The translations under genes were made by a program, and so were the position numbers. The notes beneath the pieces were generated by a model that was not told the origin of the DNA, searched no databases, and saw nothing but the letters and a program-made list of their open reading frames with translations. From assembly GCA_963768855.1 (NCBI GenBank), contig CAVYJM010000006.1:1-64000 (forward strand): a stretch of DNA of 64,000 nucleotides. The letters are read 5' to 3'. Positions 1-64,000 of this stretch are shown in pieces. The stretch is from an uncultured Thermoplasmata archaeon. GTDB lineage: Archaea > Thermoplasmatota > Thermoplasmata > RBG-16-68-12. The first letter of the stretch is position 1. Every line of letters begins with the position of its first letter.

Positions 1-1157
1 TCCGGTTGATCAGTTCGGATTGGCAGGCTTTGGCCACCAATGGGATCCGGCCCGGCCTTTGACGATGCCGGGCTGGCTGGCAAGGGTGACGCATTGGCTA
101 GCGACGATAGCGTCCAGTTCTTCGATTGTGCCGATGTGCTTGTGACAACGGGCTCATCAACAAGGACCCACAGCGTTTCTGCCGGTTGCAGCTCCGGCGA
201 GTAGGGCGGTAGAAAAACCAACCTTATGCCTTCCGGGACATTCAGTCCCGCCTCGGTATGCCAGCCGGCATTATCGAGAACAAGCACGATGGTCCGGTGC
301 ACACCCGCGCCAGCTTCGCGCGCGAACACTTTGAGCATCTCCTCGAAGAACGGCTTCGACACACCGTTGGAGATGTACCAAAAGGTCTCGCCTGTTGCTG
401 GCGAGACGAAGGCGGTGACATAGAGCCACTCGAAACGATGATGGCCAAGTGCGATTGGCCGTTCGCCGATGGGCGCCCAGACGCGCCGCGTGACCGGCTT
501 CAAACCGAGCCGGTGCTCGTCGCTGGCAAAGACCTCGACCGGCCGGCTGGGATGTTTGGCGGCTTCTTCGGCGACGGCATCTTCGAGTTTTTTTTAAATG
601 CTTCCGCTTCTTCAGGCGTCGCGGATTTCGGGTTTTTGGGGCGCGGTGTCTGAATGGACATTCTGCATGCCTTCAGCGCTTCCCAGCCGCGTTGGACGGC
701 CACACTTTCAAGCCCAAGCTCGCGGGCGATAAAGGCCGCAGCCTTCGCGCTTGTCCATAAGCCGCCCCCGTCCGGCGGCGTTTTCAAGCGGGTGCGAAGC
801 TTCCCGATAACGCCGGGCGTCAAAAGGCTCGGCGGTGCCCCGTTGCGCCGGCGTAAATCGCCCAGAGCCTCAGGGCCTTCCGCGTTATAGCGTGCTACGA
901 GCTGCTCGACCCAGCGCTGGCCGAAGGAGGTCATCCCAGCGACTTCGCCGATGCTGTGTCCCTTGGCGAGCAGCCAAATCGTCTGGAAATGCCGCGCCTC
1001 GCGCGCATTCGAACTCGAAACATACCGCTCACGCAACGCCTCGGCGCTCAAATGCGCTGCTATCGCCGCCATGCCCCGCTCCCTTCGCAATTCATGACGC
1101 CATAACCTAACTGCTTCGCGCGCCCCAGGGAATCCCAAGTCAATCAACCGGAAACCG
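1..1157 (-). mobile_element. IS630-family insertion sequence (left end runs just off the window)
   Basis: The right end ATCAACCGGAAACCG is followed by TA at 1158-1159. The window starts with TCCGGTTGAT, the reverse complement of ATCAACCGGA in that end. Encodes an HTH ORF plus a DDE ORF. Confidence 0.9.
10..1072 (-). CDS. IS630 transposase, HTH orfA joined to DDE orfB by a -1 frameshift at an A8 run
   Basis: orfA MAAIAAHLS...EAFKK. orfB KLEDAVAEE...FASDEHRLG...LVLDNAGWH...LPPYSPELQPAE. A further 1-nt indel lies near 135; stop at 10-12. Confidence 0.88.
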
Positions 1158-1250
1158 TATCAGGCCAAGCTTGAGAAAGGCCCATAAGACCTCAAACGGA
1201 GAGCCAGCCTCGTGAAGAGCGGTCTTTGGGGGCTCTGTTACCACCGTCAT
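1158..1250 (-). pseudogene. chrA: 5' fragment of a chromate efflux transporter (ChrA/CHR family), truncated by IS630
   Basis: MTVVTEPPKTALHEAGSPFEVLWAFLKLGLI resembles the CHR N-terminus (EVF.AFLKLGL.SFGG). The frame runs into the IS end at the TA. Confidence 0.72.
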
Positions 1251-1288
1251 TGGGGGCCTTCCTTTACTCCGGTCAGCGCGCTGGTGCT

Positions 1289-2747
1289 TTAGACGTAGTT
1301 GAACAGCGCCATGAAGCCGAAATCCATGTGCAGCTGCTGGTGACAATGGAACAGCGTCAGGCCCGGGATTGTCGGCCACGAAGTCGAACTCGACTTCCTG
1401 AAAGCCGCCCAGCATCACCACGTCCTTGATCACGCCGGCGGTCGGCTTGCCGCCGACGCGCGTCAGCTCGAAGCTGTGCCGGTGCAGGTGCAGCGGATGG
1501 ATGTCGTCGCTGGCGTTGCGGAATTTGAGCCGGTAGCGGCGCCCCTCGTGCACCGTGTAGCATCGGCTTCATCGTCTCCATCGAAAAGGCCTCGCCGTTG
1601 AGCGTCCACTGATTGAAGCCGTCGAGCGCGGCGTTGTGCTTGACGATCGTCATCTCGATCGTCTCGTCGGGCGCCGCCGGGCGCGTGCCTGCGGCTTGCC
1701 GAACTGCGTGTAATCCCAGCGGAACGGCTTCGGCTTCGTCCATTGCGGCTTGCCCGTTGGCCCGGCGTATTCGACGACGATGCCCATGCCGTGGCCGCGG
1801 TCGTCGTCGGCGAGATCGCCCATCACCCACACGCCCGGATGGTTCATCTCGACGATCGCCGAGACGCGCTCGGCGGTGCCGAGCCAGAGCACCGGCACGT
1901 CGGCCGGCGTCGGCACCGGATTGCCGTCGAGCGCGACGACGCGGAAGCACGTGGCCGGGCAGCGCGAGGCTGCGGATCTCGGTCGCGCTCGCGTTGAGCA
2001 CGTGGAACAGCACGCGCTCGCCCTGCTTCACGCGGATCGGCTCGCCGTGGCCGAGCATCCGGCCGTTGATGCCGAACAGCTCGTAGCCGACTTCGTAGCC
2101 CTTGGGCTGCCCTTGCGCTTCTTCGTCCGGCCTTCTCGCCGATCTCTTGCAGCGCCTTGATCGGCGCGCCGGCCAGCACGTCCATCGCCATGTCGCCGCC
2201 GCGGCTGAAGGACGGCTCGAACTCCTTCAGCACCAGGAAGACTTCGCGGTCGTAGGCGCCGGGATTGTTCTTCGGCTCGATGTAGACCGGCCCCGCCTGG
2301 CCGGTGTAGGTGCCGCGGTTGAGATCGCCGCCGGCCACGACATGCGTGTGATAGAAGCGGAAGCCCGCGGTCTTCGGCACGAAGGCGATGCGGCGCATGC
2401 CGTGCGCCGGGACGAAGGGCGTGCCTTCCTCCGCGGCGCCGTCGACGTCGCTCGGAATCATCTGGCCGTGCCAGTGCACCAGTTCCGGCGTGTCGGTGTC
2501 GTTGTAGATATCGACGACGACCCGCTGTCCTTCCTTGAAGCGCAGCAGCGGGCCCGGAAACTGGCCGTTGTAGAGCGTGGTCGAGACGATGTGGTCCGGC
2601 GCCAGCTCGACCAGCCCGGTGGCGATGCGCAGCGTGTAGTCCGCCTTTTCGTTGGTTTCGGGTCCGGCAGCCCAGTGCGCGCGGCGCCGCGCCAATGAGA
2701 GAAGCGGCGCCCGCGGCCTTGAGCAGGGAGCGGCGATCGATGGTCAC
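1289..2747 (-). CDS. Tat-exported multicopper oxidase (several frameshifts, probably sequencing indels)
   Basis: Tat signal MTIDRRSLLKAAG. Copper motifs VHWHG, FYHTH, HPLHLHRH and HCHQQLHMDFGFM are spread over ORFs 2028-2747, 1844-2695, 1357-2058 and 1140-1553. Confidence 0.88.
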
Positions 2748-2751
2748 AGCT

Positions 2752-3266
2752 TCAATCCTCCCGGTGTTGTTCTCTTCTGCGGATTAGCAAGGCGTCGATC
2801 GACCAAGCACCGGCGCCTGCGATCAGCAGGTAGAGCGAGCCCAGCAGCATGTCGAAGTCCGTCGCGCGCTTCGTGCAGCATGCTCCAGAAGCCGTAGCGC
2901 GAGAGCTTGGGCAGGTGAAAGATCCAGAAATCGTGACCAAGCAGGATCGGCACCTTGGTCGAGACGATCGCCACGATCATGATGACGATCAAGCGGAATC
3001 GCGGCGAGCCGCGTGAACAGGCCAAGAATGATGAGTGCGCCGCAGACGATCTCGACGACGCCGACGAACGGCCCCATCACCTCGGGATAGGGGATGCCGA
3101 TATTCGCGAACCGGCCGGCCCCGAGGATATCCGGGAAGATCAGCTTCTGAATGCCTTCCGGGAAGAACACGACAAGGCCGACGAGAAGGCGGACGAGAAT
3201 CGACCAGCCCGGCGCCGCAGTGGCGAAAAGCGATGCCGGTCTGTAAGCGGGTTGCTGACTACTCAT
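2752..3266 (-). CDS. DoxX-family membrane protein (frameshifted)
   Basis: LVRLLVGLVVFFPEGIQKL...EIVCGALIILGLFTRLAA...GAGAWSID, reconstructed from three overlapping ORFs. Confidence 0.82.
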
Positions 3267-3619
3267 GATTTGAAGCTCTCCTCGTCTTCGAACAGTTCAC
3301 CGAATAGCTCCCGCACTTTGGCTTTGGCGGCGGAGAGTGCGTTGCGTCCCGCCGCGGTCGCCCGGTAAACGCGGCGTTCCGTGCCGCCCGCCCGCTCTCT
3401 CGCCGAGGTGAGCAACCCTTTGCGCTCAAGCCCGTGCAGGATCGGATAAAGCGTACCGGCGCTCAGTTCGTAGCCATGGCGCCGGAGTTCCTCGATCATG
3501 GCGAAGCCATAGACCGGCTCTTTGACAGCGTGGTGCAGCACGTGAAGCCGGATGAGACCCGTGTAGAGGCTGCGATGATCCACCTCCGGCCGTGGCTTTT
3601 CGGAGCGCTGGCGCGGCAC
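3263..3619 (-). CDS. PadR-family transcriptional regulator
   Basis: LHVLHHA...YGFAMIEEL...SAGTLYPILHGLERKGLL...RRVYRAT winged helix; GGAGG SD upstream. Confidence 0.92.
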   Translation of the reverse strand: MPRQRSEKPRPEVDHRSLYTGLIRLHVLHHAVKEPVYGFAMIEELRRHGYELSAGTLYPILHGLERKGLLTSARERAGGTERRVYRATAAGRNALSAAKAKVRELFGELFEDEESFKS

Positions 3620-3648
3620 CTTCGTCCTCCGTGGGGCATGAAAGCCCG

Positions 3649-3718
3649 TATCGGGAGATTTACGTTATCGGAAAGCGCTATCGAAAGCCGATATAACTAG
3701 CCATTGGCCGCACGTCAA
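3649..3718 (-). promoter_or_regulatory. Sigma70-type promoter of the padR operon with overlapping TATCG repeats (candidate PadR operator)
   Basis: Minus strand TTGACG (3718-3713), 17-bp spacer, TATATC (3695-3690). TATCG-N5-CGATA palindrome at 3679-3693, with extra TATCG copies at 3649 and 3666. Confidence 0.6.
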
Positions 3719-4253
3719 CGAAGTGGATGCGGCAAGTTACAATGGCCTGTTAGGAGCTGCCAGATTCCCCAGCAGTTGGTTGCCTATCCTCAACGGAAAA
3801 GCACATGCAGCAGGTGCTGCCAGCGTGCTTTAGCATGTCCAGCTGCTTTGGCTCCGACCGCCAATTGGTAGCCACTTCCGGCTTGGTCCGCTGAGGGATC
3901 TAAAAGCGGGCGCATTGATCTAACGCAATATTTAGCGCCGCTTCGTCCGTAGAGGGTCGGTTTGAGAAAAACTATATGTCTCTTAAGCTGCGCCCCCGGA
4001 CGCCCGCTTGTGGCCCAGGGCCGAAATCACGCTGTCAAGCGAGCCGGCGCGGCGGCACCGGATTTAGCGGAAGTTCTTACTTCAGCAGGACATTCAGCTT
4101 CGGACGCGATCCCTGCGAACGGGATGGTCCGGACACGGCCTGAACCGCCCCTTGAAGTGCTTAGCTGCTCCGGCGGATGCCCGCCCCACCACAAGGTGGA
4201 GGCGGCGCTTTTCCGGGGCGGCGCACCGGGCCGGCAGAAATGCAGGCCCACTC

Positions 4254-4282
4254 TTGCAAATTTAGGCATTTGGCACTATACA
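4254..4282 (+). promoter_or_regulatory. Sigma70 promoter of rpsB-tsf
   Basis: TTGCAA-N17-TATACA, matching the alphaproteobacterial CTTG...CTATA pattern. Confidence 0.6.
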
Positions 4283-4289
4283 CGCCTCA

Positions 4290-4400
4290 TCTCACACGCG
4301 GGATTATGTTGGATGGGCCCTCAGCGGCCCTTTTTGACATTCCGGTGATGGCATCGCCATTGACCCCCGCGGAGGATCGAACCGGAAAAAGGACTACACC
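4290..4400 (+). promoter_or_regulatory. rpsB leader, putative S2 autoregulatory RNA (t44-like)
   Basis: Contains CACACG...CCGGTG...GGAGG..AACC in the order recalled for rpsB leaders; not computed. Confidence 0.45.
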
Positions 4401-5535
4401 ATGCTGCCACAATTCACGATGCGCCAGCTCCTTGAGGCTGGCGTCCATTTCGGCCACCAAACGCACCGCTGGAACCCGAAGATGCAGGACTACCTGTTCG
4501 GGACCCGCAACAAGATCCACATCATCGACCTGTCGAAAACGGTGCCGCTGCTGCATCAGGCGGTGGTCATCGCGAGCGACGTGGTCGCGCAGGGAGGCCG
4601 CATCCTGTTTGTCGGGACCAAGCGCCAAGCCTCCGACTCAATCGCCGACGCGGCCAAGCGCTGCGCGCAATATTATGTGAACCACCGCTGGCTGGGCGGC
4701 ATGCTCACCAACTGGAAGACCATCACCAACTCGATCAAGCGCTTGCGCTATCTGGACGATCTGGTGTCGGGCGAGGGCCAGGGCTTCACCAAGAAGGAGC
4801 TGCTGCACCTCACGCGCGAGCGCGACCGGCTTGAGCAGGAGCTGGGCGGCATCAAGGACATGGGCGGCGTGCCCGACCTTCTGTTCGTGATCGACACGAA
4901 CAAGGAGGCGATTGCCATCGCCGAAGCGAAAAAGCTCAAGATCCCGGTCATCGCCATTATCGACAGCAACAGCAATCCCGACGGCGTTAACTATCCCGTT
5001 CCCGGCAACGACGACGCGGGCCGCGCCATCACGCTCTACTGCGACCTGATCGCAAGGGCGGCGATTGACGGCATCGGGCGCGCCCAGGGTGTCGCGGGCA
5101 TCGACATCGGCGAGGCCGAGGAAGTCACCGAAGCCGCGCTTGAAGACGCCGCCGCCGAGGCGCCGCTTGCGAATGGCAAGGCCGGAGAGCCCGAGCCCGC
5201 GCCGGAGAAGAAAAAGGCCGCCAAGGGCAAGGCCAAGCCGGAAGCTAAGGCTAAAGAGGAAGAGCCTGCTGCTGCTGCTGCTGCTGCGGGGGCTGGAGGA
5301 GGCCACCACGCTTGAAGGGCTTGCCGAGCCTCAAGGCGAGAAGGACGACCTCAAGAAAATTCGCGGGATCACCAAGGCCCACGAGAAGAAGCTCAATGAC
5401 CGCGGCATTTTCCATTTTTGGCAGGTTGCCGCCTTCACCCAGGACAACCTCGATGAAATCGACCGCTTGCTGCATGGCAACGGCCAGATTGCAAAGGGCG
5501 ATTGGGTCGATCAGGCGCGCGAGCTGACAGCGTAG
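4401..5535 (+). CDS. rpsB: 30S ribosomal protein S2 with a long C-terminal extension (1-nt indel in the G5 run at 5288-5292)
   Basis: [21 protein letters not shown] core. The extension continues in ORF 5065-5535 (DDLKKIRGI...[15 protein letters not shown]). Confidence 0.95.
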
Positions 5536-5540
5536 CATTA

Positions 5541-5561
5541 GGCCGCGCGAAAAGCGCGGCC
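5541..5561 (+). terminator. GC hairpin between rpsB and tsf (possible attenuator or processing stem)
   Basis: GGCCGCGC-GAAAA-GCGCGGCC, with no U tract. Confidence 0.35.
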
Positions 5562-5588
5562 TCAGCACAAACTAATAAGAGGTAGCAC

Positions 5589-6515
5589 ATGGCTGAGATC
5601 ACGGCCGGCATGGTTAAGAGCCTCCGCGACAAGACCGGCGCTGGCATGATGGATTGCAAGACGGCGCTGGCTGAGTCCAATGGCGAGATGGAAGCCGCGA
5701 TCGATTGGCTCCGCGCGAAAGGGCTCTCCAAGGCCGCGAAGAAGGCAGACAGGGTCGCCGCCGAAGGGTTGATCGGCGTCGCCTCCGCCGCCAAGGCGGG
5801 CGCGCTCGTCGAGGTCAACTCCGAGACGGACTTCGTTGCCCGCAACGCCGAATTCCAGAAGACCGTGGGCGAAATCGCCAAGCTCGCGCTGAAAGCCGGC
5901 GGCGATCTGGAGAAGCTCTCGGCGATGCCTTACCCGAAAAAGAAGATGCCGGTAAGCGATCATCTGAAAGAGCTGATCGGAACCATCGGCGAGAACATGT
6001 CGCTGCGCCGCACTGCCGCCCTCAAGGTCGAGGACGGCGTGGTTGCAACCTACATCCACAATCAGGCCACGCCCGGCATGGGCAAGATCGGCGTGCTTGT
6101 TGCCCTGGAATCGGCTGGCGACAAAGACAAGCTGAACGAGATTGGCCGCCAGGTGGCGATGCATATCGCCGCCACCAATCCGCTGGCGCTCAAGGACGAG
6201 GACATCGATCCCGAGACGGTCGAGCGCGAGCGCGCGATCTTTGCCGAGCAGGCGAAGGAAAGCGGCAAGCCTGAAAAGGTCGTCAAGCAGATGATCGAGG
6301 GCCGGATCAAGAAGTTCTATCAAGAGGTCGTGCTCTTGAAGCAGGCTTTCGTGATCAATCCCGACCTGACGGTCGAGAAGGCCGTGACGGAGGCCGAGAA
6401 GGCCGTTGGCGCACCGATTACGATCGCGGCGTTCGTCCGGTATGAGCTCGGCGAGGGCATCAAGGTGGACAAAGGCGATTTCGCGGCTGAAGTAGCGGCG
6501 GCTGCCGGTAAGTAG
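5589..6515 (+). CDS. tsf: Elongation factor Ts
   Basis: [25 protein letters not shown]; intact ORF. Confidence 0.98.
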
Positions 6516-6590
6516 CAGCTGCTACTGTCTTGTGTGTCTGTGCGGGCGCCCGGGCGTCCGCACCGCATACGCCCTGCTGCGGAGGAAATC

Positions 6591-7319
6591 ATGCCGCCAC
6601 TGCCCTACACGCGTCCGCTGATTAAGATCTCGGGCGAGGCTCTTATGGGAAGAGAGCGCTACGGTATCGACATCGCAACGCTCGATGCCATAGCAGCCGA
6701 TATCGCCGAGGTCTGCCGGCAGGGTATCCGCCCCGCCGTCGTTGTCGGCGGCGGGAATATCTTCCGGGGGCTGGCGGGTGCTGCCGGCGGCATGGATCGC
6801 GTGAAGGGCGATTTCATGGGTATGCTGGCCACGGTCATGAACGGCCTTGCCTTGGAGCAAACCCTGAAGCGCCTGGGCCAGCCCGCGGCGATCTACTCGG
6901 GCTTGCCGGTTCCCACTGTTTGCAAGACCTTCTCGCGCGACGAAGCCAGCAGAGATCTCGATGCCGGCAGTGTGGTGGTGCTGGCGGGCGGCACTGGCAA
7001 TCCGTTCTTCACAACGGACACAACCGCCGCGCTCAGGGCCGCGGAGCTTGGCTGCGATGCCATTCTCAAGGCAACGCAAGTCGATGGGATCTATTCCGAG
7101 GACCCAAAGATCAACCCGAATGCGGAGCGTTTCGAGCGTCTGACGTTTTCAGAAGTCTTGAGCCGCGACCTCAAAGTCATGGATGCGGCGGCCATAGCGC
7201 TCGCGCGGGATAACGGAATTCCAATAGTCGTGTTTTCCTTACATCAAGCTGGGGCTATCGCAAAAGTAATGCGCGGCGAGGCAGTTTGCAGCGTTGCCGG
7301 AAGCGATGCCGCAGCCTAA
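6591..7319 (+). CDS. pyrH: UMP kinase
   Basis: IKISGEAL, VVGGGNIFRG, GGTGNPFFTTDT; ATG 6591 follows a GGAGG SD. Confidence 0.97.
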   Translation: MPPLPYTRPLIKISGEALMGRERYGIDIATLDAIAADIAEVCRQGIRPAVVVGGGNIFRGLAGAAGGMDRVKGDFMGMLATVMNGLALEQTLKRLGQPAAIYSGLPVPTVCKTFSRDEASRDLDAGSVVVLAGGTGNPFFTTDTTAALRAAELGCDAILKATQVDGIYSEDPKINPNAERFERLTFSEVLSRDLKVMDAAAIALARDNGIPIVVFSLHQAGAIAKVMRGEAVCSVAGSDAAA

Positions 7320-7366
7320 ATCTTCTGCAGATCGACGAGCCAACGCAACAAAAAAAGGGGACGGAG

Positions 7367-7933
7367 ATGGCAGCCGGCAACTTCGATAACCACGAAATTG
7401 AAAAGCGCATGAAGGGGGCTGTGAACTCCCTGAAGGGGGAGTTTGGCGGCCTGCGCACTGGACGCGCGAGCACGACCCTTCTCGACCCCCTGATGGTCAA
7501 CACGTCCTACGGGGCGAAGATGCCGATCAACCAGGTGGCATCGATCAACACGCCCGAGCCGCGCCTGATTACGGTGCAGGTCTGGGACAAGAGCAACCTT
7601 TCGGGCGTTGAAAAGGCGATCCGTGAGTCCGATCTCGGGCTGAACCCAGTGATCGATGGACTCACCCTTCGCTTGCCTATTCCTGAGCTTAACCAGGAAC
7701 GGCGCAACGAACTCGTGAAGATCGCGAAGAAATACACCGAGCAGGCTCGCGTCGCCGTCCGGAATGTCCGCAAGGACGGTATGGACCAGATCAAGAAGCT
7801 GGAAAAAGACGGAAAGATCAGCGAGGACGAGAGCGGCAAGCTGCACACCAAGGTTCAGGATCTCACCGACAAGACGATCAAAGAGATAGACGCGCTCTTT
7901 GCCACCAAAGAGCAGGAAATTATGCAGGTGTAG
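7367..7933 (+). CDS. frr: Ribosome recycling factor
   Basis: LRTGRAS, LRLPIPELNQERR, RVAVRNVR. Confidence 0.97.
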   Translation: MAAGNFDNHEIEKRMKGAVNSLKGEFGGLRTGRASTTLLDPLMVNTSYGAKMPINQVASINTPEPRLITVQVWDKSNLSGVEKAIRESDLGLNPVIDGLTLRLPIPELNQERRNELVKIAKKYTEQARVAVRNVRKDGMDQIKKLEKDGKISEDESGKLHTKVQDLTDKTIKEIDALFATKEQEIMQV

Positions 7934-8108
7934 CACGAGTATCATCGCCTGCCCGGGCTTAAGCATAAAAAGTTGGCTCGCCTCCAACGGCGGGCTTGAC
8001 CTCCGCGCCGGGGAAGCAGAAACGTTTCCCATGGAGTTCTGCTCGCTTCCAAGCGCAGCTCTGGGGAACGCGGCCGGGCGGCGAGCGAGAGGTATAGGTG
8101 GCTGAGCT

Positions 8109-8852
8109 GTGAGTTTGCAAGAACACGCCGTCGCGCTCGATAAGGAGCGTCCGTGCCCAAAACACGTTGCCATAATCATGGATGGCAATGGCCGCTGGGC
8201 CGCTCAGCGGGGCTTGCCGCGAACCGAGGGGCACCGCCGGGGCGTGGAAAGCACAAAAGAGTGTGTGCGCGCCGCGGCCGATGCCGGCATCTCCTATCTC
8301 ACCCTCTTCAGCTTCTCGTCGGAAAATTGGAAGCGCCCGCCCATGGAGGTGACGTACCTCATGGGGCTTTTGAAGCGCTTTATCCGCCGCGATCTGGCCG
8401 AGATTCACGAGAATAATGTAAAGCTCCGGGTGATCGGCTCGGAGGAGAAGGTGCCACCGGAGCTTGTGAAGATGCTTCGCGAGGCGGTCGCGCTGACCAG
8501 CGGAAATACCGGCCTTCAGCTCGTTATCGCCTTCAACTATGGCGCGAGGGACGAGATCGTCCGTGCAGCTAAGCGCTTGGCGGAACAAGTAAAAGCTGGC
8601 GAGCTTGCGGTTGAGGATATCACGCAGGAGCGCTTTGCGGAACATTTCGACACCGCAGGCATTCCCGACCCGGATCTCATCATCCGCACGAGTGGCGAGC
8701 ACCGCATCAGCAACTTTCTCCTTTGGCAATGCGCCTACTCGGAATTTTTATTCGTTGATAATTTCTGGCCGGACTTTACAAGACAAACCCTCGAAAGTGC
8801 GATAGCGGCTTACCGGCAGCGCGAACGCCGTTTTGGCGGCCTTGCGGGTTAG
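8109..8852 (+). CDS. uppS: Undecaprenyl diphosphate synthase
   Basis: HVAIIMDGNGRWA, FSFSSENWKRP, IRTSGEHRISNFLLWQ. Confidence 0.97.
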   Translation: MSLQEHAVALDKERPCPKHVAIIMDGNGRWAAQRGLPRTEGHRRGVESTKECVRAAADAGISYLTLFSFSSENWKRPPMEVTYLMGLLKRFIRRDLAEIHENNVKLRVIGSEEKVPPELVKMLREAVALTSGNTGLQLVIAFNYGARDEIVRAAKRLAEQVKAGELAVEDITQERFAEHFDTAGIPDPDLIIRTSGEHRISNFLLWQCAYSEFLFVDNFWPDFTRQTLESAIAAYRQRERRFGGLAG

Positions 8853-8855
8853 CGG

Positions 8856-9729
8856 ATGTACCAGCCCAAGACGGACTTATCGGGCAAGGAAAAAATGGTA
8901 AAGCCTATAAGTTCAGAGCTGGTACTTAGGTTCAATTCCGCCCTTATTCTCGCGGCGATCAGTCTCACCGCCACCTATGCCGGGCCGCAGACCTTCGGCC
9001 TCTTCATTCTTTGCGCATCGGTCTTGATGAGCTGGGAATGGTGCCGGGTTGTACGCGGCCGTAACTTCGACGCGATTTTCCTGCTGCAGATCGCGGCCGT
9101 TATCAGCGCCGGCTTCCTCACGCTCCATGGCTCGGCCGGCCACTGCCATCGGCGTGATCGCCGGCGCGGCCTGGGTATCCTTCTGGGTGCAGGATCGGCT
9201 GGGGCTTAAAAGCGACCCCTGGTGGTCGGCAGCGGGCTTCTATTACGCAGGGCTGCCTTCAATCGCGTTGATTGCGATCCGCCAGGACCCGGATTACGGT
9301 TTCCACGCAATCCTTTATCTGTTTCTTGTAGTCTGGTCGGCCGATACGGGGGCGTTCTTCACGGGAAGGCTGATCGGGGGGCCGAAGCTTGCCCCCGTCA
9401 TTTCTCCGAATAAGACTTGGTCAGGCTTCATCGGCGGCGCGCTGGCTGCTGGGTGCGCAGGCACGCTTTTCGCCATTTGGCTTGGCCACACCTCGGTGCC
9501 CATGCTGGCCCTCGTCAGCATCATCCTTGCGATTGTCTCTCAGGCCGGCGATCTTGGGGAATCCTTCCTGAAACGCGCATTCGGGGTGAAGAATTCGAGC
9601 GGTTTGATCCCCGGGCACGGCGGAGTGCTGGACCGGCTGGACGGCCTTGTATTGGCGGCGATGGGGGCGGGACTTATCGCGGTGATGTACGATCGCTTGG
9701 CTCCCGGCCGGGCGCTGTTGATTTGGTGA
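8856..9729 (+). CDS. cdsA: Phosphatidate cytidylyltransferase (1-nt indel near 9135)
   Basis: ADTGAFFTGR..G.KLAP.ISPNKTWSG and KNSSGLIPGHGGVLDRLD; split over ORFs 8856-9209 and 9049-9729. Confidence 0.93.
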
Positions 9730-9762
9730 CTTGGTGCCCCGTCAGGGGAGTGTGGAGCGACA

Positions 9763-11020
9763 ATGCATAAAAACGGGCATGCTTCCGCCGATGCGGCGCA
9801 GGCAGGAAAGAAAAAGCGCGTTAGCGTGTTGGGCGCCACGGGCACGATCGGGCTGAACACGGCCGAGCTTCTTGCGCTCAATCCAGACCGTTTCCAAACC
9901 GTTGCCCTGGCCGCGAACCGTAACGCCGCCAAGCTTGCCGAGCTTGCTGTCACGCTTAAAGCGGAATACGCCGCGCTCGCGGACGGGCGCCAGGAGAGCG
10001 AACTGAGACGCCTGCTCGAAGGCACGGGGATCGAATGCGGCGCGGGGCCGGAAGCGCTCCTTGAGGCAGCAAATCGGCCCGCCGACATCGTGATGGCCGC
10101 GATTGTGGGAGCGGCCAGGCCTCGCACCGACCTTGGCGGCGTTGCGCCAGGGAACGGTCATCGCGCTGGCCAACAAGGAGTGCCTCGTATCTGCGGGCCC
10201 GCTGTTCATGAGCGAGGCCGCGCGGCATGGGGCAACGCTTCTGCCCGTCAATTCCGAGCATTCAGCCGTTTTTCAAGCCTTGGACGAGCCCGGCTCCAAG
10301 CATGTGGAACGGATCGTCCTTACCGCCTCTGGCGGACCCTTCCGCACATGGACGCGCGAACAGATCGCGGCGGCGCGGCCGGAAGATGCGCTCAAGCACC
10401 CCAACTGGACGATGGGGCAAAAGATCACCATCGACAGCGCCACGATGATGAATAAGGGCCTGGAACTGATTGAGGCCTTTCATCTTTTCGGCGTGCGCGC
10501 CGACCAGCTTTCCGCGATCATCCACCCGCAGTCCATCATCCACGCGCTTGTCTACTACTGCGACGGCTCCGTCATCGCTCAGGCAAGCGTCCCCGATATG
10601 CGGACGCCCATAGCCTACAGTCTGGCTTGGCCCGCCCGCCTGCCCGCCGATGTCATCAAGCGGCTCGATCTCGCGGCTGCCGGGAGTTTGACCTTCGAGG
10701 AGCCGGATGAAACGCGCTTCCCCGCTTTGAGGATTGCAAAGGAAGTGTTGAAGTCCGGCGGAGCAGCGGCAACCGTCCTCAACGCCGCGAATGAGGTTGC
10801 CGTGGAGGCATTTCTCGGCCGCGCCATCGCTTTCCCCGCCATCGCGGCGACCGTCGAGCAAACCCTGGAAAGGGCAGTGTCCGAGCTTGCGGGGGTTGTC
10901 CCGGATAACCTCGATTCCGTGATGTATCTCGACGCCCAAGCACGGCAAATCGCCCGCTCGATCGCCGGCGAGCATCATTTCTCGCCCGTTGCCGCTGTAA
11001 GTGCCGGTTCTAGCTCCTAA
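9763..11020 (+). CDS. dxr: 1-deoxy-D-xylulose-5-phosphate reductoisomerase (1-nt indel near 10115)
   Basis: VLGATGTIG, LANKECLV, PVNSEHSA, HPNWTMGQKITIDSATMMNKGLE. Confidence 0.95.
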
Positions 11021-11141
11021 ATATGCAGTATGCCGGCTTCAGCACAGGCTATCGCAGCTGCAAAATGGAAACGCATTTGCCAAAGATGGCGGCGCGCTTG
11101 GGTGAGCCGCCGCGGCTTACCGCGCGGGAAGGTTTTTTGAA

Positions 11142-12302
11142 ATGATGCCTCAACTCTTATCCTCTGCGATCGGGCAGGTTTTTTGGTGGACGGTTCCATT
11201 CCTGCTCGTGCTAGGGGTGGTGGTCATCGTCCACGAACTCGGACACTTTCTAGCCGCGCGCGCGCTCGGCATAACCGTCGAAACGTTTTCGGTGGGCTTT
11301 GGCCCCGAAATCGCCGGCTTCCACGATAGGCACGGCACGCGCTGGCGCATAGCCTGGATTCCACTCGGCGGCTACGTGAAGTTCAAGGGCGACGAAAGCG
11401 TTGCCAGCCTTCCTTCGGCGGAAGACCTCGACAAACTCACGCCAAGCCAGCGCCAGGGGAATTTCCACACGGCGGCGCTTTGGCGGCGGACGCTCATTGT
11501 GCTGGCGGGGCCGGCTGCAAATTTCCTTTTGAGTCTCGCGATTTTCACCGGGATGGTGCTCTGGACCGGCATCGTTTTTCAACAGGCGGAAATCATATGC
11601 GTGGAGCCTGGCACCCCCGCGGCGAAGGCCGGGTTCAAGGAAGGGGACAAAATCCTCTCGGTCGGCGGGCAGGCCGTTAGAAGTTTTGAGGATTTTAGCT
11701 CCTACGTGGTGCTCAACGCGCGCTCTCCAATCGACATCGCGGTCGAGCGCGACGGAAAAACTGTGGATTTGACAGCGACCCCGGAGCTTACCGAGGGCGA
11801 GTGCATCGGCAGGATCGGCGTTGTGGGCACTACGAACCCCGCAAATGCGAAAATCGTAAGCGCCGGTTTGCTCGCGGCGACGGCGGACGGCTTCCGGCGC
11901 ACTTGGCGTATCGTTGAGGGTCCCTTCCAGTTTCTAAGCCAGCTTTCCAGGGGCAATGCCTGCGCGAGTTCGCTCGGCGGCCCTGTAAAAATCGCTGAAG
12001 TTTCAAAGACATTTGCAACTCAAGGTTTTATTAACTTGATACCGCTAATAGCGTTCATCTCGGTAAGCGTTGGGCTTTTCAACCTCTTCCCGATCCCGGT
12101 CTTGGATGGCGGCCACCTTTTGTTCTATGGCGCAGAAGCCATACTCGGCCGCCCATTGAGTCAAAGAGCGCAAGAAGCGGGTTTTCAGTTTGGATTCGCT
12201 CTGCTTCTCATGCTAATGGTTTTTGTGACGTGGAATAACGTTGCTGAGCTTACGAGAGGCAAGCCGCAAGCGCCGAAAGTCGCAAGTGTCTGTCATAAGT
12301 AA
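11142..12302 (+). CDS. rseP: RIP metalloprotease RseP
   Basis: HELGH zinc motif, PDZ domain, NLFPIPVLDGGH. Confidence 0.96.
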   Translation: MMPQLLSSAIGQVFWWTVPFLLVLGVVVIVHELGHFLAARALGITVETFSVGFGPEIAGFHDRHGTRWRIAWIPLGGYVKFKGDESVASLPSAEDLDKLTPSQRQGNFHTAALWRRTLIVLAGPAANFLLSLAIFTGMVLWTGIVFQQAEIICVEPGTPAAKAGFKEGDKILSVGGQAVRSFEDFSSYVVLNARSPIDIAVERDGKTVDLTATPELTEGECIGRIGVVGTTNPANAKIVSAGLLAATADGFRRTWRIVEGPFQFLSQLSRGNACASSLGGPVKIAEVSKTFATQGFINLIPLIAFISVSVGLFNLFPIPVLDGGHLLFYGAEAILGRPLSQRAQEAGFQFGFALLLMLMVFVTWNNVAELTRGKPQAPKVASVCHK

Positions 12303-12470
12303 GTGGCAAGTTCTGGGGGTACCTTAGTGGCTGCGTGATGCCGGGGGGCAACAGGCGGTCTGCGAAGTTGGGTAATGGGTGGGGTAAGGCCACCAAGGCG
12401 TCACAAAGTGCTAGTCACTTCCCGTGTGGCGTGCTGAGTTGGCAACCGGCGTTAGAGGGGCAATTAATCA

Positions 12471-14860
12471 ATGCTGCGCAAGAGCATAATTCGAAGGGTT
12501 CATGCGGCCCTCACAATTCTTGCGGCTGTAGTCGCTGTGACACTCACAGCCGCGACTGTGCAGCCGATGGAGGCGTTTGCTCAGAACGGAACGGTCGTTC
12601 GCGACATCCGGGTCCAGGGCAACAATCGCATAGAGCCGGAAACCGTCCGCTCCTATTTGAAATTTACCGTAGGCGAGAAATACGACGGCTACAAAGCCGA
12701 CGAGAGCCTGCGCGCCCTGTTTGGGACCGGCCTGTTCCAGGACGTGCACCTGAACCTGCAGGGGGGCACTGTGGTTGTATCGGTTGTGGAAAATCCGATC
12801 ATCAACCGGGTTGCCTTCGAGGGAAACAGCGAGGTCAAGACCGATACGCTGAGCGCCGAAGTGCAGCTCAAGTCCCGTGCGCTGTATTCCCGTGCCCGCG
12901 TGCAGGCCGACGTTCAGCGCATTCTCGACGTCTACCGCCGGCAAGGCTATTACGCGACTCAGGTGGATGCCCAGATCATCCAGCTCGACCATAACCGGAT
13001 CGACCTCGTGTTCGAGGTTCGCGAAGGGCCTGAGACCAAGGTGGCGGGCATCAACTTCATCGGAAACCAATCCTTCTCCGACACCGAGCTTCGCGGCGTT
13101 ATCACGACGACCGAGTCGAGCATCATGGACTTCCTGAAGCCGACGTCGGTCTACGATCCGGACCGGTTCAATCTCGACCGTGAGCTTCTGCGCCGTTATT
13201 ACGTTAAGAACGGCTATGCCGATATGCGGGTCGTCTCCGCGGTTGCGGACGTGGACCGCGAGGGCAAGGGCTTTTTCCTCACCTTTACGGTTGACGAAGG
13301 GGCACACTACGACTTCGGCACAGTCAACGTCGAAACGACGCTTCCTGAGTTCAACACTGGCGACGCTCGTGGCAAGCTTCAGAGCAAATCTGGCGACACC
13401 TACAACGCGGAGGCTGTTGACAAGACGGTTGAGGCGCTGACTGTCGCCGTCGCCCAGCAAGGCTACGCATTCGGGCAAGTGCGGACGAGAATCAATCGCG
13501 ATCCAGTTTCCCGGACGATCGGTGTGACTTACGTGGTCGAGCAAGGTCCGCGCGTTTATATCGAACGCATCAACGTTGTGGGTAATTTCCGGACTGAGGA
13601 TTACGTCATCCGCCGTGAATTCCGGGTCGCGGAAGGCGATGCCTACAACAAGGTTATGGTGGATCAAGCCCGCATGCGGCTTATGGGCCTCGGCTTCTTC
13701 AAGGACGTGAAGATCAATAAAGAACCTGGGACTGCTGGCGATCGCGTCGTCCTCAATCTCAACGTCGAAGAGCAATCCACTGGTGAGCTGTCGTTCTCCG
13801 CGGGCTACTCCACGGCAGAGGGCGTCATCGGCGACATCAGCTACAGCGAACGCAACTTCATGGGCACCGGCCAGTTCGTGCAGGTTAAGCTGTCGGGCAG
13901 CCAGGTGAGCTATGGCGTCGATACCAGCTGGACCGAGCCGCGCTTCCTCGACCGGAACCTCTCGCTCGGCGTCGATGCTTTCGTCCGCAACGCCGATTAC
14001 AAGTCGAATACCGGCTATACCACGGCGGGCTACGAGGACTTCAAGACCGGCGGCAGCCTGCGCTTCGGCTTTGGCCTTCTCGACAATGTGTGGCTGAATA
14101 CCAACTACACCCTGATGTACGAGAATATCTACAACCTCGATCGTGGGTGCTCCGCTGGCCGTGTATGAGGTTGAGGGACCGTCGGTCGTGTCCTCGGTCG
14201 GTTACTCTCTGATCTGGGATACCCGCAACAATCGCAAGAACCCAACACGCGGCTTCTACTTCTCGGCTGGGCAGGATTTCGCTGGTGTGGGCGGCGACGT
14301 CGACTACGTCCGCTCCGTTGGCGAGGTGAGGGGCTACTATCCGCTTACCAAGGACTTCACCCTCGTTGGGCGTGGCTTGGCCGGTAACATCTTCGACTGG
14401 AACAGCGGTGGATATATCCGCACGGCGGACGACTTCTACAAAGGCGGCGAATGCGTTCGCGGCTTCGCTCCAGCGGGTCTTGGGCCACGCGATCCTTCGA
14501 CAGGAGACTCGCTCGGCGGCAAGAACTTCTACTGCGCCACTGCGGAGGTACGCTTCCCGATCCCCTTCATTCCCGAGGATATGGGCTTCGGCGGTGCCGT
14601 GTTCGCCGATGCCGGCTCGGTCTGGGGTACCGATGCAATTGCGCTTGGCAATCGCTTATTTGGCAGCAGTCATGTCCTTCTAGTGCAACCTGTTCGCCAA
14701 CAGGTCGAAGACTCGGCCAATCGTCCGGGCATCCGTTGGTGGCAGCTTGATCTGGAACTCCCCAATTGGACCGCTGCGTGCTGACTTCGGTTATGCTCTC
14801 CTGAAGGAACAGTTCGACCAAACGCAGGTCTTCAGGTTCGGCGCGGCGACCAGGTTCTAA
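12471..14860 (+). CDS. bamA: Outer membrane protein assembly factor BamA (indels near 14150 and 14640-14780)
   Basis: POTRA repeats (IRVQGNNRIEPETV) and barrel (VRGFAPAGLGP). The final frame ends SPIGPLRADFGY...FRFGAATRF at 14858-14860. Confidence 0.95.
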
Positions 14861-14907
14861 GCACAGGCAGCCTCCGGTTGCCGGACAAGACGGTAACTTT
14901 CAAAAGG

Positions 14908-14942
14908 AATGCTAAGCGGGCACAAGCCCGCTTAGCATTTTC
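14908..14942 (+). terminator. Intrinsic terminator-like hairpin after bamA
   Basis: AATGCTAAGCGGGC-ACAA-GCCCGCTTAGCATT followed by T residues. Confidence 0.6.
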
Positions 14943-14954
14943 AGCGTAACGCTC

Positions 14955-16016
14955 ATGGATCATCAAGGCTTTTGGGCCCCAGCCGGGCCATTCGCTCTTT
15001 CGGAGCTTGCTGCTTACGCAGGCGCGGAAATCCCCGAACGCTTCTCAGCCAAGGCTGCTACGCCGATAAAGGCGGTGAAGGCGCTCGACGACGCGGGGAG
15101 CGACGACCTATCGTTTTTCGAGAACCGGAAATATTTGGCAGCGCTCAAGGAAACCCGGGCCGCAGCCGTATTCGTTGCACCTAGCTTTGCGGAACGCGTG
15201 CCGGAGTGCACCGTGCCCCTTATTTCCAAGGACCCTTACCGCTCCTTCGCAAAATCGCTTGAGCTTTTCTTTCCGGATGCGGGACATCCCAAGGTTGGGA
15301 GCGCGGGCTCCGGGCTCGGCGACGCAAGCGCGAAGATCGAGGATGGAGCGATTATCGAGGCCGGTGCGATGATCGGACCCGAAGCGCAAATCGGCCGGGG
15401 CACGCGGATCGCCGCCGGTGCGGTGGTCGGCTTCCGCGTCGCCATAGGCCGCGATTGCTTCGTGGGGCCGGGCGCGTCAGTCACGCATGCGCTTATCGGC
15501 AACCGGGTGATCGTTCATGCGGGCGCGCGCATAGGCCAAGACGGCTTCGGATTCGCCATGGGGCCAAACGGCCATTATAAAGTCCGGCAAATCGGCCGCG
15601 TCATAATCCAAGACGGCGTCGAGATCGGTGCGAACACGACCATCGACAGGGGGGCGCTCAAGGATACGGTCATTGGCGAGGGCACAAAGCTCGACAACCT
15701 CGTGCAGATTGCGCATAACGTGGTGATCGGCAGGCACTGTGTTATAGCTGCACAAACCGGTATATCCGGCAGCACTGTCTTGGAAGATTTCGTCGCCATG
15801 GGCGGGCAATGCGGAACGGTCGGGCATATTCGCATTGGCGCAGGCGCCCAGATTGCCGCGCAAAGCGGGATATCTTGCGATATTCCGCGCGGCGAGGTTT
15901 GGGGCGGCTATCCTGCGAAGCCGATAACCTCCTGGAAGCGGGAGGTGGCTTTGCTCAAGCGGCTCGTGCGGCGCAGGGGTTCGAGTGAAAAAAACAAAGA
16001 TGAAGCGGCCGATTAG
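14955..16016 (+). CDS. lpxD: UDP-3-O-acylglucosamine N-acyltransferase
   Basis: Hexapeptide repeats, [26 protein letters not shown]. Confidence 0.97.
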
Positions 16017-16018
16017 TA

Positions 16019-16555
16019 GTGGCGATGTGGGATAGACCGGTGACCGGCAACGAAAGCGAAATGAAGACTAAGCCGAGGGAACTGGGCACGGCGGATATTG
16101 CGCGCATCATGAAATTGCTGCCGCATCGCTATCCGTTTCTCCTCGTCGACAAGATCGTGGAGATGGACGGGGACAATTCCGCGGTTGGCATCAAGAATGT
16201 CACCATCAATGAGCCGTTCTTTCAGGGCCATTTCCCAAACTTTCCGGTCATGCCCGGCGTTCTTCTTATAGAAGGCATGGCGCAGACCGCGGGCGCGCTT
16301 TGCGTGGCGACAATGGCGGCGAATTACGAGCCGCAGCTCGTGTATTTCATGTCGATCGACCGCGCGCGCTTCCGCCGGCCGGTTGTGCCAGGGGATACCG
16401 TCCATTATCACATGTCCAAGCGGCGCAACCGCGGGCGGGTCTGGCGTTTCGATGGAAAAGCCACGGTGAATGGCCAGCTCGTGGCCGAAGCCGAGATCAG
16501 CGCCATGATTGTGGACCCAACCAAGCAGGCAGATCAGACCGGGGATAGCGAGTAG
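16019..16555 (+). CDS. fabZ: 3-hydroxyacyl-ACP dehydratase (start may be ATG 16061)
   Basis: [32 protein letters not shown]. Confidence 0.97.
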
Positions 16556-16561
16556 CGCGAT

Positions 16562-17362
16562 ATGGCTGAGGCAGCTGTGCATCCCCTAGCGGCGGTCGAT
16601 CCGAACGCAAAACTGGGCAGCGGCGTCGAGATTGGCCCCTTTGCGGTCATCGGCCCCAATGTCACCCTTGGCGATCGCGTCAAGATACATTCGCACGCCA
16701 TCGTCACTGGCAATACCGAAGTCGGCGAGGGCTGCGAAATCCACCCCTTCGCCGTGCTAGGCGGCCCGCCGCAGGACAAAAAATATCGCGGCGAGGAGAG
16801 CCGGCTCATCGTGGGCCCGTTCAACACGATGCGCGAGCACGTCACCATGAACAGCGGCACCGAAGGCGGCGGCTATATAACCCGCGTCGGCGCCCACGGC
16901 CTCTTTCTCACCGCGGCCCATGTCGCTCACGATTGCCAGGTCGGCGATCACGTCATCTTCTCAAACAACGCGACGCTTGCGGGGCACGTCACGGTCGAAG
17001 ATCACGCCATCCTTGGCGGGCTGTGCGCGGTGCATCAATTCGTGCGCATAGGCGCGCATGCCTTTATCGGCGGCATGTCCGGCATTGAGAACGACGTGAT
17101 CCCGTTCGGCATGGCGCTCGGCAACCGCGCAACGCTGGCCGGCCTCAACATCGTCGGCCTCAAGCGCCACGGCTTCGAGCGGGAGCAGATCCACGCGCTG
17201 CGGCAAGCCTACCGGCTCTTGTTCTCCCAGGAGGGTACGCTGCAAGAGCGGCTCGATGACGTCGATAAGATGTTCCCGGACCATGCTGCGGTTCAACGGA
17301 TCGTTGGATTCATGCGGGCCAAGGCGGACCGGTCCTTCTGCGTGCCTAGAAGCCAATCGTAG
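16562..17362 (+). CDS. lpxA: UDP-N-acetylglucosamine acyltransferase
   Basis: Hexapeptide repeats, PPQDKKY, HVAHDC, HQFVRIG. Confidence 0.97.
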   Translation: MAEAAVHPLAAVDPNAKLGSGVEIGPFAVIGPNVTLGDRVKIHSHAIVTGNTEVGEGCEIHPFAVLGGPPQDKKYRGEESRLIVGPFNTMREHVTMNSGTEGGGYITRVGAHGLFLTAAHVAHDCQVGDHVIFSNNATLAGHVTVEDHAILGGLCAVHQFVRIGAHAFIGGMSGIENDVIPFGMALGNRATLAGLNIVGLKRHGFEREQIHALRQAYRLLFSQEGTLQERLDDVDKMFPDHAAVQRIVGFMRAKADRSFCVPRSQS

Positions 17363-18252
17363 TGAGCGTGCCCGCGCCCCAAACCACACAAGCTGAGCGC
17401 GCTGGACACAGTCGCACGGGCCGGATCGGGATCATCGCGGGCTGGGGCTCGCTTCCCGCCACAGTGGCGGAGGAGGCACAAAGCGCTGGCCATAACCCGT
17501 TTATCGTAGGCTTGGCGGGAAACGCCGAAGCCAGCATCGAGCGTTTTCCGCACGCTTACGTCCATATCGGCCAAGCCGGGCGTATGTTGCGCGTTCTGCG
17601 CGGCGAGGGCTGCACCCGGCTTGTGTTCATTGGCGGCCTGCGCCGGCCGAACCTTTTCCGTATCCGGATCGACGCGGGCTTAATCAGGCATTTGCCCCGG
17701 CTGTTGCGGCTCTTGAATAGCGGCGACGACACCATGCTCAGGGGCATCGCGCGCTTTTTCGAGGATCTAGGCTTCGAGGTGCTCGCCGCTCAAGAGGTGG
17801 CACCACGCCTTCTCGCTCCCGAGGGGCCATTCTCCAGGCTGTTGCCCCGCGCGCAGGATTTGGAGGACATAAAGCTTGGCTTCAAGGTGACGCACGGCCT
17901 CGGCCTTCTCGACATCGGCCAGGCCGCCGTGGTGGCGCGCGGCTATGTGCTCGCCGTGGAGGCCGCGGAGGGGACCGACGCCATGCTAAGCCGGTGCCCT
18001 GGCCTGAACCGCTGGGGCTTAGGGGCGCGGAACGGCGTACTGGTGAAACGGCCGAAGCCCGGGCAGGACCGGCGTCTCGATTTGCCCGGCATCGGACCGC
18101 GAACGGTGGAGCTTGCTGCCGAAGCGGGCCTCGCCGGCATAGCCGTGGAGGCCGGCGCGGTTCTCCTGGCCGGCGTGGACGAACTCGTGGAAAAGGCGAA
18201 CAAGTCCGGCCTATTTCTCTATGGCGTCCCGCCGGTGGATGCGGAAAGTTAG
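17362..18252 (+). CDS. lpxI: UDP-2,3-diacylglucosamine diphosphatase LpxI
   Basis: IGIIAGWGSLP, DIGQAAVV, VEAAEGTD, KPGQDRRLDLPGIG; sits between lpxA and lpxB. Confidence 0.93.
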   Translation: MSVPAPQTTQAERAGHSRTGRIGIIAGWGSLPATVAEEAQSAGHNPFIVGLAGNAEASIERFPHAYVHIGQAGRMLRVLRGEGCTRLVFIGGLRRPNLFRIRIDAGLIRHLPRLLRLLNSGDDTMLRGIARFFEDLGFEVLAAQEVAPRLLAPEGPFSRLLPRAQDLEDIKLGFKVTHGLGLLDIGQAAVVARGYVLAVEAAEGTDAMLSRCPGLNRWGLGARNGVLVKRPKPGQDRRLDLPGIGPRTVELAAEAGLAGIAVEAGAVLLAGVDELVEKANKSGLFLYGVPPVDAES

Positions 18253-18271
18253 TAGGCAATTCTAACCGCAT

Positions 18272-18352
18272 CGTCGTCCCCGCGCAGGCGGGGACCCATC
18301 TAAGATCTTGTTTTGGCGTCTGAAATGGATTCTCGCCTTCGCGGGAATGACG
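18272..18352. repeat. CGTC-tagged REP-like palindrome (family B, copy 1)
   Basis: CGTCGTCCCCGCGCAGGCGGGGACCCAT ... ATGGATTCTCGCCTTCGCGGGAATGACG. Confidence 0.8.
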
Positions 18353-18414
18353 CTGCGGAAACATCGGGAAGCCGGTTCCAGGCCGGCGCGGGCGCGGTAC
18401 TTGGGGGCAAGCTC

Positions 18415-19617
18415 ATGTCTCAACCGAAGCGAATCTTTGTGGTGGCGGGCGAGCATTCGGGCGATGTGCTCGGCGGCAAGCTCATGGAGGCGCTGAAGGC
18501 GAAGGCCGGCCCGCAAGCCTTTGAGTTTGCTGGGGTTGGCGGCGAGCACATGGAAGCCGCGGGGCTGCGCTCGATCTTTCCGCTGTCGGACGTGGCGGTC
18601 ATGGGGCTGGCCGCGATCCTTGCTCGCCTCCCCACGCTCGTGCGGAGGGTCTACCAGACCGCCGATGCGGCGCTTGCCTTCAATCCGGATGCGCTCATCA
18701 TCATCGACAGCCCGGAGTTCACCCACCCAATCGCGAAGCGGGTGCGCAAGCGCCGGCCCGAAATCCCCATCGTGGATTATGTGAGCCCGACCGTTTGGGC
18801 TTGGCGCCCAGGCCGCGCCCGCAAGATGCGGCCCTATGTGGACCACCTGCTCGCGCTGTTGCCCTTCGAGCCGGAAGCGCATGCGCGGCTCGGCGGCCCA
18901 GCTTGCACTTATGTGGGCCATCCGCTCATTGAGAGGGCGGCCTGGATCGACGGGCTCGACACTGAAAAGTTGCGCGCGCGCTTGGGCCTGAAGCCCGGCC
19001 TTCCAGTGCTCGTGGTTCTGCCGGGCAGCCGCACGAGCGAAGTTTCGCGGCTCATGCAGCCGTTCGGCGAGACCATCGCCCTGCTGCAGCGGCAGATCGG
19101 GCCGGTGGAGCTTATAGTGCCGGCGGTGCCCTGGGTGCGCCCGCTGATCGAGGCTGGCTTGGCCGCTTGGCCGCAACGGCCCCACCTTGTCGAGGGCGAG
19201 GAGGATAAATTCACGGCGTTCAAGCTGGCCCAGGCGGCGCTTGCCGCATCGGGCACGGTGACGCTGGAGCTGGCGGTCGCGGGTACGCCGATGGTGGTGG
19301 CCTATCGCGCGGACCGGCTGGTGGCGCAGCTGCGCTTTCTCGTGAAGGTCCATTCGGTCGTTCTTGCCAACCTGGTTCTGGGCGAGAATGCCTTCCCGGA
19401 ATTGCTCCAGGAAGATTGCACCCCCGAAAAGCTCAGCGCCGCCCTTGGCCCGCTGCTTGCGGATAGCCCGGAGCGGAGCGCCCAGCTTTCCGCGCTTGGC
19501 AAAATCCGCGAGAAGATGTTCCTGCCGGAAGGGACGCCCAGCGGCAAGGCGGCGGAAGTAGTTCTTGCGGTGCTGGACAAGGCCGGCGCAGATCTTCGTG
19601 CAAAAACGGCCGCGTAG
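18415..19617 (+). CDS. lpxB: Lipid-A-disaccharide synthase
   Basis: IFVVAGEHSGD, IIDSPEF, YVSPTVWAWRPGR, LPGSRTSE, ASGTVTLE. Confidence 0.96.
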   Translation: MSQPKRIFVVAGEHSGDVLGGKLMEALKAKAGPQAFEFAGVGGEHMEAAGLRSIFPLSDVAVMGLAAILARLPTLVRRVYQTADAALAFNPDALIIIDSPEFTHPIAKRVRKRRPEIPIVDYVSPTVWAWRPGRARKMRPYVDHLLALLPFEPEAHARLGGPACTYVGHPLIERAAWIDGLDTEKLRARLGLKPGLPVLVVLPGSRTSEVSRLMQPFGETIALLQRQIGPVELIVPAVPWVRPLIEAGLAAWPQRPHLVEGEEDKFTAFKLAQAALAASGTVTLELAVAGTPMVVAYRADRLVAQLRFLVKVHSVVLANLVLGENAFPELLQEDCTPEKLSAALGPLLADSPERSAQLSALGKIREKMFLPEGTPSGKAAEVVLAVLDKAGADLRAKTAA

Positions 19618-19772
19618 GAACAAGTTGTCCGCCTAAAGTTTTCAGTCGATGCTGCATCTCAGGCAAAATTGCTTGCAATTGAGCGCTGGCTGGGCCGGGG
19701 GGCGACGCTGTAAAGAACGCAAATAGCTCTCAGCTATCGGCCGTCCTGGCGAAAATAATACAATGTTGCCGT

Positions 19773-20588
19773 ATGACGAATAGCGCCTGGCACTCTTACG
19801 TATCGCCGCCGCAAGGCAATGGCAGTGAACAAGTCTTCGCTACAGAAGGACTTGCAGCACGCGAGCGCTCTGGCCTCATGATCAAATGTCTTGTTCCGAT
19901 TGTTAGGTTTGCTGAGTGGATAAATCTTAGATATTCAAAAGTTGGCAATCCTCCCGTTTACGAGAACTCCGTCTTTCCGTGGGCGGCCGGAATAGAGCGC
20001 GAATGGCGAACCATCCGCCGGGAGCTTGAGGCGGTGCTGACGCGCAAGGACGAGCTGCCGGACTTCCATGAGATCGCCGCCGATGTCGCTTCGATCAGCA
20101 GCGGGCCAGGCTGGAAAACCTTCCTGCTTGCCGGCTACGGCAGCGAATCCCGCCAGAACATCGCCCTTTGCCCCGAAACCTGGCGCATCCTCAAGAAGGT
20201 GCCCGGCCTCAAGACCGCGATGTTCTCGATCTTCGACCCCGGCAAGCACCTGCCGCCGCACAGGGGGCCATATAACGGGCTGCTGCGCTTCCACCTCGGC
20301 CTGATCGTGCCGGAGCCAAGGGACCAGGTTGCGATCCGCGTGGCCGGCCGTGTCTGCCATTGGGAGGAAGGCCGCGCGCTCATTTTCGACGATGCCTACG
20401 AGCACGAAGCCTGGAACAAGACGGACAAGGTGCGCGTGGTCCTGTTTGTGGATTTCGTGAAGCCGCTGCGCTTCCCCGCCAACCTCGTGAACTGGCTCAT
20501 TTTGAACGTCGCCACGTTCACGCCCTACATCCGGGAGGGCTATAACAAACACCGCAAATGGGAGCGCGCGTTTCATAGGGGCAGGTGA
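19773..20588 (+). CDS. Aspartyl/asparaginyl beta-hydroxylase-family Fe(II)/2OG dioxygenase (LpxO-like)
   Basis: AMFSIFDPGKHLPPHRGPYNGLLRFHLGL and FDDAYEHEAWN...RVVLFVD. The start may be ATG 19878. Confidence 0.85.
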   Translation: MTNSAWHSYVSPPQGNGSEQVFATEGLAARERSGLMIKCLVPIVRFAEWINLRYSKVGNPPVYENSVFPWAAGIEREWRTIRRELEAVLTRKDELPDFHEIAADVASISSGPGWKTFLLAGYGSESRQNIALCPETWRILKKVPGLKTAMFSIFDPGKHLPPHRGPYNGLLRFHLGLIVPEPRDQVAIRVAGRVCHWEEGRALIFDDAYEHEAWNKTDKVRVVLFVDFVKPLRFPANLVNWLILNVATFTPYIREGYNKHRKWERAFHRGR

Positions 20589-21117
20589 TATCCGTTCGAC
20601 GCTTTTGGGGGCGGCAAGCAACTGTTAACCACGTTATTGCGGGTTTCTTGCTCCAAAATCCCGCAATCCTTCCGGCTTCCTTCATGGCGCCATTATAGCA
20701 GCGGTATCTGTTTGAATTCTTAAGCGCTGGTCAGCGTATTGATATCGCAAGGGAAAATATCGTCACTGCGCGCCGATCGCCCGCGCCGGATGCATCGTTT
20801 TATGGTTAATATTAAATCTGCGACTATATTTAAACGGATTTTGGAAACGTGGAATCGGGCCAAAAATGGCAAAAGATTCGCAAAAAGCGGCGGGCGGAAA
20901 ATGGGAAATCCGCGCGTTTACTATACCAGAATTAACTACGATAGTGCTGTACGCGAAACTAATGGTTCATTAATACCTGATGTTTCTCCGAGCTTGCGCG
21001 AAGAGTGCTTGGAATCTGCGATCCATACAACGGGCATTACCCCTCACCCCAGCCCTCTCCCAATGGGAGAGGGAGTCCCGTCGCGGCCGTTGAGAAGGCG
21101 TCCCCTCTCCCAATGGG

Positions 21118-22528
21118 CTACGGCATGCACACATCTGGTAACGCGCATCCTTGCATTTGGCAGGGAGGGCTGATTCTCTTTGGATGTGATTCGTTTTCCA
21201 GGAGGGGTGGATGGAGTTGGGGCTGGGCCATTTCGGCGACAAGCGGCTACAAAAAGGGGGGCTTTCTGCTCCGCCGGCTTACCGCTCATGGCGGTAAGGG
21301 GGTCAGCGTCAAGCTGCTTGGCGGCAAGCGTTCGGACGAGATACGGATTGGCCGGTTTTTGCACAATCCCAAGGTAACCGAGACGGAGATGGTGGCCACG
21401 GCCAAGGCGCGGACCTGTGCCCGGGCCGCGGGCCGCCATGTGCTTGCGATCCAGGACACCACCGCGCTCAGGGTGGACGAGAAGGGCCTCGGCCTTTTGC
21501 TTCATCCTGTCATCGCCGTGGATGCGGACGATGGGGCGATGCTGGGCCTCATCGGCAATACTTTCCTGACCCGTGAAGGCGGCGGACGCAGCACCCGCAA
21601 ACTGCGCGGCATCGAGGAAAAAGAGAGCAAGCGATGGCCCGTGGGGGCTGGGAGCGCCGCCGCCTTGGTGCAGGCTGGAGCTGCCAGCGTGACCGTGGTC
21701 GAGGACCGCGAAGGCGATATCTACGAGAGCTTCGCGCTCAAGCCCACTGGCGTCGAGCTTTTGATACGGGCGGCGCAGGACCGTGCCCTGGCTGATAAGA
21801 CAATGCTTTTCGCCAAGGCGGATGGCTGGGCCGAAGCCGGACGCATGGGCGTGGATCTGCCCGCCATCTCCGGCCGCAAGGCCCGCAAAGCACAGCTCAG
21901 CCTGCGCTTCGGAACGGTTGAGATCCCAAGGCCGCGCCGCCGCAAGCGGGGGGTGATGCTGCTGCCCAAAACCGTGACGCTGAGCTTTGTCGATGTGCGC
22001 GAGATCGATCCGCCGGAGGGCGGAGAGGCGGCGCATTGGCGGCTTTTGACCACCCACAAAGTGGAGGATTTCGAGGCCGCCCAGCGGATTGCCGGTTTCT
22101 ACCGCAAGCGCTGGACCATCGAGCAGCTGTTCCGGACCATGAAGACCAAGGGGTTCCAGATCGAGGCCCTGCGCCAGCAAGAGGGACCCTTGAAAAAGCT
22201 GGTGACGGCCATTCTGATCGCCGCCATCGTTACGATGCAACTCGTGGCGGAGCGCGATGGCGCCGCCGGCCGGCCGCTGGAAGATGCCTTCGATCCCGAA
22301 GACGAGCCCATGCTCGAACAGGTCTGCAAGAGCCTTGAAGGAGACACCCAAAAACAGAAGAACCCGCATCCTAAAGGCTCCCTTGCCTACGCCGCCTGGG
22401 TTCTCGCAAGGCTCGGCGGCTGGACCGGATACTACGGAAAACCCGGTCCAATCGTCATGCTCAGAGGGCTCACGGAGTTCCATGCAATTAAACATGGATG
22501 CAAACTCCGCGATGTGTGAATCTCGTAG
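21118..22528 (+). mobile_element. IS4-family (IS50-like ends) insertion sequence
   Basis: Terminal IRs CTACGGCATGCACACATC / GATGTGTGAATCTCGTAG (15 of 18 match). Imperfect flanking duplication CCCAATGGG / CCCATGGGG. Confidence 0.88.
21211..22519 (+). CDS. IS4-family DDE transposase (frame change at the A5G6 run near 21250)
   Basis: LAIQDTT, VVEDREGDIY, WRLLTT, YRKRWTIEQLFRTMK, WVLARLGGW.GY. ATG 21211 follows a GGAGG SD. Confidence 0.88.
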
Positions 22529-22589
22529 CCCATGGGGAGAGGGACAGGGTGAGGGGTAATGCCCGCTGTATGGATCGCTTGACGCGGAG

Positions 22590-23042
22590 CTATTTCGCCT
22601 GTGGCTTGGCGAACTGTCGCAGGGCGGCCAGCGTCTCCGCGCTGACGTGGTGCTCGATGCCTTCGGCGTCCTTGCGGGCCGTTTCCTCGCTCACGCCAAT
22701 CGAAAGCAGGAACGCTACCACCACGCTGTGCCGCTCGCGGGCACCGGCGGCGAGCACCCGTCCCTTGCCGGTCAGGACCACGCCCTTATAGTGCTGCTGC
22801 AGCACCAGCCCCTCATCCGCAAGCCGCTTCAGCATCTTCGCGACGGTGGGCTGCGCAACGCCAAGACGCCCGGCGATATCCATCTGCTTCGCGTGCCCCT
22901 GGGCCGCGATCAAATCGTCGATAAGCTCGACGTAATCCTCCATGAGCTCCAGCCGGTGCGCCTGGCGCGTTTGGCGGAAGCTCTCCGATTGGATGTCGGG
23001 CGCGATAAGGGTATCGGTTGCGCTTTTCTTCTCTGAAGTCAT
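22590..23042 (-). CDS. mntR: Manganese-responsive DtxR/MntR-family repressor
   Basis: [42 protein letters not shown]; divergent from mntH. Confidence 0.92.
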
Positions 23043-23130
23043 CGCCGCGAAAAACCCAATTTCATGCGCCCCAGCCGGTGGCAGCCTAGCAGATTGCGCC
23101 GCGGGTCTCAGCAAAATCGAATTTAGTTAT

Positions 23131-23287
23131 CCTGGTGTTTCCGAATGAACTGAGGAATCGCCCCTCACCCCAGCCCTCTCCCCATGGGAGAGGGAGTCCC
23201 GCTGCGCCCGTTGTTAGGGCGTCCCCTCTCCCATGGGGAGAGGGACAGGGTGAGGGGCGATTCCTCAGTTCATTCGGAAACACCAGG
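23131..23287. repeat. Family A repeat, copy 2, with 40-bp perfect terminal inverted repeats
   Basis: CCTGGTGTTTCCGAATGAACTGAGGAATCGCCCCTCACCC ... its exact reverse complement, enclosing two CCCTCTCCC/GGGAGAGGG hairpins. Confidence 0.9.
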
Positions 23288-23350
23288 CAATCGAGAAACC
23301 GGATGACAAGGAGTTTACCAAAGCGGCCTTCAACGGGGCTGGCGGAAAAT

Positions 23351-23382
23351 TATAGCTTAGGCTATATATAGCACAGGCTATA
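23351..23382 (+). promoter_or_regulatory. Two tandem MntR boxes upstream of mntH
   Basis: TATAGC-TTAG-GCTATA (23351-23366) and TATAGC-ACAG-GCTATA (23367-23382), matching the ATAGC-N4-GCTAT core of proteobacterial MntR sites. Confidence 0.8.
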
Positions 23383-23404
23383 TTCGCTCCGGGTGAGGCA
23401 CTTA

Positions 23405-24709
23405 ATGGCTTACGATGCATCGATACGCGTGGAAACCGCGCCCCTGACGGCGGGCGGCACCGCCGCCGCCTTGCGCGAAGCCCTTGCCGGCCGGCGCGGC
23501 AGGCTGGCCACGGGATGGCTCTTTACCGGCCCCGCCGTCGTCGCTTCGATTGCTTATATCGATCCAGGCAATTTCGCCACCAACATCCAGGCCGGCGCCA
23601 AATACGGCTACGGCCTTTTATGGGTGGTGCTCGTTGCGAACCTGGTTGCGATGCTGTTTCAGGCATTGTCGGCCAAGCTCGGCATTGTGACCGGCCAGAA
23701 CCTGGCCGAGCTGTCGCGCGACCGCTTTCCGCATCCGGTGCCGTTCCTCATGTGGATCGCAAGCGAAGTCGCTGCCATGGCAACGGATCTGGCGGAGTTT
23801 CTCGGCGGTGCCATCGGCCTGTCGCTGCTGACCGGCGTCTCGCTTCTCTCAGGCATGGCAGCAACCGCGATCGTCACCTATGGAATCCTCATGTTCGGAG
23901 GTGCCAACTTCCGGCGGATAGAGGTCTGCATAGGCGCCTTCGTGGCCGTGATCGGCATCTGCTATCTGATCGAGCTTTTCATCGCGCCGGTGAGCTGGGG
24001 CGCGGCCGTCCATGGCATGCTGACGCCGCGGATTGCCGATAACGAGGCCCTGATGATAGCGGTTGGTATTGTCGGCGCCACCGTGATGCCGCACGCTATT
24101 TACCTTCATTCGTCGCTCACCCAATCGCGCACCTTGCTGCTTTCGGACGCGCAGAGGGCGCGGGTGCTGCGATTTTCCAACCGGGAGGTAATCGCCGCGC
24201 TGAGCGTTGCCGGCGCCATCAACATGGCGATGGTGATGATGGCAGCCGGGGCTTTCAACGCGGGCTATCCCGATGTGGGCGAGATAGAAACCGCCTACCA
24301 CACGCTGACGCCGCTGCTTGGCGCGGCCGCCGCTGCCGCCTTCCTCGTTTCGCTGATCGCGTCGGGAATTTCGAGCTCGGTCGTGGGCACCATGGCCGGT
24401 CAGGTGATTTTGCAGGGGTTCTTCCGGCGCAAGATCCCTATCTGGCTGCGGCGGCTCGTAACCATGGCTCCAGCCTTCGTTGTGGCAGGGCTCGGAGTGA
24501 GTGCAACGAAAGCGCTCGTCCTCAGCCAGGTGATCCTAAGCCTTGCCCTGCCCGTGCCTCTGATCGCGGTTCTGGTCTTGTCGAGCGACCGGCGGATCAT
24601 GCGGCAGTTTGCCAATACCGCCGCAACCAAGGTGCTTGGCGCGATGGCCGCGGCAGCCGTGCTGATCTTAAACGGCGTGCTTCTGTACGAGGCGCTGGCC
24701 GCGCTTTGA
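23405..24709 (+). CDS. mntH: Nramp-family Mn2+ transporter
   Basis: IAYIDPGNFATN, ATDLAEFLG, GATVMPHAIYLHS. Confidence 0.96.
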   Translation: MAYDASIRVETAPLTAGGTAAALREALAGRRGRLATGWLFTGPAVVASIAYIDPGNFATNIQAGAKYGYGLLWVVLVANLVAMLFQALSAKLGIVTGQNLAELSRDRFPHPVPFLMWIASEVAAMATDLAEFLGGAIGLSLLTGVSLLSGMAATAIVTYGILMFGGANFRRIEVCIGAFVAVIGICYLIELFIAPVSWGAAVHGMLTPRIADNEALMIAVGIVGATVMPHAIYLHSSLTQSRTLLLSDAQRARVLRFSNREVIAALSVAGAINMAMVMMAAGAFNAGYPDVGEIETAYHTLTPLLGAAAAAAFLVSLIASGISSSVVGTMAGQVILQGFFRRKIPIWLRRLVTMAPAFVVAGLGVSATKALVLSQVILSLALPVPLIAVLVLSSDRRIMRQFANTAATKVLGAMAAAAVLILNGVLLYEALAAL

Positions 24710-24739
24710 ATGCCCATTCGATTTTGATCGAAAACGAGA

Positions 24740-24865
24740 AAGACCCCCTCATCCTGTCCTTCTCCCCAAGGGGAGAAGGGACGCCTGAAATGCCCGCTAC
24801 CTTGTGGATAGGACCGCATCCTGCTCCCTCTCCCCTTGGGGAGAGGGCCGGGGTGAGGGGGTCTT
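24740..24865. repeat. Family A repeat, copy 3
   Basis: AGACCCCCTCATCCTGTCCTTCTCCCCAAGGGGAGAAGGG ... CCCTCTCCCCTTGGGGAGAGGGCCGGGGTGAGGGGGTCT. Confidence 0.85.
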
Positions 24866-24936
24866 CTACAGCAGTTCAGCGAACCTTCAATTATGCCTTG
24901 ACGAATGCCCGCGGCTTGGTTGTCTATAGGGCCGAT

Positions 24937-25011
24937 GCGCGTGTAGCTCAGCGGTAGAGCATCCGGTTTACACCCGGACGGTCGGGAGTTCGATCCTCTC
25001 CGCGCGCACCA
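24937..25011 (+). tRNA. tRNA-Val (anticodon TAC)
   Basis: Cloverleaf: acceptor GCGCGTG/CGCGCGC, D arm GCTC/GAGC, anticodon stem TCCGG/CCGGA with loop TTTACAC, TTCGATC T loop, encoded ACCA. Confidence 0.95.
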
Positions 25012-25388
25012 CGCCCAAGCGCTGCGATCGCAAGCAGCGCCGGCGCAACGTAAAGTTGTTCGGCGGTTTTACCGCAAATATAGATTGTATTTTTACTGTT
25101 CACGCAAACTTGAATTGCAAGAAACCTGTTAGAAATGCGGTCTTAGTGCGGCGTGTTTTTGGCCGCACATCCAGGGATATCTGAAAAAGCAGAGCCTATG
25201 CAGCGCAAAATGCTCTTGTGAACGGCGGCCGTGTGGCGCTATGCTCAAGATAATGTGTATGCAGGGGCCGGGAGTGGGGTGCGCTCGCCTACCAGAATAT
25301 GAAGTGGGTGACAAAAGGAGCATGTTGCTGGTTCCTTTTCGCAAGAAGGGAACCGTGAGTAGTTAAGGTCGGACGGGGCAACTATACA

Positions 25389-26004
25389 ATGACACCTGAA
25401 CAAACACGGTTACTGGCCGAAAGTTTCGGAAAGCTCGAGAACCGGCTTTATGATCTGGGCTCGCTGGTTTATCAAAAGCTGTTCGAGCTACACCCTGAAT
25501 CCCGGCGCCTCTTCAGAGGCGACATGGAGGAGCAGAAGCTGAAGCTCGCGCGCGTTTTCGCCGAGTTCGTCCGCGTGAAAACGCGGTCTCAGCATTTCCT
25601 GCCCGTGACGAAGAAAGGCGGGGAAGCCGTTATTCCCGGCGTTGGAGCCCTGGGCACGCGCCATGAGGAAAATTATGGCGTCGGCTGCAAGCACTACGGC
25701 GTATATGCGCGAAGCGCTGCTCTACGCCATTTCGACCCTGCTTGGAAGAGAGTACAACGACGAGATCGGCCGGGCTTGGTCGGAGACCTTCGACATGCTC
25801 GCCGAAGCCATGCAGAAGCACGCTGGCGGAAACCCGGAAGCGGTGGCGTTCGCAAGGCTGTTCCACCGGAGAGGGCCAGAGACCGCGGTGCCGCAGCAGC
25901 AGGCATCGGCCGACGGGTATTTCAACTCCGGATCGGGGTCTGGATCTGGAACCGGGTCCGGAAAAGACCAGCTCAGCAACTTCCTCAACAACCACCGCGT
26001 TTAG
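25389..26004 (+). CDS. Single-domain globin (flavohemoglobin/Vgb-like) with C-terminal tail (1-nt indel near 25698)
   Basis: LLAESF..L, B10 Tyr (VYQKLF), CD1 Phe (RRLF), E7 Gln (EQKLKL), F8 His (GTRHEENYGV), H helix (REALLYAI...AWSETFDMLA..M). Confidence 0.85.
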
Positions 26005-26007
26005 CGG

Positions 26008-26175
26008 TCCGCACAACGCGCATTACCCCTCACCCCATGGGAGAGGGAGTTCGCTCGCAGCCGTTGTTCGGGCGTCCCCTCTCCCCCATCCGCATTCGCT
26101 CGCGAATGCGGACGCTATAAGTTGCAAGCTCGCCAAGGCGAGCTTGCTGAGAGGGACAGGGTGAGGGGTAACGCC
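26008..26175. repeat. Family A repeat, copy 4, with a nested two-hairpin cassette (26087-26147)
   Basis: ATTACCCCTCACCC ... GGGTGAGGGGTAAC. The second hairpin loop is replaced by CATCCGCATTCGCTCGCGAATGCGGACG-CTATAAGTT-GCAAGCTCGCCAAGGCGAGCTTGC. Confidence 0.85.
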
Positions 26176-26226
26176 CTATGAGCATGAACTCAATCTGCCG
26201 GCTCAAAGCGATAAGAGTGCGGTGCC

Positions 26227-27042
26227 ATGAAGCGTGTTTTGCTGACGGGAGCGGGCGGGGCGATCGGGACGCGGCTGCGGAAGCTGTTGGCGGCGCATTA
26301 CGAGCTTGTCCTCACCGATCTCGCTCCGCCTTCCGGCCTTGAGCCGCAAGAAGCGTTCATCGCCGCGGATCTGGCGGACGCAGGCTCCATCGAACGCGCC
26401 GTCGCCGGGGCGGAGGGGATTGTGCATCTCGGCGGGCAATCCGTCGAAGCCCCCTGGGAGACAATTCTTCACTCCAATATCGCGGGCACTTACAATCTCT
26501 TCGAGGCAGCCCGGAAGCACGGCGTCAAACGCGTGGTCTTCGCCTCCTCGAACCATGTCGGCGGCTTCTATCCGCGCGAGCAAACCATCGGCACGGAGGT
26601 TCTGCCGCTGCCTGACACGCGCTACGGGGTCAGCAAGGCTTTCGGCGAGGCGCTCGGCGCGCTCTATGCTCACAAATACGGCCTCGGCGTGCTGTGCATC
26701 CGCATCGGCAATGTCGCCGATGTCCCGGCGGACGAGCGGCGGCTTGCCATCTGGCTGAAGCCGGAAGACCTGGTTTCCCTCATCCGCATTGGCCTCGAAC
26801 GCGAGGGCCTCGTTTACGAGGTGGTCTACGGCATGTCCGATAATGCGCGGGCATGGTGGGACAATTCGCGGGCGCGCGAGCTTGGCTACAGCCCCGAGGG
26901 GCGCTCGGAGGAGTTCGCGGCGGAAGCGCTCGCGGCCCAGGCGAAGCTGCCGCCCGATGAGGTAGGCGCGGCCTTTCAGGGCGGGGACTTCTGCTCGCAA
27001 GAATTTGAAGGCCAGTTGAGCCGCATTCTGCGCAAGTCCTAG
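26227..27042 (+). CDS. NAD-dependent epimerase/dehydratase, uronate dehydrogenase-like
   Basis: LLTGAGGAIG, FASSNHVGGFY, YGVSK, LCIRIG. Confidence 0.85.
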   Translation: MKRVLLTGAGGAIGTRLRKLLAAHYELVLTDLAPPSGLEPQEAFIAADLADAGSIERAVAGAEGIVHLGGQSVEAPWETILHSNIAGTYNLFEAARKHGVKRVVFASSNHVGGFYPREQTIGTEVLPLPDTRYGVSKAFGEALGALYAHKYGLGVLCIRIGNVADVPADERRLAIWLKPEDLVSLIRIGLEREGLVYEVVYGMSDNARAWWDNSRARELGYSPEGRSEEFAAEALAAQAKLPPDEVGAAFQGGDFCSQEFEGQLSRILRKS

Positions 27043-27072
27043 CGCATTTTCATTCAACGTTCAGTCGCCAGT

Positions 27073-27155
27073 TGTCATGCCCGCGTCTGCCAGCGTCCAT
27101 ATAAGGGCTTGTTCCGCCAATGTTATTATGGATACCGCGCCTCGCGGGAATGACG
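27073..27155. repeat. CGTC-type palindrome (family B, copy 2, degenerate)
   Basis: TGTCATGCCCGCG...TCCAT ... ATGGATACCGCGCCTCGCGGGAATGACG. Confidence 0.7.
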
Positions 27156-27347
27156 ATCTTAGGCTCAAGCCCGGTCTAAAACTCTTTAGGCCCCAATCGT
27201 CCGCATTGTGACTTTTCATGCCAAAGGCCGGCTATCCAAGCGCCTTTGCGCTGTGTCATATTGGCGCGGTTCCGGGTAGCGCCCCAATCAAACTCATTAC
27301 AAGAACGGCGCGCCCGCGAGTTTCGTGAACATTGGAGGAACGCACAC

Positions 27348-27833
27348 ATGCCGGAAATTACCATGGTGGTGAACGGCAAGCCTGTTCGCGCGGATGTGCC
27401 GCCGAACATGCTGCTGGCCGAATTCTTACGGCAGAATCTGGGGTTGACCGGAACGCATGTTGGCTGCGACACGTCGCAATGCGGCGCATGCACCGTCCAT
27501 ATGAACGGCAACTCCGTTAAGTCTTGCACCACGCTGGCCGTCCAGGCCGATGGCGCACACGTCACCACCATCGAAGGGCTTTCCTCCGGCACGGACCTGC
27601 ATCCGGTGCAAGCCGCGTTCCGCGAGGCCCACGGCCTGCAATGCGGCTTCTGTACGCCGGGCATGATTATGTCCTCGGCCGACCTGCTGCAGAAAAATCC
27701 CAATCCCAGCGAGCCCGAGATACGCACCTGGCTCAAGGGCAACATCTGCCGCTGCACCGGCTACCATAACATCGTGAAGGCCGTGGAGATGGCCGCCGAT
27801 GCGATGAGCAGCGTGCGCAAGGCGGCGGAATAG
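27348..27833 (+). CDS. coxS: CO dehydrogenase/xanthine dehydrogenase-family small [2Fe-2S] subunit
   Basis: [29 protein letters not shown]. Confidence 0.93.
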
Positions 27834-27848
27834 GGGCGGGAGGACAAC

Positions 27849-30231
<2,383 letters not shown>

Positions 30232-30242
30232 GGAGAAGGACC

Positions 30243-31052
30243 ATGAACAACTTCGACTATGTACGTCCTTCATCCGTCGCCGCCGCCGCGCAGGCTCTCT
30301 CCGCGGCGAACGCAACGGCTCTCGCGGGCGGTCACACGCTGATACCGACGATGAAGCAGCGGCTTGCCAAGCCGTCCATGCTCGTCGATCTCGGCGGCAT
30401 CGCTGAGCTGAAGGGCATCCGCCGGGAGAACGGCACGCTCGTCATCGGCGCCACAACCACCCATGCGGAGGTGGCGTCGAGCCAGGAGGTGCGCAAAGCC
30501 ATCCCGGCGCTTGCCAAGCTCGCCGATGGCATCGGCGACGCCCAGGTCCGCCATCGCGGCACCATCGGCGGCTCGGTCGCGAACAACGATCCAGCCGCGG
30601 ATTATCCCGCCGCGGTGCTGGGGCTGGGCGCGACCATCGTCACCAACAAGCGCCAGATCGAAGCGGATAAATACTTCACGGGCCTGTTCTCCACGGCGCT
30701 GATGCCGGGCGAGATCATCGTCTCGATCCGCTTCCCCATCCCCGAGCGCGCCGGCTACGCGAAGTTCGAGCAGCGGGCCTCGCGCTACTGCCTGGTGAGC
30801 GTGTTCGTGGCGAAGGGCAAGGGCGGCTTGTTCTCCTCGGGCGAGGTGCGCGCCGCCGTCTCGGGCGCTGGCTCCAATGGCGTGTTCCGCGTTCCGGCGA
30901 TGGAGCAGGCGCTGAAGGGCAACTTCTCGGCCGATGCCTTGCGCGGCGTGAGCGTTCCGGCCGCGGGGCTGATGAGCGACATGCACGGCAGCGCCGATTA
31001 CCGGGCCTCTCTCATCGGTGTCATGGCTCAGCGGGCTGTATCGGCGGCATGA
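30243..31052 (+). CDS. coxM: CoxM-type FAD-binding medium subunit
   Basis: LAGGHTLIP.MKQRLA, VRHRGTIGGSVA..DPAADY. Confidence 0.92.
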   Translation: MNNFDYVRPSSVAAAAQALSAANATALAGGHTLIPTMKQRLAKPSMLVDLGGIAELKGIRRENGTLVIGATTTHAEVASSQEVRKAIPALAKLADGIGDAQVRHRGTIGGSVANNDPAADYPAAVLGLGATIVTNKRQIEADKYFTGLFSTALMPGEIIVSIRFPIPERAGYAKFEQRASRYCLVSVFVAKGKGGLFSSGEVRAAVSGAGSNGVFRVPAMEQALKGNFSADALRGVSVPAAGLMSDMHGSADYRASLIGVMAQRAVSAA

Positions 31053-31993
31053 CGGAGGCAGTTCCAAATAGCGTTGCAGAAACGTCCCGCTTACTGGCCA
31101 AGGGAGGCTACCTGCCCAGCGACGCCCTGGCAGCCTCCGTGTTCCTCGCCCTCAAGCTGCAACGACCCCTGCTGCTTGAGGGCGAGGCGGGCGTCGGCAA
31201 AACCGAAGTAGCCAAGGTGCTGGCGGCCGTGCTTGGCCGGCCGCTGGTGCGTCTGCAATGCTATGAGGGGCTGGACCTTTCGACCGCCGCTTACGAGTGG
31301 AACTACAGCCGGCAGCTTCTGCATATCCGCGCGTCGGAGGCTGCCGGGCATGTTAGCACCGCAAGCTTGGAGCGCGATCTTTATAGCGAGAGCTATCTGC
31401 TCAAGCGTCCTTTGCTGCGGGCGCTTGAGCTATCGGCGGAAGGCAAGGCGCCAATTCTGTTGATCGACGAACTCGACCGCGCGGACGAGCCGTTCGAGGC
31501 GTTTTTGCTGGAGGTGCTCGCCGATTACCAGATCACGATCCCCGAGCTTGGCACGATCCGCGCCGCTGAGCCTCCCATCACGATCCTGACCTCCAACAGG
31601 ACGCGGGAAGTTCACGACGCGGTTCGGCGCCGCTGCTTCTATTGCTGGATCGATTACCCTTCGGCCGCGCGCGAAGCCGAGATCCTGCGGCTCAAGCTCC
31701 CGGAGGCGCCCGCGGCGCTCACGGCGCAGATCGTGGGCTTTGTGCAGTCGATCCGCCAGATGGACCTCTACAAGAGTCCCGGCATTGCGGAGACCATCAA
31801 TTGGGCGCAGGCGCTGACCTCGCTCGACTGCGTGGCGCTCGATCTTGAGGCGGTGAATTCGACGCTCGGCACGCTCTTGAAATATCAAGACGATATCGTC
31901 CGCATCCAAGGCAGCGAGGCGGCGCGGCTGTTGGAGCAGGTGAAATCGCGCGCGCGGGAGGCGGCGTTTGCGGCGGAGGGGGATTCCGCTTAA
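31049..31993 (+). CDS. coxD: MoxR-family AAA+ ATPase (CoxD-like)
   Basis: LLLEGEAGVGKT, LQCYEG, LLIDELDRAD, TSNRTREVHDA.RRRC. Confidence 0.9.
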   Translation: MTEAVPNSVAETSRLLAKGGYLPSDALAASVFLALKLQRPLLLEGEAGVGKTEVAKVLAAVLGRPLVRLQCYEGLDLSTAAYEWNYSRQLLHIRASEAAGHVSTASLERDLYSESYLLKRPLLRALELSAEGKAPILLIDELDRADEPFEAFLLEVLADYQITIPELGTIRAAEPPITILTSNRTREVHDAVRRRCFYCWIDYPSAAREAEILRLKLPEAPAALTAQIVGFVQSIRQMDLYKSPGIAETINWAQALTSLDCVALDLEAVNSTLGTLLKYQDDIVRIQGSEAARLLEQVKSRAREAAFAAEGDSA

Positions 31994-32018
31994 ATATAGA
32001 GGTTGGGATCGCAGCCGG

Positions 32019-32117
32019 CGTCATCCCGGAACCGCCAGAGGCGGTATCCGGGATCGTTACAAGCGCCGGCATGTGTTACGATCCCGGATAAGCGCTAAAG
32101 CGCTTTCCGGGATGACG
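32019..32117. repeat. CGTC-tagged palindrome (family B, copy 3)
   Basis: CGTCATCCCGGA...TATCCGGGATCGT ... ACGATCCCGGATA...TCCGGGATGACG. Confidence 0.85.
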
Positions 32118-32144
32118 CAAACAGGTGCAATCGGGATCGCGAAA

Positions 32145-32442
32145 ATGGACCGGGCCACAATCGTCGAGCGCATCAAGTCCAAGGAGGCGGCCATCCGCAA
32201 GGAAGGCGCCACGCACCTCTATTTGTTCGGCTCGCGTGCGCGCGGGGACAATAAGCCAACCAGCGATTTGGATGTGCTATGTGGATTACGATTCATCAGG
32301 CAAGTTTAGCATCCTTGATCTAGTCGGCATAAAGCTGTTGTTGGAGGATGAACTTAGCCTAGACGTTCATATCACCACAAAAAATAGCCTGCATCCGAAG
32401 TTAAAAAACGATATAGAGGCGCAATCCATTTGCGTGTTTTGA
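32145..32442 (+). CDS. Minimal nucleotidyltransferase (MntA-like antitoxin), indel near 32277
   Basis: LYLFGSRARGD..PTSDLDV, continuing in ORF 32125-32442 as YVDY...SLHP.LK..IE.Q.I.VF. Confidence 0.82.
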
Positions 32443-32790
32443 ATGCAACGTGATATCAGTGTCGTCCTTGGGGAAATCGTTGAAGCTATCGATATTGCAA
32501 TCTCTATCTGTTCGAAGCTGAATTTAGATCAGTTCCGCAGTAGCAAAGTTGAAAAGCTGGCAGTCCAAAGAACGATTGAAATAATTTCCGAAGCTGCACG
32601 GCATCTTCCCCAGGAAGAGCTGGAAAAATATCCAACTGTTCCTTGGCGGCAGGTGAAGGCCATGGGCAACGTTTTGCGTCACGAATACCATCATTTGAAC
32701 GACAAGATTATCTGGGATGTAGTCCGCGACGAGCTGCCAGACCTGATAGCAAAAATTCTGGAAGGAAACCCGCAGCTTCGAGAGGGCTGA
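32443..32790 (+). CDS. HEPN (DUF86/HepT-like) ribonuclease toxin
   Basis: AVQRTIEIISEAA..LP, PWRQV..MGNVLRHEY, IIWDVV..LP; noticeably AT-richer than the flanking genes. Confidence 0.87.
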   Translation: MQRDISVVLGEIVEAIDIAISICSKLNLDQFRSSKVEKLAVQRTIEIISEAARHLPQEELEKYPTVPWRQVKAMGNVLRHEYHHLNDKIIWDVVRDELPDLIAKILEGNPQLREG

Positions 32791-32794
32791 GGCG

Positions 32795-33988
32795 ATGGCT
32801 AGGCCGCTCGACGCAAATATCGTGACCGCGCAGGCCGATGGCGGGCGCATCGCCGCAAACATCCTGGGCTTCGCGCGGGTGCTGCGCTCGGCCGGGATGC
32901 CAATCGGCACGCAAAAGGCGCTTGAGGCCGTGGATGCGGTGGTCGCGGCCGGCCTCACCGACCCGAAGATCTTCTACTGGACTTTGCACGCCGTTTTCGT
33001 GAGCCGTCCCAACGAACGCGAGATCTTCAACCAAGCCTTCCACCTGATCTGGCGCGATCCGGGCTACATCCAGCAGCTTCTGTCGGTGATGGTGCCGAAT
33101 TTGCGCAATTCGGGCGCGCCGCGTGACGCCATGGCGCGGCGGCTGGCGGACAGCCTGTTCCTCCGCCAGGGGGCCGAGCACGCCGTCGAGCGCGATGAAA
33201 TGCAGATCGATGCGAGCGGCTCGGCAAGCGAGCTTGAGGTGCTCGCCTCGAAGGACTTCGAGCAGATGACCGCGGATGAGCTTCGGCTTGCCCGTGCCGC
33301 CATGGCGGATTTGGCGCAGCGTCTCGCCAAGCGCAACACGCGCCGGTTCTCGCTGGGCGGCACCGGCGGCGGAAGGCGGCTGGACCTGCGGCGCATGTTG
33401 CGGCAGGCCGGCTCGCGCGGCCCGGAGGCCATGCTGCCCCTGTTCAAGGAACGGCAGCGGCGCGCGCCCCCGCTCGTGGTGATGTGCGATATCTCCGGCT
33501 CGATGGACAGCTACGCCCGCGTGTTCCTGCATTTTCTCTACGCGCTTATCAACGGCGGCGAGCGCGTGCACGCCTTCCTGTTCGGAACGCGGCTCACCAA
33601 CGTGACGCGCATCTTGCGCGACCGCGATCCCGACACCGCGATGGCCAAGGCGACCGGCACGGTTCACGACTGGTCCGGCGGCACGCGCATCGGCGAAAGC
33701 CTCCACACCTTCAACAAAATCTGGGCGCGGCGGGTGCTCGGACAGAACGCCACCGTGCTGCTGTTCACCGATGGCCTCGACCGCTCCGGCGGCGAAGGCA
33801 TTTCGCGCGAGGCCCGGCGGCTCAGCGCTTCCTGCCGGCGCCTCATCTGGGTCAATCCGCTGTTGCGCTACGACGGCTACGCGCCGTTGGCCGCCGGCGC
33901 CGCCGAACTCGACCGCTATGTGAGCGAGATGCGTCCCTGCCACAATTTGAAGAGCGTCGCGGGCCTTGCCGCCGCCCTGGCCGGTTAA
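32795..33988 (+). CDS. coxE: CoxE-like VWA-domain protein
   Basis: F.RVLR..G...G, RLDLRR.LR, MIDAS VMCDISGSM, WSGGTRIG, LFTDGLD, WVNPL. Confidence 0.9.
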   Translation: MARPLDANIVTAQADGGRIAANILGFARVLRSAGMPIGTQKALEAVDAVVAAGLTDPKIFYWTLHAVFVSRPNEREIFNQAFHLIWRDPGYIQQLLSVMVPNLRNSGAPRDAMARRLADSLFLRQGAEHAVERDEMQIDASGSASELEVLASKDFEQMTADELRLARAAMADLAQRLAKRNTRRFSLGGTGGGRRLDLRRMLRQAGSRGPEAMLPLFKERQRRAPPLVVMCDISGSMDSYARVFLHFLYALINGGERVHAFLFGTRLTNVTRILRDRDPDTAMAKATGTVHDWSGGTRIGESLHTFNKIWARRVLGQNATVLLFTDGLDRSGGEGISREARRLSASCRRLIWVNPLLRYDGYAPLAAGAAELDRYVSEMRPCHNLKSVAGLAAALAG

Positions 33989-34009
33989 GGGATCGAGACC
34001 AATCCGCAT

Positions 34010-34116
34010 CGTCATCCCGGAAACGCCGAAGGCGCTATCCGGGATCTTTAAAGCGGCGCTTTTTGCGATCCGCGTCTGCGCACCAGCATTTCATGCTGCA
34101 ACGCGCACGGGATGAC
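34010..34116. repeat. CGTC-tagged palindrome (family B, copy 4)
   Basis: CGTCATCCCGGAAACGCCGAAGGCGCTATCCGGGATC ... CACGGGATGAC. Confidence 0.78.
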
Positions 34117-34283
34117 ACCGGCGGATCGGCGCCCGCGCCTGCAAATGGCTTATCGCCTCTCCCTCTGAGTAATAATTAGCGCCAGATGCCGGGCATTTGA
34201 GCCGTCGCGTTAGCGGATATCTTAGGCTTGACCACTCATTATGCTCGCGGATTAATCTTCCGGCACCAAGCAAGACGGCCAAG

Positions 34284-35534
34284 ATGAAAATGGCGGCAAT
34301 TCAAGGCGATGACAGCACTGTCCTGGACAAGGAAGTTCCATTTCGATTTGGCGAGCTGTTCTTTTCGAGGACGGACGAAAGAGGGCGTATACTTTCCGGC
34401 AATAGTGTCTTTCAAAAGATAAGCCATTACTCCTGGGACGAATTAATCGATAAGCCGCATAACATCATCCGGCATCCGGACATGCCGAGAGCGGTCTTCT
34501 GGCTTTTGTGGGACACCATTAAGCGAGGCGAGCCCATAGGCGCCTACGTCAAGAATAGAGCGAAGGACGGCCGGTATTATTGGGTTTTCGCTATCGTGAC
34601 CCCGGACGAAGGCGGTTATCTTTCGGTCCGCCTGAAACCCAGCAGTCCAGTGTTTGAGCTTGTCGAGCAGGAATACCGGGCGCTTGCCGAAGCGGAAGCC
34701 GGCGGGCAGCTCAAGCCCGCGGCCAGCGGGAAGATTTTGCTCGACAGGATCGTTCAACTTGGCTTCCGCGATTATGCCGCGTTTATGTCAGCCGCGCTGG
34801 CACAGGAAATTCAGGCGCGCGACCGGCACCTCGATAGAGTGCCCGATCCGGCAATCCCCCGCTTCGAAGCGCTCGGAAGCGCGGCGCAGAACTTATTGAA
34901 ACAAGCGGAAATTATATCCGATAACTACGCCATGAGCCGGTATATTCCGCTGAACCTTCGCGTTCAGGCGGCCCAGCTCGGAGAGACGGCCGCCACTATC
35001 GGCGTTATTTCCGTTAATTACAGTATTATCTCTGCCGAAATAAAGACCTTGATGGATGAGCTTGTGGCTTCGGCGCAGAAGGTGGCGGATGCCGTTAGCA
35101 AGGGGCTGTTTCTGTTCTGTACCGCGCGGTTGCAACAGGAAACCGTGGGGTTTTTCCGGGCAGAGTCGTCGTCTGGCGGCGAGACTTTTCAAAATGAAAT
35201 GGTTCATCTTGAGCGGCAATGCAAAGCCTATTCGCAAAGTGCGGCCGATGGACTTCGCATCATGGCCGAGCAGTCTGAACGTTTCCATCAATCCTGCGCT
35301 GAAATGCAAAAGCTGGCCGCCGGTTTGGAGGTCACGCGGGTCATGGCGAACATAGAAAGCGCCCGGCTGAGTGCGGCTCACGGTGGTTTGAACGCCTTAT
35401 CGGCCAGCCTTGCACAATTCCAGGCGTCGATATCGAGCGGCTTGAGCGAGATCGCCAGCCAGAGCCGGTTTATCCAGGTAAATACTCAAAAGCTCATCGA
35501 TTTCGCAGGGCACGGAGATTGTGGCGCGGACTGA
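34284..35534 (+). CDS. Aer-type PAS protein with a degenerate MCP-like coiled-coil region
   Basis: FFSRTD..G.I...N..F..IS.Y...EL..KPHNIIRHPDMP..VF..LW.TI..G...YVKN..KDG.YYWV; no transmembrane segment evident. Confidence 0.8.
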   Translation: MKMAAIQGDDSTVLDKEVPFRFGELFFSRTDERGRILSGNSVFQKISHYSWDELIDKPHNIIRHPDMPRAVFWLLWDTIKRGEPIGAYVKNRAKDGRYYWVFAIVTPDEGGYLSVRLKPSSPVFELVEQEYRALAEAEAGGQLKPAASGKILLDRIVQLGFRDYAAFMSAALAQEIQARDRHLDRVPDPAIPRFEALGSAAQNLLKQAEIISDNYAMSRYIPLNLRVQAAQLGETAATIGVISVNYSIISAEIKTLMDELVASAQKVADAVSKGLFLFCTARLQQETVGFFRAESSSGGETFQNEMVHLERQCKAYSQSAADGLRIMAEQSERFHQSCAEMQKLAAGLEVTRVMANIESARLSAAHGGLNALSASLAQFQASISSGLSEIASQSRFIQVNTQKLIDFAGHGDCGAD

Positions 35535-35580
35535 GCGGTAATCGGTGCATTACGCCAAATCCCGGTTGAATGGTTCGGCA

Positions 35581-35690
35581 AAAGACCCCCTCACTCTGTC
35601 TCTCTCCCCGCCAGCTCGCAAAGGCGAGCTGGCATCTCAGCGTGGCCGCATCCGCAAGCGGATGCGGCTGGGAGAGAGGACCCCAGAATA
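35581..35690. repeat. Family A repeat, copy 5 (degenerate right half) with nested cassette (35610-35668)
   Basis: AGACCCCCTCACTCTGTCTCTCTCCCC-[GCCAGCTCGCAAAGGCGAGCTGGC-ATCTCAGCGTG-GCCGCATCCGCAAGCGGATGCGGC]-TGGGAGAGAGG. Confidence 0.8.
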
Positions 35691-35844
35691 TCCGCAGCGG
35701 ACAATTCTGGCGTCCCTTCTCCGTCCGCATCCTCAAGCGGGCGATACTAGAGAGGAGCTCGCCAGGCGACTGCTGGAGGGCGGTGCGTTTTGCGAACCAT
35801 TCAACCGGGATCTGGCAATTGGCGCCAATAGCCTTGATCTTGCG

Positions 35845-36927
35845 TCAGAATAGCTCGATGTCCGCACTTGATGTGCTCTTCGACGCCGTCAGGCCCTCAA
35901 GCTGCATCGCGGCCGCGAAACGGTCGCGCATTTCGCCCAGGGAGAAGGTGCCCGCCACCTCGCGAAGGAGGCCATCCCCCGCCTGCGAAGCGGCAGATCC
36001 AGCCGGGGACGGCATCCGCGACGCGATCGAAGCGGAGGAGTGCCCGAGGACGGCAAGGGCTCCGTTAACGTTTTGGATGCGCTGCATCACCCTGTCCTGG
36101 AACTGCATGCCGACGATGGCGCCGCTGACCGCTTGCTCCATTTCTTGCGAGGAGTTTGCGGTCTTGTTCAAGGCGTCCGCGATGGTCGCATTTTGATCCA
36201 CAAGGCAGCTCATCATGGCCTTGATGCGGGCTTGCGCGTTCACGTTCTCCTCCGACATCTCGATCGTCGAGATCTCCTTGAGAAGATTGCCGCCGCGCTG
36301 GACCCCGTCGGATACGGTTAGAATCTGCTTCTTCACCGTGTCCGAGAGTGTGTTGACCGCGCCGGCCAGATCGCCGATCTCGGTCGCCACCACGGCAAAG
36401 CCGCGGCCCGCGGCGCCTGCGCGTGCCGCTTCGATTTTCGCGTTGAGAGAAAGCAACTTCGTCTGCTTGTTGATTCTTTCGATTTGGGTGATCGAAGCGT
36501 GCATGGACCTGATCTCGGCCTGCACATCTCCCAGCGCATGGCTCATGGCGACGCTGCGGGTGGTAAGCTGGTTGATCTTTTCCACGAGTTCCGTGAGCGT
36601 TTGGGACAGGCTGGCCGAAAGGTCCGCGAGGGGAATGCTTTCGCCGTCGAGTTCGATCTTTTGAACGGACGACATCAACCCTTGCACCGTTTCGGTCTGC
36701 GCCCGTGCCGCCGCGGCCATATTTTGAAACTTGGCGGCAAGCTCGTGGATGTGCGTCTCTATGTCATGCGAGGTAAGGGTGAGTTCGCCAGACAGCGTTT
36801 CGATAGCCCTGCTCTGTGCGATGGCAAGTCCAGCACAATCGGGGGTGAGAGCATCCGGCACGGAAATACTTTGTGAAAGGCCGCCTCTGTCCGCCTTCCC
36901 AAACACATTTTTCAGCATTGCATTCAT
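35845..36927 (-). CDS. Soluble methyl-accepting chemotaxis protein lacking a sensor domain, with a C-terminal QFQD motif
   Basis: Tip QTKLLSLNAKIEAARAGAAGRGFAVVA; no transmembrane segment; ends DIELF. Confidence 0.88.
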   Translation of the reverse strand: MNAMLKNVFGKADRGGLSQSISVPDALTPDCAGLAIAQSRAIETLSGELTLTSHDIETHIHELAAKFQNMAAAARAQTETVQGLMSSVQKIELDGESIPLADLSASLSQTLTELVEKINQLTTRSVAMSHALGDVQAEIRSMHASITQIERINKQTKLLSLNAKIEAARAGAAGRGFAVVATEIGDLAGAVNTLSDTVKKQILTVSDGVQRGGNLLKEISTIEMSEENVNAQARIKAMMSCLVDQNATIADALNKTANSSQEMEQAVSGAIVGMQFQDRVMQRIQNVNGALAVLGHSSASIASRMPSPAGSAASQAGDGLLREVAGTFSLGEMRDRFAAAMQLEGLTASKSTSSADIELF

Positions 36928-37112
36928 TGGCGGCTTCTTCTTTTCGTTTGACTAAGCGCACATTCGCTGGCTGCCCGGCGAATGTGCGCTCAAAATCCTA
37001 TGTTTTCGCAAAGTTTTTCTCCTAAAACCGGCGGCCATCCCGTTTTCACGGGGACAGGCTTTTGGGGAAACTCTGCTTGGGAAGGGAGGTTTTTGGCGTC
37101 CCTTCCCGCCGG

Positions 37113-38183
37113 TTAAATCCGGGTCGCCCGCTTGCCGCCATCCGCGGTAAGGTTCAAGATTTCCTGAGCCATTTTGGTAAGTGGCACCTCGGCTTCGACC
37201 GCGCCAAGCTCCTGCGCCGCCTTCGGCATGCCGTAGACCACGCAGCTGGGTTCATCCTGGCCGAGTGTGTGGGCGCCGCTCTTGCGCATGGCGAGCAGGC
37301 CGCCGGCGCCGTCCTTGCCCATTCCGGTCAAGATGACGCCAATGGCGTTCTTTCCGGCCGATTCCGCCGCCGAGTGAAACAGCACGTCGACCGAAGGGCA
37401 ATGGCCGCTCACACGCTCGGTCCCTTTCACGGTGCAAACATAGTTTGCGCCGGAGCGGCCGAGGCGAAGATGCTTGTCTCCCGGGGCGATGTAGGCATGA
37501 CCCGGCAACACCCGCTCCCCGTCCCGGGCTTCCGAGACCCGGATCGCCGCCGTATTGTCCAGCCGCCGGGCGAAGCTTGCCGTGAATTGCTCCGGCATAT
37601 GCTGTGTAACGAGGATCGCGGGGCTGTCCGAAGGCATATGAAGGATCACTTCGTTGAGGGCTTCCACGCCGCCAGTGGAAGCGCCGATCACGATCACCTT
37701 CTCGGTCGAGGAATAACTGGGAGGCCGTTTTGCCATGGCGCCTCCTTCCGCCGGTAGCTGAGCCCGCCTGTGCACATGCGCATGGGCGGCGGACTTCACC
37801 TTTGCGACAATTTCCGCCTGCTTTGCCAGTAAGCCGGACTGCAAGTTTATCGCTGGCTTGGCGATGAAATCCACGGCGCCTAGTTCGAGCGCCCGCAGCG
37901 TGGCCTCCGCGCCTTCCTGGGTCAGCGAGGAAATCATGACCACGGGCATCGGGCGCAGCGCCATGAGCTTTTCGAGAAAGGAAATACCGTCCATGCGCGG
38001 CATCTCGATGTCGAGGGTGAGCACGTCCGGGTTCAGCTGCTTGATCTTATCGCGCGCGACGATCGGGTCGGGGACCGCGCCCACAACCTCGATTTCGGGG
38101 TCGGAGGACAGCATGCTGCTGATCAGCTCCCGCATCAGGGCGGAATTGTCGGCTATGAGAACGCGGATTGGCTTCTGACTCAC
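37113..38183 (-). CDS. cheB: Chemotaxis response regulator methylesterase
   Basis: REC domain (VLTLDIEMP), IGASTGG, TQHMP, HCPSVDVLF, ILTGMGKDGA. GTG start at 38183. Confidence 0.96.
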   Translation of the reverse strand: MSQKPIRVLIADNSALMRELISSMLSSDPEIEVVGAVPDPIVARDKIKQLNPDVLTLDIEMPRMDGISFLEKLMALRPMPVVMISSLTQEGAEATLRALELGAVDFIAKPAINLQSGLLAKQAEIVAKVKSAAHAHVHRRAQLPAEGGAMAKRPPSYSSTEKVIVIGASTGGVEALNEVILHMPSDSPAILVTQHMPEQFTASFARRLDNTAAIRVSEARDGERVLPGHAYIAPGDKHLRLGRSGANYVCTVKGTERVSGHCPSVDVLFHSAAESAGKNAIGVILTGMGKDGAGGLLAMRKSGAHTLGQDEPSCVVYGMPKAAQELGAVEAEVPLTKMAQEILNLTADGGKRATRI

Positions 38184-38193
38184 TTGGTGACCC

Positions 38194-38835
38194 TCAATCG
38201 AAAAGCTGAATGGAGCCTTCTTCCGGCACCGCCCGCAGTGATGCCTGGTACCGGCGCTCCTCCTCCTCGGCGCGCTTTTCACTCGCCCCAATGAGAAATA
38301 ACCGCCTAACCTTACCGCTAGCTGGGTGATAATGGATGCGGCGGCCATACCCGCCGCCAAGATCGGCGGCGACGACCCGCAAGCCCTCGTTGGCCAGGTA
38401 GCGCAGAACGAAATCGCTGTTCTTCTTGCCAATCATGGCCGGTCCCTGGGTAAAGTTGGCGCCGCCGAAGAGCTTGATCTCCAGACGCGAACGCGGACAA
38501 CCCATGCCCAGAACCGAGTTGATTAGCATTTCCATCGCGAAATTGCCGTAGAGCGTCGCGGAGCTGCACGGGTTGGTGTTCGACAGGCCGGTCTCGCTTT
38601 CGGGCAGCATGAAATGGTTCATGCCTCCCACCCCTGTGAAGGGGTCCCGGACACAGGCGGCGATGCAGGAGCCGAGGATGGTGACGATCGTTTCCTTGGG
38701 ATCGTCCGTCGTATGGGTTTCGCCCGGCAGCAGGCGGGTCATGAAGTCGCCGGTTTCCTTGTTGTAAAGTCGCCGCGACAGGGCAGCCGGTCCGAGTTCG
38801 TGCGGCAATACCGCTTTTCTGCGGAGCGATGTCAT
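38194..38835 (-). CDS. cheD: Chemoreceptor glutamine deamidase
   Basis: TILGSCIAAC..D....GGMNHFMLP, YG.FAME.LIN, IKLFGGA, DLGG..GR.I. Confidence 0.94.
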   Translation of the reverse strand: MTSLRRKAVLPHELGPAALSRRLYNKETGDFMTRLLPGETHTTDDPKETIVTILGSCIAACVRDPFTGVGGMNHFMLPESETGLSNTNPCSSATLYGNFAMEMLINSVLGMGCPRSRLEIKLFGGANFTQGPAMIGKKNSDFVLRYLANEGLRVVAADLGGGYGRRIHYHPASGKVRRLFLIGASEKRAEEEERRYQASLRAVPEEGSIQLFD

Positions 38836-39710
38836 GCGCCGGTCTTCCGATAGATGGTGTGCCCGCTCAGCTGGAAGCGGTGGTATTGATCGAGAAGCGA
38901 TTCGGAGTGGCCCACATAGAGCCAGCCGCCGCTCTTGAGCATTGAATGAAGGCGTTCGATGAGCTTGGCCTTCGTGTCGGCGTCGAAGTAGATCATCACG
39001 TTCCGGCAGAAGATCGCGTCGAACGGCCCCTTCATCGGCCACGATCCAAGCAGATTGAGCTGCTTGAACGTGACCAGGGCCTGAACGGCCGGTGCGAGGC
39101 GGACGCCGCCGGCGCTGGATTCGAAGCTGGACTCGCGCATCGCTGCCGGCACTTCTCCAAGCCCGGAAGACGGATATTGGCCCGTCATGGCCTTATGCAG
39201 CACCGAAGTGTCGAGATCGGTGGCAAGCACCCGGAAATCCCACTCGCGGCCGGCTTCCCGCCGGGAGGCCATGGCCGTCATCGCGATGGAGTATGGCTCC
39301 TCTCCGGTGGAGCATGCCGCGGACCAAATCCTGACACGCGGCTTTTCCGCCCGCGCGGTTTTCCAGATGTCCGCAAGCACGGTCTTCTGAAGGTGCTCGA
39401 AATGATGGGACTCGCGGAAGAATTTCGTGAGGTTGGTGGTGATGGCGTTGATCAAGGAGCCGATTTCATCCGCTCCCGAAGCGTCGTTCAGCAACGCGCA
39501 ATATTCACGGAAGGAGCCAAGCCGCAAGGCGCGCAGGCGCCTCGTAAGCCGCGAGTAAACCATGTGGCGCTTGTGCGGGCCAAGGACGATGCCGCTGCGC
39601 TCGTAAACGAGTGCGGCTATGATCTTGAACTCCGCTTCGCTGAACGGAAACTCAAGGTCGCCGCTGGGGTCTGGCGTAGAGGCTTGCAGGGACATGGACG
39701 TCACACTCAT
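38832..39710 (-). CDS. cheR: Chemotaxis methyltransferase
   Basis: TTNLTKFFRE.HHF, IWSAACSTGEEPYS, FDAIFCRNVMIYFD, GHSES. Confidence 0.96.
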   Translation of the reverse strand: MSVTSMSLQASTPDPSGDLEFPFSEAEFKIIAALVYERSGIVLGPHKRHMVYSRLTRRLRALRLGSFREYCALLNDASGADEIGSLINAITTNLTKFFRESHHFEHLQKTVLADIWKTARAEKPRVRIWSAACSTGEEPYSIAMTAMASRREAGREWDFRVLATDLDTSVLHKAMTGQYPSSGLGEVPAAMRESSFESSAGGVRLAPAVQALVTFKQLNLLGSWPMKGPFDAIFCRNVMIYFDADTKAKLIERLHSMLKSGGWLYVGHSESLLDQYHRFQLSGHTIYRKTGA

Positions 39711-39780
39711 CGCAGGGGAAGAGGAGAAACTTTCGTTTCCCCGAACAGGCATCTATCCGATCTGGACGGGAGCGGCTTAA

Positions 39781-39927
39781 GACCCCCTCACCCTGTCCCT
39801 CTCCCCGTTGGGGCGAGGGGACGCCAGAATGGTCCTCTCACCTTGGATGAAGGGCCGCAGCCTGACTCCCTCTCCCATCCATATCCGCTAGCGGATATGG
39901 ATGGGAGAGGGCTGGGGTGAGGGGGAC
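39781..39927. repeat. Family A repeat, copy 6, inside the che operon, with a 22-bp hairpin in the second loop
   Basis: GACCCCCTCACCCTGTCCCTCTCCCC ... CCCTCTCCCAT-[CCATATCCGCTAGCGGATATGG]-ATGGGAGAGGG...GGGTGAGGGGG. Confidence 0.85.
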
Positions 39928-39958
39928 TTCCCGCGATTCCAGAAGCTCTGGACAAACT

Positions 39959-42387
39959 CTAAAACTCCTTCCAGTCGTGTTCCGGCTCGCCCTTCGCTAC
40001 GAAGGCGGCTGCCGGGACGGCCATGCCATTGCGGCCGCTCGAAGTGCGCCCTCCGTTGGACTTGGGAGCCGCCGCGGCGATGGGCTTCCTGGCCTGGGCG
40101 CCTTGAGCCGGGCGCTTGGCCGGCGCGGGCTTCTCCGCGGAGGCCGCTTCCTCGTCGATCTCGAAGGCGGACATCTTCTCGTACATGCCCTGCGCTTCGT
40201 CCTGGAGGGTCCGGCTCGCGGCAGCGCTTTCCTCGACAAGGGCGCCGTTCTGCTGCGTCATCTGATCCATCTGCGTAACGGCTCTGTTGATCTCCTCAAC
40301 GCCGGCCGCTTGCTCTTTGCTTGCCGCCGCGATCTCCGCCACGATGTCGGCGACGCGGTTGATGGAGGTGACGATCTCGCCAAGCGAGGACGCCGGCATT
40401 ACCGACGAGCTTGACGCCTTCCTTGACCTGGCGTCCGCTCTCGCCGATCAAGCCCTTGATGTCTTTCGCCGCAACCGAGGTCCGCTGTGCGAGCGAGCGC
40501 ACTTCGGAGGCAACCACGGTGAAGCCCTTGCCGGCATCGCCCGCTCGCGCCGCTTCGACCGCGGCGTTGAGCGCCAGGAGGTTCGTCTGGAAGGCGATCT
40601 CGTCGATCACGCTGATGATCTCCGAAATCTTGTCGGAGGACCGCTCGATGCGCTCCATCGCTTCCACGGCTCTGCTGACGACCGAGCCGCCGTCCGTCGC
40701 AACGGAGCGGGCGTTGACGGCAAGCTGATTGGCCTGCTGCGCATTGTCGGCGTTCTGCTTCACGGTGGCGGCCATCTCCTCCATGGACGCGGCGGTTTCC
40801 TCCAGGTTGGAGGCTTGCTGCTCGGTCCTCTGGGCGAGGTCGTTGGTCCCGCTTGCAATTTCGGCGGCGGCTGAGGACACGGTCGCCGAGGACTGCATCA
40901 TCATTCCAACCACGCCCGACATCGTATCGAGAAGGCCGTTCACGCCGGTGCACAGTTTCTCGATGTCGCCTGTCTTGCCCTCCATCGGGATGCGCTGGGT
41001 GAGGTTGTTTTGCTGTGCCGCTTCGACTGCCTCCTGGGTCTGCTGCACCGCCTGCTGCAGCTCTGCCTGTGCCCGCAGCTCGGCTTCCTTCTGCACCGTG
41101 ATGTCGGTCGCGTATTTGATGACCTTATAGGGGGTGCCATTTACATCGAAGATCGGGTTATAGCTCGCCTGCAGCCATACCTCGCGGCCTCCCTTGGCGA
41201 TACGCTTGTATTGGCCCGCATCGAACTCGCCGCGCCCGAGCTTGTCCCAGAACTGGCGATATTCGGGCGAGTTCCTGAAGGAATGCCTCCGCGAACATGC
41301 TATGGTGCTTGCCCTTGATCTCATTCAAGGAATAGCCCATGGCGCTGAGGAAATTCTCGTTCGCGGTAATAATGGTGCCGTCGAGCTTGAATTCGATGAC
41401 CGCCTGCGTCCTGTGGATCGCGTCGATCTCGCCCTTCGCCTTGACGTTCGCTTCCTCAAGCTCAAGCTCGGCCAGCTTCTGCGCTGTGATGTCGGTCGCG
41501 TACTTGATGACCTTGTAAGGCTTGCCGTTTCCATCGAAGATGGGATTGTAGCTCGCCTGAAGCCAAACCTCGCGGCCGCCCCTGGCGATGCGCTTGTATT
41601 GGCCGGCATCGAACTCGCCGCGGCCGAGCTTGTCCCAGAACATGCGGTATTCGGGCGAATTCCTGAAGGAAGGCTCCACGAACATGCTGTGGTGCTGACC
41701 ACCGATCTCGTTCAGGGTGTATCCCAGGGAATGGAGGAAATTCTCGTTCGCTGTAATAATGGTGCCGTCGAGCTTGAACTCGATGACGGCTTGCGCCCTG
41801 TCGATGGCGTCGATCACGCCCTTGGCATTGGTGGTGAGTTCGCGCAGCTCGGTGACATCGTGCCACTCGAAAACGTTGCCGTTATAGACGCCGTTCGCGT
41901 CGTAGGTCGCGCTCGCGCAAAGAGCGAAGGTCAGCGGACCCAAATGAATGTCGGCGCGGTGCGGGAGGTTGGAGGGATCGGCAAGAATTCGGCGCTGCTT
42001 GGAAGGGTCTTTGTGGAAGACATCGATGCAGACGCCGATCAAATTATCGGGGTCGAAATCCCGGGTCAGCTTCTGGAAATGCTCGCGGTGCTTTTTCAAA
42101 AGGGCCGTGGCTGCCTCGTTTGCATAGGTGATCTTGAGGTCCCGGTCGATTAGCATGGTCGGGCTCGACGCGACATCGAGGGCCCTGCGCAGCTGCTCGT
42201 TGAACTGGCGCGTTTTGGCGTCCGCCGAGCCGTTTTGTGCGGCCTTTGCCGCGGGCTTGCGCACTGGAGCTTTCGCCGGGCTGCCTTGCGCGGCCTTTGC
42301 CGCGGGTTTGCGCACTGGAGCGTCTGGCGAGCCGGTTTGCGCGGCCTTGGTCTGTGGCTTGCGCGCTTTTGGTGCAGATTGAGACAT
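39959..42387 (-). CDS. Soluble MCP with three PAS domains and a C-terminal DWKEF pentapeptide (indels near 41290 and 40395)
   Basis: PAS1 IDVFHKDP...EW (Aer2-like), two near-identical PAS domains, HAMP-like linker, [17 protein letters not shown] tip. Confidence 0.9.
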
Positions 42388-42490
42388 GTTCGGTCCTTTG
42401 TTTCTTTAGCGCTAGGTTTTCGGAGTACTGCGGTACAATTATCAGGTGTCAGGTCTTGTCTTTGTTGTTCTGAAGGATGTCAGACCGCAG

Positions 42491-43039
42491 TCATGCAGCT
42501 TGCTGCACCTCGCTCAACTGCGAGGCAGACTCGCCGCGCCCGCGCGCAAGCAACTCATCGAGGGCCAGGATCACCACCATGGTTTCGTTGACGGGGATGA
42601 TGCCCGAGAGGAAATCCGCCGAATGGCCGCATTCGGCCTCGGGAACGGGGCAGATCTGGCTGCTGTCGATGGTGAGGATGTCCGACACCGCATCGACCAG
42701 GAGGCCCGCCATGCGGTCCTGCGCGGCCACGATGATGATGGCGTGCGAGCGGGAGGCCTCGGTGAGCCCCATGCCGAACCGGCAGCGCAGATCGTAGACC
42801 GGGACGATGATCCCGCGCAGGTTCATCACGCCCAGGATGTAGTCCGGCTGGTTCGGCAGCGGCGTCGTGTCCGTCCACCCTTTGATTTCGCGGACGGCCA
42901 TGATGTCGATGGCGTAACCTTCTTCGCCGATCTTGAAACTGATGAACTGCTTGATGCCGCCGTTTTTTGCTGTAACCAGCCCTGCTGGCGGCGCTTCCGC
43001 GGATTGAACCGCTAGAGTTGTTGTCATTGCTGTCTCCAT
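42491..43039 (-). CDS. cheW: Chemotaxis coupling protein CheW
   Basis: FISF.IGEE.YAIDI..VREI, LGVMNLRG.IVPV.DL, GLLVDAVSDI. Confidence 0.95.
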   Translation of the reverse strand: METAMTTTLAVQSAEAPPAGLVTAKNGGIKQFISFKIGEEGYAIDIMAVREIKGWTDTTPLPNQPDYILGVMNLRGIIVPVYDLRCRFGMGLTEASRSHAIIIVAAQDRMAGLLVDAVSDILTIDSSQICPVPEAECGHSADFLSGIIPVNETMVVILALDELLARGRGESASQLSEVQQAA

Positions 43040-43049
43040 CCGGGATTAA

Positions 43050-45185
43050 TTAGGCTGACGCGTGGACTTCCTCTGCCGTGGGTGCACGCGCTCTTTTTGA
43101 ATAGCTTCTGGACTTGCCTGGCATCGGCCCGTCATCCGCCGGCGCGGCGGCTTCGGGCACGGGCTCGCACACGGTTTCCTCCGCCCACTGCCGCTCCGGC
43201 AGTCTGCAAAGCCCGTCAAGATCGAGTATGAGCGCCACCCGGCCATCGCCCAGGATGGTTGCGCCCGAGATGCCGCGGACGGCATCGAAGTTTTCCAAGA
43301 GGCTTTTGACCACGACTTGCTGCTGGCCGATCAGTTCGTCGACGACGAGCCCCGCCTTGGAGCCGTTCTCGCTTTCGATGACCACCACCAGGGCTTTCCA
43401 CGGGTCGGGAACCTTGCCCTGAACATTCAGGACGCGATGCAGCGAAATGAGGCGGATGTATTCGCCGCGGATCGCCGCGACCTTGGTTCCGCCCGAAAGG
43501 GTGCGGACCTGGTTCTTGTCGGGGCGGATGCTCTCAACGATGCTGCTGAGGGGAAGGATATATTTCTCCTCGCCGGCCGCGACGAGCATCCCGTCCAGCA
43601 CCGCCAGCGTGAGCGGGATCACCAGCGTGAAGCGCGTGCCTTTTCCGGGCGCCGTTTGGATTTGGATGCGGCCGCCGATATTGGTGATGTTGCGCCGGAC
43701 GACATCCATGCCGACGCCGCGCCCAGAGATTTCGGTGACCTTTTCCGCCGTCGAAAAGCCTGGAGCGAAAAGCAGATTGTAAACTTCGTCGTCGCTGAGC
43801 TTCTGGTCCTCGCGGACGATGCCCTTGGCGATGGCGCTCCTGAGCACCTTCGCGCGGTCGATGCCCGCGCCGTCGTCGGCGATGGTGATGAGGATATTGC
43901 TGGCGCGCTGCGACGCGGAAAGCTCGATGGTCGCTTCCTCGGGCTTGCCGGCGGCGCGCCTTACCTCATCGTCCTCGATGCCATGGTCGATGGCATTACG
44001 GATCATGTGCGTAATAGGGTCCGCAAGCTCCTCGATGACGGTCTTGTCCACCTCGGTTTGATCGCCGGAGGTGACGAGCCGCACTTTCTTGCCAAGCTTC
44101 GATGAAATATCGCGGACCAGCCGCGGCATGCGCGCGAACACGGAGCGGACCGGCTGCATGCGGATCGCCATCACGCATTCCTGCAATTGCCTGGTCTGGG
44201 CCGCCAGCTCCTCGCTGCCCTTGCTCCATTGATGACGCTGCCCGCCGCCGCTCTCGGAGAGTTGCTGCGCGAGCATGGCTTGCGTGATGACGAGTTCGCC
44301 AACCATGTTCACGAGCCGGTCGACGCGCGCCAAATCGACCCTGATGGATGTCGAGCCCTTGGACGCGGGGATGCCGCCGCCATGCAGATCGGGGTTGGCA
44401 GGGTCTGGCGCGGCTGCCCCTTTCTCGTGCCCGCTTGCGGCTTCGTGCTTGACGCCCGCCTCTTCTATTTGGAGGAGGCATTCCTCATCGACGAACTCAA
44501 ATACCTCGGCCACGGCGGATTTGGGTGCCTTCGTGGTGAGGTGAAAGACGAAAGACAGGTAAGCGGCCTCGGGATCGAGATGGGTCAAGTCGGGCAATTT
44601 GGATGTGTCGCATTCGACCTGCAGCTTGCCCAAGTGCTTGAGCTCCCGGATGAGCAAAAGCGGCTCGTTTGCGTGGCGGAAAAGCTCGCGGTGCGGCTCG
44701 AAGACGATCCGGTAGGTATGAGTGCGTTCCGCGGCTTCGCGATGAGCCTTCGCCGGAGCGCTTCCGGCCGGCGTCTCCGGCGTGCCAAGCAGCTCATGAA
44801 GCTCCGACATGACGCTGTCGCCGAAATCGGAAGGCAGGGCGCGCGAGGACCGCGCGGCGTCCACCAGCTCCGCCAAAAGGTCCGCGCCGCGCACGACCGC
44901 ACTGAAAACCTGCGCGTTCCGCTGAATGCGATTGCTGCGCAGCCGGTCCAGCAACGCCTCGAAGACATGCGCGAACTTTACAAGCTGGGTGAAATTGAAT
45001 GCCGCGGCGCCCGCCTTGATCGAATGGACCACGCGGAAAACCGCATTCAAACCCTCGCTGTCGATGTTTCCCGCCTGCAAGGAAGGCAGGCGCTCTTCGA
45101 GATCCTGCAGAAGTTCGGTGCACTCCTCGAAAAATGTCGCTTGGAAGCGCTCCGTATCGGCTAACGTCGGTGCAGTGGCGGACAT
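43050..45185 (-). CDS. cheA: Chemotaxis histidine kinase CheA (upstream TTG at 45200 is also possible)
   Basis: HPT FRVVHSIKAGA, SIRVD..RVD.LVNMVGELVI, HMIRNAIDHG, SGRGVGMDVV, CheW-like domain. Confidence 0.97.
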   Translation of the reverse strand: MSATAPTLADTERFQATFFEECTELLQDLEERLPSLQAGNIDSEGLNAVFRVVHSIKAGAAAFNFTQLVKFAHVFEALLDRLRSNRIQRNAQVFSAVVRGADLLAELVDAARSSRALPSDFGDSVMSELHELLGTPETPAGSAPAKAHREAAERTHTYRIVFEPHRELFRHANEPLLLIRELKHLGKLQVECDTSKLPDLTHLDPEAAYLSFVFHLTTKAPKSAVAEVFEFVDEECLLQIEEAGVKHEAASGHEKGAAAPDPANPDLHGGGIPASKGSTSIRVDLARVDRLVNMVGELVITQAMLAQQLSESGGGQRHQWSKGSEELAAQTRQLQECVMAIRMQPVRSVFARMPRLVRDISSKLGKKVRLVTSGDQTEVDKTVIEELADPITHMIRNAIDHGIEDDEVRRAAGKPEEATIELSASQRASNILITIADDGAGIDRAKVLRSAIAKGIVREDQKLSDDEVYNLLFAPGFSTAEKVTEISGRGVGMDVVRRNITNIGGRIQIQTAPGKGTRFTLVIPLTLAVLDGMLVAAGEEKYILPLSSIVESIRPDKNQVRTLSGGTKVAAIRGEYIRLISLHRVLNVQGKVPDPWKALVVVIESENGSKAGLVVDELIGQQQVVVKSLLENFDAVRGISGATILGDGRVALILDLDGLCRLPERQWAEETVCEPVPEAAAPADDGPMPGKSRSYSKRARAPTAEEVHASA

Positions 45186-45206
45186 GTTGGCGGCTTTCAA
45201 TGGATT

Positions 45207-45572
45207 TTAGGGGCAGACCTTGTTGACGACCTGAAGCAGCTTGTCGGGCGCGAAAGGCTTGACGATCCAGCCGGTGGCGCCGGCCTGCTTGCCCGCCTGC
45301 TTCTTGTCGTCGCCGCCCTCGGTGGTCAGGATCAGTATCGGAATGGCTTTGAATTTCGCCTGCGCGCGGAGCTGCTTGACCAGCGTGACGCCGTCCATGT
45401 TCGGCATGTTGATGTCGGTGATGATCGCGTCGACGCTCGTCTTGCCAAGCAGGGCGAGCGCCTTGACGCCGTCCTCGGCTTCGAAGACTTCGAAGCCCGC
45501 GCCCTTCAGCGTGAAGGCAACCATGTCCCGCATGGTCTTCGAATCGTCGACGGTCAGTATCCGCTTAGCCAT
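45207..45572 (-). CDS. cheY: Chemotaxis response regulator CheY
   Basis: ILTVDDS, ITDINMP, LTTE, GWIVKPF. Confidence 0.95.
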   Translation of the reverse strand: MAKRILTVDDSKTMRDMVAFTLKGAGFEVFEAEDGVKALALLGKTSVDAIITDINMPNMDGVTLVKQLRAQAKFKAIPILILTTEGGDDKKQAGKQAGATGWIVKPFAPDKLLQVVNKVCP

Positions 45573-45873
45573 TCGCCGCTCTCCACTCGCTTAACTGGTT
45601 TGGAAGGCCGAGGCTCTCGAACGCTTCCTGCAGGGCCGGCGAAGGACTGGTAAGAATGAGCTTGCCGCCGCTGGCTAGCGCGCTTTGCGAGGCCGCAAGC
45701 AGAACTTGCACGCCCGGCGTCGATACCTGGTTGATTTTGGAGCCGTTCAGCCGCAGCACGGGGCTTTGCTCAAGGGCGCCCGCGAGGCTGTCCTGCAGTT
45801 CCTGCACATTACCGATATCCAGAATCGCCGGTAGCGTGAGCGCCTTGGCCCGCTGCCGTGGTGCCGCCTTCAT
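45565..45873 (-). CDS. STAS-domain protein heading the che operon
   Basis: L.LP..LDI..V.EL..L...L....L.L.G..I..V.T.G.Q.LLAA; overlaps the cheY start. Confidence 0.8.
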   Translation of the reverse strand: MKAAPRQRAKALTLPAILDIGNVQELQDSLAGALEQSPVLRLNGSKINQVSTPGVQVLLAASQSALASGGKLILTSPSPALQEAFESLGLPNQLSEWRAANG

Positions 45874-45912
45874 GCCGAAGCCTCATTGCTTGCAATATTC
45901 CGCCAGCCGCAG

Positions 45913-45927
45913 GCAGATGGTATGCCA
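45913..45927 (-). promoter_or_regulatory. Candidate sigma54 -24/-12 promoter of the che operon
   Basis: TGGCATACCATCTGC (GG-N10-GC), 40 bp upstream of the STAS start codon. Confidence 0.45.
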
Positions 45928-46151
45928 TCCGCACTTGCAACCTTCAGTATATGTAGCGGGCAATGTTTAACCGCAGGTTTCGGTGGAAACTAAAGGACTT
46001 GGCATACGCACGGTTTCTCAAGCCCGGATCAAGGCACGCCAGTCAAATCAGCAAAATGTGCGAGGCGTCACGGCTTTACTTCGGAGGGGACCGTAAATAT
46101 TACTCGGCGTTAACCATTTGGCGCGGCCGAAATAGCACGCTTGGCTGGCCG

Positions 46152-46502
46152 TCAAGGCCGGGCTGGCGGCGGTGGGATATCACCGTGGCGGCGTGGAATC
46201 AGATGGACATGGGCGTGCAGGATCTTCTGCCCCGCTGCTTCGCCGATATTCGAGCCAAAATTAAATCCCGCGACGCTTGGATCGAGCCGCTCGATCTCTT
46301 GGCGGCATTGCTGGGCAATCGCGTGGATGGCCTCTCGTTCTTCTTCGCTGGCCGCGAAAATATCGGTGACATGCCGCTTGGGGATTATGAGAGTGTGGAG
46401 CGGCTTAATGGGAAACTTGTCGCGAACCGCAAACGCCAGCCGGTTTTCCGCGATAACTGTTAGCGCCCGGAAGTCGCAGAATGTGCAATCACGCTGGGGC
46501 AT
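46152..46502 (-). CDS. HIT-family nucleotide hydrolase
   Basis: CTFC zinc motif, LIIPKRHV, NIGEAAGQ, HAHVHLIPR histidine triad. Confidence 0.92.
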   Translation of the reverse strand: MPQRDCTFCDFRALTVIAENRLAFAVRDKFPIKPLHTLIIPKRHVTDIFAASEEEREAIHAIAQQCRQEIERLDPSVAGFNFGSNIGEAAGQKILHAHVHLIPRRHGDIPPPPARP

Positions 46503-46616
46503 CTTGGCTGCTCCCTATCTCCAAAAGCCGGCAGCGGCGCCAGGCCGCTGAAATGAGAATTACTCAAACCGTGCCGGTCTGTATAGAGGTAGGCGATATT
46601 GAAGGGTGTGGGGCGC

Positions 46617-46725
46617 ATGTTTGGAAGGATGCTCGCCGTATGCGCGGCGCTGTTTTTCGGGCTCGGCCCGGCGTAGCCCGGCCGGGTGGCGCTCGTCATC
46701 GGCCAGAACGCCGCCTATTGCCGCG
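46617..46725 (+). pseudogene. Possible relic of a secreted caspase-like (peptidase C14) gene
   Basis: MFGRMLAVCAALFFGLGPA*PGRVALVIGQNAAY: a signal-peptide-like segment, an in-frame TAG, then an RVALVIG..Y motif. Confidence 0.4.
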
Positions 46726-46733
46726 GCGCAAAT

Positions 46734-47081
46734 TTAGCAATCGTTGGCTGCGAGTTCTGCGCGGCAGGCCTCGTAGAGTAATGGCAGGTCGTGCCTGACC
46801 ACGTGCCAAAGCACATCGTAGGCAACGCGTTCGTAATCGTGCCGGATGATGTTGCCGATACCTGCCACTTTCGGCCAGGGGATTTGCGGGTGGCGCTGCT
46901 TGAGACCGGCGTCGAGATGGCGGCTTGCTTCGGAAATAATCTCGATACCGCGTTCAACCAGCCAGCGTTTGCGCATATCGGTTGCGAAGGCTTGGAGAGT
47001 AACCTCAGCCATTTCGCCATCGATGAGCTCGATAGCGTCCACGATATCGGCCAAGCGAAGATTTTGAGACCGTTCGCCCAT
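46734..47081 (-). CDS. HEPN (DUF86/HepT-like) ribonuclease toxin
   Basis: LVERGIEIISEASRHL, PWPKVAGIGNIIRHDY, VLWHVV..DLP.L; coupled to the upstream gene by a TGATG overlap. Confidence 0.88.
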   Translation of the reverse strand: MGERSQNLRLADIVDAIELIDGEMAEVTLQAFATDMRKRWLVERGIEIISEASRHLDAGLKQRHPQIPWPKVAGIGNIIRHDYERVAYDVLWHVVRHDLPLLYEACRAELAANDC

Positions 47082-47374
47082 CAGAATATCTGGAGGGCCG
47101 AGGCTTCTATACGCTGTTTCAGCCGCGGATGCAGGCTGCGGCGCGTCATGATATCGGTTTTGCAACCCAGAAAACGCGCCGCGGCGGCCTTAACGTCCAT
47201 CAATTGAAAGAGCCCAAGAGACCCTTCCGGATGATCGAAAAACAGGTCCACGTCCGAGTCCTCGCGGGCCTCGCCGCGCACCGTGGAGCCGAACAGGTAC
47301 AGATGCTCGACGCCCAGCTGTTTAAGGTCGGGCTCGTGCTGCTTCAATCGTGAAATGACTTCGTCGCGCGTCAT
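47081..47374 (-). CDS. Minimal nucleotidyltransferase (MntA-like antitoxin)
   Basis: LYLFGSTVRGEAREDSDVDLF...TRRSLHPRLK.RIE. Confidence 0.9.
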   Translation of the reverse strand: MTRDEVISRLKQHEPDLKQLGVEHLYLFGSTVRGEAREDSDVDLFFDHPEGSLGLFQLMDVKAAAARFLGCKTDIMTRRSLHPRLKQRIEASALQIF

Positions 47375-47406
47375 GACTAACTTTAGCATGATCGCGGGCC
47401 GTTTTG

Positions 47407-48607
47407 CTACGGGGCGGATGCGCCGGCTTCGGCGAGCGCCGCGAAGCCGCGTTCGAGGTCGCGCTTCAGGTCTCCCACGTCCTCCAGGCCGATGTGCAGG
47501 CGCAGCGCGGGGCCTTCCGCCTTCCAAGCGGTGGCGGTGCGCGCGGCGGTGCAGTCGAACGGCACGATAAGGCTCTCGAACCCGCCCCAGGAATAGCCCA
47601 TGCCGAAGATTTCGAGCGCGTTCAGCATGCGCTGGACGGCCTGCTTCGAGCACGGCCTCAGGATGATCGAGAACAGGCCGGCCGCGCCCTTGAAGTCGCG
47701 TTTCCAAAGCTCGTGGCCGGGAGCGCCGGGCAACGCAGGATGCAGGACTTCCGCGACCTCCGGCCGGGCGCGCAGCCACGCCGCGATATCGAGCCCCGAC
47801 CGCCAATGCCGCTCCAGGCGCACCGCCAGCGTCCGCAAGCCGCGCAGCGCCAGGAAGCAATCCTCGCCATTGGCGCACAGCCCGTATGCCTCATGCGTCG
47901 AGGCGATGGCCGCCGCGGCCGGCTCGTCGCAGATGATGGCGCCGAGCAGCGCGTCGGCGTGGCCCACGATGTATTTCGTGCACGACTGGATCGAGATGTT
48001 CACCCCGTGCTCGAAGGCCGGGAAATAAAGCGGCGTGCCCCAGGTGTTGTCGATGGCCACGGGCACGCCCTTAGCCCGGGCCGCCTTGCAGATCGCGGGG
48101 ATGTCCTGGACCTCGAAGGTTTGCGAGCCGGGCAATTCCGTGAGGACCAGCTTTGTGTTGGCGCGAAGAAGCGCGGCGATGCCAGCGCCGGCCAGCGGAT
48201 CGTAATATTCGACCTCAACGCCCATCCGCTTGAGCACGCGCCCTGCAAAGCGCCGCGTCGGATAATAGACGCTATCGGCGATCAGCATATGGCCGCCGGC
48301 TTCGGCGAAGGTCAGCAGCGTTGTCGAAATGGCGCTGAGCCCGGAGGGCGTGAGAAAGGTCCGCGCGCCCCCTTCGAGTGTTGCGAGCGCCGTTTCGAGC
48401 GCGCGCGTGGTGGGATTCGACGGGCGGCCATAGGTATACTCGACCTCGCGCGAACTCGAGCGTTTCCGCATCGGGGAACAGCACGGTCGAGCCCCGGAAC
48501 ACGGGCGTGTTGACGAACCCATGATAGGCGCTGGGCTTGCGGCCGAGCCGCGTCAGCGCTGTTTCAACATCGAAGCCGCCCGCGTCTGCCTTGTCATCGC
48601 TTCCCAT
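47407..48607 (-). CDS. metC: Cystathionine beta-lyase (indel near 48450)
   Basis: VNTPVFRGSTVLF, YGRPSNPT, DNTWG.PL, QSCTKYIVGHAD, GYSWGGFESL, LRLHIGLED. Confidence 0.93.
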
Positions 48608-48806
48608 GCCCGGCCTTCCAAAAGAATCGTGTTTGCGTTGCGGTGCATGATACCGGTCTTGGATTGGCCGTGCACCCCTGCTTTCGCCTTTGCCGCGCCA
48701 GCCAGCCGGCCGGTTTCATCCACAGTTGCCGGCGATTGCCGTTTGCCGCGCCCCAGCTTGCCGCTTATGCTTGGCTTTCCCGCGGAAATAGCAGAGAGAG
48801 GGAGCG

Positions 48807-49274
48807 ATGGACCCGGACTTGGTGCGCGAGCAGGCCGAAGCCGAACGCGAAGCCTTGGCGCTGCTACGGAAAAAGCCGGCTGGGCCTGCGCCTGCAAATG
48901 CTGCCTCTATTCCGTATGCGATCCTGGCAGACGCCGTTCAAGACGCAGCGCCGCCTCCGCATGAAGAACCGGCGGCCATCCCCGCCATGACGGCGCTTCA
49001 GGCGCCTGCCGCCGCCTTGCCAGACGCGCAGCCGCCTGAGCCGCAAGCAGCGCCTGCTCCCCGGCGCGAGGGGCTTTCCATGGCGGCACGGCTTGGGCGG
49101 TTCATTTCGTTCGGCCTTGCCGGCGCAATGCTCGGCGGCGGGCTTGGCATCGTGGCGGCGAACTACATGCAGCTTCCGGCGGATTTGGCGAAGCTCGCGA
49201 TCTTCGGCCCCGCCGCAGTTCTTGCGGGGGCCTGCGCCATCGCGTCTCTCTTTGCGGAGGCGTCTTACGAATAG
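48807..49274 (+). CDS. Hypothetical protein: Pro/Ala-rich N-terminus and two C-terminal transmembrane helices
   Basis: 155-aa ORF with high-GC codon usage, a GGAG SD, and hydrophobic segments FISFGLAGAMLGGGLGIVAA and LAIFGPAAVLAGACAIASLF. Confidence 0.6.
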   Translation: MDPDLVREQAEAEREALALLRKKPAGPAPANAASIPYAILADAVQDAAPPPHEEPAAIPAMTALQAPAAALPDAQPPEPQAAPAPRREGLSMAARLGRFISFGLAGAMLGGGLGIVAANYMQLPADLAKLAIFGPAAVLAGACAIASLFAEASYE

Positions 49275-49325
49275 TGGCAGGCGCGAGGATGCGGGAACCT
49301 TACACCAAGCCGCAGTATGCGTGGC

Positions 49326-49483
49326 TTACCCCTCACCCTGTCCCTCTCCCGGCAAGCTCGCCTTGGCGAGCTTGCAACTCAACGTGGCCGCATCCGCAAG
49401 CGGATGCGGCGGGGAGAGGGGACGCCTTCTCAACGGGCACACCTTCCCCTCTCCCCTCGCGGGAGAGGGCTGGGGTGAGGGGG
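49326..49483. repeat. Family A repeat, copy 7, with nested cassette (49352-49410)
   Basis: TTACCCCTCACCCTGTCCCTCTCCCG-[GCAAGCTCGCCTTGGCGAGCTTGC-AACTCAACGTG-GCCGCATCCGCAAGCGGATGCGGC]-GGGGAGAGGG ... GGGTGAGGGG. Confidence 0.87.
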
Positions 49484-49493
49484 CTTTTTCCTG

Positions 49494-50834
49494 CTAAGGC
49501 CGTGCGTCGAGCGGCACGTAATCGCGCAACGTCTCGCCGATATAGAGCTGGCGCGGCCGGCCGATCTTTTGCTCCGGATCGGCGATCATTTCCTTCCACT
49601 GGGCGATCCAGCCCACCGTGCGCGCGATGGCGAACAGCACCGTGAACATCGAGGTCGGGAAGCCCAGCGCCTTCAGCGTGATGCCGGAATAGAAGTCGAT
49701 GTTCGGATAGAGCTTCTTCTCGATGAAGTATTCGTCCTCAAGCGCGATGCGCTCAAGCTCCATCGCCACCTGCAGAGAGCGGGTCGTTCTTGATGCCGAC
49801 GATCTCAAGCACTTCCTTGCAGGTCTTCTGCATCACCCGCGCGCGCGGATCGTAGTTCTTGTAAACTCGGTGCCCGAAGCCGCTCAGGCGGAAGTTGTCG
49901 TTCTTGTCCTTCGCGCGCTTGATGAACTCGGGGATGCGGTCGACCGTGCCGATCTCCATCAGCATCTTGAGCGCGGCTTCGTTCGCGCCGCCGTGCGCCG
50001 GGCCCCACAGGCAGGCGATGCCGGCCGCGATGCAGGCGAACGGGTTGGCGCCGGAGGAGCCCGCCAGCCGCACCGTCGAGGTGGAGGCGTTTTGCTCGTG
50101 ATCGGCGTGCAGGATCGAAGATGCGGTCCATCGCCCGGCTCAGCACCGGGTTGACCTTATATTCCTCGCTCGGCACCGCGAACGTCATGTAGAGGAAGTT
50201 CGAGGCGTAATCGAGTTCGTTCCGCGGATAGATGAACGGCTGCCCGATGGAATATTTGTAGGCCATCGCGGCGATGGTCGGCATCTTGGCGATCATGCGG
50301 ATCGAGGCGATGTCGCGCTGCACCGGATCGGTGATGTCGATGGAGTCGTGATAGAAGGCCGACAGCGCGCCGACCGTGCCGATCATGACGGCCATCGGAT
50401 GCGCGTCGCGGCGGAACCCGGAGAAGAACCGGTTCATCTGCTCGTGCGTCATCGTGTGGTAGGTGACGCGGTTCTTGAAGTCCAGATATTGCTGCTTGCT
50501 CGGCAGGTCGCCGTACAAGCAGGATGTGGCAGGTTTCGAGGAAGTTGCCTTGCTCGGCAAGCTGCTCGATGGGGTAGCCGCGATAGAGCAGGACGCCCTT
50601 GTCGCCGTCGATGTAGGTGATGTCGGATTTGCACGCGGCCGTCGACGTGAAGCCGGGGTCGTAGGTGAACGCGCCGGATTGGCCATAGAGCTTCGATATA
50701 TCGAGGACATCGGGGCCGACGCTGCCGGAGAATACCGGAAGCTCGTACTGCTTGTTGTGCAGCGTGAGCGTCGCGGAACCGGTCTGCTTAGCCGCCTCTT
50801 GCTTATGCGACGTGTTAGGATCGATGGAGCTCAT
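49494..50834 (-). CDS. gltA: Type II citrate synthase (several indels)
   Basis: [35 protein letters not shown] (reconstructed across an indel), [28 protein letters not shown]. Confidence 0.95.
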
Positions 50835-50995
50835 GCCCTTCTCCTAGTGGAATGCAGAGGGCGCGGCATAGGCGCGCACACGGGCGGAAATTGACACGGC
50901 TTGTGCCAAATTTGCTAGTCCAATTTTGCAGTGCACTATAAATGTGCAACTGCACAAGTTCGTGTGCCGCCGGCCCTGGCGTGGCGTGTGGAAAT

Positions 50996-51160
50996 CCCCC
51001 CTCGCTCTGTCTCTCCCCGCGCAAGCACGCCTTGGCGTGCCTGCAACTCAACGTGTCCGCATCCGCAAGCGGTTGCCGAGAGGGTACGTGCCCTATCCGC
51101 AAGGTAGAGCGTAATTCTGGGGTTCCTTCTCCCCTTGCGGGAGAAGGACAGGATGAGGGG
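50996..51160. repeat. Family A repeat, copy 8, with a degenerate nested cassette (about 51021-51076)
   Basis: CCCCCTCGCTCTGTCTCTCCCC-[GCAAGCACGCCTTGGCGTGCCTGC-AACTCAACGTG-TCCGCATCCGCAAGCGGTTGC] ... CCTTCTCCCCTTGCGGGAGAAGGACAGGATGAGGGG. Confidence 0.8.
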
Positions 51161-51560
51161 TAGGCCCCATACGATGCCTACTAAGACGCCCTATAGCCGC
51201 AATATAGTTAATATTTGCATGGTAAACGCGCGCGCGGCATAATTTCCGCCGCCGTAAAGATCGTGATTTTTTCCATTTTTACCCCCAAATCTGCAATTCA
51301 GAAAATCCGGTTAAACATAGATTATTGCGCGCGTTAACTATAATGCGCCATCTACGATTGCAACGTAAGCCATTGCAACTCTTGCCGTTGCTTGGCTTTG
51401 TCAGACTTTATCTCGCTCAATCAGCAACTTAGCGCAATTAAAGCTTCCGCAAGGCGCATTCGCTTATAATGCACCATGAAACAAGCCGCTTCATCCGGCG
51501 CTAAACTAATTAGATATATCCAGTAAATGCGGTTAATCGGTGCTTAAAGCGCGATGGCTC

Positions 51561-54452
51561 TCAAGCGACCAACTCGGCGAAAAGGCGCGCGGTGCTGGCG
51601 TAGGTGTCCCGCAGCCGCGCCTCCAGCCGGCTGGCATCCGGCTCGCCGGTTATTTGCAGCAGAAGGCGGGTCAAATCCTTGGGCGCGGTCTTGGGGTCGA
51701 ACCCGCCCTCGGTGCAGAGCCGCAGGATTTGCGCCACGTCCTGATAAAGCTCCACCGCGCGCAACAGCGTGTTGCCGTCGGCCCGGCTCAGAATGCCGGC
51801 GTGGATCAGGTTCCGCAGCGCCTGCGCCGTGTTCGGGCTCAAGACCGCCGGTTCGTCCGCCGCGTGCACAATCAGGAGGAACTGCGTGATGAATTCCGCG
51901 TCGATGAGCCCGCCCTTATGCGTTTTCGTCCGCCAGATGTCGGCCGTGCCCTTCTCCGGCCTCGATCCGGACCCGCATTTCGCGCACGTCGGTGGCGGTT
52001 TTGTCCCGGTCGCGCCGCATGGTGAGCACCTGATGGATATCCTCAGCCAGCCGCGCCCGCAGCGCCGCCGGTCCCGCGATCGCCCGCGCCCGGGTCAGCG
52101 CCAGATGCTCCCACGTCCAGGCTTCCTTCAGCTGATAGGCGAGGAAGCCGTCGAGGCGCACGGCCACCGGCCCGGCCTTGCCGGAGGGCCTGAGCCGCAT
52201 ATCGACCGGATAAAGCAGGCCCTCCGGCGTTGGCGCCGAGATCGCCGCGATCAGCCGCTGCGTCATCCGTGCATAATGATGCGAGGCCTGCGGCGCTGCA
52301 TCGGGCGGCGTGTCGTAGACCACGATCAAATCCAGATCGGAGGAGGCGGCCATTTCGCGCCCGCCGAGCTTGCCCATGCCGATCACCGCCGGCGCGGGAA
52401 AGCCGCCGCCATATTGCGCTTGCACCGCGTCGAGCAGGCTTTCGATCACCGCCTCCGCGACCAGCGAATAATCCTCGCCTGCCTCGGCTGGCGCGAGCTG
52501 CCGCGACAGCAGCCGCACGCCGATGGCGAAGGCTTGCTCCTGGCCCGTGATGCGCGCGCGGTCCAGCCGCTCCTCGTAGGACGCTGGCCTCGAAAATCTC
52601 ACGCCGGATCAGCGCCTTGAGATCCTCCTCGGAGGGCCTTTCGCCGATATAGCCTGGGTCGAGAATCGCGTCCATCAGGCGCCGGCGGCGGCCCAGGATG
52701 TGGGCGAGCCGGGGCGCGGACCCCATGATTTGAGCGATGAGCCGCAAAAGATGCGGATTGGCCCGCAGCATGGAAAACAGCTGCAAGGCGCTGGGCGCCT
52801 CTTTCAAGAAGGCGTCGAAGGTTCCCAACGCCAGGTCCGGGTCGCTGGTATCGCCGAGCGCTTCCAGGAGCGCGGGCGTGAACTCGGTGAGGATCTCCCG
52901 CGCGCGCTCGCTTCGCATCGCTTTGTAGCGGCCGTAATGCCAGCCTTTCACGGTGGCGATGGCCGTGGACGGGCTCTTGAAGCCGAGCTTCTCCAGCGTA
53001 TCCACGGTTCCCGGATCGTCGGCATCGCCGGTGAAGGCGAGATTGCCCGCGACGCGCTGGGGCGTCAGCTCGGGCGTGCTCTCGAACAGCGCGGCGTAAT
53101 GCGCCTCCACGTTCTGCATATGCCAGCGCAGTTCGCTCTTGAAGCGGTCCAGGCTCGCATAGCCGGCAAAGCGGGCGAATTTGGCCAGCTCCTCTTCGCT
53201 CGCGGGAAGCGTATGCGTCTGCTGGTCCGCCATCATTTGCAGACGGTGCTCCAAGCGCCGCAAATAGCGGTAGGCGGCCGAAAGATCGTCGCGGACGGGC
53301 GCGCCGATCCAGTCGAATTTCGCAAGCAGCGTCAGCCCGGTAAGCGTCTCCCGCGCGCGCAGCGCGGGCTGCCGGCCTCCAGCGATAAGCTGCTGGGATT
53401 GCACGAAAAACTCAATCTCGCGGATGCCGCCCCGCCCTAGCTTCAGATTATGCCCGGCAATCGCGATCCGCTGATGCCCCTTGGCGGCATGGATCTGGCG
53501 CTTCATCGCGTGAATGTCGGAGATGGCGTTAAAGTCGAGGTATTTCCGCCAGATATAGGGCTCAAGCGCCTTGAGAAACGCATTCCCTGCCGCGATGTCG
53601 CCGGCCACCGGGCGCGCCTTGACAAGCGCCGCGCGCTCCCAATTCTGGCCCAGGCTTTCGTAATAGCGGAAGGCGGCTTCGGTCGAGATCGCTGCCTGCG
53701 TCGAGCCTGGATCGGGGCGCAGCCGCAGATCGGTGCGGAAGACATAGCCGTCAGCCGTGCGCTCCTGCAGGATGTGGACGAGATCGCGGGTGAGTTGAAC
53801 GAAAAACGTGGCGGGTTCGGTACCTGGGCCAAGCGGCGCGCAGTCGCGGCAGTAAAAGACGATCAGGTCGATGTCGCTCGAATAATTGAGTTCATGCGCG
53901 CCGTATTTGCCCATGCCGAGGATGACAAGGCCGCTGCCTTTCTCGGGATTTGCGGGATCGCGAGGCACATATTTCCCCGCACGCGCGGCCCGGCGCAGCA
54001 GAAAGCGGATGGCAGCGCCCACGAACAGATCGGCGGCTTCGCTCAGCCTGCGCGTGACCTCGTCCACGGTCCAAATGCCGGCCAGGTCGGCGAATGCGAT
54101 CAGAAAGGCGATTTCCGTCTTGCCTTGCCTCAAGATGCGCATGATATCGCGCTGCGCCTCCGCCGCCGCGGCTTCGCGGCTGGTGCGCGACAGGATTTCG
54201 TCGAAATGGGTTTCCGGGGCCGTGTAGAGCGTTGAGGTGAGGAGCAGCGGAGACTTTTCCGCCAAGCCCGCGAGGTAGGAAGAGCCCGCGAAGACGCCGC
54301 CCAGAAAAGCTGGCAATGCGGTCCGGGAATGCTGGCAGCGGCGGCTTCAGGGCAGCGCAAACCCGTTCGAGCCAGCGGCGGCCGTTGCCGGATTCATCGG
54401 CGGCGGGCCCTTCGATCAGGCGTCCGGAAAAGGGACCCGAGCTAATCGGCAT
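51561..54452 (-). CDS. glnE: Bifunctional glutamine synthetase adenylyltransferase/removase (indels near 54320, 52615 and 51920)
   Basis: Two nucleotidyltransferase domains: LGMGKYGAHELNYSSDIDL and IGMGKLGGREM..SSDLDL; NLKLGRGGIREIEF. Confidence 0.93.
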
Positions 54453-55917
54453 GGCTAAGCACGGGTTGAAGCTGGACGCTGGTTGCCGCGCCTTCAGCCG
54501 GCAGGTTTTTCTTGAGCGAGAGGCGGACTTTAAGGCCCGGCCGGTTATCCTCAAGCGAGATCGAGCCGCCATGCAGCCGGGCAACCGCGGCCACCAGGCT
54601 AAGCCCTAAGCCGCTGCCCGGAATGGAGCGGCTGGGCTGGAGGCGCACAAAGCGTTGCAGGACGCGCTCCCGGTCGCTCTGCGGAATGCCGGGACCCCGG
54701 TCGGCGATCGCAATGTCCACGGTATCTCCCTTGTCCTCAAGGCCGATATCCACTGTGAGCGGCGAGCCGCCCTGCTGGATCGCGGCCTCCGCGAGCGGAC
54801 CCGCATATTTGATCGCATTGTCCAGGAGGTTGGCCAGCGCTTGCCCGATCAGGTTCTTTTCGCCGCACATCATAACATCGCCCACGCAAGAAAGCCGCAA
54901 GGCAAGCCCGCGCTCCTCGGCGGCAGGCTCGTATAGCTCGGCTACATCGCGGGTCAACGTACAGACATTGAGTGGTCCGAAGCTTTCGGAGCGCGAGCCG
55001 GCCTCCAGGCGCGCGATGCTCAGGAGCGAGTCGAAGGTCTGGATCAGCGCGTCCGCCTCCTCGATGACCGAGCCCAGGGCCTCGGCCAGATTTTCCGGCG
55101 AGCGGCTCGTTTGCAGCGCGCGCTCCGCCCGCGTGCGCAACCGGTGCAGCGGCGTTTTGAGGTCGTGCGCGATATTGTCCGAAACGTCCTTGAGCCCGGT
55201 CATGAGGTCCTGGATGCGGTCGAGCATGGCATTCAGGTTGCGGGCCTGGCGGTCGAACTCGTCGTTCCGGCCCGTAACCGGAATGCGCTGGGCCATATTG
55301 CCTTGCATGATGGCCCGCGCCGTATTCGAGGCCGCATCCACGCGCCCCAAAATCCTGCGGCTCACCATGACGCCCCCGGCAATCCCAATGACAACAATGA
55401 ACGCATAGCCCAAGAAAAAGGCCTGCCGGAGCACGCGCTTGAGCGCCTCCTGGCTTTCGATATTCCGCGCAACGATCAAGTGCAGATCGCCCGGGAGCCG
55501 GGCAACGAGCCCCCAAGCCTCGCTTAACTGGCCGTCATCGCGCTTGCGGTAGACGAACTGCGCGGCGTCCTGGGTATTCCAGAGGTCCGTTGCCACCATG
55601 TCGAGATTGCCCGCAAGCCGTCTGCGGTCGCTGCCGGTGAGAAGGTAAAGCGCGTTGCTCGATGAGGCCGAACGCTCGGAAATCGCTGCCACGAGAGATG
55701 GCACCCCGCCCTCCCGGTAGCGCGTTGCTAGAGCCTCGAAATCGGCCTGCACCGCCGCTTCCGCCTCGTGGCTGAGAAAGCCCTGCATTTCGTGGTTGAC
55801 GTAAATGAAGGTGCCGGCGACTGCCGCGCAAAATAGCGAGATGTAGATGGCAAAAAGCCGGAACGGCGTTGCGAAGACAACGCGCGGAACGAGCTTTTCG
55901 AGTTTAATTGCGGTCAT
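54442..55917 (-). CDS. Membrane sensor histidine kinase (HAMP-HisKA-HATPase)
   Basis: Two transmembrane segments, NIAHDLKTPL, NLLDNAIKY, DRGPGI, GLGLSLV. Confidence 0.94.
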   Translation of the reverse strand: MTAIKLEKLVPRVVFATPFRLFAIYISLFCAAVAGTFIYVNHEMQGFLSHEAEAAVQADFEALATRYREGGVPSLVAAISERSASSSNALYLLTGSDRRRLAGNLDMVATDLWNTQDAAQFVYRKRDDGQLSEAWGLVARLPGDLHLIVARNIESQEALKRVLRQAFFLGYAFIVVIGIAGGVMVSRRILGRVDAASNTARAIMQGNMAQRIPVTGRNDEFDRQARNLNAMLDRIQDLMTGLKDVSDNIAHDLKTPLHRLRTRAERALQTSRSPENLAEALGSVIEEADALIQTFDSLLSIARLEAGSRSESFGPLNVCTLTRDVAELYEPAAEERGLALRLSCVGDVMMCGEKNLIGQALANLLDNAIKYAGPLAEAAIQQGGSPLTVDIGLEDKGDTVDIAIADRGPGIPQSDRERVLQRFVRLQPSRSIPGSGLGLSLVAAVARLHGGSISLEDNRPGLKVRLSLKKNLPAEGAATSVQLQPVLSHAD

Positions 55918-56584
55918 TGCGGATCATGTAGCCCGCCCCGCGCACCGTTTCCAGCAGCGGTTTGTCCTGCCCCTTGTCGATCTTGCTGCGTAGCCTGGAG
56001 ATATGAACGTCGATCACATTGGTCTGCGGATCGAAGTGGTAGTCCCAAACGTTTTCGAGGAGCATCGTTCGCGTGACCACTTGGCCTGCGTGCCGCATGA
56101 GGTATTCGAGGAGGCGGTATTCGCGCGGCTGCAGCAGGATCGTTTCGCCGCCGCGCGTGACTTTGTGCGACAGCCGGTCCAGGACGAGATCGCCCACGGC
56201 GTAGGTCGTGACCGCGCCCTCGGAAGGCCCGCGCCGCGTCAAGGCTTCAACCCGCGCCACCAATTCCACGAGGGAATAAGGCTTGGGCAAGTAGTCGTCG
56301 CCGCCGGCGCGCAGCCCCTTGACCCGGTCGTCGACCGCGCCGAGAGCGCTCAGAATCAGCACGGGCGTGCGGTCGCCGCGCGCCCTGAGCCGCTCAACCA
56401 GCGTCAAACCGTCGAGCTTGGGGAGCATGCGGTCGACGATCAGCACTCCGAAGGTTTGGGTGCTCGCGAGTTCGAAGCCCGCTTCGCCGTCGCTTGCGAT
56501 CTCTGTCTGATAGCCGGCCTCGCCGAGCGCTTTTGCAAGGAAATCGGCCGCCGTGCGGTCGTCTTCAACGATCAAAACTCGCAT
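55904..56584 (-). CDS. OmpR-family response regulator
   Basis: VLIVEDD, IVDRMLP, DDYLPKP, TNVIDVHISRLR.K, TVRG.GY. Confidence 0.95.
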   Translation of the reverse strand: MRVLIVEDDRTAADFLAKALGEAGYQTEIASDGEAGFELASTQTFGVLIVDRMLPKLDGLTLVERLRARGDRTPVLILSALGAVDDRVKGLRAGGDDYLPKPYSLVELVARVEALTRRGPSEGAVTTYAVGDLVLDRLSHKVTRGGETILLQPREYRLLEYLMRHAGQVVTRTMLLENVWDYHFDPQTNVIDVHISRLRSKIDKGQDKPLLETVRGAGYMIRNDRN

Positions 56585-56643
56585 TTTGGCACCCTTGGCG
56601 AGAGTGGGAATGTACCCTTAAGAAATAGGCTGAGGAAAAAGGG

Positions 56644-56669
56644 AAGACGAGGGGGAGCCCCCTCGTCTT
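56644..56669 (-). terminator. Hairpin after degP (terminator-like)
   Basis: AAGACGAGGGGG-AG-CCCCCTCGTCTT on the plus strand; on the minus strand it is followed by CCCTTTTT. Confidence 0.5.
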
Positions 56670-56680
56670 CTGGTTGGAAT

Positions 56681-58231
56681 TTAGTGCTTGCCGTTATCTT
56701 TGTCTTTATCTTTGTCATCGCCGCCGCGGCTGGGCTTCGGATCCAGCGGAAGCGCCAGGAAGCGGGATTGCTTGTCGCGGCCGCGGATCTGCAGGAGCAC
56801 CACACGCTTGCCCTTCTCACGGGCGTCGCGGATGCCGGCGCTCACATCCTCCACGGTCGAAACCGCCTTGCTGTTAAGCTCAAGGATGATATCGCCGCGC
56901 TTGATGCCTTGATCGGCGGCCTTCGAGTTCGGATCGACAGCCGCTACCGCAACGCCTTCCTTCGACTTGCTGCCTGGCAGGTCGGGCGCGGGGACGAGCG
57001 TCAGGCCAAGGTCTTCGACTTCCTTGCCGGCGTCTTCATCGTTGCCGCCGCCCATGAAGGCAACCTTCTCGGTATCCGGATACTCGCCGAGCAGCACGTT
57101 GACGTCGCGCTCAGCGCCATTGCGGAAGATGTGCAGATGAGCGTCGGTGCCTGGGCTCAGCGCCGCGATCGTCCGGGCAAGCTCGCGGGAGTTGGAGACG
57201 GGCTTGCCGTTGACCTGCAGGATGACGTCCTGCATCTTGAGTTCGGACTTGGACGCGGGGCCATCGGCCAAGATCTTCGCGATGAGAGCGCCCTTCCCGT
57301 CCTTCAGGCCAAGCCCTTCGGCGAGGTTATCGTCGACATTCTGAATCTGAACGCCGAGCCAGCCGCTGCTGACCTTGCCCTTGTCCTTGAGCTTCTGCAC
57401 GACGTCGCGCGCCGTGGCCGAGGGGATCGCGAACGCGATGCCGACGCTGCCGCCGCTTGGGCTATAAATCGCGGTGTTCACGCCAATGACCTTGCCGTCG
57501 AGATTGACGGAGGGGCCGCCGGAATTTCCGCGGTTCACAGCTGCGTCGATCTGCAGGAAGTCGTAGGGGCCGGAGCCGATGTCGCGGCCCTGGGCCGAGA
57601 CGATGCCGGCCGTAACCGTGCCACCGAGGCCGAACGGATTGCCGACGGCCAGGACCCAGTCGCCAACGCGCGGTGTGGAATCGGCGAATTCAAGGTAATG
57701 ATCGAACTTCTTTTTGCTCTCGATCTTCAGGAGAGCGATATCGGTGCGGGCATCGCTGCCGACGACCTTGGCCTTGTACTTCTCTTCGTTCTCGAAGGTG
57801 ATCTCGATTTCGTCGGCCTTCTCGGCGACGTGATGGTTCGTCACCACATAGCCGTCCGCGGAGATAAGGAAGCCCGAGCCCTGTGCGCGCATTGGATGCC
57901 GCTCGGGCTGATTGCGCTTGAACTGGTCGAAGAAGTCGCGGAAATCCTGCGGCAAATCCGGTATCGGCACATCCTTGCCTGAAGTTTCGCCCACCGTGCC
58001 GGCGGACTTCACGTTGACGCTGACGACGGCGGGCCGGACTTTGTCGGCCAGATCGGCGAAGCTCGGCGGGCGCTGATCCTGCGCGGCGGCGGCGGTTACG
58101 AACGCGGTTTGCGGGATTACCGCCAGGAGGGTGGCGCCCAGCAGGCCCGCCCCCGCAATCGCACTCAGCGGCCTCAGCCGCCGGCGCGAGAAGAAATTGC
58201 CCGTATCGTCGTGGATTTGTCCGGACGCCAT
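56681..58231 (-). CDS. degP: DegP/Do-family serine endoprotease with two PDZ domains
   Basis: GSGFLIS.DGYVVTNHHV, TDIALLK, NRGNSGGP, two PDZ domains. Confidence 0.92.
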   Translation of the reverse strand: MASGQIHDDTGNFFSRRRLRPLSAIAGAGLLGATLLAVIPQTAFVTAAAAQDQRPPSFADLADKVRPAVVSVNVKSAGTVGETSGKDVPIPDLPQDFRDFFDQFKRNQPERHPMRAQGSGFLISADGYVVTNHHVAEKADEIEITFENEEKYKAKVVGSDARTDIALLKIESKKKFDHYLEFADSTPRVGDWVLAVGNPFGLGGTVTAGIVSAQGRDIGSGPYDFLQIDAAVNRGNSGGPSVNLDGKVIGVNTAIYSPSGGSVGIAFAIPSATARDVVQKLKDKGKVSSGWLGVQIQNVDDNLAEGLGLKDGKGALIAKILADGPASKSELKMQDVILQVNGKPVSNSRELARTIAALSPGTDAHLHIFRNGAERDVNVLLGEYPDTEKVAFMGGGNDEDAGKEVEDLGLTLVPAPDLPGSKSKEGVAVAAVDPNSKAADQGIKRGDIILELNSKAVSTVEDVSAGIRDAREKGKRVVLLQIRGRDKQSRFLALPLDPKPSRGGDDKDKDKDNGKH

Positions 58232-58707
58232 TGGCTTCCCACTCCCCTGTGTAATTAATCGTCAAGTTGATATAGGCGTCCTTAGGTTACAAGCCGCTTG
58301 CCGCTAGATTAAAAAGTGTTAAGGCGGGCGGGCGTCCTGAAAAATCCAGCAAGGAATAATCGCGCCGCTCACAGCAGCGCGCAGGCCGGACATGGCGTGA
58401 ACCATGTGGCAAAGGGGCAATTCGTGGCATCGGGTGTGCAGTAAGCTCAGGCTTGGCAGTCTTGCTGCTTCCAAGGTCTTGAATTCAAAACGAAAGGCGT
58501 TGCTGAAACTCACCCTGGCAAACGAGTGTTCCTAAAACGATTGTGCGCCTTGAGTAACATAAGTGCATCAATCCACGCACAAGATGTCATATTAAGATCA
58601 CAATTCAACTCATGGATGTTGACGCTTGTCTTTTTGCACTCTCAAAATAGGGGCGCAATGTTGCGTCCAAGTTTGGCGTCTTGAGGCGTAGCCAAGAAGG
58701 AGTTGGA

Positions 58708-59820
58708 ATGAAGTTACGTCCGATCAATTTTCTAATAGCGATATTCGCTGTTTTTGTTTCAGTAATTGCAACGGCCTATGGGGCAAGCAAGTCCTGGCAC
58801 CCGGAATCGGTCGCGGCGCGGGAAATGGAGCTTGCCAAAGAGTTCGAGGGAAAGGGCCTGAAGCTAGGCTCGCCGGTCTTCGTCCGCGTGTACAAGCAGA
58901 CTTCCGAGATGGAGCTTTGGGTCCAGCAGGGGCCGCGCTACGTACTTTTCAAGGTCTACAGAATCTGCCGCTGGTCCGGTGGCTTAGGCCCGAAATTCTA
59001 CGAGGGCGACAGGCAGTCGCCTGAGGGGCTTTACCGGATCACAACGTCCGATCTCATCGTGAACCGGCGCTGGGACCGGGCGATGAACATCAATTATCCG
59101 AATACTTTCGACCAGATGAACGGCAGGTCCGGCTCCAGCATCCTCATTCATGGCGGCTGCGGCTCCATTGGCTGCTTTGCGATCCAAAACGAAAATGTGG
59201 AGGAGGTTTACGGGGCGGTGCGCGCCGCGCTGCGCTATGGCCAAAGCTATGTGCCGGTGCTGGCTTTGCCATTCCGTTACTCCGCCATGGCGCCAGAGCG
59301 GGAAGACACGCTGCACATGAGCGAGTTCTGGACCGATTTGCGGCGCGCGGATCTGCTCTTCGAAAGGGATAAGCTTCCGCCCGCCGCCTGGATTTGCGAC
59401 GGCCGCTATTATTTCGCCGACCGGCGCGGCGACAGGCGCCGCCATGCGGTGCACCTGCCGGGCTGCAGGCCGCTCGACAATTCCACCGGCATGCGGGATG
59501 CCAAGAACCGTCCCGAGCCGGAAAAGCCCGTTGTGGATGCCTCCGCGGAGGACACGCAAAAGGCGGACGGCGCGCGGCAAGCCGTGGAGAGCCTCCAAAA
59601 GGCGGTTGAGAATGAACCGCAGGCTGGCAAGCGGAAAAGCATGCCTGCCGGGCTGACGCACGCCGCGCTCAAGGCCCCGGCCGCCTGCCCCCGGAAATAT
59701 CCCCGCTGCCGCTTCTTCGTCGGGGCGGAGCCGAAGCGGGCGCGATCCGCGAGCAGGAAAAGCAACGTCCTCCACGTGAAGCACCACCCCGGCCGGGCCG
59801 GCAAGTTCAGGCGGCTATAG
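58708..59820 (+). CDS. YafK/DpaA-type (YkuD-family) L,D-transpeptidase-like protein
   Basis: Signal peptide, FVRVYK...ELW, GPK..EGD.QSPEG.Y, LIHGGCGSIGCFA. Confidence 0.87.
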   Translation: MKLRPINFLIAIFAVFVSVIATAYGASKSWHPESVAAREMELAKEFEGKGLKLGSPVFVRVYKQTSEMELWVQQGPRYVLFKVYRICRWSGGLGPKFYEGDRQSPEGLYRITTSDLIVNRRWDRAMNINYPNTFDQMNGRSGSSILIHGGCGSIGCFAIQNENVEEVYGAVRAALRYGQSYVPVLALPFRYSAMAPEREDTLHMSEFWTDLRRADLLFERDKLPPAAWICDGRYYFADRRGDRRRHAVHLPGCRPLDNSTGMRDAKNRPEPEKPVVDASAEDTQKADGARQAVESLQKAVENEPQAGKRKSMPAGLTHAALKAPAACPRKYPRCRFFVGAEPKRARSASRKSNVLHVKHHPGRAGKFRRL

Positions 59821-59847
59821 CCCCTGATCGCTTCGCCATCCGGTGGC

Positions 59848-59887
59848 CGTCATCGCGGATAACGCCTCCGGCGTTTCCGGGATGACG
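59848..59887. repeat. Short CGTC-tagged palindrome (family B, copy 5) between convergent genes
   Basis: CGTCATCGCGGATAACGCC-TCC-GGCGTTTCCGGGATGACG. Confidence 0.75.
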
Positions 59888-59921
59888 TTGCAGACCGCGG
59901 GATTTCGGAAGGCACTCCAAT

Positions 59922-60635
59922 TCAGGCGACGCGCCAAAGCTTCGCGGCGTGGAGCATGAAGAGCTTGGGCTCCGATTTGTGCAGCGAGCGGATGGCTTTG
60001 GAACGGCATGAGAGCCCGCCGGCATAGGCGCCGAAGGCTGGCATGATGAGCAGATCCTCCGAAACGCAGAAGCAAGGGCCGGAAAAGCGGTAGCCGCCTG
60101 CCGGCACGCTGGCCTTCGGATGGAGATGGCCCACAATCTGCGGGGTTGCGCGGGCGGCGGCCGGTTCGTGGCGCAGGATCGCGCCGCCAATCTCAATTTC
60201 GGTGCGGGTTTCGCCGCCGCAAAACGCAGGCGTTTCCGGATCGTGATTGCCGCCAAGCCATATCCATTCGTCAACGGATGCGCAAAGCGAGGATAGCTCG
60301 TCCTTATCCGCGGCCGCCATGCGCTCGCCCGCGAAGCAGTCGTCGAAGCTGTCGCCAAGGCAGATAACGCGCTCCGGCCGGTAGGCTTCGAGGACGCGTT
60401 TCAGCCGGTGGAGCGTATCGCGGCTGTCGAGCGCCGGCAGGAGGCGGCCCTTGGACGCGGCGCGCGATCCCTTTTCGAGATGGAGATCCGCAATGATGAG
60501 CGTGTCCCGCGCGCGCATATAGGCGGCGCCGGATGCGTCGAGCGTAAGGGCCAGCCCCGCGAACTCGATCTGAATTGCAGGCTTGCCGGTACCCGGCACC
60601 TGCCCCGGCAGCGCGTCTGTTCCTTGCGATCTCAT
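59922..60635 (-). CDS. pdeM: Ligase-associated DNA damage response metallophosphoesterase/endonuclease
   Basis: IIADLHLEKG, ICLGDSF, WLGGNHD, LRHEP, VGHLHPK, MPAFGAYAGG. Confidence 0.88.
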   Translation of the reverse strand: MRSQGTDALPGQVPGTGKPAIQIEFAGLALTLDASGAAYMRARDTLIIADLHLEKGSRAASKGRLLPALDSRDTLHRLKRVLEAYRPERVICLGDSFDDCFAGERMAAADKDELSSLCASVDEWIWLGGNHDPETPAFCGGETRTEIEIGGAILRHEPAAARATPQIVGHLHPKASVPAGGYRFSGPCFCVSEDLLIMPAFGAYAGGLSCRSKAIRSLHKSEPKLFMLHAAKLWRVA

Positions 60636-60662
60636 GCCAAATCCGCTTGATTGCTTCACGAA

Positions 60663-60775
60663 GTCCCCCCTCATCCTGTCCTTCTCCCCGAGGGGAGAAG
60701 GAACCCTCGAACTGTCCGCAGAGGATGTTCTAGGGTCCTCTCTCCCCTTGGGGAGAGAGACAGAGTGAGGGGGTC
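60663..60775. repeat. Family A repeat, copy 9
   Basis: GTCCCCCCTCATCCTGTCCTTCTCCCCGAGGGGAGAAGG ... CCTCTCTCCCCTTGGGAGAGAGACAGAGTGAGGGGGTC. Confidence 0.85.
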
Positions 60776-60844
60776 TTTCGCCGAAGCCATGAAGCAATCA
60801 ACCGGTTTTGTCATCGCTCCTTTTCGCGTCTCTTCAAAGGCACA

Positions 60845-61753
60845 TCAGGATAGTGTCACCGGCATCACCCACCAGCCGGAATGCTCGCGGCCAACGGCTT
60901 CGGCGGCCAATTTCGCGGCCTCCTGCGTAGGAAACAGGCCAAAGCAGGTCGGGCCGCTGCCGGAAAGCCGGGCGAGCAGGCAGCCCTCTTGCCGCCGGAT
61001 TGCTTCGAGCGCGCGCTCGACGGCGGGCTCGATTGCCACGGCGGGCGGCTCCAGGTCGTTGCGGCCATGCATGAGCGAGGCCGCGGCCTTTTCAGGGCTC
61101 GAAAAGTCCGCCCCGGGGAGCGGGGATGCCGGAATTTCGTCCGGCCGGTATGGGGCCGCGTTCAGACGTTTGAAAACCTCGGCCGTGGAGACCTTTATTC
61201 GCGGATTGACGAGAATTGCAGGGAGCGCTGTCACATTCGCGGCAGGGGTAACGCGCTCGCCGAGGCCGCGCATCCATGCGGCGCGGTTATAAAGGCAGAC
61301 CGGAACGTCCGCGCCGATGGCGGCGGCCTTCTCGATAAAGCTCTCCGCGCAGGCCGGATCGCCGTAAGCGCGCAGCAAAATCCGCAATGCGGCAGCGGCG
61401 TCCGAAGATCCGCCGCCCAACCCCGCCGCGACGGGGATGTGCTTGTCGAGGCGGAAATCGCCGTGAATTTCGCGGCCAAGCCAGCCCGAGACCGCGCGCT
61501 TGGCCTTCAGAATAAGGTTTTCGCCATCGACGGCTCCCGCAAAGGGGCCTTCCATGCTGAGGTGGTCGTCCGGCGCTGGCGTGAAGCTCAGCTCGTCGCA
61601 AAGGTCCGCGAACACGACCAGGCTATCCAGCTCGTGATAGCCGTCGGCCCGCTTGCCCAAGACATGGAGGGTGAGATTGACCTTGGCGCGGGCTTGCTCG
61701 CGGATGATAGCCGGAAGCGCGCCGTCATGCGCTGTTGCTGAAGGATGAGTCAT
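60845..61753 (-). CDS. ispE: 4-diphosphocytidyl-2-C-methyl-D-erythritol kinase
   Basis: ARAKVNLTLHV, IPVAAGLGGGSSDAAA, IGADVP, RLSGSGPTCF. Confidence 0.96.
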   Translation of the reverse strand: MTHPSATAHDGALPAIIREQARAKVNLTLHVLGKRADGYHELDSLVVFADLCDELSFTPAPDDHLSMEGPFAGAVDGENLILKAKRAVSGWLGREIHGDFRLDKHIPVAAGLGGGSSDAAAALRILLRAYGDPACAESFIEKAAAIGADVPVCLYNRAAWMRGLGERVTPAANVTALPAILVNPRIKVSTAEVFKRLNAAPYRPDEIPASPLPGADFSSPEKAAASLMHGRNDLEPPAVAIEPAVERALEAIRRQEGCLLARLSGSGPTCFGLFPTQEAAKLAAEAVGREHSGWWVMPVTLS

Positions 61754-61781
61754 AATCGAACCGTTTTGCCCCTCATGAGCG

Positions 61782-61890
61782 GCATTACCCCTCACCCTGT
61801 CCCCTCTCCCAATGGGAGAGGGGACGCCTTCCCAACGGCTGCGAGCGAGCCCCCTCTCCCATGGGGAGAGGGGCAGGGTGAGGGGTAACG
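61782..61890. repeat. Family A repeat, copy 10
   Basis: GCATTACCCCTCACCCTGTCCCCTCTCCCAATGGGAGAGGG ... CCCCTCTCCCATGGGGAGAGGGGCAGGGTGAGGGGTAACGC. Confidence 0.87.
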
Positions 61891-61992
61891 CGCGTTGTGC
61901 GGATCACCGGCCTTGGGTACTAGACGGCGAAAGCGAATTTGTCGATGCTTCCGCCGCAAATCTAAAAGGCTGTTGCCCTTTGGGCGGGGCCT

Positions 61993-63825
61993 TTAGGGGG
62001 TCTTCGTCTCGGGCTGCGCCGCGGGAGCGGCAGGGGCAGCGGGCTGCTCCGCCGGAGGCTGTTTTTCCAGCTCCGCGCGCGGGCCGGCCTCATCCGCCAG
62101 CCCGGCCTCGATCTTTTTCTTGATCTTCGCCGCGTCCTCGGGCTCCGGGTTCAAGCTCAGCGCCTGCGTCCATTGAAACTTTGCCTCAAGCTTCCGGCCG
62201 AGCCGCCAATAAACGTCGCCCAAGTGATCGTTCAAAGTCGGGTCCTCGGGGCGCAGCTCGACTGCCTTATCGAGATGCTTGACCGCCTGCTGGTAATCCT
62301 TCTGGAGATAGTAAGCCCAGCCCAGGCTATCGATGATGTAGCCATCGTTGGGCCTGAGCTTGACCGCCTTTTTGATGAGATCGAAAGCTTCCGGGATATT
62401 CATATTCTGATCGAGCCATGAATAGCCGAGATAGTTCAGTACGGCGCCCTGCTCCGGATCGAGTTCAATCGCCTTCTTGAAGTCGGGCTCCGCTTTCGGC
62501 CACTGCTTCGTGCGCTCCAAGGCAATCGCGCGCGAATAGAACAATTGCCAGTCCTTCTTCTCCGGAGTGCCGATAAGCTTTATCGCCCGGTCGTAGTATG
62601 GAATGGCGCCCTCGTAGTTCTTGCGCGTGCTCTCGATTGCGGCAGCCGTCTGCAAAAGTTGCAGATTTTCCTTTTGCTTTTCCAGCAGGGCTGCCAGCAG
62701 GGCGGACGCCTCGGGGGCCTTTTGCATCGAGTTTAGATAGAGCGCCTTACGCATTTGGGCATTGACCCAGAATGGCGACGGCTCCTGGATCTTGTCGAGG
62801 ACGGTAATCGCCTTTGCATAGTGCTCGACATTTCCATAAAGCTCGGCGAGCTCCAGCTTGGCAATGTCCGACTCGGGGTTCAGCAGGAGTGCCAGGCGAA
62901 AATAGACCTGTGCTGCGTCGACGCCGTTGTTGGCGGCGGCCACCTGTCCGATGCCGAGGAACGATTCCGCGAGCCCCTCTTCGGCATTCGAAACCATGAG
63001 CTTTGGCGTCTTGCCGGCCTTGAGCTCCTCCAGCAGCACCTTGCCCAGCGGCGTCTCTTGGGCTCCGGATTCCTGCAGGACAGCTAGCGCCTGCTCCCGG
63101 TCGCCCGACACGGCAAGATGCCGGGAAAACGCTTCGGCGATGCGTAAGTTCGGCGCCTTTTTGTCGTGGACGGACCGGTAGGCTTCCTCGCCCTGCGCCC
63201 AACTTTTGGCGACGTCCGCCATGAACGCCCGTTGAACCGTCTCAAAATGGACGGCCCAAGCAGTTTTGGGCGCAGCCTGCAGCGCGGCGATTGCCCGGTC
63301 CGCATGCCCAAGCGCAACGCCAGTCCACGCGCGCGACAGCCTTATCGTCGGATCTTCCGCCGTGGCGGCGTGTTGCGCGATTTTGAAGTGCTCGTCCGCC
63401 GTCTGGAAATCCTGGTGCTTGTAAGCATCGACGCCTAAAAAGATATGGGCGATGGAATTGTCCGGCTGCCGCCTGACCAAGCGCTGCGCCAGGCTTTTCG
63501 CTTCGGCGTAATTGCCGGACGCAAGCTCAAGCTGGAAAGCTTCGTCGAGAATGTCTTGGTTGCCGGGGTCCTTGGCGAGGGCGCGCCGGTAATAAAGCGC
63601 GGCGTTATCGCTGTCGCGTGTCGCTCGCGCCAGATGGCCCGCGAGGTAGCTGCCAAGCAGCGAGGTGCCGTCGAGGGTTTCGACTTGAGGAACTGGCCTG
63701 CTCTTGGCGCGGAGCGCTTGTGCCGTTGGCGCCGGTCCCGTCATAAGGAGAGCGAGTGCGATCAGGGGCACGGCCTTCTTCAGGGGGGAAAGACGGAAGG
63801 CTGGTGCTGTTACCATGTGGAGCAT
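61993..63825 (-). CDS. Exported tetratricopeptide-repeat protein upstream of ispE
   Basis: Signal peptide; TPR motifs such as VLNYLGYSWL, YIIDSLGW.YY, LNDHLGDVYW..GR..EA..QW. Confidence 0.9.
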   Translation of the reverse strand: MLHMVTAPAFRLSPLKKAVPLIALALLMTGPAPTAQALRAKSRPVPQVETLDGTSLLGSYLAGHLARATRDSDNAALYYRRALAKDPGNQDILDEAFQLELASGNYAEAKSLAQRLVRRQPDNSIAHIFLGVDAYKHQDFQTADEHFKIAQHAATAEDPTIRLSRAWTGVALGHADRAIAALQAAPKTAWAVHFETVQRAFMADVAKSWAQGEEAYRSVHDKKAPNLRIAEAFSRHLAVSGDREQALAVLQESGAQETPLGKVLLEELKAGKTPKLMVSNAEEGLAESFLGIGQVAAANNGVDAAQVYFRLALLLNPESDIAKLELAELYGNVEHYAKAITVLDKIQEPSPFWVNAQMRKALYLNSMQKAPEASALLAALLEKQKENLQLLQTAAAIESTRKNYEGAIPYYDRAIKLIGTPEKKDWQLFYSRAIALERTKQWPKAEPDFKKAIELDPEQGAVLNYLGYSWLDQNMNIPEAFDLIKKAVKLRPNDGYIIDSLGWAYYLQKDYQQAVKHLDKAVELRPEDPTLNDHLGDVYWRLGRKLEAKFQWTQALSLNPEPEDAAKIKKKIEAGLADEAGPRAELEKQPPAEQPAAPAAPAAQPETKTP

Positions 63826-64000
63826 TTAGGGGGTCTGCCCTTTCGAATCTTCAATATTTGCAGCGCCGCCGCATTTAAGCTGGCCGAATTTGGCGCATGA
63901 GATAGGCGATTGCCGCCAGAGTGTCAAAAGTGAATAGGACGCCCGGCGCCGCCTGAACCTCCGGCAACATATAACAGCTTTTCCGCGCGGCATACGCCAA

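Follow-up and report, generated by a model that had tools for sequence, protein, structure and literature searches.

A two-hairpin cassette in loop 1 of BoxC/PIT/TMECO-type repeats from Rhodomicrobium-like Hyphomicrobiales

The repeats of the window and their source

The window, by which we mean the whole 64,000-nucleotide stretch of DNA analyzed here, contains a series of intergenic repeats (family A), several of which hold a cassette of 57 bases in a hairpin loop (Table 1). Its two hairpins, A (GCAAGCTCGC-CTTG-GCGAGCTTGC) and B (GCCGCATCCGC-AA-GCGGATGCGGC), are separated by a linker of 11 nt. For either hairpin, dinucleotide shuffles give an expectation of 0 matches by chance. The preliminary description placed all of the cassette copies correctly, and it was also right about the single related hairpin of copy 6 and about the insertion sequence that occupies the same apex position in copy 1. 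The latter element (~21117-22529) matches DDE_Tnp_1, and its ends (GCTACGG.../...CGTAGC) are unrelated.

Table 1. Repeat copies and cassettes of the window, with the state of orthologous sites in other genomes.
Feature	Position	Strand	Description	Orthologous site
Copy 1	21039..22557	+	95-bp doublet interrupted in right-half loop 1 by an insertion sequence of DDE type (IS4/IS5-like)	G001 (98% identical): intact, empty, 95 bp
Copy 2	23160..23258	+	reference empty 95-bp BoxC/TM doublet	
Copy 4	26026..26168	-	composite element, inverted; far half-unit without a and b blocks	G001 816100-816260; same intergenic site in G033: empty 95-bp doublet
Copy 4 cassette, alpha type	26089..26147	-	hairpin B TCCGCATTCGC/GCGAATGCGGA; hairpin A 26124-26147	
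Copy 5	35586..35722	+	left half-unit of class P3 (CCCCCTCACTCTGTCTCTCTCCCC), cassette-bearing, and the spacer	G001 825690-825850
Copy 5 cassette, beta' type	35610..35668	+	hairpin A variant GCCAGCTCGC/GCGAGCTGGC, 35610-35633; exact hairpin B 35645-35668	
Decayed mirrored cassette, copy 5 right half	35723..35780	-	outer arm decayed too	G001: pristine empty half-unit
Copy 6	39783..39925	+	doublet; single B-like hairpin 39879-39900 in right-half loop 1	identical in G001; whole element missing in G032, G033, G035, G036
Copy 7	49329..49485	+	BoxC/TM inverted doublet; cassette in left half-unit loop 1	G032: empty doublet, left half of a different arm class
Copy 7 cassette, beta type	49352..49410	+	hairpin A 49352-49375, linker, exact hairpin B 49387-49410	
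Copy 8	50997..51163	+	doublet, left half with decayed cassette	G032: cassette in right half instead; G001: 3.2 kb extra DNA
Copy 8 cassette, decayed	51021..51078	+	hairpin A 51021-51044, CACG/CGTG variant; hairpin B 3' arm broken	

The copies differ in detail. The copy 5 cassette has an A:U to C:G covariation at pair 16:35, and the remnant in its right half reaches a local alignment score of 30, compared with 21 for the best of 300 shuffles. In copy 8, hairpin A takes the variant form GCAAGCACGC/GCGTGCCTGC and has one mismatch; in copy 6, CCATATCCGC-TA-GCGGATATGG is the sole hairpin in the loop. Folded as single-stranded DNA, copy 7 is predicted to form the branched structure that had been proposed (-64.8 kcal/mol, z = -10.2). 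Copy 4 had been read as a cassette reversed in the other hairpin of the doublet, and here the reading was mistaken: it is the entire composite element that is inverted, and on the minus strand it has the order arm, hairpin A, linker, hairpin B, c', spacer (GACGCC...), as in copy 7 and many copies elsewhere.

The window is not part of the genome under which it is filed. The first ~146 kb of its contig (C6) are foreign: they share 98% identity with a Rhodomicrobium-like MAG of 6.3 Mb that has ~97 cassettes. A search of the rest of the 2.87-Mb MAG that holds the window finds neither the cassette nor family A. An Rfam search of the window reports tRNA only. Could the nesting then be a matter of repeats mis-assembled in a metagenome? 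The location of the window invites this suspicion, since the 146-kb segment around it is chimeric or foreign and the MAG has 7.7% contamination. However, the same composite elements are found at orthologous positions in G001, an independent assembly with megabase contigs; such elements are also present in 10 or more further MAGs that different studies produced, and we reject an assembly artefact as having practically no chance of being correct.

The host repeat

Judged by its sequence blocks, each family A repeat is made of two units of the BoxC/PIT/TMECO intrastrand-triplex motif, joined as an inverted doublet (Bergler 1992; Hoyne and Maher 2000; Holder et al. 2015, PMC4666352), so that the "undescribed system" of the preliminary description has a known repeat for a host. 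The published BoxC/TM pattern comprises three blocks, CCCTCNCCC-N3-6-GGGNGAGGG-N3-GGGNGAGGG (PMC4666352). The half-units here have the layout a-b-c-loop1-c', which is CCCTCACCC-NNN-CCCTCTCCC-loop-GGGAGAGGG, and the empty ones follow the three-block pattern, as can be seen at 23160-23258 and 24744-24861 of the window. (A first arm pattern, one base too long, caught a different subfamily and was rejected.) Copy 2 and an element in the E. coli phnP-yjdP intergenic region share 73% identity over 103 nt, and partial matches to the family A doublet, at 80-95% identity, occur in 1995 E. coli genomes.

Cassette-bearing copies have a loop 1 of 55-65 nt, or of up to ~800 nt in the case of arrays, instead of the 3-6 nt of the strict pattern, and on this comparison of patterns they are a variant that lies outside it. 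The published motif search considered loops of 1-6 nt only (PMC4666352), and it would miss them.

The repeats here share with BoxC/PIT/TMECO the pairing of two loop-2 types in inverted doublets (CAG/CTG with TGT/ACA here, CGG with TTA in the E. coli counterpart), the intergenic location, and loci that rearrange between close relatives; TM loci are reported to be hyper-rearranged between E. coli strains (PMC4666352). On the other hand, loop 1 here can hold the 57-nt two-hairpin module or arrays of it in place of 3-6 nt, and the doublets differ in their high copy number and in being embedded in a larger MITE-like unit that has additional outer layers of inverted repeats. We counted 35 doublets per 200 kb; extrapolated to a genome of 6.3 Mb, this would come to roughly a thousand.

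Position and structure of the cassette across genomes

We collected 116 cassettes from at least 11 species. As had been inferred from the window alone, the cassette keeps almost entirely to family A apices: 99 of the 116 lie in loop 1 with both arms present, 10 belong to 57-bp tandem arrays within loop 1, and in 7 one of the arms is decayed, which leaves about one cassette on its own. Apex length is bimodal, either 4-8 nt or 55-65 nt, and in an unbiased sample of 350 kb we find 10 of 73 half-units filled (14%). The longest tandem array has 14 units of 57 bp at 98% identity, which brings loop 1 up to ~800 nt.

Orientation within a half-unit is fixed, with hairpin A toward the outer arm and hairpin B toward c', and in some doublets each half has a cassette, one the mirror image of the other (for instance, G001 907375-907584). 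Two orientations and two loops had been taken as a sign of independent insertions, an argument that fails because the doublet is dyad-symmetric and the orientation within the half-unit does not vary.

Both stems are kept by compensatory change, as the few copies of the window had already led one to think. In an alignment of 108 cassettes, 97.7% of cells are paired and 11 of the 21 base pairs have changes on both sides; this level of covariation is reached by none of 500 shuffles, and slid controls are only 27-37% paired.

The cassette is limited to a narrow clade; the TM motif is widespread. A BLAST search of the cassette against 5,426 E. coli genomes reports no match, and for lack of any such match we rejected homology of hairpin B to the E. 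coli REP. Our searches of the literature on Rhodomicrobium with REP and on nested REPINs found no earlier description of the cassette, which by itself does not prove that there is none. The host repeat is long known.

Linkage to the host, junctions, and turnover

How tightly is the cassette tied to its host? Cassette subtype is linked to the arm class of the host (Cramér's V 0.63; chi-square 80, p = 3e-15). An alignment-based Mantel correlation gives r ~0.25 (p = 0.001). We use the alignment-based version since ungapped identities were too noisy, due to 1-nt indels in the linker. The junction signature also differs by subtype, and the c block is truncated in all alpha copies. This linkage, together with the subtype-specific junctions, points to a few founder composites. 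Each subtype is nonetheless found on two to four arm classes, and spacers are 63% identical beside cassettes vs. 62% in empty copies (the cassette itself is 83% conserved). Spacers beside cassettes being as diverse as those of empty copies, the coupling to the rest of the host appears to be loose.

The filled and empty loops that the preliminary description had suggested looking for do exist, as cassette differences at orthologous sites between genomes that are 98% and 80-89% identical. But at orthologous sites of 98%-identical genomes, swaps of whole half-units and spacers are as frequent as gains or losses of the cassette, which means that ectopic conversion would explain the filled/empty pairs without any cassette-specific transposition. 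At one site, C6 82966 vs. G001 879322, the difference is confined to the apex, with an otherwise conserved left arm and spacer, and this is also the picture expected of site-specific insertion. The junctions that we examined carry no target-site duplication.

We looked for excision of 49349-49411 in Logan contigs (word shares ≤0.27), and found none at the locus. The contig joints that skip this interval have sides of ≤23 nt with 3-7 other letters in between, which identifies them as contigs of other, empty TM copies and not as excision.

Genes near the repeats

A nuclease or HUH gene flanked by the cassette had been suggested as a partner, and we find no such gene. None of the 7 PF01797 (Y1/HUH) genes of G001 has an adjoining TM arm or cassette hairpin. 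These seven loci contain a single TM copy, which is >1 kb from the gene (L129) and looks incidental. The hairpins that do flank PF01797 genes are unrelated to the cassette, and we rejected a HUH/RAYT partner. No cassette flanks a nuclease gene at the DUF559 loci of G001, G032, G033, and G035.

The host motif, by contrast with the cassette, does bracket a gene. In 6 of 6 loci in these four genomes, a DUF559 gene lies between inverted TM units whose a block is toward the gene. None of the bracketing units carries a cassette, and the pairing concerns the host motif only. The nuclease may have some role in the biology of the repeat. Our searches of the literature on DUF559 with repeats found no earlier link to BoxC, which does not establish that none exists.

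Origin and spread of the cassette

We think that the cassette is probably a clade-specific expansion module for loop 1 of the BoxC/TM motif in Rhodomicrobium-like Hyphomicrobiales, one that has spread with its host and by recombination. It would have arisen a few times, with at least three founder junction types, and would travel along when a composite unit is copied. Ectopic gene conversion or template switching via the near-identical c and c' blocks may then add the cassette to copies or strip it from them, and the same process would swap entire half-units and spacers. Slippage would amplify the cassette into the 57-bp tandem arrays. The compensatory changes imply that the folded form, whether single-stranded or cruciform, matters for retention or copying. 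Conversion is our proposal for how cassettes are exchanged, and it has to contend with the short homology available (c blocks of 9-12 bp). The expansion module itself has against it the subtypes found on several arm classes, the loose coupling to the host, and the apex-only difference at C6 82966.

Another reading is that the cassette is a separate unit, non-autonomous, and inserted by a trans-acting enzyme at a given site and orientation into BoxC/TM loop 1, making it a parasite of a repeat. The preliminary description had proposed a second, minimal mobile unit. The part that stands is a discrete module at apices, nearly exclusive to loop 1, in constant orientation relative to an asymmetric half-unit, present on all arm classes and in orthologous filled/empty pairs, better conserved than the adjoining spacers, and sometimes filling a doublet twice in mirror image. 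The mobility is another matter, and independent jumping is not demonstrated. Subtypes are tied to arm classes and have their own junctions, which argues for a few founder events; target-site duplications are absent; neither the seven Y1_Tnp genes nor the DUF559 genes of four genomes have a cassette; whole half-units swap at an equal rate; and the tandem arrays point to slippage. The preliminary description had held that descent of all cassette-bearing copies from a single insertion would speak against mobility, and a few founder composites, to which the subtype linkage (V = 0.63) and the junctions point, come close to that. We consider such a mobile unit unlikely. A gene-less parasite of the homing type is quite improbable: breaks at empty loops would be repaired from filled copies, the candidate nuclease being the Vsr-like DUF559 enzyme, encoded in these genomes between TM units, and the cassette would shield its own site and spread by biased gene conversion. 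Such homing would account for the exclusivity to loop 1, the fixed orientation, the filled/empty alleles, and the rapid exchange of modules. Very improbable, in our estimation, is a structure selected for its function at each site, as RNA or DNA (stem-loops that stabilize or attenuate transcripts, or a protein-binding site), with spread as a secondary effect. The strong covariation in both hairpins and the intergenic sites, often between convergent genes, are in its favor, and REP/BIME and boxC are reported to be transcribed and have been cited for transcription attenuation or mRNA stabilization (PMC3738161). But neither hairpin is followed by a T-run, BoxC/PIT showed no promoter or terminator activity (PMC4666352), and decayed copies together with presence/absence differences between 98%-identical genomes weigh against a site-specific function.

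It is 30 years since BoxC/PIT/triplex-motif repeats became known. That loop 1 tolerates from 57 nt to ~800 nt of extra hairpins with the three blocks intact constrains which folded form is selected. The exchange of half-units, spacers, and cassettes at orthologous sites in genomes 2% apart is a natural system for measuring ectopic conversion, and the DUF559-TM pairing is present in four genomes.

Comparison with other repeat systems

Several known systems resemble this one in part. Like the REPINs of REPIN-RAYT systems, the repeats are inverted doublets of a hairpin-forming sequence with a short spacer; they number in the hundreds and are passed on vertically in a clade. The difference is in the gene: REPIN-RAYT systems have one single-copy gene for a Y1 (HUH) transposase, with the repeat on its flanks, and here none of the seven such genes in G001 is flanked by the repeat or the cassette, with a DUF559 nuclease gene flanked by the host motif instead. 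Terminal inverted repeats matching a resident IS together with a target-site duplication, the marks of IS-derived MITEs, are not found.

The BIMEs of enterobacteria are likewise mosaics in which palindromic units of several types are combined through linkers that vary, with a two-hairpin unit amplified in tandem (14 × 57 bp here, BIME-2 arrays there), with strain-to-strain variation, and used as targets by insertion sequences. By the BLAST search of E. coli genomes the cassette has no sequence similarity to the E. coli REP, and hence no homology to enterobacterial REP/PU, and it has no associated RAYT; and while BIME units stand side by side, here one unit is nested in the loop of another.

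ERIC/IRU elements and nested MITEs have larger variants that result from internal insertions at fixed sites. The resemblance is that of a short palindromic form next to a long form with an internal block at a fixed position. They are unrelated in sequence, and the insert described here differs in that it sits at a hairpin apex, is itself made of two hairpins, and can be amplified.

The cassette and its host repeat

The two-hairpin cassette is real and non-random. The hairpins that the preliminary description read in four copies of the family A repeat are present in the form it gave them (see table), as a 57-bp module of hairpin A, linker and hairpin B, and dinucleotide-preserving shuffles lead us to expect no chance match to either hairpin. 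We also see, as described, a single hairpin alone in copy 6 (39879-39900), and an insertion sequence (~21117-22529, Pfam DDE_Tnp_1) exactly within the hairpin loop of copy 1. In a genome 98% identical, the copy 1 doublet has an empty, intact ortholog of 95 bp. A tRNA gene lies ~80 bp downstream of an empty doublet, copy 3 (24744-24861).

The empty 95-bp element reads [CCCCTCACCC-CAG-CCCTCTCCCC]-AT-[GGGAGAGGG]-spacer-[CCCCTCTCCC]-AT-[GGGGAGAGGG-ACA-GGGTGAGGGG], and both halves match the published pattern of the triplex motif TMECO, CCCTCNCCC-N3-6-GGGNGAGGG-N3-GGGNGAGGG, known earlier as BoxC or PIT and reported at 3610 occurrences in 262 proteobacterial genomes (PMC4666352). In E. coli K-12 these motifs (TM units here) sometimes occur as inverted pairs uniting two types of loop 2; they have neither promoter nor terminator activity, and their loci are more rearranged between strains than controls (PMC4666352). 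Window positions 23150-23270 are 73% identical over 103 nt to a doublet between E. coli phnP and yjdP that shares their architecture. Given the pattern fit and this alignment, the host repeat belongs to a known family, itself unexplained. Thus the suggestion of an undescribed system does not apply to the host. The cassette fills the first loop of that repeat. The published search admitted loops of 1-6 nt only (PMC4666352), so that cassette-bearing copies could not have been seen.

Doublets are flanked by outer inverted repeats in the window (35560-35585 and 35795-35815) and at many other loci, examples being CCGGTTGAATGGTTCGGCAAAAGA / TTTTGCGAACCATTCAACCGG and GTGATCCGCACAACGCGCATTA / TAATGCGCG. 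These layers imply a repeated unit longer than family A, with several terminus families.

Distribution of the cassette and origin of the window

A cassette-only pattern scan, with one genome per species, returned at least 116 stretches. The carriers are MAGs of at least 11 species, under the labels Rhodomicrobium sp., Hyphomicrobiales or uncultured Alphaproteobacteria, and one of them, the 6.3-Mb "uncultured Alphaproteobacteria" MAG MFD06085.bin.1.7 (G001), alone has 97 matches with at most 2 mismatches. The cassette is absent from 300 genomes sampled evenly across the order of G001, from 5,426 E. coli genomes and from the PLSDB plasmids; the empty TM half, searched in the same plasmids, matches Azospirillum, Rhizobium, E. 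coli and other records.

Is the cassette confined to the apices of family A, as had been proposed? Among the matches listed there are 116 non-duplicate copies, 99 of them lying in loop 1 between two recognisable arms, 10 as members of tandem arrays within such a loop, and 7 with one arm decayed or truncated. For one copy among these matches, at locus L047, no TM unit can be recognised by eye. The apices of 385 half-units fall into two length groups, 4-8 nt and 55-65 nt, and an unbiased 350 kb holds 59 empty half-units, 10 with a cassette-sized loop and 4 others. The longest array reported, inside one TM loop, repeats the 57-bp unit 14.0 times with 98% identity (L018 1550-2346, MAG MFD09495.bin.1.3); shorter ones are seen at L097 and L114.

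The organism that the window describes is Rhodomicrobium-like. Contig C6, which carries the window, is foreign over its first ~146 kb to the assembly filed as Thermoplasmata (G000): GC content there is 0.61-0.62 vs. 0.67 in the rest of G000, and the tetranucleotide profile correlates with that rest at r = 0.79, when every other contig reaches at least 0.92. Most of C6 4-87 kb is syntenic with contig C4 of G001 at 97-98% identity, and the window genes have only 63-71% identity to same-genus relatives of G000, among which 0/30 genomes carry the cassette. Within G000 itself (2.87 Mb, 24 contigs, estimated contamination 7.7%), family A arms are confined to 21-120 kb of C6, and the cassette has 4 occurrences, every one within the window. 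Either C6 is a chimeric contig, or a large transfer took place very recently. Everything noted on this window thus concerns another, Rhodomicrobium-like organism and not the archaeon of G000.

Fold and orientation

Compensatory changes in the stems had been noted in a few copies, and they extend to the whole set: the stems of 108 cassettes are paired in 97.7% of cells, and 11/21 pairs change on both sides, with 115 cells of double-sided change. None of 500 shuffles scores as high, and slid controls are 27-37% paired. Rare variants of hairpin B have wholly different stems and perfect pairing, for example ATCGCGTTTGC/GCAAACGCGAT. The branched structure that had been envisaged is also predicted for copy 7 as single-stranded DNA (-64.8 kcal/mol, z = -10.2).

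The order within an asymmetric half-unit is invariant: a-b-c, hairpin A, linker, hairpin B, c'. Copy 4, said to carry the cassette reversed in its other hairpin, is instead an entire composite inverted, with spacer polarity as in copy 7. Therefore the argument that two orientations and two loops mean independent insertions fails for the window. Outside it, either half of a doublet may be filled, always in mirror image, and doubly filled mirror-image doublets exist (G001:C4:907375-907584, 210 bp). A symmetric element at L008 (~2622-2740) runs P2 arm, hairpin A, hairpin B, inverted hairpin A, P3 arm (P1, P2 and P3 are arm classes of half-units); its inner c'-spacer-c is missing and hairpin B is the dyad centre.

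Turnover at orthologous sites

The table compares C6 with G001 and the further genomes G032, G033 and G036.

Features in contig C6 and the state of orthologous sites
Feature	Position in C6	State in C6	Other genomes
Hairpin A, GC[A/C]AGCTCGC-N4-GCGAGCT[T/G]GC	26124-26147, 35610-35633, 49352-49375, 51021-51044		
Hairpin B, GCCGCATCCGC-AA-GCGGATGCGGC	35645-35668, 49387-49410	exact match	
Hairpin B, ATTC/GAAT type	26089-26112		
Hairpin B	51056-51078	decayed	
tRNA gene	24937-25008	Rfam, 67.9 bits	
Doublet with normal apex CCCC-AA-GGGG	82966-83080	empty	G001:C4 879322-879490, cassette variant
Copy 4		filled	G001 filled; G033 empty
Copy 5, right half		decayed mirrored cassette	G001 half-unit pristine, empty
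Copy 6		entire doublet	missing from four genomes
Copy 7		filled, P1 arm	G032 empty with P2 left half; G033, G036 without element
Copy 8		cassette in left half	G032 in right half
Doublets	23162-23256, 61789-61884		G001:C4 813248-813349, 856402-856496, half-unit (P1 to P2) or spacer replaced

Filled and empty versions of the same loop are found (C6 82966, copies 4 and 7, and the right half of copy 5). At C6 82966 the left arm and the spacer are conserved in G001, and the class of the right half-unit has changed from P2 to P3. When half-unit classes are swapped between 98%-identical genomes, all three blocks are altered and compensated, which points to ectopic conversion and not to point mutation. 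Every module turns over fast, and gain or loss of the cassette is one instance. Published observations that TM loci are unstable (PMC4666352) agree with this, and such turnover speaks for ectopic conversion or template switching; cassette-specific transposition is less likely.

TM doublets seem to be preferred sites of insertion. G001:C4 has extra insertions at 811474-812614 (1.1 kb, IS-like, inverted ends), 841440-844621 (3.2 kb) and 854379-855407 (1.0 kb), beside or inside doublets whose window counterparts (21037, 51018-51106, 60800) have no insertion or a different IS.

How the cassette spreads

Hairpin B defines three cassette subtypes, ATTC, ATCC and ACCC, and the subtype goes with the arm class of the host (chi-square 80.4, p = 3e-15, Cramér's V 0.63). 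In Mantel tests based on alignments, the cassette correlates with the arm at 0.26 and with c' plus spacer at 0.25 (p = 0.001 each). Junctions differ by subtype: nearly all 43 ATTC-type copies have a truncated c block (CTCTC+GG/AG) with AT+G4-5, most ATCC copies CCC+G with CT+G2-3, and most ACCC copies C+GCG with AC+G4. Linkage, Mantel correlations and junctions are evidence for a few founder composites. There is also evidence that the coupling is loose: each subtype sits on two to four arm classes, and spacers vary no less beside cassettes (63% identity) than in empty copies (62%), when the cassette itself is conserved at 83%.

The cassette is a clade-specific loop 1 module of BoxC/TMECO, held in a BIME-like mosaic that recombines rapidly. 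It would co-propagate with its host composite, with ectopic conversion and slippage in addition, and this combination is probably what explains it. A minimal mobile unit inserting at hairpin tips had been proposed. The loop 1 position and the pairs of filled and empty loops agree with that proposal, but independent insertion does not fare well: subtype-arm linkage and subtype-specific junctions point to a few founders, and whole half-units and spacers are replaced at orthologous sites too, which makes site-specific mobility of the cassette's own unlikely. Spread of a homing type, driven by a TM-directed nuclease, seems to us quite improbable.

The nuclease or HUH gene that might have been flanked by the cassette does not appear: 0/7 Y1_Tnp genes of G001 adjoin a TM unit or cassette hairpin, and the TM units at six loci of DUF559 (PF04480, Vsr-like) are all without cassette. 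At these six loci (6/6 in the Rhodomicrobium-like genomes G001, G032, G033 and G035; L147-L152), inverted TM units bracket the gene tightly and turn their a-block (GGGTGAGGGG) toward it, as at L150 (gene at 1480-1890), and we found no DUF559-BoxC link in the literature searched. At L151 (1437-1484, 1832-1887) and L152 (1315-1362, 1718-1773), small GC hairpins, GGCCGC-ATA-GCGGCC and GGCGCCCGGC-CTTG-CCGGCCGCC, are nested in loop 2. Nesting within TM loops is thus not unique to the cassette, and either loop is able to host extra hairpins.
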